From the IMG/VR virus record IMGVR_UViG_3300032236_001100, positions 1 through 64,000 of that record: a DNA stretch of 64,000 bases; one strand, 5' to 3'. The position numbers were made by a program, and so were the translations under genes. The notes beneath the pieces were generated by a model. It was not told where the DNA came from, made no database searches, and was given only the letters and a program-made list of their open reading frames with translations. Positions 1 to 64,000 of the stretch are shown here, one piece after another (position 1 is the first letter of the stretch; the number at the start of each line of letters is the position of its first letter). This stretch comes from a virus.

Positions 1-98
1 AGGGACTGGCCAGTAAGCCAGGGACTGGCCAGTAAGCCAGGGACTGGCCAGTAAGCCAGGGACTGGCCAGTAAGCCAGGGACTGGCCAGTAAGCCAGG
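1..98. repeat. Tandem repeat of 19-bp unit AGGGACTGGCCAGTAAGCC, 5 full copies plus 3 nt, possibly truncated by the window edge
   Basis: Identical units at 1, 20, 39, 58 and 77; each contains the palindrome ACTGGCCAGT; no spacers. Confidence 0.95.
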
Positions 99-207
99 AA
101 TTTTGGTATAGTGAACGAATGTTTAGTATGAAGTCCGCACTGGGAGCCTGGCCCCTATGGCCTCAATAGGGGTTGGCGGTAGGAAAAAAGCCGCGCCGGA
201 GCGCGCG

Positions 208-326
208 CCCCCCCCTATGATTTTTGGAAACCAAAAACGATACCTCCCCGTAGATTTTTGGGAATATCCAACCAGCCCCCCGTATGATTTTTGGGAAGAA
301 AATAGGAAATTTCTGCGTCGATTTTG
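208..326 (+). repeat. Phased C-tract/GATTTT(T) repeats, candidate packaging or terminus signal
   Basis: GATTTT at 219, 253, 286 and 320 (33-34 bp period); the first three follow a C-run and precede GG(G)AA; located downstream of terS. Confidence 0.7.
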
Positions 327-394
327 CTTGGGGTTCAATTAATCACTAGAATAGATTGCTTAACCCCTCATCGTCCCGCCACAGAGGAAATACA

Positions 395-760
395 ATGCCT
401 AAGCCCGAGTTGCCGATCATCAAATTGCCCCAAACAAACGCGCCAGACTATCGGTTCCTTGGCGAACCTATCATGCGTTACCCGGACGGTGACGCCACTG
501 AACCCGGTCAACCGGAACCAGAGGTGATATCCGAGTTGTTCATCACCCTGGATGGTACTTATGTGATATGGCTGAATATCAACGGCATGAAGAAAGCGCA
601 CCCGTTCCCGGACGCCAGGGCAGCGGCAAAGTATCTCGACGACTCGATCAGAGCGAAAGGGAAATTCATGCAAGAGCGAGTGCGCGGCATGGTCAGATAT
701 CTATACAACCAGATTCGTCGTGAAGTTCGTGATGCTCGGGATAAGCAGCGACTTCAATAA
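395..760 (+). CDS. Hypothetical protein
   Basis: ATG 395 preceded by AGAGGA; overlaps the 3' end of terS convergently. Confidence 0.55.
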   Translation: MPKPELPIIKLPQTNAPDYRFLGEPIMRYPDGDATEPGQPEPEVISELFITLDGTYVIWLNINGMKKAHPFPDARAAAKYLDDSIRAKGKFMQERVRGMVRYLYNQIRREVRDARDKQRLQ

Positions 761-1418
761 CCTGAGCTTCGCTATCGGGTTCCCAAGTCGTCCGGTAGCT
801 CACGTCAAGGGCTGTCTGTTCGATTGCTTCCGACTGGCTGGATACCGGCTTGCCGGAAGCAATCGCCCTTAACTGGGCCTCGCTGAGTTTTGATAGGTCA
901 AAGTTATTGACCTGAACGTCAGGCTTATCATCCCACAATCCGTGATATTTACCGAGTGTTTCGAGCGCACGAATACGGTCATAGAATTCGACCGAATCAC
1001 CTTGTTTAGTCGGCGTCACTTTCTTAACGAACGCCGCCGCGCCACACTCGAAAGCGCGTTGCCAGTCCCACGTTTTATACCCGCCATCGTGGATGATAAA
1101 GCACGATTGAATTGCTTCCATATCAGGGAATGCTTGATCGGTAATTGCCGCTAATACCTCACCCGGATTACCCGCGAAACACGAAGATAATTGATCAACC
1201 GCCTTAACTACGTGTGGTCGAGATAGCATATCGGCGGCAATCTGCCTCAACTCAGCGCGAGAGAGGCTTTCATCGGTAATTTTTGCCGCTGCCTTGATAG
1301 CCCCGGACGGTCCAGGTGTGGAAGCGTAGGCAACCACAAAGTCGGCTTCAAGCGGGTCAAGTTGCCTCAGTCTCGCCTTAGCAGACTCTGGCAAACTGGT
1401 GTTTTTTGTTCGTGCCAT
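693..1418 (-). CDS. terS: Terminase small subunit
   Basis: N-terminal FVVAY...AA...ML.RP.V HTH-like pattern, then YDRIRALETLGKYHGLW and DLSKLSEAQL tail typical of Terminase_2 proteins; same strand as the structural genes. Confidence 0.8.
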   Translation of the reverse strand: MARTKNTSLPESAKARLRQLDPLEADFVVAYASTPGPSGAIKAAAKITDESLSRAELRQIAADMLSRPHVVKAVDQLSSCFAGNPGEVLAAITDQAFPDMEAIQSCFIIHDGGYKTWDWQRAFECGAAAFVKKVTPTKQGDSVEFYDRIRALETLGKYHGLWDDKPDVQVNNFDLSKLSEAQLRAIASGKPVSSQSEAIEQTALDVSYRTTWEPDSEAQVIEVAAYPEHHELHDESGCIDI

Positions 1419-1532
1419 TTTCGGTACGTACTCCGATAAACAAGTAATTATTAGTACAGACTAAATATAACCATAACGCCGGGCTGACCTGCAACCAATT
1501 ATCAAGTTGCAAAAAAACTTTCTGGCAACCTA

Positions 1533-1561
1533 TTGACATTTATTGTCTTACTTGTTAAATT
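1533..1561 (+). promoter_or_regulatory. Sigma70-type early promoter P1
   Basis: TTGACA-17 bp-TAAATT. Confidence 0.75.
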
Positions 1562-1615
1562 AGACTTGTCGATTGATGAACGGCAAGTTGAAACCAACAC
1601 GAGAGGAACTAGTCG

Positions 1616-2038
1616 ATGCCTTACATTTACCTGGCTGATCTTTACTGTGACAAGTGCGGTGAAGCAATCCTTGACGATATCCACACTAACCGTCCACTGT
1701 CCGTTCCACCTAACCCTAGCGACGAATCAAGCTATGACTCGGACGAATACCCTAAGTACGCTTCTGGCGACGATGAAGCCGATTGTCCTCAGCACTGTGC
1801 TTGTGGTTCTGGTTGCCTTGCCGCTGAGGTGACTCCATCGGGGCGCAACGTGGGCTACTTCTTTATGAACGCCCTTACCAGTGAGGGTGAAGACTACGTA
1901 GTCCAGAGGTACCTCGAAGACCCGGCAAACGAAGTTGCACTTATGTGGTTCGATCACTATGCAAGCCAGGGCTACTCCAAAGTTGAGGAAGTCAAGAAAA
2001 TGAGTGACGATCTTCTAGAATTCCTCCTGGCCGACTGA
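1616..2038 (+). CDS. Acidic Cys-containing hypothetical protein
   Basis: CGAGAGGA RBS at 1600-1607; CxxC motifs; D/E-rich. Confidence 0.8.
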   Translation: MPYIYLADLYCDKCGEAILDDIHTNRPLSVPPNPSDESSYDSDEYPKYASGDDEADCPQHCACGSGCLAAEVTPSGRNVGYFFMNALTSEGEDYVVQRYLEDPANEVALMWFDHYASQGYSKVEEVKKMSDDLLEFLLAD

Positions 2039-2097
2039 CCGTTACCACTCCCCTACCCTTACCGCTGACCCGGTCCAACACGAGAGGATAGATAGTG

Positions 2098-2433
2098 ATG
2101 CCATTCATGACGCCCAAATACGATCACGGTGGTTACTATGCGGTCGAGACTACCCACGGCACCGAATGTGTCCCAGCAAGCCTAGTAGGGCTTCACGCGA
2201 CGATTGAAGACCTGATCGACTACACTGAGGGCAACCCTCACGAAGATCAGGATATTGAATTCAAGGCCGGTGTAGGCGTTCGACTGTCCGCACCTGGCTA
2301 TATGGATTGCACTGACTGGTCTTTCTTCGCCACTGAAGATGAGGCCCGCGAGTACGTCAAGGATACCTATGAAGTTGACCCCGATAGCGGTGAAGACCTC
2401 ACTGGCGACGATGAAACTGGCGACAATCAATAA
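2098..2433 (+). CDS. Acidic phage hypothetical protein (RLSAPGYMDCTDW motif)
   Basis: CGAGAGGA RBS at 2081-2088; strongly acidic. Confidence 0.8.
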   Translation: MPFMTPKYDHGGYYAVETTHGTECVPASLVGLHATIEDLIDYTEGNPHEDQDIEFKAGVGVRLSAPGYMDCTDWSFFATEDEAREYVKDTYEVDPDSGEDLTGDDETGDNQ

Positions 2434-2460
2434 AGTTGCCAAAAAGTTGCAACAAAGTTA

Positions 2461-2489
2461 TTGACAATAGTACGTACCGATATTACATT
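2461..2489 (+). promoter_or_regulatory. Sigma70-type early promoter P2
   Basis: TTGACA-17 bp-TACATT. Confidence 0.75.
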
Positions 2490-2543
2490 GTATAAGTCGA
2501 GTGAATGAACGCTCGACTTGACCCAACCCGAGAGGATAGAACG

Positions 2544-2846
2544 ATGGACTTTTTCCGACGATACGAGAACGAACCGGTTTCTACGCTCCTGGCCTTGCCC
2601 TGGAATACGGTCCAGATCGTCATTCCTAAGAACGATGGTAGCAAAATCTGCTACGGTGAAGAGCTTGCACCCGCTGATGCAACCAAAGAAGTCCTGGCTT
2701 ATTGGGTTGCCTATGCGAAAGAAAGAAACCTTGATATCGAGCTTTACTTCAACGCCTGTAAATGTCTTCTGTCAGACGGGCTGACGGTCAAGATCAACGA
2801 AGACCTGATCGTGACCCGTTGCGTAGAAGCGTGTCTGGGCGGTTAA
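2544..2846 (+). CDS. Hypothetical protein
   Basis: CGAGAGGA RBS at 2529-2536 places the start at ATG 2544. Confidence 0.75.
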   Translation: MDFFRRYENEPVSTLLALPWNTVQIVIPKNDGSKICYGEELAPADATKEVLAYWVAYAKERNLDIELYFNACKCLLSDGLTVKINEDLIVTRCVEACLGG

Positions 2847-2864
2847 TTTTCAAACTGCAACCCG

Positions 2865-2893
2865 TTGACAATTACTGTCCTACTTGTTAGAAT
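2865..2893 (+). promoter_or_regulatory. Sigma70-type early promoter P3
   Basis: TTGACA-17 bp-TAGAAT. Confidence 0.8.
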
Positions 2894-2968
2894 GTAATTC
2901 TAATCAACGTGGTAGCAAGTTCTGACCGGCTTGCTATCACCTTATTCTCAACCGAGAGGAATATGCTT

Positions 2969-3811
2969 ATGTGTGTGATCATCGACCGTCCCGCTGGTGT
3001 AGTTGTTACCAAGTCTATGGTTGAAGCCGCGACTACCCGCAATAGTGATGGCTGGGGTATTGCCATCACCCGCAAAGATGGCGTTATTGAGGTCGTTCGC
3101 GGTTTCGGTAGCAAAAAAGCGTTCAAGGCCGTTAAGAACGCTGGTGAATGCCCGTTCGTTTTTCACGCTCGACTGGCAACACACGGTGTTATCAACGTCG
3201 ATAACTGTCACCCGTTCACGATTCTTGACGGCCAGTATGTGGTGATTCACAACGGCATCGTTGATGCTGTCCCAGAAGTCTGGACAGAGTACAGTGATAC
3301 CGCCCACCTTGCCTACGGCATCATTGAGCCTATGCTCAACATGCACCCCGAGTGGTTCGACGATGGAACACTTGCCAAGTTCGTTGATGCCCTGGCTGGC
3401 TACTCCAAGATCGTGATTATCCGCGCTTCTGACGGCAAGCACTGCTGGGTTAACCGTCACTTGGGTGAAGACTATGACGGCCTCTGGATTTCTAACCGCA
3501 CTTGCGTTCCGGTAGTCGCCACGGTCGCCAGGATTGTTGACAAAGTACCCTCTGGCAAGAAAGCGACTAAGGGAACCGCTAAGAAGTCCGTTTCCTCTTC
3601 GTCACTTTGGGGCGACTGGGACTTCATGACTGAAGCCGAAAACGATGATCGTTGGTCCCCTGAACCAGTCGGAGACTACACCACGGTCAACCAGCGCGGA
3701 CTCTGGCAGATGAACGATCTTGCATATTGCACATATCACGATATTGTCGATCTGTGCAAGAATGATCCCGAGGGTATGGCGTCACTGATTCACGACTATC
3801 TCGATAACTGA
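2969..3811 (+). CDS. Class II glutamine amidotransferase (Ntn-hydrolase)
   Basis: Starts M-C-V-I-I (N-terminal Cys); NSDGWG, FHARLATHG, NCHPF, HNGI and SDT motifs; RBS at 2953-2960. Confidence 0.9.
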   Translation: MCVIIDRPAGVVVTKSMVEAATTRNSDGWGIAITRKDGVIEVVRGFGSKKAFKAVKNAGECPFVFHARLATHGVINVDNCHPFTILDGQYVVIHNGIVDAVPEVWTEYSDTAHLAYGIIEPMLNMHPEWFDDGTLAKFVDALAGYSKIVIIRASDGKHCWVNRHLGEDYDGLWISNRTCVPVVATVARIVDKVPSGKKATKGTAKKSVSSSSLWGDWDFMTEAENDDRWSPEPVGDYTTVNQRGLWQMNDLAYCTYHDIVDLCKNDPEGMASLIHDYLDN

Positions 3812-3892
3812 GGAACGCTGGCGGCTTAACTTTCGTCACGAGTCAGTCTGACCGCTGATTCGTGGCCTTTACCTAACCGAGAGGATAGAACG

Positions 3893-4342
3893 ATGGCTGA
3901 TTGCAAGATCATTGCACGGGGCATGCTTGGAGACCATCAGATTGAAGCCCCTGTGGTCAATCCAGGTGGGTGGTTCGGCCAAACGTGGCTGATTGAAATC
4001 GGTGGTTCATACTGGCCTAGCTACTTCTGTGTTGAGGCCGATACGCTTAGTGATGCCATTGATGAGTTTAGTGATTCACAGTATGGCCACCTGATTCATA
4101 TCAATGAATCGGACCTTGCAGACTACGGCATCGACACGGACGAACCTACGTGTTACTTCGCTGGCAACGATGGCAAGCCGTCTGACCTTACTAACATGGC
4201 TATCCACGGCATTGAGGGACGTAGGGGACGCAAGCCCTGGAATTGTCGCTACTTCGCCACTGAGGGTAAGCGTTGGCCACGATCTGGGGTTGACCCCTTG
4301 CGGGTTGACGTAGTGGTTGCCTTGACTGAGGAAAAAAGTTGA
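3893..4342 (+). CDS. Hypothetical protein
   Basis: CGAGAGGA RBS at 3878-3885. Confidence 0.8.
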   Translation: MADCKIIARGMLGDHQIEAPVVNPGGWFGQTWLIEIGGSYWPSYFCVEADTLSDAIDEFSDSQYGHLIHINESDLADYGIDTDEPTCYFAGNDGKPSDLTNMAIHGIEGRRGRKPWNCRYFATEGKRWPRSGVDPLRVDVVVALTEEKS

Positions 4343-4352
4343 CGGCAACCTA

Positions 4353-4381
4353 TTGACAACAATACGTACCCGTGGTACATT
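4353..4381 (+). promoter_or_regulatory. Sigma70-type early promoter P4 with adjacent operator-like palindrome GTTGACGGCAAC (4338-4349)
   Basis: TTGACA-17 bp-TACATT. Confidence 0.75.
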
Positions 4382-4429
4382 ATGTAAGTCGAGTGAATAA
4401 ACGACCTGAAACACGAGAGGATATCAAGG

Positions 4430-5125
4430 ATGCCCAAGTCAATCGAGATTAAGGTTTACACGCTGGCCGAACTGAAGTCGATGGCTGACGCCAAAGATGC
4501 AAGCAAGGCCCAGCGCAAGGCTTACGAGAAAGCACTTGAATGGGTGCGAGAGGGTCAAGCCGATGGCAATTACTGGCACGAAGAAATCATTGCAGACTGG
4601 ACTTACAACCTGAAGCGAATCGGCTTCACCGCCCCCAGAATTTTCTTCAGTGGTTTCGGTAGCCAGGGTGACGGGGCTTGCTTCACTTGCAACTCCATCG
4701 ACTTCGAGAAACTGGCCGTTGCCATCGCGGAAGCAAAAAGCAACCTGATGCCTGATCGTAGTGACGTGACTGAGTTTCTCTTGACCATTCGCAACTATAA
4801 GCCGTTCGTGTCCCGGCTTGCCAAATTGTGTGACGGTGGCTTCATTGAGATGGCAATCGAGCGCGGCACGTCACGTTACTGTCACGAGAAAACGGTAGAA
4901 TTGACCGTTGACGCTCATGAGTCGAGCAATACCCGCAAGACCGCCTTCAAGACTCGCCTTGAAGAGTTCAAGCAAGACCTTGACTGGTTTCGCGTCAGAC
5001 TGTGCCGCGCAATCTACCGTGACCTTGAAAGTTCCTACGACTACCTCATGAGCGACGAAGCATGCATTGGTATGGCTGAGGCCAACGATTACACGTTCAC
5101 CGAGTACGGTATGAGACTAGGCTAA
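4430..5125 (+). CDS. Conserved phage/plasmid early protein (FSGFxSQGDGA motif)
   Basis: VYTLAEL...FSGFGSQGDGACF...ANDYTFTEYG pattern; RBS at 4414-4421. Confidence 0.75.
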   Translation: MPKSIEIKVYTLAELKSMADAKDASKAQRKAYEKALEWVREGQADGNYWHEEIIADWTYNLKRIGFTAPRIFFSGFGSQGDGACFTCNSIDFEKLAVAIAEAKSNLMPDRSDVTEFLLTIRNYKPFVSRLAKLCDGGFIEMAIERGTSRYCHEKTVELTVDAHESSNTRKTAFKTRLEEFKQDLDWFRVRLCRAIYRDLESSYDYLMSDEACIGMAEANDYTFTEYGMRLG

Positions 5126-5219
5126 CGCCCATACCGCACCCGCAACCACTTACCCCGCTTCGTGATTTTTTGAGTTTCTTTACACTGCTCTGACCGGCAT
5201 TACCCGAGAGGATTGACCG

Positions 5220-5936
5220 ATGATGAATCTGCCTAAGATCGAAGACTTGTCTGGCGACACGATTGATAGCAAGCCCGTTGAATTCGATTTCAGCACGGGC
5301 TACGGTGAAACGTGGGATATCGTCCAAGAATACCCGGAAGACTGGACCGCTGAGGATTGCAAGCGGTTCCTTGACGATAATGGCCGCGACTATGACAGTG
5401 AGCTGACCCGCTACTTCCACGACCTTGAAGCCCTCATGCCTGATGATGCTACTGAGGAACTTGAATCGTCCGACACGCCTGAAGGTCTTATCAAGGCCCT
5501 TGACGCCAGGCTGATCGACCATACTGACGAAGATAGCAAGCACTGCACCGAGCTTCGCTACCTGGCTTCAGAAGTGCTGTCTAACAGCGACTACAACTTC
5601 CCAGTCATGAACTATATCTACCCGCTGCCAAGCGGTGACGCCGATAGGATTAGGGGCAAAGTCAACAATCTTGTTAGTACGACCTTGATTCACCGCCTGG
5701 ATACCGATACTTACGGACTGGCCTTAACTGGCGGCGGGATGGACTTCTCAATCGAAATCTGCAAGTCGTTCATCGCCCTTGGCTATATGCCGCCAGTCCA
5801 CTTCTGTGACCTGCCCCGTATGTCCGGGTTCCCGTCAAGCCGTTTCGACCGCTTGGTGATTGAGGCGTGCAAGGAATCGTGCCGTATCGCTATCAAGCGT
5901 ATCGGCTTCACTATCTACCGCCTAGAATCGTTCTGA
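5220..5936 (+). CDS. Acidic hypothetical protein (LALTGGGMD motif)
   Basis: RBS at 5205-5212; 238-aa ORF. Confidence 0.8.
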   Translation: MMNLPKIEDLSGDTIDSKPVEFDFSTGYGETWDIVQEYPEDWTAEDCKRFLDDNGRDYDSELTRYFHDLEALMPDDATEELESSDTPEGLIKALDARLIDHTDEDSKHCTELRYLASEVLSNSDYNFPVMNYIYPLPSGDADRIRGKVNNLVSTTLIHRLDTDTYGLALTGGGMDFSIEICKSFIALGYMPPVHFCDLPRMSGFPSSRFDRLVIEACKESCRIAIKRIGFTIYRLESF

Positions 5937-5989
5937 CCTAACCCTCTTATGTATCACCCCCCAGCCATAGATTTTTGGGAGCCAATACG

Positions 5990-6262
5990 ATGGATGCCAG
6001 CAAGCTACTGAATTCGGCCACTGCCGCCGCTGATGGCACGTATGTTCTGTATGCACCTCGCGCTAATCGCGCGGTCCTCATGGTGGCCAAAAACAACCGA
6101 GTCGCTATGGTGGCCGTTGTCGATGAAAGTTCCTATTACGGTTGGGCCGTTACTCGCGTTACTGGTTCCGAAGCGGAGCTAGTAGCTTCGACGGTCTTCT
6201 GTCAGCCATCTGGCCAACCAAGCGGAGTCGATCTTGCCAAAGTTGACGTGTTCAAGTTCTGA
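5990..6262 (+). CDS. Hypothetical protein
   Basis: GGAG upstream of ATG 5990; fills the gap between two junction motifs. Confidence 0.65.
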   Translation: MDASKLLNSATAAADGTYVLYAPRANRAVLMVAKNNRVAMVAVVDESSYYGWAVTRVTGSEAELVASTVFCQPSGQPSGVDLAKVDVFKF

Positions 6263-6340
6263 GTTAATTTCGGCAAGCAAACTGATTCTAAACCCGGCGT
6301 TTCCGGTACTGACCCCCGGACACGATTTTTGAGACTGAGC

Positions 6341-6358
6341 TGTCTCCGCGCGGAGACA
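6341..6358. repeat. Perfect palindrome TGTCTCCGCGCGGAGACA (copy 1 of 5)
   Basis: Same 16-bp core at 19343, 33130, 40780 and 55686. Confidence 0.9.
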
Positions 6359-6380
6359 AACAACCGAGAGGATATTGATC

Positions 6381-6836
6381 ATGCCTATCACTCGCAACGG
6401 CTTAGAACTTCACTGTTACGCGCCAGGTGACGGTGCCCTATCTTTTAGCTGGGTTGACATTAGAGAGGGAAACGTAGTCCCTGGAAAGGTAACGCCATCA
6501 CTTGCGCGTAGATTCCTGAAAAGTCGTGACGGACTGGGACGCCGCGACTATCACGTTGTGACAGTCAACGGTGAAGTCAGACTTGCACCACCTGTTAGGC
6601 GTGTCTGTGACGACGTGGTTCGTGTTAAATGGCATATGTCAACGCTATGCAAAAATTACGCAGACGTTCGTATCGAAGTCACTGGTGGGCCTGGCCCAGT
6701 CACGTTCTACCAGCTTAAAGCATGGACTATTGACGAGGATGGAACCAAAGTCGATTTCAAGCATATCTCTAGTTTGATGGCCATCGTTTTCTTTCTGAAC
6801 CACCAGCAACTCTACAAGGAACTGGGCCTGGCATAA
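6381..6836 (+). CDS. Hypothetical protein flanked by an exact 19-bp direct repeat
   Basis: RBS at 6365-6372; ACCCCCGGACACGATTTTT at 6312-6330 and 6856-6874. Confidence 0.75.
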   Translation: MPITRNGLELHCYAPGDGALSFSWVDIREGNVVPGKVTPSLARRFLKSRDGLGRRDYHVVTVNGEVRLAPPVRRVCDDVVRVKWHMSTLCKNYADVRIEVTGGPGPVTFYQLKAWTIDEDGTKVDFKHISSLMAIVFFLNHQQLYKELGLA

Positions 6837-6927
6837 AGCTCTAGCTACGCGAAACACCCCCGGACACGATTTTTCGAGATTGACTAAGCCGCTGACCCGG
6901 CCATTCCCAAACGAGAGGACCACGATC

Positions 6928-7338
6928 ATGACAGACACGATTCTTGAAGCGGTACTTGATTCCTATATCGAGTGCGCATTATGGACTACCACCGACGAAT
7001 CAGACGAACGTGGCGGCAACCCGCTTGACGATAACTATGGGCCGTCTGATCTTTCCCCAGAAGCCCTGGAAGCGATGCGCAAGGATTGTGCCAGGTTCCT
7101 CAGAGACAATAAGGTGATCCTTGAGACTTTTGACGAACTTTACCCTAACTGGTTCACCAAGTACTCGACTGAAGAAATGATCGGCCACGACTTCTGGCTG
7201 ACCCGCAACGGTCACGGAGCTGGCTTCTGGGACGGCGGCTGGCCCGGTATTACCGGCGATATTCTCACCCGGTCGTGCAAGGCGTTTGGCGAGTGCAACC
7301 TGTACGTGGGTGACGATAGCAAGATTTATGTTTGCTAA
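6928..7338 (+). CDS. Conserved phage hypothetical protein (GHDFWLTRNGHGAGFWD motif)
   Basis: RBS at 6912-6919; motif recognised from phage hypothetical proteins. Confidence 0.8.
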   Translation: MTDTILEAVLDSYIECALWTTTDESDERGGNPLDDNYGPSDLSPEALEAMRKDCARFLRDNKVILETFDELYPNWFTKYSTEEMIGHDFWLTRNGHGAGFWDGGWPGITGDILTRSCKAFGECNLYVGDDSKIYVC

Positions 7339-7411
7339 TATCGGCAGCGACTCAATAACCCCACCGCAAGATTTTTTAATCCGGGTTCACACAATACGAA
7401 AGGATACGACG

Positions 7412-7714
7412 ATGGCAAGAGTTAAGAAAGTCAAGCCGCTGAAAATGCCGGTAGCACTCAAAAACGCATTGTACAATGCGTCCAAAAATTGCACTGGAAG
7501 CATTGCGAGTGGCTGCAAGCATAGCATCGAAAGAAACCAAGCATACGGTCGAGGCATCATCGTTGGTTGCGTTAGCGCGTTAATGGCAACCGGCATGACG
7601 TTTGATGAAGCCTGGCTGTTCATTGGCGGCAATATCCCTACCGACTATGACGAGGCATGCGTCCCCGATACATGGCCGCTTCGCCAGCTTTCAAAGTCTC
7701 AACCCTCTCAGTGA
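7412..7714 (+). CDS. Hypothetical protein
   Basis: CGAAAGGA RBS at 7397-7404. Confidence 0.7.
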   Translation: MARVKKVKPLKMPVALKNALYNASKNCTGSIASGCKHSIERNQAYGRGIIVGCVSALMATGMTFDEAWLFIGGNIPTDYDEACVPDTWPLRQLSKSQPSQ

Positions 7715-7774
7715 TTTTTGGGAATCACTGTCGCCCGTTCCTGAACCGTTCGCCAGCAATCAAGGAAAATCACA

Positions 7775-8197
7775 ATGGCCTTCAAGTCGCCACGACTCAA
7801 AGATCGTAACGCATCCATTCCAGAAATTCTCGACCGCCTCTTTTCCGGCAAGCGAGTCGATGAAGTCACACTCCGAAACGCTAAAGCCGAGTACGACAAG
7901 CTCAAATTGATCAAGTCGGCTAAGACCACCAAGCCACTGACCGGTGAGGAACGCCAGCGTAGGGCGCGAGGCCGTCCAAAAAACTCCGAGCCAATGGCAC
8001 GCTTCAACATGAAGCTAACGCAATCCGAGCTGACGGCCTGGAATGATGCGTGCGATATATTGAAATACGAGTCGCTTTCCGCTATGGTCCGGTTCGCGGT
8101 GAACGGCCTCGTGAATAACGTGATCGAAACCAAGCATAATGTAATGCCACTCAATCAAGAAAACACCGGCCAGCAACCAACCACCCCCGCCCCATGA
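7775..8197 (+). CDS. Ribbon-helix-helix DNA-binding protein with RGRP hook
   Basis: RGRP...RFNMKL...W......SLSAMVRFAV, a beta-strand/helix/helix pattern. Confidence 0.7.
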   Translation: MAFKSPRLKDRNASIPEILDRLFSGKRVDEVTLRNAKAEYDKLKLIKSAKTTKPLTGEERQRRARGRPKNSEPMARFNMKLTQSELTAWNDACDILKYESLSAMVRFAVNGLVNNVIETKHNVMPLNQENTGQQPTTPAP

Positions 8198-8478
8198 TTT
8201 CCCAGATTAAAATTCGAGGTCGAACCTACCGCTTGGAAAAGATCAGCAGTAGGTTTATCCTCTCTTACGGCGAACGGTCCCACCGGGTTGATCAAGACGA
8301 CAACCAATGGTGCGGTTGGATATGCGATTGCGAGGACTTCGCCTACCGCCGCGAGGGCAATAAAGCTGACCCCTGCAAGCATATCTTAGCTTTGCACAAT
8401 CAGGGCTTCACAGTTCTGTCAGACAGATATCTCTTTCAGCCAGCCGATTCACAAGACACGAAAGGGCCGATAAAATGA
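8194..8478 (+). CDS. SWIM zinc-finger protein
   Basis: CDC-x13-CKH motif. Confidence 0.75.
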   Translation: MISQIKIRGRTYRLEKISSRFILSYGERSHRVDQDDNQWCGWICDCEDFAYRREGNKADPCKHILALHNQGFTVLSDRYLFQPADSQDTKGPIK

Positions 8479-9179
8479 CCGTTGCATCCATCGCACCGGA
8501 ACCATTGCTGAAAACGACCACAACCGCCATGACGCCGATCACCCAAGTGATAGAGCGTGTCCTCATGCGAGACACGCCAACCGATCACGAAGTCGAATCT
8601 GCCTGCAAAGAATTCAAGGCAATCGCACCGTTCGCTGTCCCAGACGGCAAGCTGGAAAAGCTGATCTCTTCATTGTCCAACGAAGATGAGTTCCCCAGCG
8701 ACTCGTTGGCCTCGCAAGCCCTACGCGAGTACGAGCAAGCCGTGATCCAGCGATACCTCGTAACGACCGGCAAGTCGTTCAAGCCGCCCCGCAAGGCCAA
8801 AGAAGCCGACCATAAGCCCAAACGGCCACGAGGCCGTCCCAGGCTTGACAAAGATATGAAAAATCTGCACTTTCGAGTCGAGACAAAACGCCTCGAAGCC
8901 TGGAAAGAAGTCAGTCGCAAGCTCGGTTTCAATAGCGTTTCCGCGATGGTTCGTCACGCTATGAACGGCTTAGTCGAATCTGGTCTGGTGATCTCAGAAG
9001 ACGAGCTTCACGAGGAACGTCAGCACCATGAAGACGTTATGACAGGCGCGTCTGTCAGGATCACCATAGGCGAATTAAAGTCATGGGAAGATTACTGTCA
9101 ACAATACGGCAACCGAATAGTTGCGGCTATCATCAGGATTGCCGCCGAACGCCTTACTCGGCCATTCGGAGATATGTAA
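8475..9179 (+). CDS. Tandem ribbon-helix-helix protein, paralogue of 7775-8197
   Basis: RGRP...LHFRV...W......SVSAMVRHAMNGLV plus a second RHH-like unit at the C-terminus. Confidence 0.7.
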   Translation: MTVASIAPEPLLKTTTTAMTPITQVIERVLMRDTPTDHEVESACKEFKAIAPFAVPDGKLEKLISSLSNEDEFPSDSLASQALREYEQAVIQRYLVTTGKSFKPPRKAKEADHKPKRPRGRPRLDKDMKNLHFRVETKRLEAWKEVSRKLGFNSVSAMVRHAMNGLVESGLVISEDELHEERQHHEDVMTGASVRITIGELKSWEDYCQQYGNRIVAAIIRIAAERLTRPFGDM

Positions 9180-9223
9180 AATCCAGAGAAAAAATGCAAT
9201 CAGAAAATAATTCCGGTTGCCAA

Positions 9224-9252
9224 TTGATTTTGTGTGCTACGTTTCGTATATT
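9224..9252 (+). promoter_or_regulatory. Sigma70-type promoter P5
   Basis: TTGATT-17 bp-TATATT. Confidence 0.55.
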
Positions 9253-9316
9253 AGATCTTGTCGAGAGCAAACACTGACCTGAACGCCTTCGACTCTAAAC
9301 CCGAGAGGAACATGAG

Positions 9317-10051
9317 ATGCAGAAATATGTGCCCTACGTCCGTGTGAGCAGCAAACGCCAGGGTGACAGCGGCCTGGGCCTGGAAGCTCAGGTCGAGGCC
9401 GTTAAGAAGTACGCTGAATCCAAGTCTGGTGAGATTGTCCGTGACCCGTTTGTCGAGGTCGAGACAGGCACCAAAGATCGTGTCGTGCTTCGTACTGCCC
9501 TGGCTTATGCACGTCGAACCAAGTCTACACTTGTGGTCGCCAAGCTCGACCGTATCGCCCGTGATATGAAGCTGTTCTGTGAGATCCGCGACTCTGGCAC
9601 CAACGTGGTCTTTCTTGACCTGCCAGACGTGCCGCCAGGCCCCGTTGGTCAGATCATGCTCACGATGCTTGCTGCATTCGCTGAGTTTGAAGCTAAGGTG
9701 ATTCAGGAGCGAACCAGAGCTGCGCTCGGAGTCCTCAAGAAACGTGGTGTTAAGCTCGGTGCCGCCCGTGAGGGTGCGCCTCGTCTCACTGACTCTGATC
9801 GTGCCGCTGGTCGCAAGGCCGCATCTGAGGCCATCTCTAATAAGGCTGTCAAGCGCAACGCTGACATTCTGCCGGTTGTCCTCGGTCTGCGTGAGGACGG
9901 CATGCCACTGAGTGAGATCGGTGAGTTCCTGGCTGAAAACTACGGTTCCCTCACTGCAAGCGGCCAGCCATTCGACGCTAGCCGTGTAGCCAAGCTGGTG
10001 CGAATGGCTAAGAAGGCGGGCGTCAAGCCAGCCATGCCGGTGCTTGCCTAA
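9317..10051 (+). CDS. Serine recombinase (resolvase/invertase family)
   Basis: YVRVS catalytic motif, LVVAKLDRIARD, AEFE..I.ERT..AL, GVKLG and a C-terminal HTH. Confidence 0.93.
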   Translation: MQKYVPYVRVSSKRQGDSGLGLEAQVEAVKKYAESKSGEIVRDPFVEVETGTKDRVVLRTALAYARRTKSTLVVAKLDRIARDMKLFCEIRDSGTNVVFLDLPDVPPGPVGQIMLTMLAAFAEFEAKVIQERTRAALGVLKKRGVKLGAAREGAPRLTDSDRAAGRKAASEAISNKAVKRNADILPVVLGLREDGMPLSEIGEFLAENYGSLTASGQPFDASRVAKLVRMAKKAGVKPAMPVLA

Positions 10052-10157
10052 TACGGAATGCAAGCCGCCTCAAATTATGTGGCGGCTCACTTTTAACCCC
10101 GCTCAAGATTTTTTGAATCGCCCTGCCCTGACCGGCAGCAACCGAGAGGATAATATC

Positions 10158-10583
10158 ATGACTCTGAAAGAATGGTCCGAGCTATCGCAGATTCACGCTA
10201 CGTCACCGAACGAACGTGGCAACGTATCTTTGACGATTAGCCCTACTCACTTTCACCATCGGTCGCTGTATCACCTGGATGACTACTACGTCGATTTCAT
10301 GAACGGGCCAGTTGTATGGATGAAACCCAAACTAAAAGCCGAGATCACTGTGTGGGCACCGCTTGATCACGCCACAATGCAAACGCCTCTGATCGGTCGT
10401 TGGGAAATCATGGTTGCTGGCCCATGCGATGCCGAGGCCGTAGCCAGAACGCTCATGCGAGATAAAGGTGGACATTCTGCATACTATGTCATGCCGGATC
10501 ACTGGAACCAAAACATCCGATCCAACTGGCTAACAAGCAACGGCTGGCTTTCTGGCCTTCGCGCCATACCACCCACCCAGTGA
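10158..10583 (+). CDS. Hypothetical protein
   Basis: RBS at 10143-10150. Confidence 0.75.
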   Translation: MTLKEWSELSQIHATSPNERGNVSLTISPTHFHHRSLYHLDDYYVDFMNGPVVWMKPKLKAEITVWAPLDHATMQTPLIGRWEIMVAGPCDAEAVARTLMRDKGGHSAYYVMPDHWNQNIRSNWLTSNGWLSGLRAIPPTQ

Positions 10584-10612
10584 TTTTCCCAACCCACAAC
10601 GAGGCCCAACCC

Positions 10613-11056
10613 ATGATTGCTCAGACCCGAATCCTGCCCGACTTCAACGCAATACGATCCATAGCCGAGGAGATCGGCTCAGACCTCGCTCACGAGATTC
10701 TGGAGCGTGACCTGTACGTTTCCTGGCCGGGACTCGACCAGGCCAACAGCGAGCCTCTGACGGCCCTGGGGCTCAAGCCCACCGATCCTGAGTGGTTCGA
10801 GGCCGAGAGGCTTGCCGCCAGGATGTTCACGGCTGGCCTGCTGATCTTGGATATCCAGGCTGAACTAGACAGGCTGGGTTGGAGCAGGACCACCGGCAAC
10901 CCCGATGGTCTGGCGGTTGTGCCACTCAGTCACGGCAAGGTGCAGGTTCTTGGCCTGCAAGACCAGGCGACACAAGACGCCAGGATCTTGCTCTCCAGGC
11001 TCAAGGCCGTCCGTACCGGCGTGCCCTACTCAATCACGTTCATCACCGGACTCTAA
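10613..11056 (+). CDS. Hypothetical two-domain protein (GLKP..W domain + ELDRLGW domain)
   Basis: Shares segments with the next two genes and with 33168-33668. Confidence 0.75.
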   Translation: MIAQTRILPDFNAIRSIAEEIGSDLAHEILERDLYVSWPGLDQANSEPLTALGLKPTDPEWFEAERLAARMFTAGLLILDIQAELDRLGWSRTTGNPDGLAVVPLSHGKVQVLGLQDQATQDARILLSRLKAVRTGVPYSITFITGL

Positions 11057-11110
11057 CAAGACCCCCCCCGACGTAATTTTTTGAAGTCGATTTACCAAGG
11101 AGATTTGACA

Positions 11111-11881
11111 ATGGCCAGCAGCAAGATGATCAAAGCAATCGAAGCGGAACTTGAGCGGCTTGACTGGAACGGGTCCGAGACCAACGTGTCCGGGTTCGTT
11201 ATCACCGACTACGAAGAAATGGTAGGCACATTGCCACCAAACTTCGTCGTGCTGTACGACGATCACATCCGGTTCGTTGATGATGCTGACAAGATCCTGA
11301 ACGCACTCAAGGCAGCATCGCCCGACGACGAATATGGGACCGGCCTGGACGATATCCAGCAGGATTCGGACTACCTAGCCGCTCGTCGCCAGGAACTCGT
11401 GCAGATCCTGGGGGTTATCACAACGAAGGACCATGCCGGTGTTCACTTCACCACGAACTACACCAGAGACGTACTGGAGAGCCTGGAGTGGGTTGGATGG
11501 ATCAAGATTCATAAGCCAGTCCACGAGGCCACTGGCCTGGAGTACAGCGAGGAGAACTGGTCCCTGGAAGTCACGCCCGAAGGCCAGAAGGTCGTGGACG
11601 ATGAGTACCAGGAACCCAAAGAAGAGGACGAGCGTATCTCGCTTTGCATCGACAACGGCCCTGGCGGTTACGTTGTGTCGAATCCCGACAGCATTCCGCG
11701 CCAGATCATTCACGTCATGTCACCCGATGGGCCTATGATCACGGGAAGTACCGACAGCCACTCGGTCGTGGCCGAATGTTGGGAAGCTATTAACGGACTC
11801 ACGGGCTGGAAGAGCGAAGACGAAGTCACGGTCGATCATGATCGCCAGACGATCTTCGTGTCCGGTCGCAAGCTGTCCTGA
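11111..11881 (+). CDS. Acidic hypothetical protein with N-terminal ELxRLxW domain
   Basis: AGGAG RBS; paralogous N-terminus. Confidence 0.8.
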   Translation: MASSKMIKAIEAELERLDWNGSETNVSGFVITDYEEMVGTLPPNFVVLYDDHIRFVDDADKILNALKAASPDDEYGTGLDDIQQDSDYLAARRQELVQILGVITTKDHAGVHFTTNYTRDVLESLEWVGWIKIHKPVHEATGLEYSEENWSLEVTPEGQKVVDDEYQEPKEEDERISLCIDNGPGGYVVSNPDSIPRQIIHVMSPDGPMITGSTDSHSVVAECWEAINGLTGWKSEDEVTVDHDRQTIFVSGRKLS

Positions 11882-11965
11882 GCTAACACGGGAGCCTGGT
11901 CTGAACAGGCTCCATACCCCCCCCTTCGGGATTTTTTGGGATCAAAACAGCACGGAGAATTTACG

Positions 11966-12472
11966 TTGAACGCATGTCTTGCAGCGATCAAGTCTGAACT
12001 CGACCGCTTAGGTTGGTCTCGCTCTGAGTCCAACCCCTCTGGATTCGTTGTGACCGACGAGGTTGACCTTGGGGCCACGGCTAACGGTATCACCTATAGC
12101 CACCCAGGAGACCTTCGATGGGTCCACGTTTACAACGACAGAATGGACAGATACGGCCACGCAGAACATATTCTGAGGATCTTGAAAGAACTTTCCGAAT
12201 ATGAGCATGTATTCGATTTCATCTCAGCGACAGCACCCCAAAGCCCAGCCAGGATTGGCAAGGCTTTGGGCTTCACGCTGGCAGAAATCAGGATGCGAAG
12301 CCTCATCAAGAACCGGCCAACCTTGGATCAAATGCTTCACGACTGCGAATGCAAGCATTTGATTCGCTTTGGGCTCAAGCCGGGAACACGAGCCTGGGAA
12401 GTCTTTGAGTCTTCAGCAAGACAAGCATTCGAGACAAGTGTGGCTCAACAAAATGAGGAGCAACGCCAATGA
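11966..12472 (+). CDS. Hypothetical two-domain protein (ELDRLGW domain + GLKP..W domain)
   Basis: GGAG upstream of TTG 11966; paralogous segments. Confidence 0.7.
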   Translation: MNACLAAIKSELDRLGWSRSESNPSGFVVTDEVDLGATANGITYSHPGDLRWVHVYNDRMDRYGHAEHILRILKELSEYEHVFDFISATAPQSPARIGKALGFTLAEIRMRSLIKNRPTLDQMLHDCECKHLIRFGLKPGTRAWEVFESSARQAFETSVAQQNEEQRQ

Positions 12473-12714
12473 TATGGACTCCAGCTTCGCAGCCGCCTCC
12501 ACTGCACAAAGATGAGAACCTGCTTGATACGCTGACATCGGACGATGTTTTGGCTGTAGACAAGTGGGGAAAAATTTTTGTCGCCTACATGCAGTCGGAC
12601 GAATATTACGGGACTCGCTGGCGAACAACATGCTCCGAAGGATGGATTCTGAATGAAGGAACTGTCACACACTGGATGCCACTACCACCCTTGCCAGAAA
12701 AGGACAAACCATGA
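12469..12714 (+). CDS. DUF551-like protein
   Basis: SDDVL...VTHWMPLP. Confidence 0.8.
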   Translation: MIWTPASQPPPLHKDENLLDTLTSDDVLAVDKWGKIFVAYMQSDEYYGTRWRTTCSEGWILNEGTVTHWMPLPPLPEKDKP

Positions 12715-13160
12715 ACTGGACCCCAGCCCTGATCTTGCCATCACTAAGCGAAGCCATAGGCCACCCTCGCGTGCTGGTCTCGGACGATGTGCTTGCAATC
12801 AACAATCAGCGAGAACAGTTCGTCGCATTTGTTGAGAAGAGAGAGGGCTTGGACCCACGGTGGATGTCAGGCAGGCGCGAGCTTGGCGACATCGAATACT
12901 GGATGCCCTTGCCTGCGGCACCAGACGCAGAGAAGCAAGAGCCGATGGGCAGCGTATACGTCGAACACGTTCACGTTACACAGGAGCAATTCAGCAAAGA
13001 GCCAGCTGTCTACTTTGACAAGATCGGCATCGACGGATCGACCGTGACCGTCCACAACGAAGATGGCGTCATCGGCCACCTCATTCCAGACTGGATGCTT
13101 CGCCAGATCGTGCGAGAAAATCTGGGCTTGCCTCGCAAGAACTCCGATATGTTAGTGTAA
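12711..13160 (+). CDS. DUF551-like protein with C-terminal extension
   Basis: SDDVL...IEYWMPLP; tandem paralogue of the previous gene. Confidence 0.75.
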   Translation: MNWTPALILPSLSEAIGHPRVLVSDDVLAINNQREQFVAFVEKREGLDPRWMSGRRELGDIEYWMPLPAAPDAEKQEPMGSVYVEHVHVTQEQFSKEPAVYFDKIGIDGSTVTVHNEDGVIGHLIPDWMLRQIVRENLGLPRKNSDMLV

Positions 13161-13211
13161 GGTTGACATCAACTATGCCGCTGACCCGGCACTAACCGAG
13201 AGGATTGCAGG

Positions 13212-13421
13212 ATGCACGCGACACAAGGCCACAGTAGGCTTACCCTGGCGTTTCTGACTCTGGCTGCATGTTTTACCGCTGGATGTCAGACGGCCCCGCA
13301 GAGGCCACGCTGGGAGACGACAGTGGCCATCCGGTACGAAGGCCACCCAGACGCTGAAGACAAGGTAGTTGCCGAACTCTCGATGAAAACCTCGAACCCA
13401 GTGACCGATGCCAAGAAATGA
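13212..13421 (+). CDS. Small putative lipoprotein
   Basis: Hydrophobic signal ending TAGC (lipobox-like); RBS at 13197-13204. Confidence 0.6.
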   Translation: MHATQGHSRLTLAFLTLAACFTAGCQTAPQRPRWETTVAIRYEGHPDAEDKVVAELSMKTSNPVTDAKK

Positions 13422-13487
13422 TGAACAGGTTGCCACCAGGAGCTAAAATACTTGGTGGCAACTTTGTTTTGGCATGGGAGGATTGAG

Positions 13488-13904
13488 ATGGAGTGGATCG
13501 AGGTCAAGCGGAAGTTACTCGGATTCAATATCCGCAAAGGTGAGAACAGCAGGGACAAAGGCGGCATCTACGCTGTTTTTTCGATTGCCGAACACTGCGA
13601 GGAAACCGGCGAATACCGGAACGCGATCCGCAACGGACCCACCGTGCGCTATCACGATCACGGCTGGGATGCCTTCGTGGCCCTGGCTGGCCCCTATATC
13701 GCACTGGCCGAGAATCCAGGCATGTTGGCCGATGAACGGCCTGTGGTTGCACCGTCGCCACACTCGTTCTGGAAGAAGCGACCAGGCAGACGGCCCAAGG
13801 CGATGATCGGCACCGACCAGGCTGAAGAGGGCACGGAGTCAGAAGAAGGCCAATATCGTTTTAGCTCATCGGGTATTGACTTGGGGCTCCCAAGATTGCC
13901 GTGA
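13488..13904 (+). CDS. Hypothetical protein
   Basis: GGAGG upstream of ATG 13488. Confidence 0.6.
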   Translation: MEWIEVKRKLLGFNIRKGENSRDKGGIYAVFSIAEHCEETGEYRNAIRNGPTVRYHDHGWDAFVALAGPYIALAENPGMLADERPVVAPSPHSFWKKRPGRRPKAMIGTDQAEEGTESEEGQYRFSSSGIDLGLPRLP

Positions 13905-13992
13905 GCGCATAAAAGTGCCCGGCAGGTCTGACCACCTGCCGGGCGGCACAACCCCAGGCTACGAGCCTGAAACCGAGAGGAGAGATGTGCAG

Positions 13993-14283
13993 ATGTATTC
14001 TACACCCTCAGATAAACCAAGTCAACGAGCAGGAAGCCATGACGTGAAGTGTAATGACCCGTATTGCCCTGAATGCCGGTCCCTGGCGGTATCGAACCTG
14101 ATCGACCGGATCGCCAACCTGATGTTGACCGACGAAGAAGCCGAAGAATTCTGGAAAGCTGGGCTCAACGCCATTACGCAAACCAGGGTCAAGGCACCGG
14201 CTGTCCTTGGCACCCAGGCCAAAGCGCAACCCAAGGCACCCAGACCCTGGTTCAAAGACAATCCCATGTGGCGTAACGGTTAA
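13993..14283 (+). CDS. Hypothetical protein with CxxxxCxxC
   Basis: CGAGAGGA at 13974-13981; start could also be GTG 13987. Confidence 0.6.
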   Translation: MYSTPSDKPSQRAGSHDVKCNDPYCPECRSLAVSNLIDRIANLMLTDEEAEEFWKAGLNAITQTRVKAPAVLGTQAKAQPKAPRPWFKDNPMWRNG

Positions 14284-14735
14284 TGCGAGCTGAATTCAGC
14301 CGAGACGACGTTGCCGTCTTTGCCCAGTGTTAGCCTCGCCTGTTTGTCGCCCGAAAATTCCTGGCTCTCGCCAATGATCCGGTAATCCATGTCGATCAGC
14401 ACCTGGATCGCATCGTGGTAGCTCAGGCCCTGGAGCCAGTAACCAGGCTCAACAGGCTGGGCAGCATTCGAGATGCTCTGGCGAGCTTCCTCGATGATCT
14501 TCTCGGCTTGATCTTGAAGCGAACCGTCTTCGTCCTGCTCTTCGCTTTCCTGTGGTTGCAGCGACTCGTGCAGCAGGCAAGCCATCAACACAGGTGGATC
14601 AAATACATTCGTTCGCCAGACAACAACTTGCTCGCCATCATGGTCCGCGCAGTAGGCTCGGGTTCCATCATCGTTGGTGATAACAAAGATTCGCCTGCCG
14701 TCCGTCAGATCAAAATAATCGACACTATTGGGCAT
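14280..14735 (-). CDS. Acidic hypothetical protein
   Basis: ORF convergent with the early region. Confidence 0.65.
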   Translation of the reverse strand: MPNSVDYFDLTDGRRIFVITNDDGTRAYCADHDGEQVVVWRTNVFDPPVLMACLLHESLQPQESEEQDEDGSLQDQAEKIIEEARQSISNAAQPVEPGYWLQGLSYHDAIQVLIDMDYRIIGESQEFSGDKQARLTLGKDGNVVSAEFSSH

Positions 14736-14747
14736 GAGCTTGGGTCC

Positions 14748-14775
14748 AAAAAAAAGAAGGCCCATCCTTGGGCCT
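14748..14775 (-). terminator. Intrinsic terminator
   Basis: AGGCCCA/TGGGCCT stem followed by a T-run on the minus strand. Confidence 0.65.
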
Positions 14776-14786
14776 GAGAGGGCATA

Positions 14787-14990
14787 TCAGGCAGTAGGTT
14801 CGGCAGGTGGCGCGACAGCCGCCGAGAGCTGGCTCACAATCGAGTCGATTGCGGCAATCTCGTCAGCCGTGGGCTCAACTCCCACCTTGGACTGCAACTC
14901 GGTGTTCTTCGCTCGCAGATCGCTAATCAAAGCGATAGCGGCACTGACCACGGTTGCCAACTGAGCTTCTTTTTCAGAAAGAACAGACAT
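14787..14990 (-). CDS. Small coiled-coil protein
   Basis: AAGGAG RBS; last gene of the putative lysis operon. Confidence 0.65.
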   Translation of the reverse strand: MSVLSEKEAQLATVVSAAIALISDLRAKNTELQSKVGVEPTADEIAAIDSIVSQLSAAVAPPAEPTA

Positions 14991-15005
14991 CGAGAACTCC
15001 TTCGG

Positions 15006-15242
15006 TTACTTGCAGCAACCCTTGATATCAGCGAACAGACGGCCCTTACCCTTGCCACTTCGGCAACATGGGCCAGCCGCCACAGGCTTACCTGCGGTAC
15101 AAGCCACAACAGGCTGACAGGCCGGTGCATTAACGACGACCACATGAACCGGAGCTACCGGCTTCTCAGGTGCCTTGGCAGCAGAAGCACGGCCACACTG
15201 CGACACGAGAGCCGTACAGACGACGAAAGAAAACATAAGCAC
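15006..15242 (-). CDS. Small secreted Cys-rich protein
   Basis: Signal-like N-terminus; AAGGAG RBS. Confidence 0.6.
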   Translation of the reverse strand: MLMFSFVVCTALVSQCGRASAAKAPEKPVAPVHVVVVNAPACQPVVACTAGKPVAAGPCCRSGKGKGRLFADIKGCCK

Positions 15243-15305
15243 TCCTTCAAGTGAAAAGATACCGCTGAAGCTCCGCCTTCAGCGGCACGAAAGTATCGAC
15301 CAATA

Positions 15306-15692
15306 TTACTTGGCCACGATGTATTGGCGAATGAAGTTGTAGAACGCCGGTGCATACTTCCTGAGTGTGGCCACAATGCGAACAATGATGATCACATCAG
15401 TGATCGGATCGCCCACAACATGGTCGGCCAGCTTCAGTTCGTCTTCAGTGAACGGGACAGCCGCATCCACTTCAGACTCATGAATCACAACCGGAGCCAC
15501 GGCAAACTCGGTCGTATCATCGTCAAGCGAAGCACCGGCAACAGCCGGTGCAGGCTCGCCCAGAATCCTGCCGAATAGGAAGCCCTGAACGTGATACTCG
15601 GCCTTGGCCTTGGTGGGAACATCGCCCTTGATCAAGTCGTTCAAGGCCGAGAAGTCAAGACTATCGGGGTATTTGTCGGAACGGTAAGACAC
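15306..15692 (-). CDS. Hypothetical protein with hydrophobic C-terminal helix
   Basis: AGGAG RBS; operon context. Confidence 0.65.
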   Translation of the reverse strand: MSYRSDKYPDSLDFSALNDLIKGDVPTKAKAEYHVQGFLFGRILGEPAPAVAGASLDDDTTEFAVAPVVIHESEVDAAVPFTEDELKLADHVVGDPITDVIIIVRIVATLRKYAPAFYNFIRQYIVAK

Positions 15693-15703
15693 GCTAACTC
15701 CTA

Positions 15704-16609
15704 TCAGAAAAGAGGAAAGTTGAAATTGTCTGCTGGTGCCGGAAGGCCAACAGCATGAGCAAATGCAAATGTGTCGCCTTGACCGGCCATCCGGTCAAAC
15801 ACCTCGGCGTCAACAAAAAACATGTTGTCAGGGATGTTGAACTGGCCTTTGGGCGAGCCCTGAAGATACGTGTTCCACGAGTTGCAGATTAGCACGCCAG
15901 GCCGTTTAGGATCATCACAAACGCCAAGCACGGCCATCTGGTGCCCCCATCGGCCACTTGGGGTAGAGAAGCCATCCTTATCCCGCTTGTATGTAAACCC
16001 TTGATTCGAGGCGACGGAAATCGGATACCCAGAAGCTAAGGCATCCCTGGCCTCGGTATAACCACCGATCTTTGTGAACGCCTTGACCGGGTATTGCTTG
16101 ATCGTCGTCTCCAGGTCGTCGGGAACCCCGTGACGGCCCCAGTCCTTGGAAATCGGGATCGAATACTGCGAGAGATCGTAATTGCCATACTTGCCACGCT
16201 GAATGTTGCCCCATTCAGTCAGCCACTGCGCAGCCCAGGCTCCTACGCTTCCATCGCCCCACAGCCTGCCACCACCGACCTCCACGCGAGAGCCACCGTA
16301 GATCGGCTCAGTAGCCGACTCGGCATCCCAGCGAATATTTTCATTGCCCATGATAATCTGAACGCCGATCAGGCAGTCCATCGCAGCCGCCGCACCCTGG
16401 CTGACGCATGTCCCAGCCTTGCCTTGATCGCGCACGGGGAACGGCTTGCCGGTGGCTTTCTCCAGGCACTGGTAAAGTAAAACCGTCTTACCTTTGCCGT
16501 AGTCCTTCAGCCAGGTCACATCGGCCATGCTCGGAATCGGCTGGGCAGCAGCGATTCGCTCCGACTCATCGGGCATCGGCACCCAGCCGAAAAACTGATC
16601 AACGCTCAT
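15704..16609 (-). CDS. Papain-like (C1 family) cysteine peptidase
   Basis: DQGKAGTCVS (oxyanion Q, catalytic C), WGHQM (H), NSW (N); ATGA overlap with the upstream gene fixes the start. Confidence 0.8.
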   Translation of the reverse strand: MSVDQFFGWVPMPDESERIAAAQPIPSMADVTWLKDYGKGKTVLLYQCLEKATGKPFPVRDQGKAGTCVSQGAAAAMDCLIGVQIIMGNENIRWDAESATEPIYGGSRVEVGGGRLWGDGSVGAWAAQWLTEWGNIQRGKYGNYDLSQYSIPISKDWGRHGVPDDLETTIKQYPVKAFTKIGGYTEARDALASGYPISVASNQGFTYKRDKDGFSTPSGRWGHQMAVLGVCDDPKRPGVLICNSWNTYLQGSPKGQFNIPDNMFFVDAEVFDRMAGQGDTFAFAHAVGLPAPADNFNFPLF

Positions 16610-17355
16610 GGATGGATTCCCTCCGCGAGTTCCAGCCACCACTCCCCAAAGATTTTCGGGTCTTGGTTCGCCTTGGTCTTCCACAGCTCGGAGATCCGAG
16701 GCTGGATGGCATTCATCACGTTCTTGGCGAACTTGTCCCAGTCAGGGATCTGATGGAGCGCAGCGGCATGCGCATCCATGAATTCCTTGACCGATCCGTA
16801 CTGGCCTGCCACGCCATTGTCGCCCAACGCTTTCAAGCACTCGCCCAAAGCCATGCGCTGGTCAGTGGTCAGGTTGTTATCCAGAACAGCCTGGGCAGCG
16901 ATCTCACGGAACCCCCACTTGGATGGAGCCGGTGGAACAACCGGCGTAGGAGGCGTTGGCGTAGGGGCAGGATTGGGGTTCGGTGCCGGTGGGTTCGGGT
17001 TCGGTGCCGGTGGAGGAGTCGGTGGAACCGGGAACGCATCCTCACGCACCGCCACGAGCTTCATGGCGCGACTGAGCTTGGTCCCAGCCACAATCCATGC
17101 CGTCACACGATACTGGCCAGGAGGGGCAGTCCAGACCGCTTCAGACCCGGTCGCATTGAGTTCCTGCACATCCACGGCAAACGCCGGGTTTGTCAGGCTG
17201 ATAATCTCCCACTCCGTATCGGTTGCCTCCATGCCAGACACGCTGGACCGGATCAGCCGGTAAGGCGGCGAGGCCGACGCCCCCTCGATGGTGGCATCTG
17301 CCAGGGCAGCAACGGATAGGAAAAGGCCAAAGGTCAGGCCCAGGAAACGACCCAT
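16606..17355 (-). CDS. Secreted protein with proline-rich linker
   Basis: Signal peptide (VAALA-DA); PPAPNPNPP linker between two domains. Confidence 0.75.
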   Translation of the reverse strand: MGRFLGLTFGLFLSVAALADATIEGASASPPYRLIRSSVSGMEATDTEWEIISLTNPAFAVDVQELNATGSEAVWTAPPGQYRVTAWIVAGTKLSRAMKLVAVREDAFPVPPTPPPAPNPNPPAPNPNPAPTPTPPTPVVPPAPSKWGFREIAAQAVLDNNLTTDQRMALGECLKALGDNGVAGQYGSVKEFMDAHAAALHQIPDWDKFAKNVMNAIQPRISELWKTKANQDPKIFGEWWLELAEGIHP

Positions 17356-17705
17356 GTGAGCTGGTCCCCGTTAAGGTATTCGTCGGTCACGTCGAAACAG
17401 CCGGTTTCTGTATCAAGGAGCAGGCCCCGCAGAGCATGAAGATCCTTGCTGCTCATGTCGAACAGATACTTCATGGCATCGACCATGATGCGAGTCTTTG
17501 TCTTCTGGGCAGCAACACTGGCAAAGACCTGGCCCATCACGTAGTAGTAGGGGCCATTGTTAGAGCGAGAAGCAAACTCTTTGGCGACCTTGCGAGCCTC
17601 AAAGGCATCAAGCGGAATCACGAAGCAATGAGGTTCCGGCTTGCGGTGTTCCGCTGGCATGCAGGCGTTCAAGCAATTCCGCATCGTCAGGTCGAGCGCA
17701 CTCAT
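17334..17705 (-). CDS. Hypothetical protein
   Basis: Translationally coupled ORF. Confidence 0.6.
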   Translation of the reverse strand: MSALDLTMRNCLNACMPAEHRKPEPHCFVIPLDAFEARKVAKEFASRSNNGPYYYVMGQVFASVAAQKTKTRIMVDAMKYLFDMSSKDLHALRGLLLDTETGCFDVTDEYLNGDQLTWVVSWA

Positions 17706-18178
17706 TGGCCTTGCTCCACAGCGTAACCTAGTTCGGCCATCTTCACGCTTACATCAAATGCAGTACCGTCCTGCTGCCTCACATAAACACGCCCGACATA
17801 TCGAGCAAACGTCATGTCGCCGGTCGTTTTAACCCAGACTTCTCCACCGGCCAGCAGGTCGGTGAAAGCCTGGGTGGCCTTGGCGGCAAGATCTTTATTG
17901 GGGCCGTGAAGCTCGGGTGAATTGAATCCTTCCAGGCGAATCCAGGTTTCCACGCTCACGCCAGCTTCGAGGTCCAAACGAAAGAGAGCCGTGTCGCCAT
18001 CATGTACGCGAACTACCGTGGCCCGGTGAGCCGGGTGCAGGTCGAACACGGGCATGGGGCGAATCACGGGCGGTGCCGCAGCTTGTATCGGAACAATGTC
18101 GCGAGCAAAGATAATCGCCCCGTTGGGGGTAGGGTCTTGACCGGCGAGCAGTAAAAAGAATGCAAGGAAGTTAATCAT
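17702..18178 (-). CDS. Thermonuclease (SNase-like) with signal peptide
   Basis: VVRVHDGDT, IRLEGFNSPE, ARYVG and LGYA motifs. Confidence 0.85.
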   Translation of the reverse strand: MINFLAFFLLLAGQDPTPNGAIIFARDIVPIQAAAPPVIRPMPVFDLHPAHRATVVRVHDGDTALFRLDLEAGVSVETWIRLEGFNSPELHGPNKDLAAKATQAFTDLLAGGEVWVKTTGDMTFARYVGRVYVRQQDGTAFDVSVKMAELGYAVEQGQ

Positions 18179-18347
18179 GAAGCTCTCTCAGCAGTATTTC
18201 TTCGTCCCTGAGATGCGTTTCTGATTGACTTCGCTGCCCCGTCATCCAGACCGACACTGAGCAGATTAGCATCAACACCAGCCAGACGACCGGCATCATG
18301 ATGGCGATCAAAATCAAATAGAGAATAAACTTGATGGAATCTACCAT
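18171..18347 (-). CDS. Small membrane protein (58 aa)
   Basis: Long hydrophobic stretch; ATG 18347 inside a longer listed ORF. Confidence 0.5.
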   Translation of the reverse strand: MVDSIKFILYLILIAIMMPVVWLVLMLICSVSVWMTGQRSQSETHLRDEEILLRELHD

Positions 18348-18417
18348 TGAGATCGGTCTTTGATTCGTGCGTCTATCGACCAGGCGAGGCAATACACCGC
18401 AAAAACAATCAAGACAT

Positions 18418-18819
18418 CTAACATGCCGCCTCGCGGTTAATCCGCTCAACCAGATCCTCGTCGGTCTTACCAGCGACCTTGGCAACCAGACGGCCTGGGC
18501 GTTTCGCGTTGGGAGCGTAGATCGCACCCTTGTGCTGTTTGGCATATCGCTTGGGAGTCCGCATGCAAGACGCGCACACGCTGATCTGGGTATCGGCATC
18601 AAACAGCGGATCGTCTCCACTGCCCTCGGCCTTCTGGCCCCCGCAAATCTTGCAGGATCGAGCGATCTTGGGTAGCCCCTGGTTACTGCCTGGCACCGGC
18701 GACTTCGTGTGTCGCTCCCTTTCAGGAGTCCACGCTGGGTCCACACCAAAGTACGCGAACGATGTCCGTGGCCTTCGCATGCAGTCCTTGAGTCGATCTA
18801 TGTCAGACAGTCTCGACAT
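18418..18819 (-). CDS. Zn-ribbon protein
   Basis: CKIC...CASC; AAGGAG RBS. Confidence 0.6.
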   Translation of the reverse strand: MSRLSDIDRLKDCMRRPRTSFAYFGVDPAWTPERERHTKSPVPGSNQGLPKIARSCKICGGQKAEGSGDDPLFDADTQISVCASCMRTPKRYAKQHKGAIYAPNAKRPGRLVAKVAGKTDEDLVERINREAAC

Positions 18820-19075
18820 GCTTGGACTCCTTGATGATCTCGCGGAACATGGAGAACTTGCGGCATACCGTTCCAGGGTGAAGACCAAGGGCTATCGCCA
18901 CCTTCTGGTAGCTCCAGCCCTGCCTCCAGAGAATCGCTATCGCCTCATGCCTAGCGAATCGTTTCTCGGTTGCGCTGGTGATCTTACATGGGACATGAGA
19001 CGGAATGGAACTCAGTCCAGTCGCCTCGATGTCCCACAGCCCATCGTCACCATGAACCCGCTTGCCTGTGATCAC
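18803..19075 (-). CDS. Helix-turn-helix protein
   Basis: GWSYQKVAIALGLHPGTVCR. Confidence 0.7.
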   Translation of the reverse strand: MITGKRVHGDDGLWDIEATGLSSIPSHVPCKITSATEKRFARHEAIAILWRQGWSYQKVAIALGLHPGTVCRKFSMFREIIKESKHVETV

Positions 19076-19142
19076 AAGGTGCCCTTGTAATAAACAAGTG
19101 TAACCAATATATCATAACGCAAAACAGGCTCAAACGCAATCC

Positions 19143-19319
19143 CTACCAAGCATCCACAAGCCGCACGGCTGCATGGCAAATGGACTTTCTGGCGATAACA
19201 CACATGCGGCAAACCCAAAAGCACAGGGAATGAAGCTCAAAGAAAACAAACTCTCCAAGCAGCAGTGGGGCAATAAAAATCGCCACGGCCACAATCAGAA
19301 GCATGTCCTTGATTCTCAT
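19143..19319 (-). CDS. Small hydrophobic protein (58 aa, not in ORF track)
   Basis: ATGA overlap with the dut stop codon; MRIKDMLLIVAVAIFIAPLLLG... Confidence 0.45.
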   Translation of the reverse strand: MRIKDMLLIVAVAIFIAPLLLGEFVFFELHSLCFWVCRMCVIARKSICHAAVRLVDAW

Positions 19320-19738
19320 TTGCCGCTGCTCCCAAACCCTTTGTCTCCGCGCGGAGACTCGTCCAGTTCTTCGGCTTCCATGATGACTACGTCGATGACC
19401 CTGGTCATGATGCCCTGCGCGATCTTGTCGCCAACATTCACCACGTAGGCTGACTTGCTGGTGTTTGCCAATATCACCTTAATCTCACCCCTGTAGCCAG
19501 GATCGACCACGCCTCCACGTACATCCAAGCCTCCGACAGCCATGCCAGATCGTGTCTTGAGAACAAGGCCATAGTTCTCGGGAGTTTGAATCGCAATACC
19601 CGTCTTGATCGGCGTGACATCGCCTGGACTCAAGACAACGTACTGATTGGAGTAAATGTCGATTCCCAAGTCATCGCTGTTCGCCTTGGTGGGAGCCTTG
19701 GCATCAGGAGTGAGTTTCCGAAAGTTAAAAGTAAGCAT
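19316..19738 (-). CDS. dut: Trimeric dUTPase
   Basis: GIDI, RSG, GVVDPGYRGEI, KIAQ and RGDKGFGSSG (motifs 1-5). Confidence 0.96.
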   Translation of the reverse strand: MLTFNFRKLTPDAKAPTKANSDDLGIDIYSNQYVVLSPGDVTPIKTGIAIQTPENYGLVLKTRSGMAVGGLDVRGGVVDPGYRGEIKVILANTSKSAYVVNVGDKIAQGIMTRVIDVVIMEAEELDESPRGDKGFGSSGK

Positions 19739-20366
19739 CTATGTCCTCGGTTTGGATGACGATCTCTTCGATCAGCTTGTGAGACTTGGAGTGAAACTCG
19801 GACAGTGTTGGCGTGTCGTTCAGTAGTATTATATGTGGATTTAGCTCGCCCGTTCTCTGCTCGCTGGAATGCTGGCTGTCCGACAGCGAGAACGACTTCT
19901 CAGCCGGGTCATCCTTCTTGAGCATCCGCTTGACGTGGATCAAGCGGAACACCCAGCCCCGTTCCGCTGCCCACTGCTGGACAATCTCTTGCTCGAACCC
20001 GAACCGGAAATCAGGGATGATGAACCGGGACCGTGGAACCGGGTGATACTTGGCGAGGTAATTGATTTTGATCAGCGTGATCTGGACCCAGGCGGGATTG
20101 AATCCGGCATCTTCCCTGGCTTCCGTACCAAAGATCTGCCAGCCTTTGCGTTTCGACCAGGAATTCTCGTCCAGTTCTTTGGACAGGAACCGCTCGCGGC
20201 CATCCATGTCATCGAAACAGGACTTGAGCGTGTCGCCTAGTCCCAGTGCCGTGAACCCGAAGTGCGTCGAGGCGATCCTGGCGACCTCGTCTTTGCCGGT
20301 CCTCTTGCTTCCCAGGCGTTTGAGTGTGCAGTCATAGGTTGAACCGCACACTCCCAAGATTGTCAC
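19725..20366 (-). CDS. Deoxynucleoside monophosphate kinase-like P-loop protein
   Basis: TGKD, Q.FGTE.R, I.D.RF..E and H.SE motifs; GTGA overlap fixes the start. Confidence 0.75.
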   Translation of the reverse strand: MTILGVCGSTYDCTLKRLGSKRTGKDEVARIASTHFGFTALGLGDTLKSCFDDMDGRERFLSKELDENSWSKRKGWQIFGTEAREDAGFNPAWVQITLIKINYLAKYHPVPRSRFIIPDFRFGFEQEIVQQWAAERGWVFRLIHVKRMLKKDDPAEKSFSLSDSQHSSEQRTGELNPHIILLNDTPTLSEFHSKSHKLIEEIVIQTEDIDAYF

Positions 20367-20950
20367 CAAGGAACTTTCTCCCACTTGTTGTTGGTGAGCC
20401 GGTCAAACATGTTCCACCACATCTCACGAGCCAGGTAGCGGTTCTCGGCGTAGTGCCACAGGTTGTCGGGAAGGTCGAACTCTGTAGCGTAGACCTTGTA
20501 TTTCTTCCACCAGGGTCCGAGTGGCCGTGGCATGAAAGCCGATGCCTCGTGGTACAGCATGGCCTTGTCGGCCTTATGGACAATCTCTGGGATCTCGACA
20601 TGGCATCCGAACTTGCGAGCGATCACGCCCCACAGGTTTTCCTCGGCGGCACGATACTGCCCAAAGATCGGGGTGGCTTTCAGCGGCGATGGTACGTCAC
20701 CCAGGTAGGCTTCAGTGGCATCGTGCATCAGGGCTGTCAGCTTGAACTCATCGGGCACCAGTTTGGCAACCCAGTACGAATGGGCCAGCACCGTGAACGA
20801 GATCCTGCCATGCCCCAGGTAACGCGATGTGCGATTCAACGAGGTAACGATATCCTCGATCTGGATCGTTTCAGGATCAGGATCGAACGGAAACACCGTC
20901 TGGCCGGTGGTCGTCTCGATGAAGGCATCTTCTGCACGGATGGGCTTCAC
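20363..20950 (-). CDS. HD-domain 5'-deoxynucleotidase-like phosphohydrolase
   Basis: V.AHS, ALMHDATEAYLGD.PSPLK, V.KAD. Confidence 0.88.
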   Translation of the reverse strand: MKPIRAEDAFIETTTGQTVFPFDPDPETIQIEDIVTSLNRTSRYLGHGRISFTVLAHSYWVAKLVPDEFKLTALMHDATEAYLGDVPSPLKATPIFGQYRAAEENLWGVIARKFGCHVEIPEIVHKADKAMLYHEASAFMPRPLGPWWKKYKVYATEFDLPDNLWHYAENRYLAREMWWNMFDRLTNNKWEKVPW

Positions 20951-21924
20951 TTGGATGTTCCCCCATCGGACTTGAGCGTGATACTCTTGGGCAGGATTCG
21001 CTGGAGTTTCTCAAGAAGCTCGTTCAATTCACGCCGGTTGTAGTATGACGTGTGGCTGTACTCACCGACGACCAGGCTATCGCAGAATCCCTGAATGGCC
21101 TTAACGCCTTCATCTTGGATTGGAAAAGACATGCAAACGCACTCCAGCATGGACCGGATCGCGTTGACTTCCATGCGAGACAGCGTCACACCATGCAGCA
21201 CATAGTCTTCAAATGCACTATATGTCATCGGGAACAGCGGACGAACGAACGATTCGTAGATCGCTTTTGCATACTGGGCGATCTCCAGCTGGGCAGACAG
21301 TCGCTTGCGTGTGAACCCAAGCAGGTTATGCAAATCAATCTTCCAGATGGCTGTTGTGTACTGGCTCAGAGGCAGGTCTTTGCGTGCCTGCTCCCTGGCA
21401 ACACCCAACCTCAATCTGGCCTGATAGACATTCTTGATGGAGTCGTGAAGCCGAAACTCCTGGTAGCTGAGATACTCCCCTGGCGTATCAAATCCCATAT
21501 GCTCGACAGCATAGTCAATGTCTCCAGGCCATTCCGTCAAATATCCTTGACTACCCTGCCTGTTTGACTTGGACTGCAAACGCCATTCGTTTGGATTGGT
21601 CTCAGCCATGTCGTCACAGGCTTCGCTGTAACGAGTGCTAATCTCGTTCACATTTGCCGTTCTATGCCTGATCCACTGCCGCCACGCATCCATCGGGATG
21701 TGGATCTTGAATTTGAGTTCAGCCATCTCGAATGGACTGGTATGGCCGTGCCGCATCATGTACCGCAACAGCGTCTCGTCGTTCGATACTGTCTTGGTGC
21801 CCTTGCCGTAGCTGACACGGGCAGCATCGCAGATGTCTGAATCCGAACCCATGACATCAATCAGCTGGACATAGCCCTTGTCCAGCACGGGCACCTTCTT
21901 GCCGATCAGTTCTTGCTTGTTCAA
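20947..21924 (-). CDS. thyX: FAD-dependent thymidylate synthase
   Basis: AARVSY, H.SPFE, RQWIRHR...NEISTRY, AREQAR..LP. Confidence 0.96.
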   Translation of the reverse strand: MNKQELIGKKVPVLDKGYVQLIDVMGSDSDICDAARVSYGKGTKTVSNDETLLRYMMRHGHTSPFEMAELKFKIHIPMDAWRQWIRHRTANVNEISTRYSEACDDMAETNPNEWRLQSKSNRQGSQGYLTEWPGDIDYAVEHMGFDTPGEYLSYQEFRLHDSIKNVYQARLRLGVAREQARKDLPLSQYTTAIWKIDLHNLLGFTRKRLSAQLEIAQYAKAIYESFVRPLFPMTYSAFEDYVLHGVTLSRMEVNAIRSMLECVCMSFPIQDEGVKAIQGFCDSLVVGEYSHTSYYNRRELNELLEKLQRILPKSITLKSDGGTSK

Positions 21925-21992
21925 TGCGTCTTCTCGTTTGGTTGAGAGATGTTGCTGGTGTATTCTAGAAAGAAACCGAGGTTAGCCTCGTC

Positions 21993-22193
21993 CTATGATT
22001 GTCCTACCTTGTGTTCGCCTACCTTGCTGATGTTGCTTGCCAGTTCTTCCTGGCGGTTCCTAACGTCCGTCTCTTCTCCTCTGGCTACGGATCGCACCAT
22101 CGTGATCACGTCTTCTTTTCGCAGATAGACAGCGTCACGCCAGACAATAAAACGAAAATCGGTCTTTTCTGGCTGTTCTTCCATGTCATTCAC
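21993..22193 (-). CDS. Hypothetical protein
   Basis: Translationally coupled ORF. Confidence 0.55.
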   Translation of the reverse strand: MNDMEEQPEKTDFRFIVWRDAVYLRKEDVITMVRSVARGEETDVRNRQEELASNISKVGEHKVGQS

Positions 22194-22510
22194 GGTTGAT
22201 CTCCAGTGACCGATTGGTTCCGCATGACAATAGCATTCTCGATAGCATGAACTAGGCTTATCGCCATGTCATCGCCTCTGCGTTTGTCTTTGGCTATTCT
22301 TACAGCATTGGGCGAGACCGCCATGAAATCCTGAATGATGGCGTTAGCCTGGTCGGCACACGCACCACATAGGGGCTCAACGCCATCGGCATAAGTCAGC
22401 AGGTGCAAACCAGAGCAATCGTAAAGCCACTCGTCACAACGTCCGCAGAACTTGAACGTCTGGTGCTGCTCAAGATTAGCAAGCGGAACCATCTCAAACT
22501 TGAAAGCCAT
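22190..22510 (-). CDS. Zn-ribbon hypothetical protein
   Basis: CGRC...CGAC; AAGGA RBS. Confidence 0.65.
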   Translation of the reverse strand: MAFKFEMVPLANLEQHQTFKFCGRCDEWLYDCSGLHLLTYADGVEPLCGACADQANAIIQDFMAVSPNAVRIAKDKRRGDDMAISLVHAIENAIVMRNQSVTGDQP

Positions 22511-22595
22511 CGTCTATCCTTTTGCGTGTATGGACGTGGGAAGTCCGTGCCCTGCTGGTCGCGCAGGGCACGCTGAATTTTGAGTTTGCTTACGA

Positions 22596-23087
22596 TCACA
22601 GAATCGCTGGCGTTTCGTACTTACAGGCTATCTGCCGTGGCTTGATCCAGATCCAGATTCGACGCTGGCCCAGCGACTCGACTGCTTCCTTGAACTGGTC
22701 CCACGGAACCCGGCTCTTGCCCTGGATCTCTTCGTACTTGATCCTGCCACCCCACGGGGCCAAGGAGCGAGCAGCATCAAACACGGTCTGCTCGACCTTG
22801 CTGAGATCGCCTGGAATCCTCAGCACCGGCAGCTTCGGCGGGTTGAAGATGATCACGCCGCAGGAAATCTTGCCACCATCCTCCATGTATCTTGGCAGAT
22901 AGACACGGCTATCGTCGATGATCCCGACAGTCCTCATATAGTCCAGATGCATGTCGGCTACGTCAAACTTGACAGAAGCCCTGCTGGCCACGCCCCTGGT
23001 AGATGGGTAGTCGCTGGGCCTGGACTCGTACATGTACTTGAACGCCCGGTAAACCCGATACTGCTCGGCATCCAATGTGTACTTCAT
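22596..23087 (-). CDS. Hypothetical protein, possibly winged-helix
   Basis: Coupled to the sigma factor gene. Confidence 0.6.
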   Translation of the reverse strand: MKYTLDAEQYRVYRAFKYMYESRPSDYPSTRGVASRASVKFDVADMHLDYMRTVGIIDDSRVYLPRYMEDGGKISCGVIIFNPPKLPVLRIPGDLSKVEQTVFDAARSLAPWGGRIKYEEIQGKSRVPWDQFKEAVESLGQRRIWIWIKPRQIACKYETPAIL

Positions 23088-23725
23088 GCTACACCCCTTT
23101 CACGACGGTCCATCGCAATCTTGAGAGCGTGCAGGCAACGAGAACAAACCTGATCCGCTCGCTGACGACTGAAGCCGAAGATCTGGGCGATCTCAGGTAA
23201 GCTGTGAATTGGCCGTCCCATCAGGCCCCATCGCATCTCAGCAATTTCCCGATCACGGCCATCCAGCACAGCCAGGAGCGACTCCACTTCCTCCCTGCGC
23301 TTCTGAGACTGCTTATCTGTTTCAGTTTGTTGCGATGCGTAATAATCCATCGAAGTAAACTCACCCTCCTGGTGAACCGAGATCTCAACATCGGAACTCT
23401 CAGGGATATGAATGATCCCCTCAGCATAGTTATGCTTGATCTCGCCACGCACCTTCCAGTACACGTAGGTGCTGACCAATGTCTTGCGTGAGAAGTCGAA
23501 GTCACGCATCGCCTTCCACAAGCCTGTCTCGCCGTCCGTCAGCATGCAGTTCCGCATGTACGGCCCCTCGTACCAGGCCGCATGCTTCTTGCAGATCGTC
23601 ATCACCAGAGCGCGATTCAGCTGGACAAACTCCGTCACAGCTTCCTGGTCGCCCGTCTCCTGGTACTTCCTAATCAACTCGCGGTTTCGTTCTTCGCGAG
23701 TAACCTTTCTTACTCTCGTCGCCAT
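23084..23725 (-). CDS. Sigma-70 family RNA polymerase sigma factor 1
   Basis: GD..A...V..N..LV (region 2), GL.KA...FD....STY..W, region 4 SL.EIA..FG.SRQRA.Q; GAGGA RBS. Confidence 0.9.
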   Translation of the reverse strand: MATRVRKVTREERNRELIRKYQETGDQEAVTEFVQLNRALVMTICKKHAAWYEGPYMRNCMLTDGETGLWKAMRDFDFSRKTLVSTYVYWKVRGEIKHNYAEGIIHIPESSDVEISVHQEGEFTSMDYYASQQTETDKQSQKRREEVESLLAVLDGRDREIAEMRWGLMGRPIHSLPEIAQIFGFSRQRADQVCSRCLHALKIAMDRRERGVA

Positions 23726-24239
23726 CCTCGTGGTCCTCTCGGTGAATGTGCTTGAAGCCGTTGGGTACAGCCTCAAACCTCTTGATATCGAACGAAGGGT
23801 TCTTCTTTTTCTTGTTGCACCGGCGAGGGGTGGCAATCACCCAGGCGTGGCCTGAGTAAATCTCAGCCGCCCAGTACGTTTTGACAAGGCCAGGGCTTGA
23901 TGGCCGCACCTTGCATTCGTGATACTCAACCTCGCCGTTCGGCAGAAACACAACAAAATCAGGCTTGTAGGCCACATTGAACTTGCGGGACAGCACAAGG
24001 ACATGGGCCTCATATTGAAATGACTTGATCTCTCCTCTCTTCTTCCTGGCTTCCAAGATCAGCGCGTACCGCGAACTTTGCTCGTCCATTGACTGGTCGA
24101 ACACAATCCTCGAAACGCCTGCCGGATCTTGTCCTGCGATCAACCGATCCGCTTCTTTGCGACTCAGACGAGATCGACCCAAGTTGGCCTCAAAGTCAAC
24201 TGGACGTGTTCCTGAAGTCAGGAAACAGATCGTTGGCAA
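23670..24239 (-). CDS. PD-(D/E)XK endonuclease (DUF1064-like)
   Basis: YKPDF.V......E.HECK; start uncertain. Confidence 0.7.
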   Translation of the reverse strand: MPTICFLTSGTRPVDFEANLGRSRLSRKEADRLIAGQDPAGVSRIVFDQSMDEQSSRYALILEARKKRGEIKSFQYEAHVLVLSRKFNVAYKPDFVVFLPNGEVEYHECKVRPSSPGLVKTYWAAEIYSGHAWVIATPRRCNKKKKNPSFDIKRFEAVPNGFKHIHREDHEDGDESKKGYSRRTKPRVD

Positions 24240-24474
24240 TCAAAGCCATTGCAGAATGCGATAGTTCCTGAAACCCATCGTCCGCTTTGCCAGCAAAGCC
24301 GTGCATCGCGATCTTTGTTACCGATTGAATCTCATCGAACTCGAATCCTTGAGACTGCAAGTCCTCGATCATGTCCGCAAAATCAAACCAGGCAATCGCT
24401 ACTTGACGGCCAAAATGATCCCCAAACCTGAACCTGATATCGTCGAGCGTCAGTTTAGGTCGGGGTTGTGCCAT
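24196..24474 (-). CDS. Hypothetical protein
   Basis: ORF downstream of the operator-like site at 24560; start uncertain. Confidence 0.5.
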   Translation of the reverse strand: MAQPRPKLTLDDIRFRFGDHFGRQVAIAWFDFADMIEDLQSQGFEFDEIQSVTKIAMHGFAGKADDGFQELSHSAMALIANDLFPDFRNTSS

Positions 24475-24577
24475 CGGTGGTGCTGCGAGGTGCAATTCCA
24501 ACAGTCACGGTCAGGATGGAAAGACGATAGCACAAGGTTGGTGATAAAGTCAACAGAAAGTTGACGGCAACATAAAT

Positions 24578-24612
24578 AAAAAAAGCGGACCTCCCCGCAA
24601 GGAAGTCCGCTT
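24578..24612 (-). terminator. Intrinsic terminator after dnaN
   Basis: AAGCGGAC/GTCCGCTT stem plus T-run on the minus strand. Confidence 0.75.
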
Positions 24613-24641
24613 GTAGCGGCATCGACATTTCGAGCAAGCAA

Positions 24642-25754
24642 TTAGATGTCCCTGGTTAACGGGCAAACAACACCCAGAAAGCCATCGTCCGTGACCAGCT
24701 TGATGTGACCCTTTGGCCCTCGCAACTGGACTTCGATCTGCTTTCCTGGCATCGAACCCAGAACATCACGCATGATGCAGGGATCAAACGTCACGGTGGT
24801 TGCTGTGTCAATCTGCCTGGAGACCAGATCCACTTCCACGACCGAATTCCCGGTCTCGCTCCGGTTGCCCACCATCACCGTCTCGTCTGCGTCCATGTCC
24901 ACGCCCGATGAGTCATGGCTGGCCGTGACAGCCGAAGCATCCAGTGCTGCCTTGAAGGCGTCTGTTTCAACGATGAACGTGCCTACCGGCTGATCGTCAG
25001 GGATAGCGTCTTCCCAGCGCGGAAATCGTCCCTGAGTCAAGGCTGTGACCAGTTCCACATCGCCAAACCGAAAGGCCACTCGGTTGGGACTGGTGCCAAT
25101 CGAGATCATGTCGGTTTCGCCCAGTCCAGCCGAGATTCGCTCGACAATCTTCAGCGTACTGGCTGGCACCATCACTGGGGCAAAAGTTGGAACCTCACCC
25201 TTGGCCAGCTTCAGCTTTTGCAGCGACAGCCGCCTGCCGTCCGTGCCAAGACAGGTCAGGATCTCGCCTTGGAAGATATGGGCAATGGCCGAGAGAGCAT
25301 ACGTTGTCGAACCCGGATCAGCGGCATAGCTTGTCCGCTTGATTGCCGCTCGATACTCAGATGCGTTCACCCATGCCTGGCCTTCAACTTCACTCCAGGC
25401 ATCAGGGAACGTGTGGGGATCTTCGGTAGCGAAGCTCCACTTAGCCTTGCCGCATTGCACCTTGAGCTTGCCGTCTTCTGGCTCGTACTGGATCGTCACA
25501 TCCGAGTCCGACTTGGTTGATTTGATCGCCGCAGCAAATCGCTCGTGAGGGATCAGCATCACGCCATCGTCGGCCTTGGCCGCGACTCGCTTCCTGATCA
25601 GGATCTCGTTGTTCGTGCCCACAAACTCCACCACTCCATCGGTCGCTCGCATAAACACGCATTGAAGCGAGACCTTGGGCGAGTTTTTGTTGATGGCATG
25701 GCCAACCGCCATGAGTGCGTCTTCCAGACTCTTCCGACTGATCACGATCTTCAC
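24642..25754 (-). CDS. dnaN: DNA polymerase III beta sliding clamp
   Basis: 370 aa; GTDGRRL, G.FPRW..AIP and C-terminal V.CP.. typical of beta clamps. Confidence 0.92.
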   Translation of the reverse strand: MKIVISRKSLEDALMAVGHAINKNSPKVSLQCVFMRATDGVVEFVGTNNEILIRKRVAAKADDGVMLIPHERFAAAIKSTKSDSDVTIQYEPEDGKLKVQCGKAKWSFATEDPHTFPDAWSEVEGQAWVNASEYRAAIKRTSYAADPGSTTYALSAIAHIFQGEILTCLGTDGRRLSLQKLKLAKGEVPTFAPVMVPASTLKIVERISAGLGETDMISIGTSPNRVAFRFGDVELVTALTQGRFPRWEDAIPDDQPVGTFIVETDAFKAALDASAVTASHDSSGVDMDADETVMVGNRSETGNSVVEVDLVSRQIDTATTVTFDPCIMRDVLGSMPGKQIEVQLRGPKGHIKLVTDDGFLGVVCPLTRDI

Positions 25755-27454
25755 TTGGATTTGAACTCCCTGAACTTGGCGAACCTGTCATTGGTTGCAT
25801 GCCTTGCCTCTTCCCTGCTTAGACTCAACGCGCGTTCCTCACTCCATCCCTGACCCATGAGGAATTTCACCTGGCTATAGCTGGACCTCTTGCGGAAGTC
25901 CCTGTCGGCCCAGAACTCCACAGCCTTCAAAGCCTGGTCGGGCGTCAGGCTGCGTGTGTCATGGATGCCGTAGCTCTTGAGAACATTCTTGATGTTCTCA
26001 CCCACTTCATTATGGGAATAATTGTGGACAGGCTGCTGAATGGGCGAGGCTAGGGCAACGCCCAACGGGTCCAGCTCACGCCGACGATACGATACGGCAC
26101 GCTCCCTGGCGGCAATCTGAAGCCGCATGACCGTGTCGGCCTTCTTCTTTTCTCTGGCTTCCCTGGCACGTTCACGCCGCTCTTCGTCTTCCTTCTCACG
26201 CTCACGCTGTCTCTTCGCCATTTCCAGAATGGTTAGCGGATCAAAGTCCTGCCCCTTCATGCCTCTGGCGATCTCACGACCAATCTGGCACAGGCGAGGA
26301 TCGGGCTCGTCCTCAAAGAACAGATCCAAGGTGGATACTGGTCCTTCGTCGTCGCACTCCCAGGCGAAGCCGATGACCCACCCCACGGTTTTCCCGGTCT
26401 CCGGTGAAATGCGTGTGATCCGTCCAATCTGTTGCATGGCAAGGCCGTGCGACTTGGTTGGCCTACCCATGATCGCGCAGTCGCAGCTGGGGAAGTCTAC
26501 GCCCACGTTCAACAACTGGCACGAGATAATCACGTCCAGTTCGTCCTCGTCGAACTGCCGGGTGATTCCGTCTCTGTCCGGGTTCTCGCCATGCACGGCC
26601 CTGGCTCGTAGGCCCATCGCACTGTATGCCGACTCAAACGCATAAGCCGTTTTGACATCGGGCGTGAAGTGGATCGCCTTGCGAACGCCCAGGCGTTTCA
26701 TTTCCATCCTGGCACCGTTGGCCATCTTGTCCACGGAACCAGAGATCCGGTCTTCCAGTTCCTGCTGGCTGTAATCCTTGCCGTACTTCGTGATTGTCTT
26801 CTTGAGGCCACGCAGGTCGATACCCACGTTGCACTCCACCATCCGCACCGGCACGAGGTGGCCGTTACTGATCGCGCCCGGTCTCCCATCCGGGTAGTCC
26901 TTGAGCGGATAGTGGTAGGCAATACTCTCGAAGATGTCAGGCACCAGCGGCTTGCCATCCGCTCGATACGGGGTAGCCGACAAGCCCACCCAGTATTTGA
27001 TGCCACTGAAGTAGCTCATGAGCATCTTGATCGTCGAGCCCTGAGCCGACTGGCATTCGTCAATAATGCCATAGACAAACTCGTCTGGCCTCCAGAGCGA
27101 GAGCCTCTTGGGTGAGCCTAGTGTCTGCCTGGTGGCGATCACGCAGTCGTAGCCGCCCATCAGGGCCATCGAGTCCTTGGCTCGCCTGTCGCCCATCTCC
27201 ACGGCTGTGGCGATGCCCCAGCGGTGGAACTTATCCTCGGTCTGCTCGACAAGGCGTCTCATGTCTGCAATAAACAAGCACTTGCCATTGTCCCTGATCT
27301 TATCGACCAACTTTGCAGCAGTCACCGTCTTCCCGGTGCCAGTCGCTGCGTGAATGATGGTCTTGCTTCGGCCTTCCTGCCATTCCTTGAGAACGGCTTC
27401 AATCATCTCGGCTTGGACATCATCTCTTGTGGGGGTGGATCGCATGGCAATCAA
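25751..27454 (-). CDS. Superfamily 2 (DExx) helicase
   Basis: ATGTGKT, DECQ, SAT, GVDFP, QQIGRITR. Confidence 0.93.
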   Translation of the reverse strand: MIAMRSTPTRDDVQAEMIEAVLKEWQEGRSKTIIHAATGTGKTVTAAKLVDKIRDNGKCLFIADMRRLVEQTEDKFHRWGIATAVEMGDRRAKDSMALMGGYDCVIATRQTLGSPKRLSLWRPDEFVYGIIDECQSAQGSTIKMLMSYFSGIKYWVGLSATPYRADGKPLVPDIFESIAYHYPLKDYPDGRPGAISNGHLVPVRMVECNVGIDLRGLKKTITKYGKDYSQQELEDRISGSVDKMANGARMEMKRLGVRKAIHFTPDVKTAYAFESAYSAMGLRARAVHGENPDRDGITRQFDEDELDVIISCQLLNVGVDFPSCDCAIMGRPTKSHGLAMQQIGRITRISPETGKTVGWVIGFAWECDDEGPVSTLDLFFEDEPDPRLCQIGREIARGMKGQDFDPLTILEMAKRQREREKEDEERRERAREAREKKKADTVMRLQIAARERAVSYRRRELDPLGVALASPIQQPVHNYSHNEVGENIKNVLKSYGIHDTRSLTPDQALKAVEFWADRDFRKRSSYSQVKFLMGQGWSEERALSLSREEARHATNDRFAKFREFKSK

Positions 27455-28435
27455 TCAAGCTCCTGGGATGGTATAGCCTCTTCCACGGCAGCTGGGGCAG
27501 TTGGTTTTCGTTCCCCGGATGTACCCGGTAGATCCACCTTCCTGCTGGTTGAAACAGTCGATGCAGGCCAGCCAGCCGCTCTCTCGGTTGCCGCTCACGT
27601 TATTGCCGCCCCGTGGGTGGGGGATACGGTGAAACGTGAATAGCCGCGAGACAAACGCGCCTAACGGGGCACCAATTGGACGAGTCCGATCAGCTTCGAG
27701 ATAAGCCCGTCGAAGCTCTGGCATGTACGTGTCCATTGCACGCCGGTAAGCCAGAACGTCGTGGTCAAACCCCACTCGGCATCGTGGCGTCAGTTTGTCA
27801 CGCACTTTGAGCGTGGCCAGGAACGCCTGGTCGTCGGCTTCAGGGTCGTCAGGATCGCCTTCGACCTGAGACTCGACCGGATCGGAAACCGATCCTTCGC
27901 CAGCGATTGCCGCTCGCTCGTCGTCACCGCCAGGAATCAGAACTTCAATCTCATCGGGCGCAACAATGATCGGCTCGTCTAGACTGTCTCCGCGCGAAAA
28001 CTCCTGCTGTAACCCGTGGGCAGCTTTCTTGACGATAGCTGCGCTCGGTTGCTCGCCTCCAGCAAGTTCGACGGCCTTGTCCCATGCCTTGATCTTCTCT
28101 TCCTGTGGCAGAGAGACCAGAGGCCGGATCTGGGTCTCACTCGTGGGAGTGACGCTGTGCCCGGCCAGTTCCTCGACGGTCCTGCTCGCCTGGATCAGCC
28201 GGTAAGCATGAGCCTTGTGGAAGTTGAACCGATCCCGCATGTACTCCGCAAAGGATGGATGCGACTCTCGATACAATCGACGCTCATTGATCTCACGAAT
28301 CGCATCGCAGATCCTGAGCCACGACTCGAAGTTCCTATCGACCAGCGACTCCAGGCGTTGCAGATCATCTCGCTCCTTGTCGTCCAAGGGCAGTTCAGAC
28401 ATCAATTCGTTCACATCAACGTGGGACAGACTCAT
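27455..28435 (-). CDS. Putative DNA-binding protein with ParB/KorB-like HTH and C-terminal Zn finger
   Basis: RLYRE....F..Y...RF......AYRLI.A...SETQ.RPL; CIDC...CPSC. Confidence 0.6.
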   Translation of the reverse strand: MSLSHVDVNELMSELPLDDKERDDLQRLESLVDRNFESWLRICDAIREINERRLYRESHPSFAEYMRDRFNFHKAHAYRLIQASRTVEELAGHSVTPTSETQIRPLVSLPQEEKIKAWDKAVELAGGEQPSAAIVKKAAHGLQQEFSRGDSLDEPIIVAPDEIEVLIPGGDDERAAIAGEGSVSDPVESQVEGDPDDPEADDQAFLATLKVRDKLTPRCRVGFDHDVLAYRRAMDTYMPELRRAYLEADRTRPIGAPLGAFVSRLFTFHRIPHPRGGNNVSGNRESGWLACIDCFNQQEGGSTGYIRGTKTNCPSCRGRGYTIPGA

Positions 28436-29382
28436 AAAGCAGACTCCTCGGGTGCGTTGTACTTACGGCCCAGGTCGTTCACGGCATCCTTCCAGCTCGC
28501 ATAAACGCCCAGTGCCGCGCCAAGGTCGAACAGGCTTAACTTCTCGCCTCGGCCAAGATCAGAGTAATACCCGCTCGCCACACTGAACGATGCGCTCGGG
28601 TTGCGATCCTCAGTACGGATCGACTTGCACTTCACGAAGCTCGAAGCGTTCGGGCTATGTGTCACAACTCGCAGGCCCCACGCTTCAGCCAAAGCCAATT
28701 TATCGAGATCTGGGATCGACTGTATGACGGTACGGTGATTGTAAAATCCACCGCTCTGCACCTTCGGTCCTTCGTACTGCACAATCGGCTTGAATTCCGA
28801 CTGGACAGGCGGAACCGAGAAGACCTTGTGTTGCAGCCAGATCGGCATTGCAGCCGCTTCAGCCTGGTCGTCAGGACCAACGATCCAGCGGTAAGGTATG
28901 ATCTCGCCGTTCACTTCTTTTGTGCTTGGCGGTATCTTTGCCAACCGCCCGTCACCCAGCAGTTCGATCAACTCATGCTTGGCTGTCTCGTCCTTCCAGA
29001 TGATCCGGTACGGGGCATCCCACCACCACTGAAACCACCACTGCTGGCCACCGCGAGGCGTGGCAACCACCCAAGTTTTCAGGTTGGGCGTTCCCGCGAG
29101 GTCAAGCCAGCGATTCCAGATCTTGATGGCGGTTGGCCCATCGAGATCCAGAACGATGTGCGAGGCGACTCTACCCATCGGGATCTGGATATTCGTCTGC
29201 CTCTCGCCGCAAGGGCCTTCCCTTGCAGCGAGGCTGGCAAACTTGCTGGCCGACTGGTCGTTATCCCTGTCTTCCTTGAACGGATAGCAGGGATGACCGT
29301 GGACAGGGCACGAGGCCAGAGGATTGAATCCCAAGGCTCGAAATCGGTTGGCGGCATCAATCGCCGCTTGAGGCAGGTCCAT
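28432..29382 (-). CDS. Bifunctional DNA primase/polymerase (Prim-Pol) domain protein
   Basis: IVLDLDG, VATPRGG, PPS...Y.W; C-terminal EDRNPSASF (primase Zn-binding-like). Confidence 0.75.
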   Translation of the reverse strand: MDLPQAAIDAANRFRALGFNPLASCPVHGHPCYPFKEDRDNDQSASKFASLAAREGPCGERQTNIQIPMGRVASHIVLDLDGPTAIKIWNRWLDLAGTPNLKTWVVATPRGGQQWWFQWWWDAPYRIIWKDETAKHELIELLGDGRLAKIPPSTKEVNGEIIPYRWIVGPDDQAEAAAMPIWLQHKVFSVPPVQSEFKPIVQYEGPKVQSGGFYNHRTVIQSIPDLDKLALAEAWGLRVVTHSPNASSFVKCKSIRTEDRNPSASFSVASGYYSDLGRGEKLSLFDLGAALGVYASWKDAVNDLGRKYNAPEESAL

Positions 29383-29397
29383 TGCACTGCCCCCTGG

Positions 29398-30423
29398 TCA
29401 AAATGGGATCGTGCTTTCCTGGTGCAGAAGCTCTTCGGCCTTCTCGATGAAACGAGTCAGAAGTTCAGCGTTAGCTTCACGCTGGATATCGGGAATGCTC
29501 TGGCCAACCATCCTGCCGATCTCGTCCATCGTTTCCAGGCAGGCAGCGTTATCTAGAGGCTGGTTGCGAGTCTCGATGATTTTGGCCACGATCTTGCGAA
29601 CACGGTCTCGCTGCGCCTTAATTGCGAAGTCGCCAGCCGCAGCAACGACCGGCGTGGAGATCACAGCAGGAGCAGGCTGCTCCGCAGGCGAAGAATTGCC
29701 GGTGAACTCATCCAGCTTTTGAACGCAGATGGCGACCATCTCTGCGGTCTGGCCTTCGTCCCACTCTGACCACTTCGGGGGGAAACCCAAGATCTTGCCC
29801 TGCGTACCCACATACTTGAGCAGGTCGCAACCGAACTTGGCGTCCATTTCCTTGGCCCAGTAAAACAATGCGCCGCCCTTGGCAGGCAGGCGACCATACT
29901 GAGCATGAGGCCCTGAATTGGATGGAGTTGGGCCAGCAGGTCGAGGTTGAGCCTGGGGCTGTGCCTGGTAGCCACCGTTGGACTGCTGCTGAGGCTGACG
30001 AGGTGGTTCCTGGTGAGATGCACCGGGCGCATCAGTTCCAGCTTCATAGTCCACCACGCCAACATCATAGAGATGCCTGCCCATACCTGTGGCATGAGAA
30101 ACCGCTCGCTTGAAAGCGTCGGTCACGCCACCTTTGAATTCGGCTACCTGGGTATACTGGCCCGCGCCACTCTTGGTGATGATGCTGCCATCATCCATCT
30201 TCATGCTGAACTTGCAGATCACGCCATTGTTGTGGACCTCGTAGTCAGTCCACCAATTTTCAGGGCCAAGAACCAAATCCAGGCGATTCTCGTAGCACCT
30301 CGCATCGACGTATGCAGCATCACCTGCCCGTTGGCCCTTGCCGAACAAGGGCTTGTACTTGATCTGCTCTGCGGAAAATGGCTCGCTCAGTGCCTGAAAC
30401 AGTTTTTCGTACTTTGTGGCCAT
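29398..30423 (-). CDS. Rad52/Sak-family single-strand annealing protein
   Basis: AYVDAR....RLD.V.G..NW, KG..TDAFKRA, G.GR.LY. Confidence 0.88.
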   Translation of the reverse strand: MATKYEKLFQALSEPFSAEQIKYKPLFGKGQRAGDAAYVDARCYENRLDLVLGPENWWTDYEVHNNGVICKFSMKMDDGSIITKSGAGQYTQVAEFKGGVTDAFKRAVSHATGMGRHLYDVGVVDYEAGTDAPGASHQEPPRQPQQQSNGGYQAQPQAQPRPAGPTPSNSGPHAQYGRLPAKGGALFYWAKEMDAKFGCDLLKYVGTQGKILGFPPKWSEWDEGQTAEMVAICVQKLDEFTGNSSPAEQPAPAVISTPVVAAAGDFAIKAQRDRVRKIVAKIIETRNQPLDNAACLETMDEIGRMVGQSIPDIQREANAELLTRFIEKAEELLHQESTIPF

Positions 30424-30498
30424 GCTCGCTCCTGTTGTGTTTGAGCAACTCATTATTCAAACGAACACTATTGCAACTATGAAAACGATGGCGTTAAC

Positions 30499-30729
30499 TT
30501 ACTGGTGAGTTGCCAGAGAGTTAACTGGCGATAGAGTTGAACTAGAGCGACTGGAAGGAGGTGCCAGCACGACTCTCAACTCTTCAATGGCGTCTTCCGC
30601 GAGGAACTTCACGGTTCCGTAGTCCTCGTGTGGAATCTGCCTGGAAAACACAAGAAGGCCGATCAGCCTTCGATCAACGCCAAGAACCTTGGCCACCTGA
30701 CCAAAAGTCCGTTTCTGATTGTCTCCCAT
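30499..30729 (-). CDS. Excisionase/Cro-like small HTH protein
   Basis: TFGQVAKVLGVDRR..., Xis/MerR-like; divergent from the XRE repressor. Confidence 0.6.
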   Translation of the reverse strand: MGDNQKRTFGQVAKVLGVDRRLIGLLVFSRQIPHEDYGTVKFLAEDAIEELRVVLAPPSSRSSSTLSPVNSLATHQ

Positions 30730-30751
30730 GATATTGCCCCAGTGAGTGTCA

Positions 30752-30785
30752 GTTGCCGTTAACTTGACATCAACATTGTGGCAAC
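30752..30785. promoter_or_regulatory. Operator cluster of the divergent immunity switch
   Basis: GTTGCCGTTAAC (30752-63), CTTGACATCAAC (30763-74) and a GGCAAC half-site. Confidence 0.65.
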
Positions 30786-30832
30786 GATTTGGCATCGTGT
30801 CAAGCTGACCCACAAACTGAGAGGAGAGTCCG

Positions 30833-31303
30833 ATGGCATTCGGTGAAGAAAACGACTATATGACGGCTTATCGCAACCGAATCCGCGAGGTTGCTCGGGC
30901 CTATGTCGAAAACAAAAAAATGAAACAGGTAGACTTTGCGGATGTCACCGGCCTGGGCAAGGAACGGATCTCCGCGATCCTGGGCGACCGGCCAACCTTC
31001 ACGATCTCGATCTACGTGCTTGAGCATCTGGCCAAGGGCATGGGGACGACCATTGACTGGCTGATCAGTGGACGCTCAATCTACCCGCCACCGAAGACAT
31101 CAGATAAGGGTGGCGACTTGACTGAACAAGAAGCGGAACTGATCCTTTTGGCCAAAGCTGTCTCCAGTAACGATCCCGAACCGTCACGGTTAATGACGGC
31201 TCGGAATCGAATCCTGGGATTGACAAGTCCGGTTCTCGGCCAGGTGGCTCTTCAGGAACCTGAGAAGACACGCAACGGAGGAACTGGGCGAAAATCGTCC
31301 TGA
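30833..31303 (+). CDS. XRE-family (CI-like) repressor
   Basis: KQVDFADVTGLGKERISAIL...LAKGMGTTIDWL. Confidence 0.85.
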   Translation: MAFGEENDYMTAYRNRIREVARAYVENKKMKQVDFADVTGLGKERISAILGDRPTFTISIYVLEHLAKGMGTTIDWLISGRSIYPPPKTSDKGGDLTEQEAELILLAKAVSSNDPEPSRLMTARNRILGLTSPVLGQVALQEPEKTRNGGTGRKSS

Positions 31304-31494
31304 CGAGGAACAACCGTCACGTTACTGATGGCGTACTTGCCATCTTCGGTGATCTTCCAGTTATTCTGATCGCCGGGATCGAAGAGCCGGGCATCCGAGA
31401 TCGTGAACTCCAGGCACGTCTCCGACGTGATTGGGATTCGGACTCGGTCCCGGCTTTCGTCTTTCTGTCCACACTGCACAAAGAAGGAGGGCAT
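31252..31494 (-). CDS. Hypothetical protein
   Basis: GAGAGG RBS upstream of ATG 31494. Confidence 0.5.
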   Translation of the reverse strand: MPSFFVQCGQKDESRDRVRIPITSETCLEFTISDARLFDPGDQNNWKITEDGKYAISNVTVVPRQDDFRPVPPLRVFSGS

Positions 31495-31519
31495 CGCAAT
31501 CGCCTCTCTCACACGCAAA

Positions 31520-31857
31520 AAGGTAAGGTTGAGCTTTCAGATTACCGATGTCGTTCTTAGTGTGCAATGGTATAGATGCGCGATTTATTTTTCTCACCGA
31601 TAGCAAAAATGGTAAGGGGTGGTAAGGCTAAAATTGGCACAAAGTTGACGTTAACATTAATAGCAACTTACCACGTTAATACTGCCAATAAATAGGTGTA
31701 CGCAAGAACAATGAAATCCACAATCACTGGTAAATAAATGACTTAGGGATAATTGTGCTTTTAGAAACTACGATGCGTAGAAAGTGTGTTTGACTCTATA
31801 AAATAGATGTTTATGATAATTCTAAAAGTGGTAGGTACCATTTTTAGGAGAACATCA
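31520..31857. other. Candidate attP region
   Basis: AT-rich intergenic DNA before the integrase with TGGTAAGG direct repeats (31610, 31620), inverted CTTACCA (31667) and variants (31521, 31728, 31829). Confidence 0.45.
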
Positions 31858-32949
31858 ATGCCTCGGCTTACTAAAGGGAAAGTTCCCCTCTTACGGCAGC
31901 ATTCGAGTGGCCAGTGGACCGTCAGGCTGTCAGGTTTCGACCATTACCTTGGGCACGACAAGGAAGCCGCTCAGACGAAGTACGGCGAACTGATCGGCCA
32001 GTGGGAGTCACGGGGACGCAAGCCAGTCTTTGAGACCAAGACTGACGGCAAGACCGTGTCCGAGGTCGCTGACCTCTACCTGGAGCATTGCCGGTCCTAT
32101 TACGTGAAGCGTGGCAAGGTCACGTCTCAGGTCAAGAACATTGAGCAGGCCCTGGCGGGAATGGTCGAACTGTACGGCAGTGCCCAGATCGACAGCTTTG
32201 GGCCACGCGACATGATTAACGTCATTAACCACTGGATCGAATCAGGAATCGTGCGCAGGTCAGTTAATGACAGGCATCGGATCATTGCCCAGTTCTTCCG
32301 CTGGTGCGGAGTCTGGGGCTACTTGCCGGTGGACGCATGGATGAGAGTCAAGGTCGTCGAGAGCCAGAAGGAGGGCCGCTCTAAGGCCCCCGACCTGCCG
32401 GAGCGCGAGCCGCCTCGGTTGGAGCATGTCCGTGCCGTCCAAGAGATCGTCTGCGACCGGGTCTCGGACATGATCGAACTCCAGATGATCACCGGCATGC
32501 GGTCCTGTGAGATCTGTGCCATGCGACCGCTGGACATCGACATGTCGGGTGAAATCTGGGTCTACACCGTCAGACCGGAATTCAACAAGACGACACACAA
32601 AAAAAAGAAACGGGTGGTGATGCTTGGCTCCAAATGCCAGGAGATACTGAAAAAGTACATCGCCATCCGCAAGCCCGACCAGGAGGTGTTTCGGACCCAG
32701 TACAATGGACCTTACACTCCACCGAATTATCGGGGCGTGATCCGGTTCTCGTGCATCAAGCTCGGGATACCCATCTGGTTTCCCCACCTGCTGCGTCATC
32801 ATGCCGCCACGGAGATTCGGGCCAAGTACGGCCTTGACGCTGCCAGGGCCATCCTGGGCCACTCAGACGTGTTCACCACCATGAACTATGCCAAGCCCAG
32901 CCCTGACGCTGAACTGACCAAGAGGGTGGTGAAAGACCGCGAAGGTTGA
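31858..32949 (+). CDS. int: Tyrosine integrase
   Basis: TGMR, K, HLLRH, LGH and Y catalytic set; N-terminal H.SGQ..V.L.G.DHYLG as in planctomycete integrases; AGGAG RBS. Confidence 0.95.
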   Translation: MPRLTKGKVPLLRQHSSGQWTVRLSGFDHYLGHDKEAAQTKYGELIGQWESRGRKPVFETKTDGKTVSEVADLYLEHCRSYYVKRGKVTSQVKNIEQALAGMVELYGSAQIDSFGPRDMINVINHWIESGIVRRSVNDRHRIIAQFFRWCGVWGYLPVDAWMRVKVVESQKEGRSKAPDLPEREPPRLEHVRAVQEIVCDRVSDMIELQMITGMRSCEICAMRPLDIDMSGEIWVYTVRPEFNKTTHKKKKRVVMLGSKCQEILKKYIAIRKPDQEVFRTQYNGPYTPPNYRGVIRFSCIKLGIPIWFPHLLRHHAATEIRAKYGLDAARAILGHSDVFTTMNYAKPSPDAELTKRVVKDREG

Positions 32950-32974
32950 CGGTTCAGCCAGATGCTTCTATCAT
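32946..32974 (+). promoter_or_regulatory. Sigma70-type promoter of the candidate sRNA
   Basis: TTGACG-17 bp-TATCAT. Confidence 0.65.
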
Positions 32975-32980
32975 TGATGT

Positions 32981-33104
32981 GAAGCGATTGCTCTTGATCG
33001 GAAGAGTCAATCGCACCGAAGCATGGCTCTCGCGTGCGTCGTCCTCTTGTGGGTTTGGGTCAATAAGAGCCATCTGGTGAAAACCGGGTGGCTCTTATTG
33101 TTTG
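32981..33104 (+). ncRNA. Candidate structured small RNA antisense to the conserved gene leaders
   Basis: Own promoter, two hairpins and a terminal hairpin at 33061-33100; linker 33042-33063 is complementary to TGACC...GAGAGGA leaders. Confidence 0.5.
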
Positions 33105-33167
33105 ATGGCCAGGCAATGCTAGAATCAATGTCTCCGCGCGGAGACTGATCCATACTGGAGCCAAACC

Positions 33168-33668
33168 ATGTACTGCCGACCTTGGATTGACTTGAAGCAC
33201 AAAAAGAATGGCTACTTCGTGATCCGCGAGGACAACAACGAAGGCGGCAAGAACGAGGTCATTGCCAAGTACGGACTGGACGAGTACCAGGCTGCACGCG
33301 AACGGGCAATTCATGAGACCGAGGAACACAAGAGCCAGTTGACAGAGACTCGCCGTGATGGCGAAGGCGAGGTCATCTATACCAGCTCGCACGTCAACCA
33401 GATGCTTCAGATTGGCAAAGATATCGCAGCCGATTTCTGTCAGCTGTTACTGGACGAGAATCGGCTGCCGGTGAAGAAGTGGATTCCTGTGTTCGACGAG
33501 GCTTGGAAGGGCATTCCTGAATGCTACAGGCCACACTTGCATCTGCTCGGCCTGGAGGAAGGGACTCAGGACTGGCATCACATCGAGTACGGTGGTGCCG
33601 CTCATGCGATCACGATCTTGAGTCCGATCATGCGTAACCGGCGACCACAGGATTATCGCGAGCAGTGA
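33168..33668 (+). CDS. Hypothetical protein with C-terminal GL..GT..W domain
   Basis: GGAG RBS; similarity to segments of the 10613 and 11966 genes. Confidence 0.75.
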   Translation: MYCRPWIDLKHKKNGYFVIREDNNEGGKNEVIAKYGLDEYQAARERAIHETEEHKSQLTETRRDGEGEVIYTSSHVNQMLQIGKDIAADFCQLLLDENRLPVKKWIPVFDEAWKGIPECYRPHLHLLGLEEGTQDWHHIEYGGAAHAITILSPIMRNRRPQDYREQ

Positions 33669-33686
33669 CTGGTCGCTGACCGCCAG

Positions 33687-33989
33687 TCAAAACTCTTCTC
33701 TTGACTCGACCTTGCATCTTGGCTCAAGCGATAAGCTGACCTTGCGAACGCCAACGATCTTGTCGCCCACCCACAAGGTGAAAGTCAGAGGCCACTCACG
33801 CAATAATGTGGTCGGGCGGCTTGACCTGTAGAAATCAGCAGCGATCTCTTCTGCTGCGTAGTCGATGCTCTGGGGATCGTTGATGTCGATGCCGCTCAGG
33901 CAAACATAGCGTCTTGCTGAGATGTTCCTATCCAGCTCCTTGACCCCGTAGATCACAGGGCATGGAAGCATCTCCTTGGGTATATCCAC
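33687..33989 (-). CDS. Hypothetical protein
   Basis: ORF in a minus-strand operon. Confidence 0.6.
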   Translation of the reverse strand: MDIPKEMLPCPVIYGVKELDRNISARRYVCLSGIDINDPQSIDYAAEEIAADFYRSSRPTTLLREWPLTFTLWVGDKIVGVRKVSLSLEPRCKVESREEF

Positions 33990-33992
33990 GAG

Positions 33993-34514
33993 TCATTCCT
34001 TCTCTGGTTGTTCAGTCAGCCGGTCGTAAGCTGATTTCCACATGCGAACCCTGGCGACAGCCTCAAGCAGATCGGTCGTACCGAGAGCTTCTTCGATCTC
34101 CTGAGCGAACCGCACACGAGATGGCCGATGGTCAGCCATCTCATCAGTGGGTGCCACTTCAATGCGTGGCTCTTGGCTTTGAATAAAAGGATCGTCAAAC
34201 GAACGTCCTGAACCACCTTCAGGATGGTCCGTGTAGCACAGTACTTGTCTTGTTGCCTGATGCATGTCCCAGGCCACCCAGGCGTGAGAATGCATTTTGG
34301 TATGGCTGTTGTGTCCAGCTAACTCGGAGAACCTTCTACCAATCGCTCGCAACTCTTCATTCATCTGATGCTTAGCATCGCCCTTGATCTGAGTGTTGTC
34401 GATAGCATCTTCGAGAGCGATGGCGAACTGACCCATGTGCGAACGAGCCAACGTGTGCAAGGCCGCGCTGATCACGCCTAGCTGAGTTTTGTTGCAGATG
34501 ATCTTGTAGTTCAC
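33993..34514 (-). CDS. Hypothetical protein
   Basis: ORF in a minus-strand operon. Confidence 0.65.
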   Translation of the reverse strand: MNYKIICNKTQLGVISAALHTLARSHMGQFAIALEDAIDNTQIKGDAKHQMNEELRAIGRRFSELAGHNSHTKMHSHAWVAWDMHQATRQVLCYTDHPEGGSGRSFDDPFIQSQEPRIEVAPTDEMADHRPSRVRFAQEIEEALGTTDLLEAVARVRMWKSAYDRLTEQPEKE

Positions 34515-34523
34515 GTTTATGCC

Positions 34524-34736
34524 TTATAGCCAGGGGCCATTATGATGCACCACAGGATCTCGCCCGTAATGGTCTTCCAAGCCTGGTTCATAGTCGTAAT
34601 GCGTGGGCTTGCCCATCTCACTGGCACTACGAGCAAGCAACCAGCCAAGGCCGATCAAGCCCAAGCCAGAGACTAACGCAAGCAAAGCTGTTAACGCCGA
34701 GATCTGAGTATCGCTCAATCCAATGTAGCCTGGCAT
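34524..34736 (-). CDS. Small membrane protein
   Basis: One TM helix; AAGGAG RBS. Confidence 0.6.
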   Translation of the reverse strand: MPGYIGLSDTQISALTALLALVSGLGLIGLGWLLARSASEMGKPTHYDYEPGLEDHYGRDPVVHHNGPWL

Positions 34737-35023
34737 GCTGTCTCCTTGTTAATGGCTTCGCTCAACTTGGACACTACGCTTGCTGGTAGTCTGGGGCCTT
34801 CAAATTTGATGATGTGCTGCACCGCTTCTTGAAGCTGATTGAGTTCAGCGCGGAGTCGCGTAACCTCTTCATGCCGGTCAATGGCGGCATCGGCCACTTT
34901 GGAGCGACCTGCGTCGATAGAAACAATGCCTTGCAGCAAGCTAAGAAAGCTCTCGCGGTCTAAAGAAAAGTTCGTGCCTTTTGGTGTTTCTTGAACTGTT
35001 GCAATCGTGTCTTGGAGATTCAC
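34715..35023 (-). CDS. Coiled-coil hypothetical protein
   Basis: AAGGAG RBS. Confidence 0.6.
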   Translation of the reverse strand: MNLQDTIATVQETPKGTNFSLDRESFLSLLQGIVSIDAGRSKVADAAIDRHEEVTRLRAELNQLQEAVQHIIKFEGPRLPASVVSKLSEAINKETACQATLD

Positions 35024-35079
35024 TCTCTCGCTCCTTGCGGGGGCGGTTGCAGTCCCGCCCGTCCGAGGTTTTAGTTAAC

Positions 35080-35589
35080 TCAGGCTGTCGGCTGATGAGG
35101 GTTAATACTCACCGACACGTTGCTGCCACTGCCAGAGATGCCCAGGTAGCCCGTGCCGTTAATGGAAGCAAATTCGTTTGTCCCGCCCGTTGTGTTGTAA
35201 TGCCATCCTGAAGATTCTGTCCATTCAGGCGCATAAGCCGCTTTACCAAAAATCCATCCGGCGTCGGTCTGGATCGAAAACGTCGCACTCTTGCCGGTGA
35301 CGTTCAAGTAAATGGTGGAGTCGGGATGCGAGGCACCAAACACAGTGACTGTGCCCTTCGCCGTGATCAGGGTGGAGTCGCCGTCCACAAATGACGTGCC
35401 AGACATCGAGCCTTTGACGATGTCGCCGGTCCCCCAAAACTTTGTCCACTGATGTGGAGGAGTCTGGACAGCACTATGATGCACATGAGCAGCAACCGGC
35501 TTGTGATGGGCCACCGGACCATGTCCCAGTGCGCTCAAGCTGACGATTGAATCAAGACTCTCGACTGCGGGAGAAAAAGAACGTCGCAT
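35080..35589 (-). CDS. Exported protein with Planctomycete extracellular (LEPR-XLL-like) N-terminal motif
   Basis: MRRSFSPAVESLDSIVSLS; CGAGAGGA RBS and CUGACC hairpin upstream. Confidence 0.7.
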   Translation of the reverse strand: MRRSFSPAVESLDSIVSLSALGHGPVAHHKPVAAHVHHSAVQTPPHQWTKFWGTGDIVKGSMSGTSFVDGDSTLITAKGTVTVFGASHPDSTIYLNVTGKSATFSIQTDAGWIFGKAAYAPEWTESSGWHYNTTGGTNEFASINGTGYLGISGSGSNVSVSINPHQPTA

Positions 35590-35686
35590 TGGTAAATTCC
35601 TCTCGATAGGGTGATTGGTCAGAATCATCAGATTTGCATGGATGCAGGCGGCTTCGTCTGCCGCCGCATTAAAGATCAGCTAGCGA

Positions 35687-35959
35687 TCACTCAGCATCGT
35701 CTGCGTCATACGCAAACAGATCGTCAGTGATTGCCACGGAAGCATCAGGCCGAACGATAGCGGACACATCAGCGAAGTTGATGAGGCCGCTCTTCGTTTC
35801 AAGCCACTTGCAGACTTGACCGTCTTCAGCTGACACGATGATCGAGCCCTGCTCGTCAACGCGAAGTTCCTCGGCAATCGTAACTCCAGATTGCATGATA
35901 AACAGGAACTTTTCCAGCTTGTACTCGGTCTCAGTCTTCTTCTCTTCGTCTTGTGCCAT
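35687..35959 (-). CDS. Acidic hypothetical protein
   Basis: AGGAGG RBS. Confidence 0.7.
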   Translation of the reverse strand: MAQDEEKKTETEYKLEKFLFIMQSGVTIAEELRVDEQGSIIVSAEDGQVCKWLETKSGLINFADVSAIVRPDASVAITDDLFAYDADDAE

Positions 35960-35992
35960 TTAGCACCTCCTGCACTGATATAGCGAGGATTC

Positions 35993-36487
35993 TCAGCGGA
36001 TGATTAGTGAACGCGATCTCACTACTTCAAAACGCTGGTCAGTCAGGATGTTGTTCTTCCACGACTGATAAGCCGCATCGCCATCCAACTCGATCTTGGT
36101 GCGACGATACTCGGATGGGATGTCTTCGACGACTCCCGTCCATTTGATGGACGGCCTGCTGGCCTGCTGGATGCGAGCCGAAAACCGAGGCGTCTTGATG
36201 CGGTCCAATTCCATCGCCTGGAGGCTTTTTGACATGTACGCCTTGAGACTGGCAGCGCGATTTTCAGCCACCTTCTTCCTGGCCTGAAGACGTTTGATTT
36301 CGGTCGCGAACGATTCGGCCTCCGACTCGGCTTCGCGTACCAGGCAGCACATCGAGTCGATCTTCGTCTCCAGGTTCTCTTGCAAGCCGTCAAACGACTG
36401 CTCAACTTCCGGCGAGAGTTCGCCATCGGATTCTTCGATCTGTTGCATCAGAATACGGTACGCATTGGGGATTTCGTACAGTTTCAC
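35993..36487 (-). CDS. Siphovirus Gp157-family protein
   Basis: KLYEI...E.K.D......EIKRL.ARKK..EN....LK.Y...IP.EY...SL.IR. Confidence 0.85.
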   Translation of the reverse strand: MKLYEIPNAYRILMQQIEESDGELSPEVEQSFDGLQENLETKIDSMCCLVREAESEAESFATEIKRLQARKKVAENRAASLKAYMSKSLQAMELDRIKTPRFSARIQQASRPSIKWTGVVEDIPSEYRRTKIELDGDAAYQSWKNNILTDQRFEVVRSRSLIIR

Positions 36488-36582
36488 GGGTTGCCCTCTT
36501 CGATCCAGTGGACTAGGTAAAAGAACAGAAACATCAAGCCGACTAAACCAGCGGCTAATCCGACATTCACAAGTACGCCCAT
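36484..36582 (-). CDS. 32-aa membrane peptide (not in ORF track)
   Basis: MGVLVNVGLAAGLVGLMFLFFYLVHWIEEGNP; start and stop overlap both neighbours. Confidence 0.45.
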   Translation of the reverse strand: MGVLVNVGLAAGLVGLMFLFFYLVHWIEEGNP

Positions 36583-37178
36583 CAGGGAACACCTGCTAAA
36601 CCACGCACTTGCGATGGGTCTTGCTTCTTCTTGGCCAAAGAAGTCTTTCTGATCAGAACGTCACCCTTGCGGATAGCATCCCAGGCTTGCCAACCCTCAC
36701 CGCACACGAGAACAACAGGATCGGCCTTCTCTTCGTTCTCGGTACGCCCATCCTTGATTTCCACCATGTGGCCAGATTTGGTCAGGCCCCAGTTCGGGCG
36801 ATTGATACGCTCAACAACCAATGCTTTGGGTTGCTTGCGAGTTGCCACATAACCTGGATCATGAGGCTTATCTTGCAGCTCCATCCAAGCCTGGGTGAAC
36901 GCATACTCCAAGTCCTTGAGTCGGTCAGGCTGGGCCTCGAAGATGTCCCAGGCTCGGTCATTGAATCGCAGCCAGGAAGCCTCCAGGCCGTTCATGAGCA
37001 ACGCCCGGCCCCACTCAGCCCAGGGCGCATCGCACGGACCTTCCATCGCCTCGATGGTGGACTCAATGACATCGTCGTCCAAGAGATCGAATGGATCAGG
37101 CACTTTCGATCTCCCCTGGCTTGAGTTCACCTTTACTCCAGGGAACCATGATCCCGAAGTGGTTGTCGGACGAACCAA
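36582..37178 (-). CDS. Hypothetical protein
   Basis: ORF in operon; start uncertain. Confidence 0.55.
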   Translation of the reverse strand: MVRPTTTSGSWFPGVKVNSSQGRSKVPDPFDLLDDDVIESTIEAMEGPCDAPWAEWGRALLMNGLEASWLRFNDRAWDIFEAQPDRLKDLEYAFTQAWMELQDKPHDPGYVATRKQPKALVVERINRPNWGLTKSGHMVEIKDGRTENEEKADPVVLVCGEGWQAWDAIRKGDVLIRKTSLAKKKQDPSQVRGLAGVP

Positions 37179-37776
37179 TTTCGATCCACCCGGACATCAC
37201 GGCTGATTCGTTCCAGAGCGACTCACGACAAATGATCCGCAGACATGTATCAGCCTGCTGAACGCATAACGCTTGACCCACAAGAGCCTGGTCAACCAGG
37301 AACACCTTGTCCGCAAACCTGGGATGCGTGAAGTAGACGATGTCCTGTTCCAGAACCGTCTTCTGCTGACTGGCCTTCTGGAGTTCGCTGGACTCTTCGG
37401 CGTTATCGAAGAAGTCACGAGGCAGCAGGATGCAATCGGCGTTACCAAATGACTTACGCCCCAGCATGTCCTCCACGATATCCCAGAAGCTCCAGGTCGC
37501 ATCAGGACGAGCATGACCAAGGTACGAGTCCAGGTCGCACAAGCACTTGTTCTCGAAGAGATAGTGCAGCGAAATGATGGACTTGATGTGACCGGGCATG
37601 AGCGATTCAAAGGTAACGGGATCGTCGGCAGGCTCCCCTTCGGGATTGGGCCATGCAACCACCTCTTGCTGCGTGGTCTCAGGCGACTTGTCAGGCGAGT
37701 CCTCACGGTGGCATCGAGCCACCAGTGGGAACCTGTTCGCCGTCATCGTGATGGCAAGCTCGGACACGTTTTTCAT
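37096..37776 (-). CDS. Hypothetical protein
   Basis: ATGA-coupled to the upstream gene. Confidence 0.6.
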   Translation of the reverse strand: MKNVSELAITMTANRFPLVARCHREDSPDKSPETTQQEVVAWPNPEGEPADDPVTFESLMPGHIKSIISLHYLFENKCLCDLDSYLGHARPDATWSFWDIVEDMLGRKSFGNADCILLPRDFFDNAEESSELQKASQQKTVLEQDIVYFTHPRFADKVFLVDQALVGQALCVQQADTCLRIICRESLWNESAVMSGWIEIGSSDNHFGIMVPWSKGELKPGEIESA

Positions 37777-38597
37777 TGGTCTAACCACCGTATTGCTTGA
37801 ATTGCCCTGAACTTGTCAATAACACCCCAGTAGCGTAAAAATGGTCGCAATGGCCACTCGAGAACCTCGCTTCTGGAAACACGGTCCCTGATACTCTTCC
37901 TGCTGTGCGTGCTACCGAATGCTCCCATCTTTTTCAGCAGTAGAAACTCATCGAGATCCACGGTTGAAAACACTTGGCAAAGGTGAGTTTGCTTGTTTGG
38001 GATGCCTGGTATTTTCAGGTCCGGCGCGCCGTCAAACTGGCTGCACCAACAGTTCTTTCTGGAGTGGCGAGGTGATCCGATGTCAAAGTATTCATAGCGA
38101 CTCGTGAAACCAAGTCTTCTGAGCAGGTGAACGACAAGACGCCTTGTGAATTCAATGTGCGTCCGAGCCATGTTTCCGGTCGCACAAACATTCAGCACCT
38201 CGATCTGATGCTTGTTGATCCACTCGGCAATCTTTGCAGACTTGTCCGAGATCGGCCTTTCTATTGGGCACAAGTAAGAAAGTCTTCGGTAGTCATGAAC
38301 ATACGTGCGAACCACCAAAGCACCAGACGCATGCATCGGCCCAATCCACAGTGTTGCGTCCGAATCTCTCACTGTTCGTCGAGTGACTTCTTTCTTTGCA
38401 GACCAAGAAGCATCCTTGTGTGTTTCAATCTCTTTGACTCCGTAGGGCACCAGCCATGTGTCGTGCCATTCTCCTTGACGGAAAAACGGCAGGCACCAGC
38501 CTCCTGTCTCTAGGCCGTACCGCCTGGCGGCAATCAGAGCCTCTTGGCAAGCACCAGGCTTGCAGTTCGTGACAATCTTTGTGAGTGTGGTAGTCAT
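37773..38597 (-). CDS. SLOG-superfamily (putative Mo-carrier / cpYpsA-like) protein with divergent motifs
   Basis: GGWC, RTVRDSDATL, IEVLNV. Confidence 0.65.
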   Translation of the reverse strand: MTTTLTKIVTNCKPGACQEALIAARRYGLETGGWCLPFFRQGEWHDTWLVPYGVKEIETHKDASWSAKKEVTRRTVRDSDATLWIGPMHASGALVVRTYVHDYRRLSYLCPIERPISDKSAKIAEWINKHQIEVLNVCATGNMARTHIEFTRRLVVHLLRRLGFTSRYEYFDIGSPRHSRKNCWCSQFDGAPDLKIPGIPNKQTHLCQVFSTVDLDEFLLLKKMGAFGSTHSRKSIRDRVSRSEVLEWPLRPFLRYWGVIDKFRAIQAIRWLDQ

Positions 38598-38686
38598 GTT
38601 GCAATAAAGTTAACGTCAACTTGCCTGATCCGTCAAGCCTCGTTATATTCATTGGGCGAAAATTTTTCTCTGGTGCCAAAATCCCA

Positions 38687-39490
38687 ATGCCATACACAAT
38701 TCGGAACCGCATGGGCGGCGAGATCTGCACGATTGCAGAAGCCGATACCGTTCGGCAGGCCGTGGAGATCGCATCTCTCCGCGAGATCAGCCTGTCCTAC
38801 GCCAATCTGCATGGAGCCACGCTCTGCGCTCTGGACGCACCCAACGTGGACCTGTGCCACGCCGACCTGACCGGGTGCAACCTGAGTTACTCCAACCTGA
38901 GAGACGCCAAGCTCTTATTCGCAGACTTCGGTGGATCGACCCTGAAGTCCGCAAACCTGTTTGGCGCAAATGCCATCTACGCCAATTTTCATGAGTGCAA
39001 CCTCACAGGGTCCAACATGAAGCACATGGATCTGACGGGAGCCAACCTGTCAGACGCTGACCTTACGAGCTGCAATCTGTTCAAGGCCGATCTTGATGGT
39101 GCCGTGGTCAGTAGGGCAACGGGACTTGATACAGCAGAAGGAGCATCGCTCGCATTAGCCAAGCAGCGAATTGTTCCAGATACAGGTCCGTTCCGTGGCT
39201 ACAAGGCGTTCCGCGATGGCGTGGTCGCTCTCGTGGTGATCCAAAAGACTGTCAACAGGACAAATGGCCCGAATCGCTGGTGCCGCGCGGAATCAGTCAC
39301 AGTTATCAGAATCTACAACGGCGACAACGCCGTCACGCTCAAGCAAGGCAGAATCTATGGCGTAACGGGCGTCATAAGGGCCGATGGATTTGACAGCTCG
39401 CCCACGGACGAAGGTCAGGGAATCTCGTTCTTCATGACACGCGAAGAGGCCGAGGCGTTCGACTGGTCCCCAGAGGATGACAACTCATGA
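38687..39490 (+). CDS. Pentapeptide-repeat protein
   Basis: A(D/N)LxG repeats; C-terminal GYK...CRA...GISFF.T..EA domain. Confidence 0.9.
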   Translation: MPYTIRNRMGGEICTIAEADTVRQAVEIASLREISLSYANLHGATLCALDAPNVDLCHADLTGCNLSYSNLRDAKLLFADFGGSTLKSANLFGANAIYANFHECNLTGSNMKHMDLTGANLSDADLTSCNLFKADLDGAVVSRATGLDTAEGASLALAKQRIVPDTGPFRGYKAFRDGVVALVVIQKTVNRTNGPNRWCRAESVTVIRIYNGDNAVTLKQGRIYGVTGVIRADGFDSSPTDEGQGISFFMTREEAEAFDWSPEDDNS

Positions 39491-39996
39491 AGCTGATCGT
39501 AGGAATTGACCCTGGTATCTCAGGGGGTGTTGCCATCATGGATACTGAAGGCAATGCCAAGTCGTGGTATCCCATGCCCGTGACCAATGGCAAGAAGAAC
39601 ACGATTGACCCGGTGGGCCTGAGCGGCCTGCTCATGTACAAAGACGATGTCTTGATTGCCGACATCATTAAGCTGTGCGTGATCGAGGATGTTCATGCCA
39701 TGCCCAAGCAGGGCGTCTCATCCATGTTTTCGTTTGGCAGGTCACTGGGCATCATCCAGGGGGTGGTCGCTACGCTGGGCATTCCCTACCAGTTTGTCAC
39801 GCCCCAGAAGTGGAAGAAAACCGTACTGGACGGGTTCCCCAACAAAGACAAGAACGATGCTGCCACGTTCTGTAACCGGCGATGGCCCTATGCTGACTTC
39901 CGTGCTTCCACGCGAAGCAAGAAGCCACACGAAGGCATTGTCGAAGCCATGTGCATGGCCGAATACGGCAGGAGGGTGCTATGCCCGAACGTGTGA
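39487..39996 (+). CDS. RuvC-like Holliday junction resolvase
   Basis: IVGIDPG.SGG.A, IE.VHAMPKQGVSS.FSFG, P..WKK. Confidence 0.88.
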   Translation: MKLIVGIDPGISGGVAIMDTEGNAKSWYPMPVTNGKKNTIDPVGLSGLLMYKDDVLIADIIKLCVIEDVHAMPKQGVSSMFSFGRSLGIIQGVVATLGIPYQFVTPQKWKKTVLDGFPNKDKNDAATFCNRRWPYADFRASTRSKKPHEGIVEAMCMAEYGRRVLCPNV

Positions 39997-40235
39997 GCGC
40001 GAGAGCCATCTACGACCTGTTGATCGAACACAAGCGACCAGGCGATGGTTTGCCCGATCCACTTGATGCCACGCTTCTGGCGAACGCCAAGCGTCTTTAT
40101 GACGCTGTCGTCAAGTTCGAGAAAGTGGCAGGCAAGTACAGGGATAGCTCGGAAGTTCTGGATAACCTTGACTGCTGGGGCGAAGTGACAGAAGCAATCG
40201 AGAGGATCGACGGGAGTATCTATGACAACAATTGA
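39981..40235 (+). CDS. Hypothetical protein
   Basis: AGGAGG upstream of ATG 39981. Confidence 0.6.
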   Translation: MPERVSARAIYDLLIEHKRPGDGLPDPLDATLLANAKRLYDAVVKFEKVAGKYRDSSEVLDNLDCWGEVTEAIERIDGSIYDNN

Positions 40236-40722
40236 CGACAAAGCCTGGATAGCAGAGTGCGAGGAGCAGAACTACAAGCTGGCGTTGATCGAAGTCGAGA
40301 TGGCTCTTTCATCATTGATCAATGCTTGGGGTAGCCGCAAACCGATCAAGCCCCATCTGGATCAGGGCAAGTATGCCCTCAAAGAGCTTCAACGATTGCG
40401 GATCGACGGATACTACTCAATTGTTTGCCGTGAGGCACCAAGCAAACTGGAGCCTGCCAGGGAAGCAATCAGTGAGCAGATCTCGCTCACGGCAACCGAG
40501 AAGAAGGAAGACAATCACTCGGTCCTACATTACGATCTGGAAAATTCCACCGTAACGATCAGCACGGAGGAACACGAATACCTGCCAAGATTGCTGGCTG
40601 TCTACGTGCCGCCATTCCATCCACCCAGTGACGGTGGATTGATCAAGGTGGTTGCCCACCTTTACAGCGTCGTCAACGGAATGGCGTTCTACTCGCTTGA
40701 AATCGACCGCAGCGATTCTTGA
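40222..40722 (+). CDS. Hypothetical protein
   Basis: GGGAG RBS. Confidence 0.65.
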   Translation: MTTIDDKAWIAECEEQNYKLALIEVEMALSSLINAWGSRKPIKPHLDQGKYALKELQRLRIDGYYSIVCREAPSKLEPAREAISEQISLTATEKKEDNHSVLHYDLENSTVTISTEEHEYLPRLLAVYVPPFHPPSDGGLIKVVAHLYSVVNGMAFYSLEIDRSDS

Positions 40723-40729
40723 TCCCACG

Positions 40730-40770
40730 AAAAAACCCGCCTGACCATTTGGCCGGGCGGGTTCTATTTT
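40730..40770. terminator. Bidirectional intrinsic terminator
   Basis: AACCCGCC/GGCGGGTT stem flanked by A- and T-rich runs between convergent genes. Confidence 0.75.
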
Positions 40771-40794
40771 ATGTTGGTTGTCTCCGCGCGGAGA

Positions 40795-41466
40795 CTAATC
40801 TTCGAGGATCGCCTTGAGTTCGTCTTTGGCCAGATGATAGAGAACCCTGGCCCAGCTGCCCGTCACGCCAAACTCGGCTCCAATGTCCGAGAACAGCATC
40901 GGGTTGCCATCGTCCCAACCGTGCCGCATCTTGATGATCTCGCGGCTCACGATGGGTAGCATGTCAAGCATATCGGTCAGATATTCGCGTTCATCCAGAT
41001 TGTCGATCTGGTGGAAGTCGCCATCGTCCTGCAATCCTTCGCAATGCTCCACCCATGTCTCAATCTGGCTCACATCCGTGGCACCCACAGCTTCCAGAGC
41101 AAACGCAGCGATCCTCTGGTCATGATACGTGTCTGACTTCACATCGCCAGGCAGTGGCACAATCAGCATGCCTCGCAGCTTGCGGATCATCCTGCGCAGG
41201 ATCGACCGCTTGGCATACACATAGAATATCGTGCCTGATGCCAGGTCAAAGTGACGTGATGCCAGCAAGAGAGCAATCGAGCCTTCCTGAACCATGTCAG
41301 GGGCCAGCGATTGCCGCCTGGGTTTCGACCAGCCGTGCATCACCTGTTTCGCGCAATGCTTGATCAGAGGGATATTGATACGAATAAGTTCGTCTGTCGC
41401 CTCAGTATCGCCCTGCTGGACGAGAGTGACGAGACGCCGGTTAATGACATCATCTATTTCACACAC
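40795..41466 (-). CDS. Sigma-70 family RNA polymerase sigma factor 2
   Basis: GD.EA..ELI..N, DM.QEG.IAL..A...FD...G..F..YA, region 4 HTH. Confidence 0.88.
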   Translation of the reverse strand: MCEIDDVINRRLVTLVQQGDTEATDELIRINIPLIKHCAKQVMHGWSKPRRQSLAPDMVQEGSIALLLASRHFDLASGTIFYVYAKRSILRRMIRKLRGMLIVPLPGDVKSDTYHDQRIAAFALEAVGATDVSQIETWVEHCEGLQDDGDFHQIDNLDEREYLTDMLDMLPIVSREIIKMRHGWDDGNPMLFSDIGAEFGVTGSWARVLYHLAKDELKAILED

Positions 41467-42649
41467 TGGCTTTTCCTGGCTTTAAGTTGAGATCCTTGAG
41501 GATTCCTGTGGCTTCGAGTGCTGCAATCAGTTTGTCCCCGGTGTTTGACCATGAGAAACGTCTAGCCTGCTCTGCCGACTTTGGTGCCATCTCTGCAATC
41601 AGTTCTCGGTTGCGATGGGAAAACTGAAACTTGTTGACCATGTCCTCGTAAACCGGGACCATCCAGTCGCCTTTTGCCTCGTAAGTATCACGAGCGGTAT
41701 CCCAGTCGTAATCCACAGGCACGCATGTACCGGGCGCATAATAGTCAGCCATTGCCGTACCAAGGCAGGTGATCGGCGGTCGGCCTAACGCCATGAACTG
41801 GTGAATGTGCAGGCCCCAGCCCTCGCCACGCGAGCAGAACGCTCCTACGGTCGCCTGACGGCACCAGTCCACTAGCTCCTCGGTAGACATCGTGTGATCG
41901 TAGATCTTGATCCGGCGATCTCGTGGGAGCCTGGATAAGTACGTCGCACAGTCGGTGAAGCACTTGATACGGAACTCGACTGGCTCATCGCCTTTGGGGA
42001 ACGCCTCGCAGAACGCCCTGGCCATGTCCACCGTATTCTTGCGGATGCCGCCATGCGAGTGCCGTGCTGCCGTGGCAAAGATCGTCGGGCCGTCTACCGG
42101 AGGTGGTCCCAGGTATTGCCATTCGGTGGGATCAATTCCCAAAGGCACCACATAGATCGGCTTCGTCACGCCTTGTTGCTGGAAGCAGTGCCTGTTGAAC
42201 GTGCAAGGCACAATCACAGACTCAGACTGATTGAACACGCCCACGGCATGATCAGCCATGTGGGTAGACTCCCACATGGTGAAGAAGATCGACTTCTTGG
42301 TTTCACGTAGGGGCGTGGACGGCACCGATAGCAGCAGTTCCCAGCGGTCCACCGGCAGCGAGACCAGCCGATCCCTGATGAACGGCTGGACTGGAGCAAA
42401 CTCCTCGACCACTGAAATCGGATCATACGCGACCGGAATTCCTCGGGCTTCCAGCTCCATTCCCAGCCGCTCGGCCAGCTGGCCGTATCCCCCGTGAGCG
42501 TAGAGATGGCAGCGGATTACAATGCGCTGGTTCGGCGTCTGATAGCGAGAAACCACGCCACCGACCGGCACCGGGTTATCTCGCCGGTCAGCACACTGGT
42601 TCAGGCTTTGCAGCCAGGCGATCCGATTGGGACTGGTATTCTGGGACAT
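41459..42649 (-). CDS. Glycosyltransferase (GT-B, GT4-like)
   Basis: GYG, FTMWES, VVPLGID, RKN, SRGEGWGL....MALG.P.I. Confidence 0.88.
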   Translation of the reverse strand: MSQNTSPNRIAWLQSLNQCADRRDNPVPVGGVVSRYQTPNQRIVIRCHLYAHGGYGQLAERLGMELEARGIPVAYDPISVVEEFAPVQPFIRDRLVSLPVDRWELLLSVPSTPLRETKKSIFFTMWESTHMADHAVGVFNQSESVIVPCTFNRHCFQQQGVTKPIYVVPLGIDPTEWQYLGPPPVDGPTIFATAARHSHGGIRKNTVDMARAFCEAFPKGDEPVEFRIKCFTDCATYLSRLPRDRRIKIYDHTMSTEELVDWCRQATVGAFCSRGEGWGLHIHQFMALGRPPITCLGTAMADYYAPGTCVPVDYDWDTARDTYEAKGDWMVPVYEDMVNKFQFSHRNRELIAEMAPKSAEQARRFSWSNTGDKLIAALEATGILKDLNLKPGKASV

Positions 42650-42732
42650 GCAATCAACCTACGAAAACACCGAAAAGAATCCACCGTATTATTATAGCCA
42701 GAAAGTACACATGTATATCTAGTGATGCGAAG

Positions 42733-43290
42733 TCAATCCACGATGGGCAGGTCTGGGCAAACGTGGCAGTCGTGCCTGTAGACGATCACATGGTCTTTCT
42801 TGACGCACCGGGCAGCACCGCAGCATAGTTCCAGCCGCTTGGGGCAAGTCCGTATTCGCCTGCCGATGGCATCGCCCATGCCCAGCACCGGCACCGGCGG
42901 TTCGATGATGCTTTCCACGGAAGGACACAGGACCGGCCTGCAAGCCATCCTGGCGATCTCGTGAGCCAGGTCGATGTTTGACTCAACGTACAGCGGCAAG
43001 CCGCTCAGACGGTAAGCCTCGGCCTTCCAGCGAGCCATCTGCTCGAAGCCTGGGTATTCGTCGGTGGGCCGCATGACCAGGCGGTAGACCACGAGTTCGT
43101 GTTTGGCGAACCAGTCCAGGGTGAGGTCGCGGTAGGAATCGCTTCGGCCCGTGATCACCAACTGGATCGGGTGCGTGGGCACGTACAGGGGCCGGGCATT
43201 CGCCGGATCGAAGATCCCGCCAGTCGGGTCCTCGCAAAGAATGCCGTCGAGGTCGAAAGCGGCCTGTGCTGTGTCGTGCGCAAAGATCAT
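42733..43290 (-). CDS. HAD-superfamily phosphatase-like protein with Cys-rich tail
   Basis: FDLDG, ITGR, K and YVES motifs. Confidence 0.75.
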   Translation of the reverse strand: MIFAHDTAQAAFDLDGILCEDPTGGIFDPANARPLYVPTHPIQLVITGRSDSYRDLTLDWFAKHELVVYRLVMRPTDEYPGFEQMARWKAEAYRLSGLPLYVESNIDLAHEIARMACRPVLCPSVESIIEPPVPVLGMGDAIGRRIRTCPKRLELCCGAARCVKKDHVIVYRHDCHVCPDLPIVD

Positions 43291-45932
43291 TTGTAGAAGA
43301 TCGTGTAGGTAACATCGTCGAAGCTGACGTAGGTATCGCTTGTGTCACCGCCAGCCGCTACGCCATTCAGGATCAGCTTGATGTTGGAGTTGGATGCCTG
43401 CATCCCGGTAGGGACCAGGGTGTTCGAGCAAACCACCTGTCGCCAGGTATTGGGAAAGGCTGGCTGGATCTGCTCGGACATCCGCATGGTGCCCACAGTA
43501 TTACCATTGCTGTCGGCAAGAACGTGCGGTCCATAGGTACTGGAAACGACACCGCCCCGTCCGTTTTCTTTGAGGTTCAAGCCAATCGACTGGACTTGGG
43601 CACCAGCAGGCACCCCCAGGCTCTGCCATGTGCCTGAGTAAACGAACGAGAATGGAACATCGGCAGCATGCGTACTGCTGGCAAACCCAGACAGGCACCC
43701 GTTGGTGGCTCCATGCGAGCTATCCCAAATCGTGCCGATCGTACCATCGTAAGTGGGGTAGCCAGTCCAACCTTCGCTGTTGGACGTGAAAGTAAATTGC
43801 TTTTGCTTGATCGAGTAGTCACTTCGCTTGCCATGCGAAATCGAGACTGAGGTGATACCGAGTATGGTCGATGCATCACCAGTGACAGCATAAGTATCGG
43901 TTTCGGTGGTCGAATTGTAAGTAGGAGAGGAAAGACCTACTTGTATTTTAGTGTTATATCCACTGGCTGTCTGTCTTCCCAATATCGTTCCGCTGGGTAA
44001 TGTGTTGCCATTAAGAGAGGCACACTGCGGATGATTTCCGATCATCCAGTAAAATAAGTCCAGATGAGGTCCATAGTAACCTCCTGCATTCTTTGTTGAA
44101 GAACTAAAATTGTCGTAATAGTAGACAGGATAACCCTGGACAATCTCAAATCTGTCTTTTTCGACATTGTATGATGCACAATCCTGAAGAATAGTGCTTG
44201 TAAATAAACACCTCTCTGGAATCAATTCGGGCGGACCAGCTAGACCATAGTTACTGTTGCCAACCGCATGCATCGAAGCCAGGGAAGCCTTGTTTGATTG
44301 ATTGTTGTCCGAAATTGAAACGGGGTCCATCAGGATCGGCAGCGTGTTCAATGTAGTCGTATCAAAGTTAGATGCCGTAATAGTAACACCAGAGACTCCA
44401 AGATCACTGGCAAGCGAGCCTGTAAATAAAAACTCATACGACTGTCCATAGCCAGTGCTTACATACGATGAAGCTGACTCCGTGACGATATCCTGGTCGC
44501 GTCCTGCGTAACTTCCCGTGTAATATCCGTTAAACTTATAGGCTGCAATCGTCAACGTAGGTCGGTAGTTGTAATAGTCCATATTAAAGTAATACCAGTA
44601 CACAATATTTGTCTGCGTGGAGTTCGTCTTGTATCCAGACGCAACAGTAAAATAAAGAGTCGTATGCGTTGCCTGCGTGTAAGCTAGATCGCTGTGCTTA
44701 TGCAAAAGCGAGCCATCGGAAGGATAACCAACACTTGTGTCTTTGGTTAAACTAGGATCAAACGAAACGCAAGCGTTTACAAGATTATTGCCTATATTAC
44801 TGTCAGAAATCTGAACGTAATTTCCAGGCCCATAAGCAAACTCATCAAGAGAAACTGAGTACTTATAATAGTTGGAAAAATTATCCTGGCACCCAACGTC
44901 TTCCAGTGTCACATAGCTCAACCCAGTGACTGCCGGTAGGCCCGTGGCAGAAAAATCGAATTTAACTTGAATTGGATTATTGGTCGCGGATGAGGTGGCC
45001 ACATATTCTTTGAGGCCAGTGCCTGTCTCTGTCCCATAGGCAACAGGTCGCTCAACCGAACTTCGCACTATGGTCGATACCGTCGCGGTCAATGTCGTGG
45101 ATTCAATGTTGCTCTGGGTTGTTCCTGCCGTCCTGCTCATTCGCCACGAAATAGCATATGTACCACTTACGGTTGCAGTTCCTGAGTACACTGTACCAGT
45201 GCGTAGCGACCATCCAGCCCCGGAGTAGTCTAACTGAGTCGCACCGCCATTGTTATCCGAGACTTTAAGGGATCGCAACGCTCGTGGCCGAGAACGATAC
45301 ACTAGAGATGAGGCCAAAGGATAGCTGCTAAGATAAAATTGACTTGGCGTGTTCACTGCCGAAAGTGGACTCAGTGTACCAGAAAAGTAAATCCGATAGG
45401 TCAGAGAAGACAAATAGTCATTAAAGACTGAGGTTTTGTCGCTCAGGATTTGAGCGTAATAGCCAGGAACCACAACAACACTGCTTGTCTGACTCGGGTC
45501 AATCACCCAGAAGCCATCGGCATTGCGTTTGAAATGATAGGACGCACCTGTAGAGATATCGGCAGGATATCCATCACGGTCGATCCAGATGGGGTAAGGC
45601 ACCTTGAATCCAACGTACCCACTGCGATCCGTTCTGCCGACAAACCGTGGGTGTTCACTTTCGTAGAAATTGATGCCCGATGGAATGCTAGTCACAGGCT
45701 GGAAACCAATACCAATAGCCACGTATTGATTTTCTAACGGCAAGCCGTTGCAACCAAACAGACGGATCAGGAAGTTGATGCTCTTGCCTTTGCCGTTCTG
45801 TTGGCCATTGGATGTCATCATGACATCCTGCGCGAACTGGCCAACCTTGTCAGCCAGACTGTTTGTGGATCGGGCAAGACGATCAGACCTCTGTTCCAGA
45901 AATCGCAAGCGTGCTTCGATCTCACTAATCAT
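43287..45932 (-). CDS. Putative tail fibre / receptor-binding protein
   Basis: 881 aa, S/T/Y/G-rich beta-type composition, N-terminal coiled coil, last tail gene, lower-GC core. Confidence 0.6.
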   Translation of the reverse strand: MISEIEARLRFLEQRSDRLARSTNSLADKVGQFAQDVMMTSNGQQNGKGKSINFLIRLFGCNGLPLENQYVAIGIGFQPVTSIPSGINFYESEHPRFVGRTDRSGYVGFKVPYPIWIDRDGYPADISTGASYHFKRNADGFWVIDPSQTSSVVVVPGYYAQILSDKTSVFNDYLSSLTYRIYFSGTLSPLSAVNTPSQFYLSSYPLASSLVYRSRPRALRSLKVSDNNGGATQLDYSGAGWSLRTGTVYSGTATVSGTYAISWRMSRTAGTTQSNIESTTLTATVSTIVRSSVERPVAYGTETGTGLKEYVATSSATNNPIQVKFDFSATGLPAVTGLSYVTLEDVGCQDNFSNYYKYSVSLDEFAYGPGNYVQISDSNIGNNLVNACVSFDPSLTKDTSVGYPSDGSLLHKHSDLAYTQATHTTLYFTVASGYKTNSTQTNIVYWYYFNMDYYNYRPTLTIAAYKFNGYYTGSYAGRDQDIVTESASSYVSTGYGQSYEFLFTGSLASDLGVSGVTITASNFDTTTLNTLPILMDPVSISDNNQSNKASLASMHAVGNSNYGLAGPPELIPERCLFTSTILQDCASYNVEKDRFEIVQGYPVYYYDNFSSSTKNAGGYYGPHLDLFYWMIGNHPQCASLNGNTLPSGTILGRQTASGYNTKIQVGLSSPTYNSTTETDTYAVTGDASTILGITSVSISHGKRSDYSIKQKQFTFTSNSEGWTGYPTYDGTIGTIWDSSHGATNGCLSGFASSTHAADVPFSFVYSGTWQSLGVPAGAQVQSIGLNLKENGRGGVVSSTYGPHVLADSNGNTVGTMRMSEQIQPAFPNTWRQVVCSNTLVPTGMQASNSNIKLILNGVAAGGDTSDTYVSFDDVTYTIFYK

Positions 45933-46078
45933 GATGCGCTGCTCTGCTGGACCGAAGTTGTCATCTGAAGTTGTGTATTGGCATTCTCGTACTGCTCCGT
46001 GATCCTGCGGAGCAATGCTTCCAGGCGAGCCACTTTCTTTTCAAGGAACCGAAGACGAGCTTCAATGTCGCCAACCAT
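45929..46078 (-). CDS. 49-aa coiled-coil paralogue of the tail-fibre N-terminus (not in ORF track)
   Basis: MVGDIEARLRFLEKKVARLE; GAGGA RBS; ATGA overlap with the next gene. Confidence 0.7.
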   Translation of the reverse strand: MVGDIEARLRFLEKKVARLEALLRRITEQYENANTQLQMTTSVQQSSAS

Positions 46079-46088
46079 AATTATATCC

Positions 46089-49000
46089 TCAGTCGTCAAT
46101 CAGGTTTGGGAACGCCCGCGAAACCCCTTGGGGCATGTCAGGGCCATCAAGCACATAGTCTGGCTTGAGTGTCTTGTCGAAATATTTCTTGGGCTTCTTG
46201 GGAAGAGTGGAGTCCACAGGCTTCTGTGCTTCCTGTTCGTTCCTTGACAAAGGACGTGGACCGGAAAGCACTCCTTCCAAGATAGATGTATCCTGGGGCG
46301 GTCCTTGTTCATTACCTGCAATCATCTTGCGTGCCGCCTTACGTCCCTTGTCGTTCCACTCACCGTCATCTGGCGACTCTTTTCTGGATCGCATCTTTTC
46401 AGCATAGCTTCGCTGGTCGTAAGGATCTCCTGTTGGAGAATCCGAGACGCGATTGGATGGTTCGGCTTGCTCATTCGACTTTCGGACTTGCAACTGCTGG
46501 GCATAGCTTCGCTGATCACGAGGGCCAACAAAGTTCGAGCTATCCTGAGACTTGCCGCCCGTTGGATACAGGGTTGGTTCCTGCGAAGCCTTTTTGTCAA
46601 TCATTTTCTGGGCGTAGCTGCGTGTATCCTTGGGGCCAATAAAGTCCTTACCAGCCGGTGCCCCTTCGGGATTGGCGGCTTTCTGCCTTTGGGCCACAAA
46701 AGACTCTGCGGCGTTTGGACGTTTGGGTCCACCCTCAATCGGAGCTGGAGGTCCGACAAACTGCGGGATAGACGGTGCCTTCAATGGAGGCGTTACCGCA
46801 TATTCGCCATTAGGACCTTTGCCAATCCTTGGTGGACCTACGAATTCGCTACTACCCTGTGGCTGGGACTGCGCTGCCTGCTGGGGATTTGCGGATGGCT
46901 GCCCCTGATTGCCACCAAGGCTTGCCAGGCCATTGACGGCTGTGCCTAGACCTGGGATTGCAGAAGCAGGGTTCGCAGCCTGAGCCTCGCCCAATCCAGC
47001 CAAGCCCTGAAGTGCCGTCCCTAGACCAGGGATAGCAGCAGCAGGATTAGCGGCTTCCAAAGGCTGGCCACGCTGCTGACCCCTCATGGGCAGGCCAGCA
47101 GCATCATTGGAAAAGATATCGTTGAGTATCCCGTTCTGTTCGGCTGTTGGGCCATCAAACCCATTAGGCATCCCAAACCCGAAGCCTAGCCCGCCCGATG
47201 GGCCACCAAAATTCATTCCTTCCACGCCAAGCCCTTCAAACTCGCCGTCCATGCCGAGAGTTGATCCATAACCGTTGTTGGAAGAAAGGGCCTGCTCAAT
47301 ACTGGTGGCCGTGAGCCCAGCCTGGACAGCAGCAAACGCCGGGTGGACGTAGTAACTTGTTCCTGTGGCTGGTTGCTTGACGTTATTAAAATCCATGATC
47401 GTCGTGAAGTTGTCGCTGTTTGGCGAGCTATTCCAAACGATTCGTGTAACGCGAACTGGGCAATTGATTGCCGTCAGGCCAAGATCCTGCGATGCTCCCG
47501 CAAATTCATTGACCGAAAAGTTCAAGCCAAGCCTCGGCTGAATAGCCGGGGTATAAAGGCCCATGTATGTCACGGAGCCATTATACTTCACGTCTTTGTA
47601 GCACTCTTGCAGCATCTGGCAAACGGCCTGATACTGACTTGCCTGGCGTGGGTCAACCCAGTTATCGTCATTAAATGTCAGCGTGCGAGCAATCCCGGTC
47701 GCCGTGTAGAACGTGCCAGAATAATTCTGTGTCCCAGACGTGTCAGCCGGGTACGAGGCCGTGAGCGAGCCCAGGCTATATGGCACCACCACACGCACGT
47801 CATACGGAGGCGTGACGTTCGATCCACCCTTGTTGAGATTGTCTTGTGTGTTGAATGGCTTGACGGTCGGCTCGCGGAACCTGATGATGCCGTTGACCTT
47901 GTCTACTTCAAACAAGGCGGGTCCGCATGCCGTGTTGTATTCCGAGTAGCCGCCAGTTGAACCGTTCGTCCAAAAGATCAGCGATGCAGGATATTTGATC
48001 AGCTGCATCGTGGTCGCCACAGCCCACGGGATTGGCTGGGGAAACGAGTTCATCAGGTGCGAGGCTACGTAGCTGTTCGCAATCGAGTATTCCCGCCACA
48101 CGTTGGCTGATGTGCCCTGCGTACCCACGATCTTGTAGCGATTGTAGCTGGAGCCGACGATTGGAATATCGCCGTTCCATGAGACCAATGCGCTACCACC
48201 TTTGCTTAATGCATTATTAGCATTCAGCCTGCGCGATTCAGCAAACGTGATTGATCCCGATCCGCTTCCGCTGGAGTATTGCAGGTAGATCCAGGCTTTA
48301 TTGGCGTTCCACTGATTGGCCGTCCATGATTCCTGGGTATTGTCAGACGTGCAAACGCAATCGACTGTAGACAGGCTGGAAACCGAACCTACCGAGACCA
48401 TGCCAGCCGGGTTGGCAAACTGGTCCCAGTTCCAGTTGTTCTGCTGGGTGGTTGTCCAGGTTGGGACCAAAGTCCCTTCCTTGACTGACAGGATTGCCGC
48501 CTCGGCCTTGGAGTATCCACGGTACTCCACGCGACCGTAACAATCAGAACTGTCTGGCTTGCACGTAAACTGAGCCGGGTCAATCGGGTCCACGCCAAAC
48601 GCCAGCGTGGTTACACCATAGTTAAACGCATTCTCGAACCGCAGGTAATTCCGGCCCGTAGTCGTGTCATATTGCACGCGAATGCAGTATCGGCATTGCC
48701 ACGAGCCCAGAACGCCCTGTAAAGCATCCAGTAAACGTGGCCCACCAATATTGATGACATCGGGCGGCACGATGGTCATGGCATCCAGGTCGGCCTGGAT
48801 GTATCCATAGATACCGGCAGCGTTCAGCTTCGACATGTGATTGTCAAGAACAATCTTGAACATCTGTCCAACTTGCAGGCCGGAAAACGATGGGTTGTAG
48901 TTTGGGTCGTCTGATCGCAAGTTAAACGTATAGTCTGGCGTATCATAACTGCTAATCACAGGTATAAGGTTGGCCCAGTATTTCAGGCCCATCGCCGTGT

Positions 49001-49262
49001 AACTTATCGTCCACTGAACATCTTCTGAGTAGTCATAGCTGATATCGACAATCTTTCCAACAAAACATGGATTAGATGCCGAGTCCAGTTTGATGGTGAC
49101 AGGCATACCAAAGGCATACGAACCAGGAGGGCAGATATGCGTCTCGCTGAACGTAAACGTATCGTTTTCATCGGTCGTGTATTCAAGCATGTTCGGCAGG
49201 AACGTGCTGTCGCCTGCCGAAAGATTGACTTGCTGGTTGTTGATGAAAATCGAAAATCGCAT
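46089..49262 (-). CDS. Putative tail tip / hub protein with low-complexity C-terminal third
   Basis: 1057 aa, directly downstream of the tape-measure-like gene. Confidence 0.6.
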   Translation of the reverse strand: MRFSIFINNQQVNLSAGDSTFLPNMLEYTTDENDTFTFSETHICPPGSYAFGMPVTIKLDSASNPCFVGKIVDISYDYSEDVQWTISYTAMGLKYWANLIPVISSYDTPDYTFNLRSDDPNYNPSFSGLQVGQMFKIVLDNHMSKLNAAGIYGYIQADLDAMTIVPPDVINIGGPRLLDALQGVLGSWQCRYCIRVQYDTTTGRNYLRFENAFNYGVTTLAFGVDPIDPAQFTCKPDSSDCYGRVEYRGYSKAEAAILSVKEGTLVPTWTTTQQNNWNWDQFANPAGMVSVGSVSSLSTVDCVCTSDNTQESWTANQWNANKAWIYLQYSSGSGSGSITFAESRRLNANNALSKGGSALVSWNGDIPIVGSSYNRYKIVGTQGTSANVWREYSIANSYVASHLMNSFPQPIPWAVATTMQLIKYPASLIFWTNGSTGGYSEYNTACGPALFEVDKVNGIIRFREPTVKPFNTQDNLNKGGSNVTPPYDVRVVVPYSLGSLTASYPADTSGTQNYSGTFYTATGIARTLTFNDDNWVDPRQASQYQAVCQMLQECYKDVKYNGSVTYMGLYTPAIQPRLGLNFSVNEFAGASQDLGLTAINCPVRVTRIVWNSSPNSDNFTTIMDFNNVKQPATGTSYYVHPAFAAVQAGLTATSIEQALSSNNGYGSTLGMDGEFEGLGVEGMNFGGPSGGLGFGFGMPNGFDGPTAEQNGILNDIFSNDAAGLPMRGQQRGQPLEAANPAAAIPGLGTALQGLAGLGEAQAANPASAIPGLGTAVNGLASLGGNQGQPSANPQQAAQSQPQGSSEFVGPPRIGKGPNGEYAVTPPLKAPSIPQFVGPPAPIEGGPKRPNAAESFVAQRQKAANPEGAPAGKDFIGPKDTRSYAQKMIDKKASQEPTLYPTGGKSQDSSNFVGPRDQRSYAQQLQVRKSNEQAEPSNRVSDSPTGDPYDQRSYAEKMRSRKESPDDGEWNDKGRKAARKMIAGNEQGPPQDTSILEGVLSGPRPLSRNEQEAQKPVDSTLPKKPKKYFDKTLKPDYVLDGPDMPQGVSRAFPNLIDD

Positions 49263-49314
49263 GGTTTTCCTTTGGTATCAGTTTATTATAGCAAGAATAT
49301 ACGCATGCGAAACA

Positions 49315-52300
49315 TCATTGATTTGTGGCGTTCATGCTGCGTTGCTGCATGATCGAGTTTCTTGCCATTCGGGCAGCTTCTTCCTGCTCTTTCTTGAGTT
49401 TTTGGGCTTGTATTGCACGCGCATTTCCGGCGCGAACAATGTTCTTCATGGTCGATGTTGATCTTGATATCGCGCCCATCCACTGGTCAGCAGCATTGCC
49501 ATCCGCGCCTTTGGCGGCGGCACCCATGAAGTTCTGCTGGATCGACCTTTGAAGCATGCGTCTCGCAAGCTCTGTAGCTTGATCCTCCGTGTAGCCAGCC
49601 TGCATCACGCGACCCGCTACCCCATTGCCCATCTGCCCCATGATCTCATCGGCACCCATCCCTTGGGCTCTCATTCCTGCAACGTAGGCATTTAATTCTG
49701 GCCCAAAGTGCTGCATCAGCTGGCCGGTATGATGCTCGAACTGAGCATTTGCCTGGTTGTACGCCTTCTGCTGCTTTGCGGTCAATTTCTTTTGAACGCC
49801 TTCAGCTTTACGCTCTTGAGCGACCGCTTCTCTAACCAGCGGCTGCTTGTTGTACGCTTCGTTCAATGCGCCCTGAACGTCGCCGCCACGGCCAGAGACA
49901 GAATCATTGGCATTCTTGATGCTCTCTTTAGCCACCCTGGAAGCAAGCTCGGCTATTTCTTTTTCGTCCGTTTTCCCAAGACCTTCCTTGAGGTGCTTGG
50001 TGATGATCGGAACTAAATACTCCTCAAGCTGCTTTTCATTGGCACCTTCGCTCATGGCCTTGAGCGTATTGACATCCAGACCGCGACGACCCATTGAGCT
50101 TTCGATTTGCTTGGCTTCAGCTTTTAGCTTGTTTTCTTTTTTGGTTTTGTCGCTTTCGGCTTCTTCTTTTGCCTTATCTGCCTTTTTATCAATTCGCTGC
50201 TTGGCATTCCCAGAGACTTGGTCCGTCTCAATTTGAAGCACCGCTTCGGGCACAACCCTGTCAATCACGTCTTGCTTGATATCGTCGCTAATAGACTTGA
50301 CGGAATTGACGATTGCCGCGATCTTTTCTTTGGCGGCTTCTTCGATCTTTTTGCGAGCCGTGTCCATACCGGCTTCGTCCAGGTCTCCCTTCCCTACGGC
50401 CATCTCTAGTTCTTCGGCCTTCTCATCCATTGCCTTTCTGACTTCTCTGTTCACGTTGCTCACGGCGCGGTCGATGCGGCGTTCTCTTTCTTTCATGGGT
50501 GCATTGGCCACCCTTTCGGCTTCAGCCTTGGCATCAGACTTCCGCTCGGCGACAACCTTCTTGAAATCGTCTAGGGCTTCCAGTGGTTCCTTGGCACCGT
50601 CAGCCACTTTCCTGGCTTCCTCCTGATCGGCCTTGTCGAACTTTCCAATAGCCTCTTTGACCTTTTCCTCTTCCTCGAACGCAAAATCATCGCCCGAATA
50701 GCGGTTCTTTTTGGCGTTCTCCGAGGTGATCTCGCCTGCAAATCCGCTCAACTTGGCAACGTCAACCCCAGTAGCCTCCAGTGGTTTACGATTTCGTTCC
50801 AGGGCTTTCGTGAATGTCTTCTCTGACCCCGGAACGGCAGCCAGGTAGTCAGACATGATTTTTGTGCCACGCTTTGACTGTTCTTCATTTATGCGATTAA
50901 CTTCGCCTTGGGCTCTTTCTAGCGCAATAGCAATCCCAGCGGCTTCTTCAAGCGTTGCGCTCTCAAGTGACTTTTCGTGTCGCTTCACGTCTTTCATTGC
51001 CTGCGACCGCTGGCTTTTCTCCTTATCTGTAAGAAGCGATTCGTCCTGTGTTAAAACGCGCTTGATATTTTCTGCGCCAGTAATTTGAACGTCTTCGCCA
51101 TTTGGACCCTTGACAGTCTGGGCTCCTCCATTAGATGCCAGCAGCTTCTTGGCTGACTCCTCTGCCTGCATCTCGTCTACAGTTTTTTCTTCGAGTGCTG
51201 CTTTCAGTAGCTTTTGTCGGTCTTCGAGGTCATTAAGCTGAACCTCAAGCTCATTTAGCTGACGCTTGTCTACATGAAAAACATAATTCATGGCGTTGAG
51301 AACCTTGATCTTGGTTTCAACGCTTTCAATCTGTCCTTCGAGCGTAGTGAGATCGACTTTCTTGAAGAATTTGGAGATCTGCGGTCCCCACATGGTCAAG
51401 GCCATGAACGCCGATGAAACCAAGCCGATGCCAGCGGCCCACTTCATGGCCTCTTCGTGATTGGCACCCCCAGCTTTGGCAAACTCTTCCGTCATACCCG
51501 GAAGGTTGTTCATGATCGCCAGGATGCCGTAGTTCAAGTCCTGTGCGGCCTGCGAAGAATAATAAATCGCTCGCGATAAGTGCTGAGAACGGGTCGAGGC
51601 TTCCTCCATGCCCTGCCCTGTCTTTATCAGACTATCGGCAAGTTCCTTGACGCCAGCACCAGACCTGCTAGATAGTTCAATTAAGCCCTGCTCTGTTTTT
51701 CCTAGATTGATATTAGCAGCAGACTGGCTTTTGGTCGCCGCCTCAAGGTTCGCTAGGTTTGCCGCAGAAGGCAGCTTGTTATATCTGTCTTGTGCTTCGA
51801 TCAGTTCGCTTTGGGTTTTAGCTGCCTGCTTTTGAGCGTTCAAATAATCACGAACCGTATCGGCAACCTCTTTGAACGTCACGCCAGAGGCAGAAAGTGC
51901 GGTTGCTAGATTCTTTTCAAGTGCGATGACTTTCTTATCGCTATCGGCAACATCATCAACAAACTTGTCCCGCATGTCCGCGAGTGATTTTAGCTTATTG
52001 ACATCTGCTGCGGCACCTTTGGCTGACTCTTGTGTAATTGCCCGAAGTGTATCGACGAGCTTCTTTTCTTTTTCGACACGATCTTCTTTTGCTGCTGTAA
52101 GTTCCGACTCTGCTCTCGCGACATTTCCGGCTGAAGCGGCTACTGCGGATTCGTTTTGTTGTCGTAGCCTGGACTGTTCTTCCAAAGATTCCTTGGCAAG
52201 CTCCAAGCCTTTCTTTTCAGCCTCTTCTTTTGTTTTTAGCCTTGCCTTTTCAGCAGCTTCCTCTTCACGAATTGCTTCTGAGCCAATCTGGGAAGCGGTC

Positions 52301-54075
52301 TTGACTTTGGTGGCCGTGTCGAGAGCAGACTTTGCCTGTGCGTCATCTGTAGCAATCGCGTTCTTTTCGAGTTTCTCTCGCTCTTCGGCTATCGAGTTAT
52401 ACTTTTCGACAGCTGTACCCAGTGCGCCAACAGCCAATGCGCGGTCATGAGCAGTTGCTGCCGTGTTGTGCTTGTCGTCTTCCTCAATAGCTTTTGCGGC
52501 GTCCAGGTACGCTCTTTTGACATCCTGTTCTGCTGCTGCCAGGTCGTGCGAATTTTTAATAACGTCGCGCACATTGACCGCAGCATTTGCCATCGCGTCA
52601 TTATTGTTTGTGGTGGCCTTCGTGTCGGCAATTACGGCAGCTGCATGCCTTGCTTTCGCCTCGGTCAATATTGGCTCAAGCTGGATCTTCTTTTCGATGT
52701 CTTGGAGCGACACCATGCTCAGGCTGTTATATGCTTTTTCTACTGCCGCAAGATGCAATGTCGATTCGGTTAGCTCCTTACGTGCAGAATCTAATTCTTT
52801 GGATGTGGCAGAAACGTCGCCACGGCTTGCCGAAGAAGCCATATTGGCATCATGAGCATCAGACTTGTTTTTAGCTAAGTCGGAGTCAATAGATTTTTTT
52901 GCCTCGTCCGCAAGGATGCGACTTGCTTCAGCCGACTTCTTCAATTCTTCCTTGCGGTCCAGATCGCGCTGGATTATCGCATTGCGAAACGCTTCAATCC
53001 TGCGCTCGTTTGATTCTTTTTCTTTCTTCTCTTCTTCATTTCGGATCTTTTCTTGCTCTTCGGCGGCACGCTTGGATTCAGCCGTAAGGATGCGGTTTGC
53101 TTCTGCTTCATTCTTGGCATCTTCCTTGCGGTCTAGATCGCGTTGGATTATCGCGTTCCTGAACGCTTCACGCTTACGCTTGAGCGATTCCTTTTCCTGC
53201 TTCTCTTGATCCTTGCGTATCTTTTCTTGTTCTTCGGCTGCACGCTTCTCCTCATCCGCGAGGATGCGGTTTGCTTCTGCTGCCCTCTTTAGTTCTTCTT
53301 TGCGATCCAGGTCGCGTTGGATTATTGCATTCCTGAACGCTTCCGCTCTGCGTTTAAGCGAGTCCTTCTCCTTCCTCTCCTCTTCCCTGCGTGCCTTTTC
53401 CTCTTCCTTGTGTATCTTTTCCTGTTCGTCTGCTGCACGCTTCGCTTCAGCCGCAAGGATGCGATTTGCTTCGGCCTCATTCTTTGCGTCTTCTTTGCGT
53501 TGAAGGTCTCTCTGTATTATCGCGTTGCGAAATGCTTCTGCCCTGCGTTTAAGCGATTCCTTTTCCTGCTTCTCTTGGTCCTTACGAATCTTTTCTTGAT
53601 CGGCGGCTGCACGTTTCTCCTCAGCCGCAAGGACTCGATTCGCTTCAGCCGCATTCTTGGCGTCTTCTTTCCGTTGAAGATCACGTTGGATTATTGCATT
53701 CTTGAATGCTTCTGCTCTGCGTTTAAGAGAGTCTCTCTCTTTCTTCTCCTCATCCTTGCGTATCTTTTCCTGCTCATCAGCGGCACGCTTCGCCTCCTCC
53801 GCAAGGATGCGATTTGCTTCGGCTCGCTCCTTCTCTGATTTGGCAATAGCCTTATTGCTCGTTTCAACAATCTTGGCGTATTTGGATACGTCGCCTGATA
53901 ATTCTTGGACCTTTTCGATCCAATCGTCAATATTTAACGCATTGTTCCTGAATTGATCTGTAGCTTTGTTTAGCTCCAGTACAAAGTTCTCGATCTTTTC
54001 TTTTGCAGCATCGACAATGCTTCCACCCTGAGCCTGGATGTCAAGAACGATCTGCTGATTAAACTGGTTGCTCAT
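49315..54075 (-). CDS. Tape-measure-like protein
   Basis: 1586 aa, helical and A/E/K-rich, internal hydrophobic segment (QDLNYG..AI.NNLP...), 58-aa repeats. Confidence 0.75.
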   Translation of the reverse strand: MSNQFNQQIVLDIQAQGGSIVDAAKEKIENFVLELNKATDQFRNNALNIDDWIEKVQELSGDVSKYAKIVETSNKAIAKSEKERAEANRILAEEAKRAADEQEKIRKDEEKKERDSLKRRAEAFKNAIIQRDLQRKEDAKNAAEANRVLAAEEKRAAADQEKIRKDQEKQEKESLKRRAEAFRNAIIQRDLQRKEDAKNEAEANRILAAEAKRAADEQEKIHKEEEKARREEERKEKDSLKRRAEAFRNAIIQRDLDRKEELKRAAEANRILADEEKRAAEEQEKIRKDQEKQEKESLKRKREAFRNAIIQRDLDRKEDAKNEAEANRILTAESKRAAEEQEKIRNEEEKKEKESNERRIEAFRNAIIQRDLDRKEELKKSAEASRILADEAKKSIDSDLAKNKSDAHDANMASSASRGDVSATSKELDSARKELTESTLHLAAVEKAYNSLSMVSLQDIEKKIQLEPILTEAKARHAAAVIADTKATTNNNDAMANAAVNVRDVIKNSHDLAAAEQDVKRAYLDAAKAIEEDDKHNTAATAHDRALAVGALGTAVEKYNSIAEEREKLEKNAIATDDAQAKSALDTATKVKTASQIGSEAIREEEAAEKARLKTKEEAEKKGLELAKESLEEQSRLRQQNESAVAASAGNVARAESELTAAKEDRVEKEKKLVDTLRAITQESAKGAAADVNKLKSLADMRDKFVDDVADSDKKVIALEKNLATALSASGVTFKEVADTVRDYLNAQKQAAKTQSELIEAQDRYNKLPSAANLANLEAATKSQSAANINLGKTEQGLIELSSRSGAGVKELADSLIKTGQGMEEASTRSQHLSRAIYYSSQAAQDLNYGILAIMNNLPGMTEEFAKAGGANHEEAMKWAAGIGLVSSAFMALTMWGPQISKFFKKVDLTTLEGQIESVETKIKVLNAMNYVFHVDKRQLNELEVQLNDLEDRQKLLKAALEEKTVDEMQAEESAKKLLASNGGAQTVKGPNGEDVQITGAENIKRVLTQDESLLTDKEKSQRSQAMKDVKRHEKSLESATLEEAAGIAIALERAQGEVNRINEEQSKRGTKIMSDYLAAVPGSEKTFTKALERNRKPLEATGVDVAKLSGFAGEITSENAKKNRYSGDDFAFEEEEKVKEAIGKFDKADQEEARKVADGAKEPLEALDDFKKVVAERKSDAKAEAERVANAPMKERERRIDRAVSNVNREVRKAMDEKAEELEMAVGKGDLDEAGMDTARKKIEEAAKEKIAAIVNSVKSISDDIKQDVIDRVVPEAVLQIETDQVSGNAKQRIDKKADKAKEEAESDKTKKENKLKAEAKQIESSMGRRGLDVNTLKAMSEGANEKQLEEYLVPIITKHLKEGLGKTDEKEIAELASRVAKESIKNANDSVSGRGGDVQGALNEAYNKQPLVREAVAQERKAEGVQKKLTAKQQKAYNQANAQFEHHTGQLMQHFGPELNAYVAGMRAQGMGADEIMGQMGNGVAGRVMQAGYTEDQATELARRMLQRSIQQNFMGAAAKGADGNAADQWMGAISRSTSTMKNIVRAGNARAIQAQKLKKEQEEAARMARNSIMQQRSMNATNQ
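52896..53823 (-). repeat. Five 174-bp (58-aa) coding repeats plus a partial copy
   Basis: AEANRILA...AF(R/K)NAIIQRDL.RKE; unit 3 has a 7-aa insertion. Confidence 0.9.
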
Positions 54076-54662
54076 ATTCCCAACATCCCCTCAAAGAACC
54101 CTGCTGGCTCGCCACCACCCCTGACGCCCACAACTGCGTCAACACCGAACATTCTTACGACTTCTTCTTCGACAGCCTTTTCGATCTCTTCCACCCACTC
54201 AGCGTGCATGCCCACCACGTCACGAATCGGTCGCTCGGCACCGCTCTTGAAGCGAACACCATTCCGTGAATTACAGACCGTGCGATGCGTGACCAGCCAG
54301 GGCTCGGTTGTAGGCCAGGAAAGGATAACCTGAGCGGAATCTGGACCTGTCATCCCGGCTGTCACCGAAGCATCCGCAATGAGGCGAGAACCCTCTCGGT
54401 CTGGAATCAGCGGTGGGCCGTCTCCTTTGCCTGCACGCCTACGTCTCTTGACTGTTGACTCAACGATTGGCTCAAGCTCTTTCCCGTACTTGTCAATCTT
54501 GGTCAGTCTGGCTTTTCTGTTTTCCTCAAACATCACGGTCACGAGACGTTCCAGAAGTGGCGTCATGTCGGGATCTTTCCATGCCGCCAGGATATGCAAG
54601 ATCGGAGACAGCGGAGTCGCTGCTTCGTCATAATGCAAGCTGACACTGAACATGGAAGTCAC
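54072..54662 (-). CDS. Putative virion morphogenesis / tail completion protein
   Basis: Position between tail tube and tape measure; ST.KRRRR...PL and P.R..VG patterns. Confidence 0.5.
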   Translation of the reverse strand: MTSMFSVSLHYDEAATPLSPILHILAAWKDPDMTPLLERLVTVMFEENRKARLTKIDKYGKELEPIVESTVKRRRRAGKGDGPPLIPDREGSRLIADASVTAGMTGPDSAQVILSWPTTEPWLVTHRTVCNSRNGVRFKSGAERPIRDVVGMHAEWVEEIEKAVEEEVVRMFGVDAVVGVRGGGEPAGFFEGMLGI

Positions 54663-54670
54663 CCTGAACT

Positions 54671-54721
54671 AAAAGAAAACGGGGGAGTCCGGGGCCTGGC
54701 CAACGCTCCCAAACTCCCCCG
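54671..54721 (-). terminator. Intrinsic terminator after the tail tube gene
   Basis: CGGGGGAGT/ACTCCCCCG stem then TTTTCTTTT on the minus strand. Confidence 0.65.
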
Positions 54722-54747
54722 CGAATATAGACGGCAGTAGAGATTTA

Positions 54748-55665
54748 TCAGACCACGGTAACAGCCAGATCCGTGGCAGAAGTCGGGTCAAGGTAGCTGG
54801 TGAACGACAGGGTTTCGTACTGGTCGGTTTCCCAGCCGCGATCCACGCTGTAGCTGTCCAGGTAGTCAGCCGACTGAAGGTTGAACTGCAAGCTGTTGGA
54901 GCCGTTCACATACTTCAGCAAGCAGTTCGCCTGAGCGGTCTGATTGACGAATGCCTGGCGATAGGTGGTATTTTCCTTGGAAAGCACCACGCTCCAGTTC
55001 ACATTGCGTCCCACGAGGTTGGCACGATTGATCCACTGGCTTTCCAAGAAAGGCATGTGGAGCGTGTTGTCAACCGTGATCGAGATGCTCTTGTAACCAC
55101 TGATCACCGTACCACCGATGGTGATCTGGCCACTGGAGTGATAGTGCGTGTACGGAATCGTGGCTGGAAAGTCGGTCCCAGGATTGGGAGCCGCCAGCGA
55201 GCCAGGAGGCGTATCTTCCTTCTGGGCGATCAGACTGAAGTTACCCATGAGCATGTCGGACGAGTCATCCGACGTGAACGTGGCCTGATCGACCCGGACC
55301 CCGTTGAACCGACGAATTTCAAACCCGTCGAACATGTCCACGGTGTACGAAGGCAGCTGGTAGCGACCGTTGACCAGCTGAGGAGTACAGGCGAAATTCA
55401 CCAACGAACCGGCCAGACTGGGCCAGATCGGGATCTTGAGCGAACCGGCCACGCTCTTGCGGACGATAAACTTCCGCAACTTGCGCTGGAGCGAATTGCA
55501 TCCTGCGGTGCTGATAGTGAATGGGTTAGGCGTGGTGGTCATATCCATCGCGCCAGCTTCCATGAAGATGGTATAGAAGCCAGACACGCCAGTAGGGTAA
55601 GTACCCCAGTAGTTCTGGTTTTCAAGATACCACTTCGCATATACGCAACTGCCTGCTACGGCCAT
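54748..55665 (-). CDS. Putative major tail (tube) protein
   Basis: 305 aa, beta-rich, strong AAAGGAG RBS, followed by a terminator, upstream of the tape measure gene. Confidence 0.65.
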   Translation of the reverse strand: MAVAGSCVYAKWYLENQNYWGTYPTGVSGFYTIFMEAGAMDMTTTPNPFTISTAGCNSLQRKLRKFIVRKSVAGSLKIPIWPSLAGSLVNFACTPQLVNGRYQLPSYTVDMFDGFEIRRFNGVRVDQATFTSDDSSDMLMGNFSLIAQKEDTPPGSLAAPNPGTDFPATIPYTHYHSSGQITIGGTVISGYKSISITVDNTLHMPFLESQWINRANLVGRNVNWSVVLSKENTTYRQAFVNQTAQANCLLKYVNGSNSLQFNLQSADYLDSYSVDRGWETDQYETLSFTSYLDPTSATDLAVTVV

Positions 55666-55707
55666 CGGGCGTCTCCTTTAAAAGTGTCTCCGCGCGGAGA
55701 CATTGAA

Positions 55708-56214
55708 TTAAGCTGCGTTGACCTGGATCTTCATGCTGTAAGTCGCTACTGACCGGATCGCATAAAGACCCTGCCCGACAGCGACGATATCGTTGGTCCC
55801 ACCTTTGAACTCGGAACTCTGCACGATGTTGTTCTGGGGGTCCATGCGATCGCGCACACTATCAGAACCATAACGTGCTGCGGGCTTCAGGGCATGCCGT
55901 ACCGCATGAAATAGGCGTAACATGTCAGTTTCGTCGAGTCCTGCCGTGAATAACTCCAGGTTAATTGTCCATATACCGCGATGCATGTGTTCGGTCCATT
56001 GACCCATCGGATAGGGTCCGCACCGCACGCGAATGACCGGCATCAGGGCAGGATCGGGGATCTGCTGGACGACCGGCGTATACTCGGCACCATCAGCCAA
56101 CGTCCAGACCTTGACGTTCGCAGCCTGAAGGTTGGGATCTGACCGCAGGATTGCAACCAGGCCCAGGAACGGCACCTCTTCAGGTGCCTTTTCGAGCATG
56201 TTCAGGGTTGCCAA
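55708..56214 (-). CDS. Putative tail terminator-like protein
   Basis: Position and size; L.AILRSDP.L....V pattern. Confidence 0.5.
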   Translation of the reverse strand: MATLNMLEKAPEEVPFLGLVAILRSDPNLQAANVKVWTLADGAEYTPVVQQIPDPALMPVIRVRCGPYPMGQWTEHMHRGIWTINLELFTAGLDETDMLRLFHAVRHALKPAARYGSDSVRDRMDPQNNIVQSSEFKGGTNDIVAVGQGLYAIRSVATYSMKIQVNAA

Positions 56215-56822
56215 GGTTCACGCTCCGATAATCCAGCGTTGGCGTAGTAGGTGTAAGCGAACTGGCCGGTCAGCCACCGCTGCCTGGTCGGGTTCTTGCG
56301 GCTCCCCATGTCGTTCCGTTCCAGCCGGATCGTCCAGGGATAAACAAAGCCGCCATAGCGTCGGTTGGTAGGATTGGTCAGGACGTTGATCGCTGACCCT
56401 TCGAGCTTGTCCAGTTCCTCGACCGAATTCTCGGGATCGCCCATGATCACTTCGAGGACCAGCGAGTACCGAACCGTCCTGGTAGCCACCTGCTGCGATC
56501 CGTCCTGCTGGTGAGCCGCCGGTAAAGGCACGATCATGGCCACGGAATATCCATCCATTGTGGACCGCGACAGTTCAGGCTTGGAGACCAGCAGCACCTC
56601 GTCGAACTTGCCAGTATTCTGGAGCAACTGAATAATGCCGAACCCCAGATTCGTCCCGTAGAAGGCATCGCGATCCGAATGTGCCCACTTCAGGTATCCA
56701 GGCTGACTACCTGTGAACCAGTAAGACTTCAAACCCCAGGCCATGTGTTGGCGCACCGGGTCAGGGGCCGGCTGGCGACCATAAGTCCAATACCGATACG
56801 CCGAACTCACGCCGAGTGCCAT
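56202..56822 (-). CDS. Structural protein, paralogue of 59862-60392
   Basis: DAFYGT..G.G..QLL..T..FD, YGGF..PW..RL.R, L.GQF.Y. Confidence 0.65.
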   Translation of the reverse strand: MALGVSSAYRYWTYGRQPAPDPVRQHMAWGLKSYWFTGSQPGYLKWAHSDRDAFYGTNLGFGIIQLLQNTGKFDEVLLVSKPELSRSTMDGYSVAMIVPLPAAHQQDGSQQVATRTVRYSLVLEVIMGDPENSVEELDKLEGSAINVLTNPTNRRYGGFVYPWTIRLERNDMGSRKNPTRQRWLTGQFAYTYYANAGLSEREPWQP

Positions 56823-56833
56823 GCGACCTCCAA

Positions 56834-57376
56834 TCAGGGCTGGTCAATCAGACCCACGATGGTGAACGAGTCGCCGGAAGTCGGCGTGGCTGGCCAGGGG
56901 CGAGCAAACGTGAAGGTGCGCGTCACACCCACGTAAGACGTGATACGTCGAGCCACTCCAGCCAGGGTGCCACTGGTGAACACAAGGCACATGCCGGTGT
57001 AAAACTGATCGACTGCCTGAAGTCCAGTATTGGCACCGAAGCTGAACGTCGTGATCGAGGTGGGAGCCACGCTGCCGGTGATCGGGCTGATCGGATCGGA
57101 CGTGTAATACCAGCCACCCTCAACAGTCACGCCCGACGTGGTGGAACTGGCGTACCAGTGCAGGATGTTGGCATTGGTTTCAGCCTGGGAAAGCGGGAAC
57201 ACGTAGAAGCCGCCACCGACCTCGGTGGGATGCACCGCGCTGGTCGCCACAGGCGTGGCCGCATCCTTCGACAGGTATCCCGTGATGTTGGCCGCATCAC
57301 CAGTCTTGGCCGTTCCCGTCGAATCGGTCGCATAAACCGAAACCACCTGACCGGCCACGTTCTTGTAAAAAGGCAT
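56834..57376 (-). CDS. Structural protein, paralogue of the C-terminus of 60389-62599
   Basis: FY.G..L.FTSG.L.G.ARRI..Y.GVT...TFA..WP..P...D.F.I.G. Confidence 0.7.
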   Translation of the reverse strand: MPFYKNVAGQVVSVYATDSTGTAKTGDAANITGYLSKDAATPVATSAVHPTEVGGGFYVFPLSQAETNANILHWYASSTTSGVTVEGGWYYTSDPISPITGSVAPTSITTFSFGANTGLQAVDQFYTGMCLVFTSGTLAGVARRITSYVGVTRTFTFARPWPATPTSGDSFTIVGLIDQP

Positions 57377-57396
57377 CTCTGACTACTCCGATCAGG

Positions 57397-59865
57397 TTAA
57401 CCGAAAAATCGATTCTTGTTACGTGAAACGTTACGACGGCCCCCTTGCCTGCCTTGTGGTGCTGGCCGGTTGTCTGCGGCACCGTAGTGAGCCGTGCGAG
57501 CCGTTCCGATAGCAGGCACCGAGGCCAGCGTAGGTGTGTAGGCAGCAGCGAATGCCTGATAGCACTTGCTGGCATCGCTCCAGACGCCCCAGGAGCCTGC
57601 CTGACGAGCCCTGAGAGCCGAGTCGAGCGAACTTAGGCTTGAGCCCAGGCTGTTGTCCTGAGCCCAGCCAGCGAGCTTGTACGTGCCGCGACTGAATGCC
57701 GGTGTACTTGCCAGGGCAATGCCATTGGTATCACGGCCCTTGGCCTGCCATGCTGCAAAGCTCTTGGTCGAAACGTCAGGCCAGTAAAATGCCGAGTTCT
57801 GGGTGCTGATCTGGTAGGCGTTGTAGTTGACCTGAGCCTGGGTTGTCACATCGAACGAGCCGGAACTGAGTCGTGCCGAACGAAGCGGCGTGCCCTGGTA
57901 GTCCACACCCGTCCCTGGTCGGTTTACCACCAAATTGTGATCAATCAGGGCTTTCTGGTTCGGCAGCTTGTTGCCCAAACTGTAAGAGCCAGCATCAACT
58001 GCCGTGTTGTGCCGGATTGCGATCCAGTTGTGGGCATAAGCACTGGTGCTGTCCCAATGAACCCAGTTAACGCCATCGTAGTTTGTGATCGCTACGCGCT
58101 TTTCGTTTACACCGGAATTGCCTACGAAGATATTGTACGAAATCCTGGCTTCCGGCTTGTCGCTATCAGCCGCATCAAGCACCGAACTGTAAACACCTGC
58201 ATCTTGAAACACGCACTTCTTGAGTGAGACCGTGCTGCCACCACTGAAGTGCGAGGCATTTCCTGCGAATATCGAGTACCAGCAACCACCCCCGCCTCGC
58301 TGCTGGATACCACTCAAGCAACCATCGAACACCCAGCACCCATCCACGATCAAGTCATGAGACATCGTGGAAATGTAGCCATTGTGATTGTAGAAGTCGT
58401 TATTGCTGGGATCGGTCAAGTCTTTCCAGCCATTGTGGCTAAACAGCGTGTCTTTGAACGTCCAGTTGCCACAGTGCGCGATGAAAATGCCCGACACATG
58501 CTTCGAGCCAGGAGCAGCACTGGCCAGGGCCGTATGAATGATCGACTTGTGTATCATGCAGCCAATTGAGGCGATAAACTGGGCCGAACCATAGCCAGCC
58601 ACAAGACAAATGTTCTGGAACAAGCAATCGCTGATGATCACATAGTCTTGAGTCTTATTTGTGACCCATGTATCACCGTTGGCGATCAGGCTCGTGTCGC
58701 GCACGAACGCCAGTCCGCGAAAATACTGGTAAGGCCACGTTCCATAGGTGGCTCGGCCACCGTTGGTCGTGTCTCCCTGGCCAAACCAGAACCAACCGTT
58801 GGTGTTCATGCCAGGATCAGACGAGTCCTGAAGCACGGGACGAGTACCAGGGTCAGCACCGTAGGCTGGGTTCCAGTAGCTCTCGAACAGAGTCGGCGTG
58901 GTCAAGCCCGTGCCCCAGTGCGCCGTGACCCATTGGTCGGCAGGCCATGTATCGCCCCTCAGCCAGCAGAACCGTACATTCTTCTGACTGGAACTGACCT
59001 GCGAATCAGCGTAGTTCTTGGTTTTATAAGGCTTGGCCAGTGTGCCAGCATCACTGCTGTCTGTACCATGACTGTATGAGATATACACCGTCTTGGAGAA
59101 CGTGAACGATTCGACGGCCAGGAACCCGCTCGCGTTGACGACCGACTGGTTATCTGCCGTGGTTGAGACTGCTGCCGTGCCGTTGCCCAGGCCATCGACG
59201 ATCAGGTTGGCCGGTGCCGAAATCGTGACCGCAGACCCGCATGGCAGGGGCGAACTTGTCCGTACATTCACCTTGAGGCAGACCGACTGCGGTGCCCAGG
59301 TCGACCCGCTGCCATTGAAGCTGGTCAGAGTGTAGCTTGTCGCGCCCGTGCTGGAGTAAGTACCAACGAGGTGAAAGTTCGTGTATACCGGGCTTTGCGT
59401 GGCCGCATAGATTCGCAGAGTTTGACCGGCCTGCAAGGCTTTGCGCCAACCAAACGTCACGGAACCCGATGCTGGGACCACCACTCCCGACTCATTGGAG
59501 TACGAGTAGATTGGTGGCGAGGTATAGATCTCATTGCCACTGGCATCGGCAATCGTCACCAGAAATACATAGCTGCCAGCCGAGATGCTGCCGCCCGTGG
59601 TGGGAGGCAACACCCAGGCAAGCGGCATGTTGTAGTCTTCGCATCGAACTCCCATGATCTCGGCGGCAACGCCATTGACCTGAATCGTCAATCCTGCGTC
59701 GATTCCAGGGATCTCGTCGAAGAAACCACAGTCGGTGGATCGCACCAATGCCGACTGGCCGACCGCAACTCCAGCCTCGAACTGAAGGCGAACATTTTGC
59801 CCGTCGCCAAGGACGGTGGCCGATGTCAGCTGGAATTGCCGTGGCATATGTGTTTCCCTTGTCAA
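57397..59865 (-). CDS. Right-handed beta-helix protein (tailspike / depolymerase-like)
   Basis: G.D...GT..KPYKT, RGDTW, GIF, HNG Y and repeated N-stack turns. Confidence 0.7.
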   Translation of the reverse strand: MTRETHMPRQFQLTSATVLGDGQNVRLQFEAGVAVGQSALVRSTDCGFFDEIPGIDAGLTIQVNGVAAEIMGVRCEDYNMPLAWVLPPTTGGSISAGSYVFLVTIADASGNEIYTSPPIYSYSNESGVVVPASGSVTFGWRKALQAGQTLRIYAATQSPVYTNFHLVGTYSSTGATSYTLTSFNGSGSTWAPQSVCLKVNVRTSSPLPCGSAVTISAPANLIVDGLGNGTAAVSTTADNQSVVNASGFLAVESFTFSKTVYISYSHGTDSSDAGTLAKPYKTKNYADSQVSSSQKNVRFCWLRGDTWPADQWVTAHWGTGLTTPTLFESYWNPAYGADPGTRPVLQDSSDPGMNTNGWFWFGQGDTTNGGRATYGTWPYQYFRGLAFVRDTSLIANGDTWVTNKTQDYVIISDCLFQNICLVAGYGSAQFIASIGCMIHKSIIHTALASAAPGSKHVSGIFIAHCGNWTFKDTLFSHNGWKDLTDPSNNDFYNHNGYISTMSHDLIVDGCWVFDGCLSGIQQRGGGGCWYSIFAGNASHFSGGSTVSLKKCVFQDAGVYSSVLDAADSDKPEARISYNIFVGNSGVNEKRVAITNYDGVNWVHWDSTSAYAHNWIAIRHNTAVDAGSYSLGNKLPNQKALIDHNLVVNRPGTGVDYQGTPLRSARLSSGSFDVTTQAQVNYNAYQISTQNSAFYWPDVSTKSFAAWQAKGRDTNGIALASTPAFSRGTYKLAGWAQDNSLGSSLSSLDSALRARQAGSWGVWSDASKCYQAFAAAYTPTLASVPAIGTARTAHYGAADNRPAPQGRQGGRRNVSRNKNRFFG

Positions 59866-60392
59866 ACAGTCTGGAACGTGTCGTCGGACATGGTGCTTGG
59901 AACCCGATATCCAAACTGTCCAGAAAGTTGACGCCGCTTATCGGGCACGTTGTACGATTGATTTGCAGATCGGCTTAACCGCGAAAGCCAGGGCAAGCAA
60001 AAGCCACCATACTCCCGGCTGTCTTTACTCATAATCGCATTTAAAGCAATGGATTCGAGTTGATCTAGAAGATTATAGGCAGTTTCCTGCCATGTTTCAT
60101 GGACCTCGAAAATCAGCGAGTAGGGAACGATCCTGATTCGGGTGCCTGGAGTGCCGTCATTCTCGAACCGCACCCCTTGAACCTCGAAGATTGCCGCCAC
60201 GCGATGCTCGGACGACAGCCAGTTTTCATCGGCCTTGCGACCAACCGCAATCGAGTCGAATGCGCTGGTTTTGTCAAGCAACTGCGTCAGGCCAAGGCCA
60301 TAGTCGGTCCCGTAGAATGCATCAGCATCACGGAACGGGCCACGCATGGACCGTGCGAGGTTCCAGTAGTTTGGGTTTGAGGGACGAATCAT
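59862..60392 (-). CDS. Structural protein, paralogue of 56202-56822
   Basis: Shared motifs listed under the paralogue. Confidence 0.65.
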   Translation of the reverse strand: MIRPSNPNYWNLARSMRGPFRDADAFYGTDYGLGLTQLLDKTSAFDSIAVGRKADENWLSSEHRVAAIFEVQGVRFENDGTPGTRIRIVPYSLIFEVHETWQETAYNLLDQLESIALNAIMSKDSREYGGFCLPWLSRLSRSANQSYNVPDKRRQLSGQFGYRVPSTMSDDTFQTV

Positions 60393-62599
60393 TCAATGCG
60401 TCCCATGATGATGAACGTGTCAGAAAGACTGGGAATGGTAGGCCATGCCGTGGCAAAGGTCAGCACCTTGGTAACGCCATCGTAGCCCGAGATCCGGCGA
60501 GCCATTCCCGAAAGAGCCCCACTGGTGAACAGCAGGACCGAACCCACGTAAAATCCACCCTGGCTGGAGAGGTACGAGTCGCCCGTGAACGAGGTGGTGC
60601 TGATCGAGCCGGATGCCACCGAAGACGATAGGTACGTCGAAACTTCGGTCGAGAGCAGGTGAAACACCGGCATGCAACCCGTGATCGAGAACGAAAGCCC
60701 AACAAGGTCGGCGTTCATGACGGCAGCAGGAACTTGGGACCAGACCCAGGTTTGCCCGGTGGCATCGTAAGTTGCTGATCCACTGACCGAACCGGATACA
60801 CCGTTCGCGTAATAGGTGGCCGAGACAGTACCCGAAGTCACTTCTTGGCCGGTGGCGATGCTTACGAATCGGCCAATCGGCAGGTTACTCAGATTGGCAT
60901 TGCGTGGAACCACCGGATTTGCTCCCAAGATGCGAGGGCGTGCCTCAGTGACGTAAAGGAAGTATTTGGATACCTGCCAGATCGTGGGCTGGCCGACCTG
61001 AAGCGAAGAAGCAACCCCTGCCGAAATCGTGATGGTGGACGTTAGATTGGCAGTTCCAACCACAAGGCTTGAGCCAATTCCTGCTGAAAGCGAAACAGCC
61101 GCCGATACCGCAGGAGTTCCTGTCCTGAGCGTCGATGCAATCCCTACCGACTGGAGCAGCGATGCCAGCGTGATCGGTTGCCCAACCGCCGATGTCGCGG
61201 CAATCCCAGCTGACACCTGAACAGTCGAAGTTCTGACCGGGCTCCCGACAACGGCAGTCGATGCGATTCCAGACTGAACTGTTACTGAAGCCGTTGCCGA
61301 TACGGTGCCAACCTGACCAGTGCTTGGGATTCCAGCTGAAGCCAACAACGAAGGGATCACGCTGGGCTGAATCGCACCAATCGAGAGGAATCCCTGCGAA
61401 ACTCCTAATCCTGTTCCCGGCTGCACGGCCCCAATCGACACGAAGCCAACCGAAGGCACTCTGGCTGCGACCGGCGATCCTGCGACCAGAACTGAAGAAA
61501 TGCCGCTTGAAGAAGAAACCTGAGTCCCAATGACCGGGTTTCCAACATTTAAACTGGACGCGCTTCCAATTTGGGAAACAACAGTTGTGTTAGACGTTAC
61601 GCCGCCAGAAACAAGCGAAGAAGCGATTCCCGACGAAGCGAAAATGGGCGTGTCAGTCTTTGGTGATCCAACGACTAATAGAGAAGCTATTCCGCTTGAT
61701 GTTACGGCCAGACCACTGATCGTTGCCTGTCCAACAATTAATGATGATTGTCCACCTATTGAAGACGAAACATTCGGAATGGTTGTTGTAGAACCAACAA
61801 CGCTTTGCGATGACACGCCAACGAAAGAGTTTTGTGTTAATGGTACAGATGGCTGCACAGCACCAATGCTGACATATCCCAGGCTTATGCCAGAAGATGT
61901 GCCGGGCTGAACTGCACCGATAGACAAATAGCTTGGCTTAGGAGGAACTAATATTGGATACCATATAGCGGACACTCTGAATCCGCTATATGCCGTTGCA
62001 GGCGAAACAGACCATGCTACGTTAAGAGTTGATCCCGTAGCGAAGGTGCCATAAGCTAGGCCGATCCCTGTGCTTTTTCCAGATACAAACGTGGAGGAAG
62101 CCAGCGAATAGCCAGTGGTATTGGTTGATAGCGATGTTGGCCCGACAAGATTCCCACCATAGTCAGTACCCCACATTCCATCAAGCAAAACTGCCAAGCA
62201 TTTGTCGGATGATGTGGGAATGCCAATCCCAAAACTATCAGTAAAATTTTGCGATGCGTCAGTTTTGAGCCCTGTACTTACCTGATAGAACGCACCAACG
62301 CCCGAAAATCCAACCGCAGCTATTGAGGGATACCCCGAAGCTGTGGAGCTTATTGTTGTTGCTGTGAACGTGTGGCCGGAACCTACCGTAGGATTTGCGC
62401 AAGAATAAAGATAAGCTCCGTTAGACGAATTTCCTACAAGGGAATAAGTGTTGCCAAAACTATCGGTAATAGAAACGGCAGCAGCTGTGGAAACACCCAG
62501 TACCAAAAACGTCGCGCCGGTAGTATTAACTGCCGACGTTGTGACGCTCTTGCTATTGTTGCTGCTGGCCGAAACGCTAAATACCGAAGCTATTGCCAC
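60389..62599 (-). CDS. Ser/Gly/Val-rich repetitive virion protein
   Basis: Approximately 21-aa GI.S...VG.P repeats, four SIGA(V/I)QP motifs, shared C-terminal domain. Confidence 0.7.
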   Translation of the reverse strand: MAIASVFSVSASSNNSKSVTTSAVNTTGATFLVLGVSTAAAVSITDSFGNTYSLVGNSSNGAYLYSCANPTVGSGHTFTATTISSTASGYPSIAAVGFSGVGAFYQVSTGLKTDASQNFTDSFGIGIPTSSDKCLAVLLDGMWGTDYGGNLVGPTSLSTNTTGYSLASSTFVSGKSTGIGLAYGTFATGSTLNVAWSVSPATAYSGFRVSAIWYPILVPPKPSYLSIGAVQPGTSSGISLGYVSIGAVQPSVPLTQNSFVGVSSQSVVGSTTTIPNVSSSIGGQSSLIVGQATISGLAVTSSGIASLLVVGSPKTDTPIFASSGIASSLVSGGVTSNTTVVSQIGSASSLNVGNPVIGTQVSSSSGISSVLVAGSPVAARVPSVGFVSIGAVQPGTGLGVSQGFLSIGAIQPSVIPSLLASAGIPSTGQVGTVSATASVTVQSGIASTAVVGSPVRTSTVQVSAGIAATSAVGQPITLASLLQSVGIASTLRTGTPAVSAAVSLSAGIGSSLVVGTANLTSTITISAGVASSLQVGQPTIWQVSKYFLYVTEARPRILGANPVVPRNANLSNLPIGRFVSIATGQEVTSGTVSATYYANGVSGSVSGSATYDATGQTWVWSQVPAAVMNADLVGLSFSITGCMPVFHLLSTEVSTYLSSSVASGSISTTSFTGDSYLSSQGGFYVGSVLLFTSGALSGMARRISGYDGVTKVLTFATAWPTIPSLSDTFIIMGRIE

Positions 62600-62601
62600 A
62601 C

Positions 62602-63939
62602 TTACACCTCAAGTTGGCCGGGGAATCCGGCCTGGCGGGAAGCCGCACCAGAAACCAACGTGTAATCGTGACTTGCGCCAGGGCTAACAAACGGGGAACT
62701 GCTTTCGAGAGTCAATCCTCGCTGCGTGGACTCAAACACGCTGCTGACGTTGCCTGATGTGTTGCTATAGAAAGCGTTGTTATGCAACGCCAATTGCCAG
62801 GAATTGGTCATTGCATTGTTAATTCCGTAGCTTGTACAATTGGAAAAGATATTGTTGGCCACAAACTGATAGGATGAATTGTTTCCGGTTGTGATCCCAG
62901 TGCCGCAGTTATAAAACGTGTTATTGATAACGACAATGTTTGATGAGCCGCCAGAGTACAAGGCAAGACCAACTGTGCAACTATCAAATAGATTGAAAGC
63001 TACAAAATAATTTGTGAGAAGTGTGAGAGCAGGATTGCCACCACGAAACACATTTCCAATATACATTCCAAAGCTATTGGCTGCTCCATTACTTGCTGGG
63101 GCGAAAAGGCATCCAGTTGCGTGGACGAACCCGTAGATGCACGTCCCTCCAGTGAAACGACATCTATGAACGCGAAGAAACGTAGTGGGAGAAATGCCGG
63201 TAGTGTTAGTGGGGTTTGTGAACTCTAGATTTTCAAACCAGCTATAAGCACCTGAAGTAATATTGTTGCCGCTGGTGGTGGAAAATGTGATCTGAGGGCG
63301 TGTTGCTCCTGAAGGTGCCGCCGTAGCTCCGGCAGGTGCCGTGAGCGTGCCGTTGATATTGGCGCACTCGTCAATATCGCCAATCGTGCTGTAATAACCA
63401 CGATACCAGATCGGCTTTGCCGTTAATGCTGTGGGCAATGTGACGGCGGCAGCATAGGCGTATGTACCAGCCTTGATGTTGACTCGCAAACCGTTATAGG
63501 TTGCTGACGTCATCGCGCCCGACAAGCTAGGCACAGTGCCGTTCATGCACCCGTTGGTTCCGGTGATACCGAATCCAGCCCATGCACCGCCCACACGACA
63601 CAATACCGCACCGGCACCACCGCCGCTGGTCAGGCCCGTGGCAAGACCTAGTCCGGTCGTGCTGTAGCCTGTTCCGCTGGCATACAGCACGGTGATTGTC
63701 GTGTTATCGTTGGTTGCAACTTGACCGACAAATCGAGCGATGGTGTCGGCACTGTTATACAACGAGACCCACGCACCCACGGCCACGCCCGTGAACGCGC
63801 CACTGGCTCCGGTGAACGTGATCGTGCCGGTTGAGACTGTGCAAGTGACCGAAGGAATCGGCGTAGGATTTGATCCATTGTCCGTTCCCGCGTTCAGGTT
63901 GCTGCCAGTCGTCTGAATATACAGGTCAAGGAGAGCCAT
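62602..63939 (-). CDS. Right-handed beta-helix virion protein
   Basis: NIKAGTY, NNTFYNC..GI, NNIFSNC..YGI, NNAFYSN; GAGG RBS. Confidence 0.7.
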   Translation of the reverse strand: MALLDLYIQTTGSNLNAGTDNGSNPTPIPSVTCTVSTGTITFTGASGAFTGVAVGAWVSLYNSADTIARFVGQVATNDNTTITVLYASGTGYSTTGLGLATGLTSGGGAGAVLCRVGGAWAGFGITGTNGCMNGTVPSLSGAMTSATYNGLRVNIKAGTYAYAAAVTLPTALTAKPIWYRGYYSTIGDIDECANINGTLTAPAGATAAPSGATRPQITFSTTSGNNITSGAYSWFENLEFTNPTNTTGISPTTFLRVHRCRFTGGTCIYGFVHATGCLFAPASNGAANSFGMYIGNVFRGGNPALTLLTNYFVAFNLFDSCTVGLALYSGGSSNIVVINNTFYNCGTGITTGNNSSYQFVANNIFSNCTSYGINNAMTNSWQLALHNNAFYSNTSGNVSSVFESTQRGLTLESSSPFVSPGASHDYTLVSGAASRQAGFPGQLEV

Positions 63940-64000
63940 GTATCAACCTCAGCGAGTGAGACCGTTGACTTGAATTGCCATTGCCTGCTGCACTGCCGTG

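Follow-up and report, generated by a model that had tools for sequence, protein, structure and literature searches.

The 64,000-nucleotide window analysed here is the first part (positions 1 to 64,000) of IMG/VR record IMGVR_UViG_3300032236_001100, the 84.8-kb genome of an uncultivated temperate phage, probably of the phylum Planctomycetota. The majority of the early phage proteins had no PHROG or Pfam match, and terminator-like hairpins are present in the early block in the intergenic regions starting at 10052 and 13422. The leaders of about 11 genes, mostly early, carry a hairpin with the loop CTGACC (CUGACC in the RNA) upstream of the ribosome-binding site. Ten of the 11 hairpins are on the plus strand, all at 2-14 kb within a single early block of 12 kb. 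The sole minus-strand hairpin is located at 35.6 kb (Table 1).

Table 1. Hairpin modules, related leaders and a candidate small RNA gene, with positions in the window
Feature	Position	Strand	Composition	Folding and adjacent features
Module	2061..2100	+	ACCG[CTGACC]CGGT 2061-2074, linker CCAACAC, GAGAGGA from 2082, ATG 2098 (GTG 2095)	-2.7 kcal/mol
Module	2909..2971	+	13-bp hairpin 2909-2940, 3 G-U, linker CTTATTCTCAACC, GAGAGGA from 2954, ATG 2969	sense -16.8 vs antisense -9.6 kcal/mol; promoter-like TTGACA-N17-TAGAAT just 5' of hairpin
Module	3835..3895	+	13-bp hairpin 3835-3866, 3 G-U, linker CTTTACCTAACC, GAGAGGA from 3879, ATG 3893	sense -18.9 vs antisense -11.5 kcal/mol
Module	5186..5222	+	TGCT[CTGACC]GGCA 5186-5199, linker TTACCC, GAGAGGA from 5206, ATG 5220	CCCC-N7-GATTTTTTGA motif upstream
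Atypical copy	6302..6383	+	5-bp stem TCCGG/CCGGA, 9-nt loop TACTGACCC containing CTGACC (6302-6320)	overlaps CCCCC..GATTTTTGA motif; 3' palindrome hairpin GTCTCCGCGCGGAGAC, then GAGAGGA from 6366, ATG 6381
Module	6888..6930	+	GCCG[CTGACC]CGGC 6888-6901, linker CATTCCCAAAC, GAGAGGA from 6913, ATG 6928 (phrog_1915 gene)	
Module	9260..9319	+	interrupted stem 9260-9293 (6+2+2 bp; 1 G-U, 2 A-C), linker TCTAAACCC, GAGAGGA from 9303, ATG 9317 (serine recombinase)	promoter-like TTGATT-N17-TATATT ending 7 nt 5' of stem
Module	10123..10160	+	CTGCC[CTGACC]GGCAG 10123-10138, linker CAACC, GAGAGGA from 10144, ATG 10158	terminator-like hairpin and CCCC..GATTTTTTGA motif upstream
Module	13176..13214	+	TGCCG[CTGACC]CGGCA 13176-13191, linker CTAACC, GAGAGGA from 13198, ATG 13212 (small lipoprotein-like gene)	
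Block	13912..13995	+	11-12-bp hairpin GCCCGGCAGGT[CTGACC]ACCTGCCGGGC 13917-13944, second hairpin CAGGCT-ACG-AGCCTG, GAAACCGAGAGGA, ATG 13993	
Module	35587..35627	-	TGATT[CTGACC]AATCA 35612-35627, linker CCCTATC, GAGAGGA, ATG at 35589	-0.7 kcal/mol
Repressor leader	30805..30835	+	CTGACC without flanking stem, CACAAAC, TGAGAGGA, ATG 30833	
Non-CUGACC leader	1563..1618	+	same ribosome-binding site (ACACGAGAGGA), promoter-proximal hairpin, TTGATGAAC-type loop	sister leaders 2493-2546 and 4385-4432
Candidate small RNA gene, possibly linked	32946..33104	+	TTGACG-N17-TATCAT promoter, 5' hairpin, loop GCUCUCG, strong terminator	

The sequence-only reading had listed 11 hairpins with an invariant loop on stems that differ and still pair, and every one was found at the position given. 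In nine of them, CTGACC lies directly between stems of 4-13 bp, G-U pairs allowed (loops at 2065, 2922, 3848, 5190, 6892, 10128, 13181 and 13928 on the plus strand and 35622 on the minus strand), and the remaining two (6302-6320 and 9260-9293) are bulged or offset. All six loop positions are invariant in 14 copies, 11 from this phage and three from a relative, one of the latter having a loop of 7 nt. The hairpins stand in the sense of the gene in 11 of 11 cases. For the two long stems, the sense fold is favoured over the antisense fold by 7 kcal/mol, and the stem at 9274 (inside 9260-9293) folds better in antisense. A leader of the repressor gene had been described as carrying the hexamer with little stem, in agreement with the 1-bp stem seen at 30805. 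Among the CTGACC sites outside hairpins, that at 1484 is the sole one whose variation could be followed, and it carries a mutation in a ~90%-identical contig.

Comparison with 200 dinucleotide shuffles of the 84.8-kb genome placed the hairpins well above chance, with 10 CTGACC loops on stems of at least 4 bp as against a shuffle mean of 1 and a maximum of 6. Covariation analysis of 12 copies showed that pairing was significantly kept, 81.7% of cells being paired vs 41.3% after shuffling, a level reached in 0 of 500 shuffles; double-change cells numbered 28 vs 8.4 in the shuffles, and slid controls gave 0.03-0.19 vs 0.96. By both measures the family is real. The G-U pairs had been read as a sign of selection on RNA structure, and their 9:2 ratio to A-C mismatches favours structure at the RNA level. 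Among unrelated IMG/VR sequences matching CTGACC-N4-34-AACCGAGAGGA, a stem of at least 4 bp was found in just 1 of 66. The search of IMG/VR and 401 Planctomycetota genomes for the module yielded matches at chance level only, and Rfam 15 gave zero matches both for the whole window at the gathering threshold and for positions 1400-14400 at E<=1, which bears out the earlier statement that no described element could be matched. The description of the family as genome-wide was too strong, as 10 of 11 copies lie in the one early block and the module occurs in two sequenced phages only. Since only two sequenced genomes carry it, the aligned copies are paralogues and do not sample a deep phylogeny.

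Each hairpin forms the 5' part of a cassette, in which a C/A-rich linker devoid of G comes next, then (A)AC(C)GAGAGGA and, after a further 5-10 nt, the start codon. The claim that every hairpin is followed by the same sequence and a start codon held as far as CGAGAGGA and ATG are concerned; at the 6309 copy the arrangement is interrupted, a second motif and a palindrome intervening before CGAGAGGA at 6365. The ribosome-binding site next to the hairpins is unusually uniform, and the plus strand has 13 exact copies of CGAGAGGA between 1600 and 13981, 5-10 nt before ATG. A promoter-like site or CCCC..GATTTTTTGA motif, where present, comes after the upstream stop codon and before the hairpin, which assigns the hairpin to the 5' UTR of the downstream gene. 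In the 69 nt of linker sequence there is no G, and the hairpins have no U-run behind them. An intrinsic terminator was rejected on the grounds of these linkers and of five stems weaker than -6 kcal/mol.

At least three loops other than CUGACC are seen in the same hairpin-linker-GAGAGGA layout (at 1563, 2493 and 6341, and at 23.7 kb on the minus strand), suggesting that the stem has a generic role. The hairpins could be a purely structural leader element whose loop has no reader of its own, one that stabilises the 5' end, forms an insulator or standby-site boundary, or acts as a barrier between cistrons. Hairpins with other loops at orthologous genes of the relative also fit this explanation, as do some hairpins (e.g., 9260) that begin only a few nt from where transcription is predicted to start. 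It leaves unexplained the invariance of six bases across unrelated stems, and the five weak stems (-0.7 to -5.5 kcal/mol) lack the strength needed for a nuclease barrier or terminator and are compatible with a protein-stabilised site. Module leaders also do not surpass other genes in predicted ribosome-binding-site accessibility (0.39 vs 0.44, p=0.74). A purely structural role is considered unlikely.

The early block is hyperplastic, with gene order and content differing between this phage (G000) and its one collinear relative (G001), in which three modules occupy equivalent places. The serine recombinase orthologue has a module with an entirely different stem and the loop kept, and the small lipoprotein-like gene (13212) retains its module. 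The 83-nt block at 13912-13989 is 89% identical to that of the relative while the neighbouring genes are unconserved, and its second stem shows a compensatory U-A to G-C change. At least five orthologues of module-bearing genes are without a module in the relative, which indicates that it is dispensable for those genes; the CTGACC of the repressor leader (30805) is not conserved there. The ~90%-identical contig shows cassette replacements, one insertion and one deletion, with ends in intergenic motifs (5943/6341, 6853/6858 and 12480/12723). Such gain and loss at orthologous genes, the cassette indels and the GAGAGGATAGAACGATG that the leaders have in common, reaching the start codon, would also be expected of a DNA-level mobile-cassette feature, in which recombination substrates or inverted duplication round a fixed site lead to shuffling like that of PeSL (described below) and any RNA role is secondary. 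However, only short stretches (6 and 11 nt) are shared, the indels that can be seen end at the CCCC..GATTTTT motif and palindrome and not at the CUGACC hairpins, and the G-U bias together with the strict sense orientation indicates selection at the RNA level. This explanation is regarded as improbable.

Repeated leader motifs of phage early genes are known and poorly understood. The promoter-early stem-loop (PeSL) cassettes of T4-type phages consist of a stop codon, promoter, variable stem-loop with G-T pairs, Shine-Dalgarno sequence and start, and are repeated intergenic cassettes in hyperplastic early regions, 5' of ORFans and linked to modular shuffling (PMC2839356, PMC4122927). The hairpin modules resemble them in being repeated composite early cassettes with shuffling, in a hyperplastic region and with ORFans downstream. 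In PeSL, however, conservation falls on the sigma-70 promoter, and the stem-loop serves as a terminator without an invariant loop, whereas here the hexaloop and ribosome-binding site are invariant, no U-run follows the stem, and TTGACA-N17-TAnnnT-like sites were found directly 5' of the 2909, 9260 and G001 recombinase copies only. The start-associated sequence (SAS) of Cluster K mycobacteriophages is a lineage-specific, asymmetric extended ribosome-binding-site motif found 3-8 nt before the start codon of 11-19 non-structural genes, all oriented alike, with an inverted repeat (extended SAS, ESAS) just 5' in about half; it has no known function and is suspected of acting in translation (PMC3203893). 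The CGAGAGGA placed 5-10 nt before ATG gives an analogous pattern and is unrelated in sequence to GGGATAGGAGCCC. The 17-bp ESAS arms are conserved in sequence, the spacer is variable and the departures lend no support to RNA pairing, so that the authors favour a DNA-binding protein (PMC3203893); here, in contrast, the arms vary and covary around an invariant 6-nt centre.

The lambda/P22 boxB-N system is likewise a small early-transcript hairpin, with loop bases read by protein. A nut/boxB-like site, at which the nascent hairpin loads an antitermination factor onto RNA polymerase after each early promoter, would account for invariant-loop hairpins in phage early transcripts, several of which follow promoter-like sites in a block with terminator-like hairpins (10052 and 13422). 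The boxB analogy drawn previously failed on both loop type and boxA. None of the GNRA-like pentaloop, boxA, two sites per genome and dedicated arginine-rich N of that system was found: the loop is a hexaloop, the alignments had no conserved columns 5' of the stem, conservation lying 3' in AAC(C)GAGAGGA, and no arginine-rich N-terminus was seen among the early proteins, which may still include a divergent factor. Moreover, all 11 sites are tied to a ribosome-binding site (5-32 nt away) and four have no promoter nearby. Antitermination of this kind appears very unlikely. None of PeSL, SAS/ESAS and boxB has all of its tested defining features in the hairpin module. An N4-type hairpin promoter was rejected, as no RNA polymerase was present among the 25 of 34 matched Pfam families listed and no DxDGD in the predicted proteins; of such transcription proteins the phage encodes a sigma-70-family protein only.

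The candidate small RNA gene beside the integrase gives the loop a possible RNA partner. Its linker UCCUCUUGUGGGUUUGGGUCAA is complementary to (UGACCC)..AACC..CGAGAGGA, and the predicted RNA (about 32982-33104) might silence the early genes by pairing with the AACC-CGAGAGGA leader and, via GGGUCA, with UGACC(C) of the loop. The P1 c4 and P4 CI RNAs, which are immunity factors, offer analogues. The gene is conserved in the relative with its promoter and a terminator with six compensatory pairs, two segments (the loop GCUCUCG and the linker UCCUCUUG) are anti-CGAGAG, and the order of the complementary segments matches that of the leader. GAGAGGA leaders were enriched among the best predicted targets (median about -16.7 vs -10.1 kcal/mol, p=1.5e-6, for leaders that are mutually non-independent). 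The complementarity conserved is that to the shared CGAGAG ribosome-binding site and not that to the loop, which is paired in just 4 of 15 predicted duplexes; a 5-nt match has about 4% probability by chance. The proposal of a kissing-loop target is weakly supported, and for this genome only, where GGGUCA is present in the neighbouring small RNA; the RNA of the relative has no GGUCA and keeps CUCUUG only. The sole CUGACC-module leader of the relative that was scored ranked low (-5.4 kcal/mol). Silencing of the early genes by this RNA is distinctly unlikely.

The features of the hairpin module look like those of a binding site for a regulator. Six loop bases are invariant on unrelated stems, which leads us to infer base-specific recognition of the loop by a trans-acting factor; descent alone would not leave loops better preserved than stems. 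Control of translation or mRNA fate by such a factor is the reading that we favour, with a little less than even confidence. The hairpins would act as sense-strand RNA stem-loops, and the reader would more likely be a protein, of phage or host, than an RNA. Its binding site, 19-28 nt 5' of the start codon, would coincide with the 5' limit of the 30S footprint, and the bound factor may govern the translation initiation of the early genes, the decay of their mRNAs, or both, in a co-ordinated way. This logic would be similar to that of the IRE, RegA or operator hairpins. With MS2/PP7 coat protein, T4 gp43, the T4 RegA/RegB early-mRNA regulon and IRE-IRP, co-ordinate post-transcriptional control is made possible by a hairpin recognised through its loop close to the ribosome-binding site, or by a class-specific ribosome-binding site, and the eukaryotic IRE has a conserved hexaloop on variable stems, as here. 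The likeness to operator-hairpin repressors is a functional analogy, as no homologous repressor or nuclease was detected here and the loop sequence is unrelated. The larger proposal, a putative phage-private post-transcriptional regulon in which a reader of the CUGACC hexaloop acts on about 11 host-takeover leaders, maybe with the conserved anti-leader small RNA of the lysogeny module, is advanced tentatively, as a possibility.

Such a regulon would control early genes or confer immunity at the RNA level, without a described homologue, in a phage of the Planctomycetota, for which hardly any phage biology has been characterised. Among phage early leader motifs the invariant hexaloop on covarying stems is the clearest RNA signature. 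The module may mark genes that the phage must switch on or off together, providing a handle on unannotatable ORFans, and if a reader exists, it and the hairpin would make up a hairpin-protein or hairpin-RNA pair, compact and portable, with which early genes are controlled co-ordinately. Candidates for a protein reader were looked for among 80 phage proteins, where the 25 of 34 matched Pfam families listed included no RNA-binding domain; a separate scan of the 10 largest or regulatory proteins also gave none. The early proteins are mostly acidic, and the basic ones are by eye ribbon-helix-helix- or AT-hook-like.

The virus record is a single sequence of 84,755 bp, the first 64 kb of which are covered by the window. 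It encodes a terminase small subunit (693-1418, minus strand). The Pfam survey revealed a large terminase bearing an intein, a capsid protein of the SU10 type and further matches to Sigma70_r2/r4, RNA_ligase, Thy1 (ThyX) and dUTPase domains. An Erf-like annealing protein, a helicase, a sliding clamp, an HTH repressor-like protein and a tyrosine integrase are also encoded. From its gene content, the record is therefore that of a temperate tailed phage. Planctomycetota is the likely host phylum, as distant relatives (35-43% identity) of a conserved 595-aa protein of the virion block (portal-like) are present in MAGs of this phylum. A plus-strand block from ~1.5 to 14.3 kb contains about 24 small ORFans, acidic for the most part, and resembles an early region or one devoted to host takeover.

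All the CTGACC-loop hairpins listed in the sequence-only reading were found where it had placed them, ten on the plus strand from 2061 to 13944 and one on the minus strand (35612-35627), every one in the sense of its downstream gene. The loop was directly flanked by 4-13 bp of pairing in nine copies. Each hairpin was followed by a linker, the ribosome-binding site (A)AC(C)GAGAGGA, 5-10 nt and ATG, and the linkers were devoid of G (0 in 69 nt; A 21, C 32, T 16). The exact sequence CGAGAGGA occurred 13 times on the plus strand between 1600 and 13981. Ten genomic CTGACC loops carried stems of at least 4 bp, whereas 200 dinucleotide shuffles gave 1 on average and never more than 6; among unrelated IMG/VR sequences matching CTGACC-N4-34-AACCGAGAGGA by chance, only 1 of 66 had such a stem. 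The proposal that pairing is kept while stem sequences differ was borne out in 12 aligned copies, where 81.7% of the cells were paired compared to 41.3% after shuffling, a value reached in 0 of 500 shuffles. Double-change cells numbered 28 as against 8.4 after shuffling, and slid controls scored 0.03-0.19 compared to 0.96. As the copies are paralogues with unrelated stems, these counts are not inflated by shared ancestry. A search of this genome and its relative G001 with a covariance model of the hairpin only (R1) revealed no further convincing copy, the best extra match scoring 16 bits without a clean stem.

The signal probably resides at the RNA level. G-U pairs, several of which had been noticed earlier, outnumbered A-C mismatches in the stems by 9 to 2, and the two 13-bp stems contained three G-U pairs apiece and were ∼7 kcal/mol more stable in the sense than in the antisense orientation, whereas the bulged stem at 9260 showed the opposite direction. 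A sigma-70-like promoter in the intergenic regions starting at 2847 and 9180, and a CCCC-N5-7-GATTTTTTGA motif in those starting at 5126, 6837 and 10052, are located after the stop codon of the upstream gene and before the hairpin, which always abuts the ribosome-binding-site side. The hairpin therefore belongs with the 5' leader of the gene downstream, as opposed to the 3' end of the gene before it. A U-run is missing after the hairpins, and five of the stems have folding energies of just -0.7 to -5.5 kcal/mol, which excludes the hairpins as terminators and as good nuclease barriers. In ten copies, 19-28 nt separate the 3' edge of the hairpin from the start codon, which places this edge at the 5' border of the 30S-covered region; in the conserved block hairpin (13917-13944), the distance is 48 nt. 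GAGAGGA can pair over 7 bp (one G-U) with the 3'-terminal UCCUUUC of Planctomycetota 16S rRNA. A palindromic 10-mer, TTGACATCAA, which may be an operator, was observed just upstream of the 13176 hairpin (13163-13174) and in the repressor leader (30763-30774), and a similar TTGACATC..CTGACC arrangement is present in the relative (L026:3480-3505).

Coordinates of the features in the window, the full genome and the relative G001
Feature	Location	Strand	Remarks
Atypical hairpin	6302-6320	+	9-nt loop with CTGACC inside
Hairpin	9260-9293	+	stem interrupted
G001 hairpin 1	serine recombinase gene		loop identical, stem unrelated to that at 9260-9293
G001 hairpin 2	orthologue of the 13212 gene		stem GCCG/CGGC
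G001 hairpin 3	83-nt block, 89% identical to 13912-13989		CUGACC stem identical; flanking genes not conserved
Candidate small RNA gene	32946-33104	+	between integrase and next gene
CCCC(C)-N5-7-GATTTTTTGA sites	211, 278, 5153, 5959, 6314, 6858, 7359, 10097, 11066, 11921	+	
Palindrome GTCTCCGCGCGGAGAC	window 6341, 19342, 33129, 40779, 55685; genome 76891, 80430, 80763		
Strong sigma-70-like early promoters (TTGACA-N17-TAnATT)	1530-1590, 2460-2520, 4352-4410, 2866-2905, 9226-9260		

The one sequenced relative found, G001 (IMG/VR contig 3300032242_002717, 87.4 kb), is collinear with the phage genome when reversed, with 65-72% identity in conserved genes. It contains exactly three CTGACC hairpins, each accompanied by AAACCGAGAGGA. 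In the second hairpin of the shared 83-nt block, a compensatory change converts CAGGCU/AGCCUG to CAGGCG/CGCCUG, and in G001 the block leads into ATG-TGA instead of an orthologous ORF. In place of the module (hairpin, linker, ribosome-binding site and start codon), the G001 counterparts of the genes at 2098, 2969, 3893, 5220 and 6928 have a plain ribosome-binding site, the CCCC..GATTTTTTGA motif or hairpins of other kinds. The module is therefore gained or lost at orthologous genes. A third relative, a 36.5-kb contig from sequencing run X2, which belongs to the same study as the apparent source run of this DNA, is ∼90% identical and collinear over 1400-14400. The two differ by cassette-type replacements, an insertion and a deletion, with ends falling in intergenic motifs, which speaks for continuing modular shuffling within the early block. 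The events map to 2604-2765, 5943-6341, 6853/6858, 12480-12723 and 13828-13905; the insertion measures 314 nt, and the deletion, a clean one of 242 nt, removes the gene at 12469-12714. The CTGACC at 1484, the only non-hairpin occurrence within the positions listed, is mutated in this contig. A 92-kb contig of a near relative encodes a 95%-identical terminase small subunit.

Such a setting fits a role of the hairpins in DNA-level shuffling like that of the PeSL cassette of T4-type phages (PMC2839356), the closest analogue at the system level: the context is hyperplastic and indels separate the phage from the ∼90%-identical contig. The breakpoints listed for that contig, however, lie at other motifs and not at the hairpins. 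In terms of the motif, SAS/ESAS of Cluster K mycobacteriophages (PMC3203893) comes nearest. The arms of ESAS are conserved and RNA pairing is not supported for them (PMC3203893); the module is the opposite, as its arms are not conserved and RNA pairing is supported. The boxB-N system, operator hairpins of phage translational repressors and the IRE are mechanistic analogies; the likeness to boxB loops put forward in the sequence-only reading failed in the features tested for a nut-like role. Compared with PeSL, SAS/ESAS, boxB-N, repressor operator hairpins and the IRE, the module shows the full set of tested defining features of none.

The earlier failure to match the hairpin to a described element was confirmed with Rfam, which gave no match for the whole window at the gathering threshold or for 1400-14400 at E<=1. 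Megablast of 1500-14500 against a phage database returned no match. A scan of IMG/VR with CTGACC-N4-34-AACCGAGAGGA retrieved 67 stretches, of which G001 was the sole genuine one, and the 20-mer of the 13928 hairpin was found in IMG/VR only in G001; its single match in the metagenome collection (L107) lies in high-GC coding DNA and was ascribed to chance. The module was absent from four Planctomycetota MAGs with distant prophage relatives, and 401 sampled Planctomycetota genomes gave 3 single matches, which is the chance level (4 for the reversed control). The hairpins are a real, statistically solid and lineage-restricted RNA hairpin family within a repeated leader cassette, and their regulatory function is putative.

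All six bases of the loop are invariant in 14 copies whose stems have no sequence in common. This pattern favours a trans-acting factor that reads the bases of the loop specifically. In favour of a purely structural role, a less likely reading, the same layout occurs with other loops at 1563, 2493, 4385, 6341 and 23.7 kb (minus strand). The last of these (23734-23790), before a gene starting at 23725 outside the early block, comprises a 9-bp hairpin with the loop UACCCAA, a C/A-rich linker and CGAGAGGA. Loop invariance and the weakness of the stems speak against a purely structural role, and the ribosome-binding sites are no more accessible than those of other genes, so their opening by the hairpin was also rejected. 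Most likely, and most simply, the hairpin would serve as an operator in the leader, by which a protein (an RNA being less likely) would co-ordinately tune translation or decay of early mRNAs. No reader of the loop came to light: no RNA-binding family was present among the Pfam matches listed (25 of 34 families), and no N-like arginine-rich protein was found among the early proteins. Those 25 families included no RNA polymerase, no predicted protein carried a DxDGD motif, and the reading of the hairpins as promoters was dropped on this ground. The product of 693-1418 was ruled out as a regulator, being the terminase small subunit. Pairing of the loop with 16S rRNA was rejected as GGUCAG is confined in the MAG 16S genes to a helix around position 1131 that shows no sign of being accessible, and a cis pseudoknot as no consistent complement to the loop was found from -150 to +200 nt.

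A candidate small RNA is predicted beside the integrase, with a sigma-70-like promoter (TTGACG-N17-TATCAT), a 5' hairpin, the loop GCUCUCG, the linker UCCUCUUGUGGGUUUGGGUCAA, anti-CGAGAG segments and a strong terminator. A homologous element occupies the same place in G001 (L025:7868-7995, minus strand), with six compensatory pairs in the terminator. In the phage under study, the linker matches CGAGAGGA over 8 complementary bp, one of them a G-U, and is also complementary to AACC(C) and, by its GGGUCA, to UGACCC; the predicted pairing segments with the leaders are UCCUCUUG/CGAGAGGA and GGGUCA/UGACCC. The best predicted targets are enriched in GAGAGGA leaders. Because the G001 small RNA keeps only CUCUUG (anti-CGAGAG) and lacks GGUCA, and the single CUGACC-module leader of G001 that was scored is predicted to be a poor target, the small RNA is a plausible partner of the common ribosome-binding site and a weak candidate for a loop reader, the latter in the phage under study only. 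No other non-coding RNA with GGUCAG was convincing.

Several other repeated elements were observed. The CCCC(C)-N5-7-GATTTTTTGA motif, at about ten early gene junctions and strictly on the plus strand, has about 10 even more uniform sites in G001 (CCCCCCTGAACGATTTTTTGAG), and one copy contains an insertion in the ∼90%-identical contig. It could be a promoter for another factor, no phage RNA polymerase having been found, or a junction signal. The 16-bp perfect palindrome GTCTCCGCGCGGAGAC, has eight dispersed copies here and about five in G001. Copies often directly follow a stop codon, and the palindrome may act as a terminator or bind a protein. The strong early promoters, which share their design with those of the relative, carry ACGTAC-type palindromes in the spacers and TAAGTCGAG as first transcribed bases, and are probably repressor-controlled. 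The large terminase gene (genome 71593-74133, minus strand; L029:7593-10133) carries intein and HINT domains (Terminase_6N/6C plus Intein_splicing in the Pfam survey), and its tblastn match to the relative was broken into pieces. The record starts with five tandem copies of AGGGACTGGCCAGTAAGCC (1-95), and the ∼90%-identical contig begins no more than about 80 nt from this start.

Follow-up and report, generated by a model that had tools for sequence, protein, structure and literature searches.

A polar CCC/GATTTTT motif at the gene junctions of a temperate planctomycete phage: a possible compact promoter and a site of single-gene gain and loss

The motif and the genes that it separates

The window, i.e., the 64,000 nucleotides at positions 1 to 64,000 of the virus record IMGVR_UViG_3300032236_001100 (84,755 bp), starts at an assembly break and not at a genome end. 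It belongs to a temperate phage, which carries integrase and sigma-like genes and whose portal relatives place the host in the Planctomycetota. Its early part holds a block of small ORFan genes, mostly without Pfam or PHROG family, separated by copies of a motif of about 17 nt, CCCc-N6-GATTTTT (Table 1). All 14 copies, 13 strong and one weak, lie on the + strand between 208 and 11937, and every motif position given by an earlier sequence-only reading held on recheck, as did the clustering near 208-297, which resolves into three tandem copies (208-292). Eleven of the 13 junctions between 5125 and 11966 bear the motif; this count, already made in that reading, stands if the weak copy at 8196 is included, which is doubtful because its GAT overlaps an ATGA stop/start and the T-run is missing.

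Table 1. Motif copies and associated features on the + strand.
Feature	Position	Strand	Start of GATTTTT or variant	Remarks
Motif copy 1, tandem trio	208..225	+	219	C8 tract abuts minus-strand terminator hairpin 192-207
Motif copy 2, tandem trio	243..259	+	253	No difference listed in the X2 relative
Motif copy 3, tandem trio	276..292	+	286	102 nt 5' of ATG at 395
Motif, first of array	5153..5171	+	5164	Before gene 5220-5936; after sigma-70-driven gene 4430-5125
Motif	5957..5976	+	5970	Before gene 5990-6262; within segment missing from the X2 relative
Motif	6313..6330	+	6324	Before gene 6381-6836; part of 19-bp repeat
Motif	6857..6874	+	6868	Before gene 6928-7338; part of 19-bp repeat
Motif	7359..7377	+	7370	Before gene 7412-7714
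Motif	7703..7719	+	7713	Overlaps TGA stop of 7412-7714; heads three-gene unit 7775-9179
Weak motif	8184..8200	+	8196 (GATTTCC)	Spans ATGA stop/start overlap; profile score 12.6 vs 18-26 elsewhere
Motif	10097..10114	+	10107	Before gene 10158-10583; directly 3' of canonical terminator
Motif	10572..10587	+	10582 (GATTTTC)	Overlaps TGA stop; 24 nt 5' of ATG at 10613
Motif (AATTTTTT, C8 tract)	11062..11082	+	11075 (AATTTTT)	Before gene 11111-11881
Motif (C8 tract)	11917..11937	+	11930	Heads unit 11966-13421; after strong hairpin 11891-11913
Terminator, hairpin + T-run	10063..10094	+		3' of serine recombinase gene; -15 kcal/mol, z = -3.5
Segment motif + gene 5990-6262 + motif	5944..6340	+		100 other letters instead in ~90% identical relative
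Small serine recombinase gene	9317..10051	+		Inside array; PF00239 at 1e-27

The strict pattern CCCNNNNNNNGATTTT has 11 matches in the window, all on the + strand, against 0.49 ± 0.72 expected from 100 dinucleotide shuffles, and none on the - strand across the 84.7-kb record. A profile scan of the whole record recovers the 14 + sites within 208-11937, one stray + site at 16651 and one weak - site (shuffled sequence gives a mean of 2.3 sites, both strands summed), so that the roughly 70 kb outside the 12-kb motif region, lytic genes included, stay at chance level; the polarity reported from the sequence alone is thereby borne out. Among 26 aligned sites, C occupies positions -10, -9 and -8 in 22, 26 and 24, respectively, and G0, A1 and T2 to T6 are nearly invariant. 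Conservation is limited to these two blocks, CCC (-10 to -8) and GATTTTT (0 to +6), about 11 positions in all. The blocks lie about 12 bp apart, i.e., on the same face of the helix, and the site is asymmetric, the position counts revealing neither dyad symmetry around any centre nor a central-dinucleotide architecture. Whereas the motif was first described with a variable spacer, CCCC-N(5-7)-GATTTTT, its fixed register shows rigid spacing. Two copies lie within an exact 19-bp repeat, ACCCCCGGACACGATTTTT, at 6312-6330 and 6856-6874, which flanks one gene, and at 7713 and 10582 the motif forms part of the final codons and of the TGA stop, both as previously noted. A literature search on the motif turned up no relevant report.

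Placement relative to promoters, terminators and leaders

Canonical TTGACA-N17-TAnAnT promoters precede genes 1616, 2544, 2963, 4430 and 9317 of the same phage, and the motif is thus not the host's standard promoter. None of these sigma-70-type promoters (at 1533, 2461, 2865, 4353 and 9224) bears the motif; they carry different, palindromic operator-like sites. The recombinase gene has such a promoter of its own (TTGATT-17-TATATT, 9224-9252) and no upstream motif. Over the 21 non-overlapping junctions of the + block, 11 have the motif, six a sigma-70-type promoter (five clear and a weaker one at 13422-13449), four neither and none both (hypergeometric p 0.004, to be read with the spatial clustering of both classes in mind), and a sigma-70 scan calls no promoter at any motif site.

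The placement of the motif follows the unit downstream of it rather than the end of the preceding gene. Where a multi-gene unit ends, there is no copy (9179|9317 and 13160|13212). A copy does follow the sigma-70-driven gene 4430-5125, and another stands immediately 3' of the terminator at 10063-10094; over the next seven genes, no sigma-70-like promoter is found. When the 45 nt 5' of each motif were folded, z was about 0 at 12 of the 14 sites, only 10107 and 11930 following strong hairpins, and a G+C-rich hairpin directly before the T-run is not regular at this phage's sites and is missing from a second motif-bearing contig, L012. Linked to the motif is a conserved leader, with a CUGACC loop or CUGACU followed by a ribosome-binding site; at four sites, 43-53 nt separate the end of the T-run from leader hairpin and start codon, matching the 42-63 nt between the predicted start of the sigma-70 promoters and their leader hairpin or start codon.

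Gene gain and loss and other motif-bearing contigs

The sequence-only reading had proposed comparing relatives for breakpoints at the motif, and a relative of about 90% identity from run X2 displays them in assembled DNA contigs. It has lost gene 5990-6262 together with one motif copy (junction 5943->6341, the right end lying 11 nt past motif 6313-6330), and it has 314 extra nt between 6853 and 6858, exactly where the motif at 6857 begins on its 5' side. A natural relative thus shows one single-gene gain and one single-gene loss at motif copies, and cassette-like gain and loss is real, although intergenic breakpoints are to be expected anyway for any indel that spares genes. Two of the three gene-content indels in X2 fall at motif copies; the third (12480-12723) lies between paralogous gene starts, with no motif. 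The tandem trio is retained in this relative with variable flanks, copy 1 differing only by C>A at 208.

The same motif stands at gene junctions of three further contigs, L012, L165 and L327, in the same register. Each shares at most 1-3 proteins with the phage, the few shared ones being 34-49% identical, and the GC content of the motif-bearing contigs ranges from 47 to 63%. L012 has the motif at 9 of 9 junctions, and L327, which comes from an Isosphaeraceae metagenome-assembled genome (MAG), has 10 copies; in both, it lies 0-6 nt 3' of the preceding stop codon. Shine-Dalgarno sequences of L327 begin 4-5 nt past the T-run, and once an ATG stands 3 nt past GGG; with this spacing, a transcription start point would have to be the G after the T-run, which in turn excludes GATTTT as a sigma-70-type -10 hexamer. 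Six of the 10 L327 copies can form a 4-bp CCCC/GGGG hairpin before the U-run (AUUUUC), a sigma-70 promoter lies downstream of one copy, and in L012 the bases past the T-run are pyrimidine-rich, not G-rich. A homologous serine recombinase occurs within the arrays of both the phage and L327, in the same arrangement, and there is none in the sequence examined of L012 and L165; no further proteins common to the motif-bearing contigs were found.

In searches of IMG/VR and metagenomes, only L012 among 160 loci of an ArdA-like family has the motif, and three DNA patterns retrieved L165 as the sole further array; two array proteins had no matches, and an alignment search with a GATase-like protein returned three unrelated contigs only. 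Among cultured phages, neither the array nor L012 has a relative on record, and L165 has only distant polymerase matches. No enrichment of the motif was seen among 121 Isosphaeraceae genomes, an array being present only in G002. Host-wide use of the motif was considered and rejected, five Isosphaeraceae genomes holding just 3-12 scattered matches in random contexts.

Possible functions of the motif

A recombination system adding and removing single genes had been among the functions first suggested; the gain and loss at the motif stands, the serine recombinase as its mechanism is not supported, as a site with no dyad symmetry is unlike a small serine recombinase crossover site. That the copies are dedicated sites of the array-encoded recombinase, in an integron-like cassette system, is very unlikely in our estimation. 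The X2 indels, the exact 19-bp repeat around one gene and the homologous enzyme inside two arrays speak for it, but res, hix and att sites consist of two inverted half-sites with a central dinucleotide, neither of which the motif has, the examined sequence of L012 and L165 has no such enzyme, and the third indel arose where there is no motif. Integron attC arrays resemble the present one in their single-gene units, recurring polar site and gain and loss of units, yet attC is an imperfect palindrome of 57-141 bp served by a tyrosine integrase, as opposed to a 17-nt non-palindrome and a resolvase-type (PF00239) recombinase. A simpler route is offered by the Erf-like annealing protein that the phage encodes, which could exchange short repeats. 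We infer that exchange was more likely homologous, between repeats, as with the promoter-early stem-loops (PeSLs) of T4, than catalysed by the serine recombinase. The PeSL cassettes of T4-type phages are likewise short regulatory repeats, all pointing one way, that separate small ORFan genes within a hyperplastic block; close relatives differ by insertion, deletion or replacement of single genes with repeats at the break points, and exchange between adjacent repeats gives circular products (PMC2839356, PMC4122927). As in that system, the motif clusters in a variable ORFan block and indels break at its copies; however, a PeSL combines a strong sigma-70-like early promoter with a terminating stem-loop, whereas the motif has neither sigma-70 hexamers nor a regular stem-loop and occurs in a phage that also has ordinary sigma-70 promoters.

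The remaining alternatives concern transcription or RNA. For a terminase or translocation signal, proposed earlier, nothing was found in support, and stoperator-like, RNA-processing and pause readings fit the distribution of sites less well than a promoter does. Polar sites like the stoperators of L5, at which a two-module phage protein would block or modulate RNA polymerase passing through the accessory block, are an unlikely explanation. The rigid, asymmetric, bipartite site with both blocks on one helix face, its location in short intergenic spaces or over stop codons, always co-oriented with transcription, and the tandem copies at 208-292, which would suit cooperative binding, all agree with it; L5-type repressors, monomers with two domains that bind 13-mers, likewise use asymmetric sites in an orientation-dependent manner, and the stoperators of cluster A mycobacteriophages (L5 gp71) share asymmetry, short intergenic spaces and the direction of transcription with the motif (PMC9283540). 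However, stoperators occur genome-wide, in early as well as late regions, and have the sequence of the early-promoter operator (PMC9283540), whereas the motif is restricted to one 7-kb block and the trio and never occurs at the sigma-70 promoters, whose operator-like sites are palindromic; moreover, a candidate binder common to all four contigs was not found, and the genes past the terminator at 10063-10094 would have no promoter.

Less probable again is a signal in polycistronic mRNA, either a site of endonucleolytic processing or one recognised by a stability or translation factor. Its intercistronic placement is comparable to that of RNase III sites between T7 early genes, it lies between stop codon and Shine-Dalgarno sequence, at times as the whole spacer, its link to the conserved leader would fit, and GA|UUUU resembles single-strand AU-rich cleavage contexts. 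Processing would nonetheless give no reason for three tandem copies without an intervening gene, transcription would rarely reach a copy that immediately follows a terminator, and the motif is missing at internal junctions with the same leader (2038|2098, 3811|3893 and 13160|13212). Similarly improbable, if not slightly more so, is a hairpin-independent or factor-dependent terminator or insulator for each gene, perhaps overridden by a phage antiterminator. The T-run of 5-7 just past the stop codon in L012 and L327, the mini-hairpins of L327, its copy preceding a sigma-70 promoter and the tandem triplication, usual for terminators, point that way; yet this phage and L012 have no hairpin, the motif is missing at real unit ends (9179, 13160) and would duplicate the canonical terminator, and the block would be silenced by eleven consecutive terminators if no promoters stood between them.

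A promoter was not among the functions first suggested but is the best supported here. We infer, tentatively and with somewhat less than even confidence, that the motif is a compact promoter outside the sigma-70 class. Of its two blocks, CCCc would occupy roughly -17 to -14 and GATTTTY roughly -7 to -1, and transcription would start at the G past the T-run, often within GGGAA or GRRA. The motif would thereby drive small accessory genes of a temperate phage in a planctomycete host, and together with leader and ribosome-binding site would form an autonomous expression cassette for the downstream gene or short operon. Since some 18-50 nt of the same sequence recur at every junction, the copies may in addition be used for homologous exchange by which single genes are gained or lost. 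In favour of a promoter count the exclusion from sigma-70 junctions, the placement at operon heads and after a terminator, the spacing to start codons, the lack of a regular hairpin, the conservation across contigs, the L327 spacing, the conserved trio and the lack of enrichment in the host. Against it count the polymerase and sigma-factor results given below, the position right after stop codons in L012 and L327, the L327 copy before a sigma-70 promoter, the L327 mini-hairpins before the U-run, which would suit a terminator or RNA element, and the absence of G-rich bases past the T-run in L012. The geometry would fit promoters of T7/T3/SP6-type single-subunit RNA polymerases, which are compact (~17-20 bp), with an A/T-rich stretch before a G start, co-oriented with genes and able to fit very short intergenic spacers, but L012 has no G-rich start, the motif has only about 11 conserved positions, in two blocks, and this phage is temperate. 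Several established geometries were ruled out: a Bacteroidetes-type -7 box by the strong Shine-Dalgarno sequences and the lack of a final G in L012, sigma-54, sigma-32 and ECF promoters by spacing or a required -35 that is not conserved, and an IHF site or N4-type hairpin promoter by the fact that only site 219 forms a 7-bp hairpin.

To our knowledge, almost nothing has been described of gene regulation in phages of Planctomycetota. The motif is a sharply defined phage-specific signal kept across lineages of 47-63% GC, and as a promoter it would mark a class of genes whose regulation is separate from that of sigma-70-driven and late genes. It would also be, after the T4 PeSLs, a second independent case of a repeated regulatory element serving as a seam for the shuffling of accessory genes. 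The reader might be a polymerase or specificity factor specified by the phage but not recognised as such, or redirected host RNA polymerase. A bolder and more doubtful proposal is that the motif is the promoter of machinery not yet described, i.e., a phage polymerase or specificity factor of undetectable similarity or a new form of RNA polymerase redirection in planctomycetes, common to several otherwise unrelated lineages of uncultured phages; should a new polymerase or specificity factor turn out to read it, the 17-nt element would provide an orthogonal promoter, ready for use, in a phylum difficult to engineer.

Neither the 85 kb examined, out of a genome about 12 kb longer, nor MAG G002 yielded a phage RNA polymerase. 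The T7-like polymerase family PF00940 had no match in G000 or G002, and these searches are weak, since the control for PF00940 matched nowhere either and they cover all but those 12 kb. A DFDGD-type motif was not found, none of the replication-block proteins is polymerase-like, and an atlas look-up of two immediate-early proteins returned solely unnamed viral clusters. The two sigma-like proteins of the phage possess regions 2 and 4, a poor fit to a 12-bp bipartite site, and are only 24-32% identical to their counterparts in G002.

Distribution and anatomy of the motif array

The window comprises the opening 64 kb of an IMG/VR viral record of 84,755 bp (completeness 58% by CheckV), and in it GATTTTT occurs 13 times on the plus strand, with 11 of these copies within 219-11930. 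The pattern CCCNNNNNNNGATTTT has 11 matches, all on the plus strand, against 0.49 expected from shuffles, while a C-tract followed 3-9 nt on by [GA]ATTTT is absent from the minus strand of the whole record. Scanning with a profile derived from 32 sites returns 14 plus-strand sites in 208-11937, one stray plus-strand site at 16651 and one weak minus-strand site (shuffled sequence, 2.3). The array is real, conserved and strongly non-random. All motif coordinates of the sequence-only reading were correct on re-check, its exact 19-bp direct repeat was confirmed, and its restriction of the motif to the plus strand holds for the strict pattern, the profile adding the single weak minus-strand site. 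At 8196 the match is weak, and this copy probably has no function. Three copies contain C8 homopolymer tracts, which are slippage-prone; position 208 is A in a relative about 90% identical.

Aligned on the G of GATTTTT (position 0), 26 sites from three contigs carry C at -10, -9 and -8 in 22, 26 and 24 cases, respectively; G0 (A at two sites), A1 and T2-T6 are near-invariant, and A is common at -12. The pairing of CCCC with GATTTTT proposed earlier stands, but the variable N5-7 spacer vanishes upon this alignment: the motif consists of two blocks at a fixed distance of about 12 bp, a rigid bipartite arrangement. The aligned sites display neither dyad symmetry nor an additional conserved block upstream.

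Coordinates of features in the window and, where stated, in the full phage record (G000) or contig L246
Feature	Position	Strand	Remarks
Tandem 19-bp units	1-95		five, palindrome ACTGGCCAGT in each
Trio of tandem motif copies	208-292	plus
Terminase-small-subunit-like gene	693-1418	minus	PHROG 51, 7e-9
Gene converging with 693-1418	395-760	plus	overlap 67 nt
TTGACA-N17-TAnAnT promoters	before genes 1616, 2544, 2963, 4430, 9317		canonical, operator-like palindromes
Sigma-70-type promoters	1533-1561, 2461-2489, 2865-2893, 4353-4381, 9224-9252		the five canonical promoters of the row above
Weaker sigma-70-type promoter	13422-13449
CUGACC-loop hairpin and cGAGAGGA	2060-14000		5' of many start codons
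Exact 19-bp direct repeat	6312-6330, 6856-6874
C8 tracts in motif copies	208-215, 11062-11069, 11917-11924
Canonical terminator	10063-10094		motif copy directly 3'
DUF551 paralogues, side by side	12469-13160
Small gene, lipoprotein-type signal LTLAAC	13212-13421		palindrome GTTGACATCAAC upstream
gCTATAATAA	42650-42700, 49263-49310; G000 82552-82610 (minus)		before three late-region genes; perfect TATAAT, no -35
TerL, portal and capsid genes	67-75 kb
Large terminase gene	G000 71593-74688 (L246 7593-10688)	minus	1031 aa

Phage, host and other motif-bearing contigs

Relatives of the portal protein (43-59% identity) lie in genomes of Isosphaeraceae and other Planctomycetota, indicating a planctomycete host. 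The phage is temperate and encodes a tyrosine integrase. Its other genes include those for an Erf-like annealing protein, a sliding clamp and two sigma-like proteins, both containing regions 2 and 4. Contigs of the source run place the start of the window at an assembly break within 19-bp repeats, where an 11.5-kb contig joins, so that the trio is not at a genome end. These repeats, replaced in the 90% relative by another unit (GGGCTAGCCCC...), look like iterons or a partition site co-evolving with its own binding protein. The terminase-small-subunit-like gene is more than 70 kb from that of the large terminase. In the latter, family matches are confined to ~170 residues at the N-terminus and ~250 at the C-terminus, suggesting an intein or other large insertion.

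In a 3.8-kb metagenome contig (L012, 47% GC), nine junctions in a row have the motif, with TTCTGACTGGAGAT and a start codon after each copy; the contig shares with the phage only an ArdA-like protein (34% identity). L165, of the same lineage, contains the end of a motif array facing a replication module. A 9.9-kb contig of 63% GC (L327), from the Isosphaeraceae MAG with the closest portal (59%), has ten copies of CCCC-N7-GATTTTY-GGGAA immediately 3' of stop codons, and has a GATase-like protein (49%), a serine recombinase (43%) and a phosphoesterase (46%) in common with the phage. Host chromosomes show no motif enrichment and an array was identified in 1 of 121 genomes of the host family, so the motif is a property of a set of phages rather than of the host. 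Two IMG/VR contigs of 146-149 kb (L085 and L086), which are more distantly related through the ArdA-like gene, carry repeated cassettes of sigma-70 promoter and operator in equivalent places, showing that it is normal among these contigs for each early gene to have its own promoter. Their highly conserved cassette, cTTGACAATGGGGCAGCATTGTGGTATGAT, occurs 7-10 times before early genes, with an inverted repeat ACAATG...CATTGT in its spacer.

Promoters and leaders

A compact promoter is the tentative reading of the motif. At three L327 sites the Shine-Dalgarno begins 4-5 nt past the T-run, and in one case the ATG is 3 nt past GGG, leaving the G after the T-run as the only possible start point. Transcription would begin at this G, and the two blocks would then occupy about -17 to -14 and -7 to -1; GATTTT as a sigma-70-type -10 hexamer is excluded by this start point. 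Block geometry of this sort is known from single-subunit phage polymerases; weak searches found no such gene in the record, from which 12 kb of the genome is absent. The sigma-like proteins of the phage are poor candidates as readers of the motif, given the unfit geometry and G002 (Isosphaeraceae MAG) counterparts only 24-32% identical.

The canonical promoters at five genes show that the host's standard promoter is ordinary and the motif a different thing. Among the 21 non-overlapping plus-strand junctions of the block, 11 have the motif, 6 a sigma-70-type promoter (5 clear, 1 weaker), 4 neither and none both, a mutual exclusion with p = 0.004, a value to be read with caution since the two classes are spatially clustered. 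Two units, 7775-9179 (three genes) and 11966-13421, open with the motif, which is missing after the last gene of each, at junctions 9179/9317 and 13160/13212, the latter with a full leader. No sigma-70-like promoter was found beyond the canonical terminator for seven genes.

Both sigma-70-type and motif units open into one leader type, a CUGACC-loop hairpin followed by cGAGAGGA. This leader, whose loop is invariant, is found with or without promoter or motif and, related to TTCTGACTGGAGAT in L012, is a separate translation-level element common to distant phages. Several sigma-70-type promoters share a conserved initial transcribed sequence, TCGAGTGAAT..., with palindromes GTTGC...GCAAC upstream; all five canonical ones are probably repressor-controlled immediate-early promoters. 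The gCTATAATAA element is a possible late promoter class, and the lipoprotein-type gene possibly serves lysogenic conversion or exclusion.

Alternative readings and gene-content differences

The rigid, polar blocks might instead be protein-binding sites, which is unlikely, or act as a signal at the RNA level, which is more doubtful. That the motif is an unusual terminator is less probable again; one copy directly follows a canonical terminator, and folding of the sites revealed no regular hairpin 5' of the T-run.

Recombination sites were also proposed, and a 36.5-kb contig of the same study (run X2, about 90% identical, spanning 107-15000) does show single-gene gain and loss with breakpoints at the motif, in 2 of 3 gene-content differences. 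It lacks 5944-6340 (motif, gene 5990-6262, motif), where 100 other letters stand, and between 6853 and 6858, precisely where the 19-bp repeat has its 5' edge, it contains an additional 314 letters; both indels flank the gene bounded by this repeat. The third difference, loss of the first DUF551 paralogue (12481-12722), involves a 5-nt microhomology and not the motif. The proposed agent, a serine recombinase, fares worse: usual sites of such enzymes are dyad-symmetric and the motif is not, so homologous exchange accounts for the indels more simply and recombinase sites are very improbable. In both phage and L327, the recombinase gene has the motif downstream and none upstream.

The motif-located differences match the behavior of PeSLs, the promoter-early stem-loop cassettes of T4-type phages, in which repeated promoter-terminator cassettes mediate modular shuffling (PMC2839356, PMC4122927). 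The array belongs to a kind already known, in which a regulatory cassette recurs through a hyperplastic block; the sequence class of its motif is non-standard. In the trio region (209-318), a single difference separates the phage from the X2 relative, as opposed to many in the flanks.

Follow-up and report, generated by a model that had tools for sequence, protein, structure and literature searches.

The sequence directly downstream of the integrase gene of an uncultured temperate phage is tentatively interpreted here as a plus-strand gene (approximately positions 32980-33104) for a ~120-nt non-coding RNA that has its own promoter and would block Shine-Dalgarno (SD) regions by pairing with them, a reading to which we give nearly even weight. 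The analyzed window comprises 64,000 nucleotides, positions 1 to 64,000 of a viral record of 84.7 kb that is 84% coding. A plus-strand small-RNA unit, proposed in an earlier note on this DNA, is the best reading of the sequence, and the predicted architecture recurs in a relative of the phage (G001). A promoter and a Rho-independent terminator bracket a non-coding stretch in the range of 50-300 nt; this architecture, its conservation, the structural covariation and the complementarity statistics are read directly from the genomes. The candidate is probably an uncatalogued phage base-pairing small RNA, and the prediction is well-formed and based on two genomes. Weak hints point to a host in the Planctomycetota/Verrucomicrobiota group, and the use of sigma-70 promoters and SD sequences is deduced from the phage itself.

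The tyrosine integrase gene int (31858..32949, plus strand) was assigned by Pfam PF00589 (E=1.3e-18) and PHROG 1 (E=2.6e-41). Its start, earlier placed at 31807, is most likely the SD-preceded ATG at 31858 (AGGAGA-N6-ATG), which gives a product of 363 aa; a homologue of the same length, 96% identical, is encoded on a 92-kb contig. The int stop codon TGA (32947-32949) lies inside the -35 hexamer of the predicted RNA promoter, and the int transcript probably ends at a terminator shared with the candidate RNA.

The sigma-70-like promoter TTGACG-17-TATCAT (32946..32974, plus strand) matches the consensus at 10 of 12 positions. Rechecking of the coordinates placed its hexamers at 32946-32951 and 32969-32974 with a spacer of 17 nt, as had been claimed. 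Twelve promoter-like matches of this quality occur in the 84.7-kb record, 7 of them intergenic despite its 84% coding content. The counterpart in the relative, TTGACC-17-TATGAT, has an identical offset to the int stop codon there; the hexamers of the two phages agree at 10 of 12 positions and the spacers at 5 of 17, the spacer length staying at 17 nt. Matches of equal quality occur in the relative at ~1.2e-4 per strand position, and two further promoters within the 5-kb region are likewise kept between the phages. The operator-like motifs present at the early promoters of the phage are missing from the RNA promoter, which would therefore probably be active in the lysogen.

The predicted RNA (32980..33104, plus strand, ~120-125 nt), with its start set 6-8 nt past the -10 hexamer, begins with UGAAG in both phages. 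The fold energy of this stretch is -58.1 kcal/mol, compared with -35.6 +/- 3.6 for shuffled sequences (z = -6.3). Two hairpins, a linker and a terminator, all on the plus strand, were located where the earlier note had put them. Hairpin 1 (32984..33014) is formed by a 12-bp stem with one bulge and a GAUCGG loop, and hairpin 2 (33021..33037), present in the centroid structure, by a 5-bp stem with the loop GCUCUCG, the complement of CGAGAG; the latter hairpin is weak and has no recognizable conservation in the relative. The linker TCCTCTTGTGGGTTTGGGTCAA (33042-33063 in the coordinates of the earlier note) overlaps a single-stranded region (33038..33060) that is unpaired in the centroid fold and carries the CU-rich, anti-SD-like UCCUCUUG (33042-33049). 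A second box, GGGUCAA (33057-33063), begins in the linker and enters the terminator stem by 3 nt; its terminal CAA forms the first stem pairs, which leaves GGGU as the only part predicted to be unpaired. The intrinsic terminator (33061..33106) consists of an 18-bp stem (33061-33078/33083-33100) with a GAAA loop followed by TTTG. Its U-tail is interrupted (UUAUUGUUUG). Among the variants listed for runs X2 and X3 (~95% identical), 13 common substitutions fall in 32835-33488 outside 32905-33162 and none within the latter interval, while a 3-nt deletion at 33037 in X3 leaves the CU-rich motif intact; this distribution lends weak support to a conserved RNA stretch.

The comparison is one of two genomes, G001 being the only reachable relative, and the covariation comes from this one pair. 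The relative is syntenic, with an integrase 61% identical to that of the studied phage and a GC content of 46% vs 54%, and it displays the same layout: a promoter over the int stop codon, a 5' hairpin, the sequence CUCUUGU and a terminator. Its RNA counterpart is 104 nt long (fold z = -8.1). The 5' hairpin there has 8 bp and a sequence unrelated to hairpin 1 and yet occupies the same place, 2-3 nt past the putative start in both phages. The CU-rich core CUCUUGU is common to the two RNAs, the chance of sharing a 7-mer at a similar position of a ~45-nt linker being ~3-9% by our own estimate; in the relative, the CU motif lies partly within a weak hairpin. Covariation was observed in the terminator of this one pair, where 18 of 18 base pairs are kept, with six two-sided changes, two one-sided changes and none broken. 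Conservation of the terminator is expected anyway from its role as the int terminator. No conserved open reading frame (ORF) was found at the RNA locus on either strand in the two phages. The plus-strand 41-aa ORF (33023-33148) was rejected as coding because it crosses the terminator, lacks an SD sequence and has no counterpart in the relative, and the minus-strand ORFs of 39 aa and 5 codons were rejected because they are not conserved.

Searches for known families and further relatives gave negative results. No Rfam family, C4 included, was found in the window at the gathering score, and a permissive scan of 32850-33250 yielded chance-level unrelated families only (best E = 0.034). Searches of viral contigs with the integrase, the downstream protein, the helicase and the portal-like protein re-found only G001; alignment of the integrase against metagenome and genome contigs yielded relatives of 33-39% identity, none with a similar downstream RNA; and blastn of 6 kb against a phage collection produced no match. 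A promoter-pattern scan of viral contigs returned at least 119 matches, and the TC(C/T)CTTG motif follows none of those listed.

The linker is complementary to a family of leaders dispersed over the phage genome. The leader pattern TGACC-N(3-16)-GAGAGGA has 8 copies, compared with 0.14 expected (0/100 shuffles reach 8), and all of them are located just before a start codon on its own strand. The leader motif CGAGAGGA has 17 copies vs 2 expected and lies 5-9 nt before ATG in the 8 strict leaders. In the six leaders that the earlier note lists, 5-10 nt separate TGACC from (C/T)GAGAGGA, and in the linker copy 8 nt; the values given in that note, 7-12 and 10 nt, hold if the gap is counted to AGAGGA. 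With a relaxed pattern, the 84.7-kb record as a whole yields two additional minus-strand copies, one opposite the linker (33043-33062) and a looser match (34864-34880) that appears inside the ORF 34715-35023. The sole genome match of the linker 22-mer is its reverse complement. The set of repeated regulatory elements found in this phage lineage is unusual.

The resemblance of the reverse complement of the linker to the leaders at 2519 and 30806, pointed out in the earlier note, corresponds to complementarity far beyond chance in this phage. In a ranking against shuffled controls, the mean of the ten best start regions is -30.2 vs -25.6 +/- 1.0, a value reached by 0/100 shuffled linkers, and the top pairings are those with the CUGACC/CGAGAGGA leaders. 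The best predicted target is the 5' UTR of gene 2544-2846 (2490..2546, plus strand), in which a 5' hairpin is followed by UUGACCCAACCCGAGAGGA and then ATG; the gene encodes a 100-aa protein of unknown function, and no orthologue was detected in the relative. This leader, at 2519, matches the reverse complement of the linker at 19 of 22 positions, the extra match to UUGACCCAACC amounting to 11 of 12 positions (chance ~6e-5, our own estimate), and the predicted duplex of -32.4 kcal/mol belongs to the top 0.15% of all genome windows. The leader of an HTH repressor-like gene (30806..30835, plus strand, -28.7 kcal/mol) is a predicted secondary target, where ACCCACAA would pair with UUGUGGGU and GAGGA with UCCUC; the gene behind it is assigned by HTH_19/HTH_3 and repressor PHROGs, and this target is not conserved in the relative. 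The two-box complementarity is present in the studied phage (UCCUCUUG with CGAGAGGA, GGGUCA with UGACCC), with box 2 partly in the terminator stem. It does not extend to the relative, whose RNA has no GGUCA box despite the presence there of CUGACC-loop leader hairpins (7 vs 1.2 in controls). The CUGACC hairpin at 13928 is kept in both phages. Short stretches of the RNA region complementary to int sequences, 9 bp around its start codon and others in its promoter and codons, were discarded as being at chance level and absent in the relative.

The same locus might in fact be nothing but the int 3' UTR with its terminator, the hairpins stabilizing or retro-regulating the int message, the hexamers being unused, and the antisense copy being a by-product of recombination between repeated leader cassettes, with no role in trans. 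A terminator is needed by int regardless, and the leaders, as a dispersed repeat, offer possible starting points for gene conversion; the likeness to leader 2519 also spans the spacer (UUGACCCAA-CCC), a sign of copying rather than of selection on the two boxes alone, and specific target complementarity is absent in the relative. Without promoter function, however, conserved hexamers with a fixed 17-nt spacing, an identical offset and a diverged spacer are hard to explain, and in both phages the int stop codon and the terminator remain separated by 90-110 nt of structured sequence, with a 5' hairpin right after the putative start. We consider this explanation rather unlikely.

The seed core CUCUUGU is shared by both phages, and target complementarity is significant in the studied phage alone. 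The best targets of the RNA of the relative among its own start regions are no better than those of shuffled linkers (6/100 and 55/100 shuffles), and there the leader at the syntenic position reaches no better than the top 12% among genome windows. When the RNAs were swapped between the phages, the cognate combination was not favored in the relative, and the conserved-target tests between the two genomes gave nothing significant. One gene pair (5220 in the studied phage, 5638 in the relative) pairs in both phages, with 11 bp in the relative, and is unremarkable in the energy ranking. The 5' codons of the helicase gene (CCCACAAGAG, 27424, minus strand, 10 bp; ACAAGAGA in the relative) were rejected as a conserved target, being explained by the conserved PTRDD coding sequence; 10-mer complementarities of this kind are expected approximately 6 times by chance.

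A real RNA might be directed at host messages or at SD sites in general, as the conservation of the CU-rich core alone between the two RNAs would suggest, the leader match in the studied phage being incidental and due to a shared ribosome-binding motif and one recombination event. The linker of the relative moves the average pairing energy of the start regions as a whole (0/100 shuffles reach it) and not that of the top targets, as a generic anti-SD sequence would, and prophage small RNAs such as DicF target host genes (PMC12197685). Such a generic role leaves the additional match to UUGACCCAACC of leader 2519 unexpected by chance, and leader 2519 would pair with the RNA, if it is made, whatever the origin of the match. 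We judge a purely host-directed or generic role to be clearly unlikely.

The minus strand could be the functional one, the element being either a leader in decay whose minus-strand gene has been lost or the leader of an untranslated transcript from that strand. The copy at 33043-33062 is a recognizable member of the leader family, as its likeness to leader 2519 demonstrates, and it directly follows a hairpin, as leader 2519 does. It is, however, the only close copy without a downstream gene: it leads only to ATG-CTT-CGG-TGC-GAT-TGA, in agreement with the 5-codon ORF reported in the earlier note, and a distance of 17 nt separates the SD-like AAGAGGA from this ATG. At this place the relative lacks a TGACC box and its 12-codon ORF is not homologous, the U-rich terminator tail is on the plus strand only in both phages, and a relic would have lost the core over the divergence marked by 61% integrase identity. 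That the element is what remains of a leader whose minus-strand gene was deleted, a finding that the earlier note had named among those that would overturn its proposal, is improbable, because the CU-rich core is kept where the promoter spacer is already randomized and the relative also has no minus-strand gene there; a functional minus strand as a whole is very unlikely. Least probable is a protein-binding region at the DNA level (attP arms, a recombination directionality site or a regulator site beside int), since, although the locus adjoins int and contains inverted repeats, neither repeated arm sites nor a tRNA 3' end was found in it, a tRNA/tmRNA scan detected no tRNA, tmRNA or tRNA fragment, the AT-rich, attP-like arm-type repeats lie upstream of int in both phages (31530-31850 with GGTAAGG in the studied phage, GTAAAT(T)ACCAC in the relative), and the stems covary as helices without a fixed sequence, which suggests selection at the RNA level.

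For the plus-strand small RNA, we infer transcription, the direction of its effect and its targets as follows. The RNA would be transcribed from its own sigma-70-type promoter overlapping the int stop codon up to the long intrinsic terminator that would also end the int message, the layout of a small RNA embedded in a 3' UTR and equipped with its own promoter. The 5' hairpin would be protective, and an exposed pyrimidine-rich stretch (UCCUCUUG and the CUCUCG loop) would pair with purine-rich SD regions and thereby block initiation of translation. The linker appears to have become a near-exact antisense counterpart of a single leader, the one preceding gene 2544-2846, and would therefore also pair, though less well, with approximately ten sibling early-gene leaders, which combine CGAGAGGA with a CUGACC hairpin loop. 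The likely effect would be to dampen leaky translation of early genes in lysogeny or on superinfection.

The earlier note went further and proposed that one RNA controls a dozen or more genes, including the repressor gene. Linker complementarity beyond chance in the studied phage speaks for this proposal, and the absence of specific pairing and of the GGUCA box in the relative speaks against it; such control could apply to this phage only. In its broadest form, a constitutive RNA would act as a genome-wide translational brake that contacts the CUGACC loop of approximately ten dispersed early leaders, zips onto the adjacent CGAGAGGA ribosome-binding site, and tunes unrelated accessory genes as well as the repressor gene via one antisense copy of their shared leader. 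We regard this extended model as improbable. The CUGACC loop fits the YUNR U-turn motif, which we take to be the one used for fast antisense recognition.

The arrangement predicted for the candidate resembles that of MicL and DapZ, small RNAs embedded in 3' UTRs that have an internal promoter and share a terminator with the mRNA; here too, the promoter is situated where the upstream coding sequence ends, and the mRNA would use the same terminator. In phage lambda, the sib/tI region is a structured RNA downstream of int that includes its terminator; attP separates sib from int, and the action of sib, which is in cis and depends on RNase III, is on read-through transcripts. Unlike in lambda, the attP-like repeats are upstream of int in the studied phage, and a conserved promoter precedes the structures. 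To our knowledge, phage base-pairing RNAs are few, and most of those known control a single gene (C4, sar, OOP). C4 pairs through two boxes, and by analogy so does the P4 CI RNA. C4 of the P1/P7 immI region is a phage RNA in the range of ~77-120 nt that acts in trans in immunity or lysogeny, with short boxes complementary to the surroundings of a ribosome-binding site in a phage gene (PMC12197685), features that the candidate would share. Unlike C4, which is processed from the leader of its target operon, the candidate would be transcribed from a separate promoter where int ends; it also differs in its predicted targeting of approximately ten dispersed leaders rather than one operon, in the absence of the second box in the relative, and in the lack of an Rfam match. 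The anti-SD RNA DicF of the Qin prophage (PMC12197685) likewise has a pyrimidine-rich exposed seed for ribosome-binding regions; no sequence or model similarity to DicF, MicL or DapZ was found.

The leaders themselves recall the SAS/ESAS motifs of cluster K mycobacteriophages, described as a conserved SD-containing motif 3-7 nt before the starts of many non-structural genes, often after an inverted repeat, for which a phage RNA or protein binder was left open (PMC3203893); their function was still given as unknown in 2025 (PMC12699233). The likeness is one of position and not of sequence (a CUGACC hairpin with CGAGAGGA vs GGGATAGGAGCCC), the consensus GGGATAGGAGCCC with up to 2 mismatches 3-7 nt before starts was not found in the leaders, and the phage and host groups are unrelated. 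In the accessible parts of the two papers, no antisense RNA is proposed for a reversed copy of the motif (PMC3203893, PMC12699233).

If the RNA is made, it would represent a family not yet catalogued, from a lineage of uncultured phages that possibly infects Planctomycetota or Verrucomicrobiota. If, in addition, the multi-leader model is true, many independently acquired accessory genes would be placed under one post-transcriptional control via a common leader, and this would provide a testable hypothesis for the SAS/ESAS motifs of mycobacteriophages.

The phage record G000 (IMG/VR; 84,755 bp, GC 54%, estimated completeness 58%, with the window as its first 64 kb) has minus-strand early genes, including one for a Rad52/Erf-like annealing protein, ahead of the RNA locus. 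Beyond a divergent promoter region and the gene of an HTH repressor-like protein (30833-31303) come a non-coding, AT-rich stretch with repeated GGTAAGG-type motifs (31530-31850) and the tyrosine integrase gene (int). The integrase start is most likely 31858, not 31807 (AGGAGA-N6-ATG, 363 aa), and the resulting length is that of a 96%-identical homologue (363 aa). Directly after int lie a 160-nt stretch with the candidate RNA, a 16-bp perfect palindrome, a 166-aa ORF with no assigned function (33168-33668) and minus-strand genes. This ORF is moron-like, since it is missing in G001, the sole relative compared; immediately past its end (33668), contigs of phage variants from two other sequencing runs (X2 and X3) part from G000, marking a mosaic boundary. 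The AT-rich region upstream of int, whose motifs are repeated in both orientations (GGTAAGG in G000; GTAAAT(T)ACCAC in G001, stretch L009, 9780-10030), probably represents attP and its arm-type integrase sites. The conserved int promoter TTGACT-16-TATGAT/TACAAT sits within this putative attP region.

The promoter, hairpins, linker and terminator described in the earlier note were all recovered in the 160-nt stretch, at the coordinates given there. The RNA (approximately 32980-33104) has a predicted fold energy of -58.1 kcal/mol, compared with -35.6 +/- 3.6 in shuffles, and is predicted to form a 5' hairpin, a weak second hairpin (loop GCUCUCG), a mostly unpaired linker (33042-33063) and an 18-bp terminator, whose stem has at its base the CAA of box 2 (GGGUCAA, 33057-33063). 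The promoter TTGACG-17-TATCAT (32946) is a 10/12 match, with the integrase stop codon within its -35 hexamer. Few promoter-like matches reach this level (12 in G000, 21 in G001, counting both strands); 7 of the 12 in G000 are intergenic, though 84% of the sequence is coding, and at least three (2461, 31790, and 32946) have a G001 counterpart at a homologous place. Rfam contains no family matching the candidate.

The comparison covers one relative, the IMG/VR record G001 (87.4 kb, GC 46%), which is mostly collinear with G000 (integrase 61% and helicase 71% identical) and has the same architecture directly 3' of the integrase: a promoter TTGACC-17-TATGAT with the stop codon again within the -35 hexamer, an RNA 5' sequence UGAAG, an 8-bp hairpin unrelated in sequence to that of G000, a linker containing UCUCUUGU, and a terminator with a 19-bp stem. 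The two promoters share 10 of the 12 hexamer positions and 5 of the 17 spacer positions, which argues for conservation of the promoter itself, not of the sequence at large. All 18 terminator pairs are kept, with covariation at six (double, compensatory changes) and single changes at two, and in each phage a U-rich tail follows on the plus strand alone. No ORF is conserved on either strand of the stretch. The X2 and X3 variants (~95% identical) extend from int across the RNA into the following gene; among the substitutions listed, none shared by both falls in 32905-33162 and at least 13 shared ones lie elsewhere within 32835-33488, which is weak evidence. In one of the variants, slippage has removed 3 nt at 33037, and the CU motif is untouched. 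The stretch is unlikely to be attP, since both phages have their AT-rich arm-type repeats on the upstream side of int; nor does the locus contain a tRNA fragment. Taken together, the promoter, terminator, ORF, attP and variant evidence is best read as a small-RNA unit predicted to be transcribed from the plus strand, a reading that we consider fairly probable.

The leader pattern TGACC-N(3-16)-GAGAGGA is genuine and far commoner than expected (8 copies, 0.14 expected), each copy directly preceding a start codon. By itself, CGAGAGGA occurs 17 times (about 2 expected) and is the dominant ribosome-binding context of the genome, at 21 candidate starts. A relaxed pattern adds two matches in the whole 84,755-bp record, both on the minus strand: a looser one that seems to fall within ORF 34715-35023 (34864-34880), and one at 33043-33062, the sole close copy without a gene downstream. 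The latter is the reverse complement of the linker and, as claimed, closely resembles leader 2519, the 5' UTR of gene 2544-2846 (19/22 positions identical).

Pairing of the linker with predicted translation start regions was compared with that of 100 dinucleotide-shuffled linkers. The G000 linker far exceeds chance, its ten best targets averaging -30.2 kcal/mol (shuffles, -25.6 +/- 1.0; matched by 0/100), and its best matches are CUGACC/CGAGAGGA leaders (6928, 2098, 2544, 3893, 35589, 4430, and 30833). The predicted duplex with leader 2519 (9 + 3 + 6 bp) spans the Shine-Dalgarno sequence and ranks in the top 0.15% of genome windows, so this leader, at minimum, would be bound if the RNA is made. 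Helicase codons 8-11 (PTRD; 27422-27433, minus strand) read CCCACAAGAG, a perfect 10-bp complement of the linker, and the same codons in G001 read ACAAGAGA, complementary to the RNA of that phage; this is probably a coincidence of coding constraint.

Averaged over all start regions, the pairing energy is shifted by the G001 linker to a level that 0/100 shuffles reach, as expected from any CU-rich anti-Shine-Dalgarno sequence. Its ten best and single best targets are unexceptional (reached by 6/100 and 55/100 shuffles), the leader syntenic to 2519 ranks only in the top 12% of genome windows, and swapping the RNAs between phages revealed no cognate preference in G001. The comparison with relatives proposed in the earlier note gives no support to a two-box system kept in both phages, the G001 RNA being without a GGUCA box. 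Hairpins with an invariant CUGACC loop are enriched in both phages (13 in G000, control mean 2.0; 7 in G001, control mean 1.2), and one with a 12-bp stem is conserved at orthologous places; these small hairpins, whose stems covary, are ancestral to both phages. They occur in early-gene leaders at 2065, 2922, 3848, 5190, 6892, 10128, 13181, 13928, and 35622 (minus) in the window and at 7773, 13684, and 14106 on the reverse complement of G001 (G001rc). The loop may be a protein-binding or antisense-recognition element, and in G001 the hairpins do not depend on the RNA box. Box 2 of G000 may derive from a leader by copying or conversion; alternatively, it may have been gained specifically in the lineage where such leaders multiplied and gene 2544 exists. 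The match, which runs through the spacer (UUGACCCAA-CCC), favours copying as the origin, whether or not the copy is now in use. The proposal that one RNA beside the integrase controls a dozen or more dispersed leaders is partly supported: the leader complementarity stands in G000, and the comparison lends no support to such control as a conserved feature; a master regulator of this kind may exist in G000, but is improbable.

Other repeated elements occur in the two phages. The 16-bp palindrome GTCTCCGCGCGGAGAC has eight copies in G000 (window 6342, 19343, 33130, 40780, and 55686; rest of the record 76892, 80431, and 80764), and in G001 (several copies) the core shows a similar excess despite an 8-point GC difference. 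Several copies lie in 5' UTRs, 14-25 nt ahead of the start (6342, 33130, and 55686, the last on the minus strand), as does a G001 copy before the orthologous tail gene, and others are immediately past stop codons; the palindrome could serve as an operator or, in RNA, form a 6-bp hairpin with a GCGC loop. A junction motif, CCCC-N-GA(A)CGATTTTTTGA, recurs ahead of many early genes in both phages (window 5160-11940; G001rc 5590-11770, e.g., CCCCCCTGAACGATTTTTTGAG) and may be a phage-specific promoter, a terminator or a recombination cassette boundary. Early promoters TTGACA-17-TACATT carry, in either orientation and in both phages, the conserved spacer motif TCGGTA-N-GTAC (window 2461-2489 and 4353; G001rc 2524, 7712, and 1380), a likely repressor operator. 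In G001, short repeats of the ACAAG(A/G) type (GATACAAGAGA, GACACAAGGA, and related sequences) are densely arrayed over non-coding positions 2950-3080 (stretch L013), with several sites complementary to UCUCUUGU of the G001 RNA; the array could represent iterons or an origin.

Small RNAs located in 3' UTRs and having internal promoters exist, and the candidate resembles them in architecture. In function, DicF, P22 sar, and the C4 RNA of P1/P7 come nearest (reviewed in PMC12197685). The leaders have their nearest parallel in the SAS/ESAS of cluster K mycobacteriophages, described as a conserved Shine-Dalgarno-containing motif before many non-structural genes, often with an inverted repeat upstream, whose binder, RNA or protein, the authors left open (PMC3203893); a 2025 account still gives their function as unknown (PMC12699233).

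The architecture with its conservation, the covariation and the pairing statistics are shown; for transcription, sign of effect and target set, we infer the following mechanism. An RNA of ~120 nt would start from the promoter at the int end and stop at a terminator common to the RNA and int; since no operator-like motif overlaps its promoter, the lysogen probably expresses it. The exposed UCCUCUUG and the CUCUCG loop would pair with Shine-Dalgarno regions and repress translation, most strongly that of gene 2544-2846 (function not assigned) in G000, with sibling leaders and the repressor leader hit more weakly. The candidate is probably a new phage small RNA, uncatalogued but of a kind already known.
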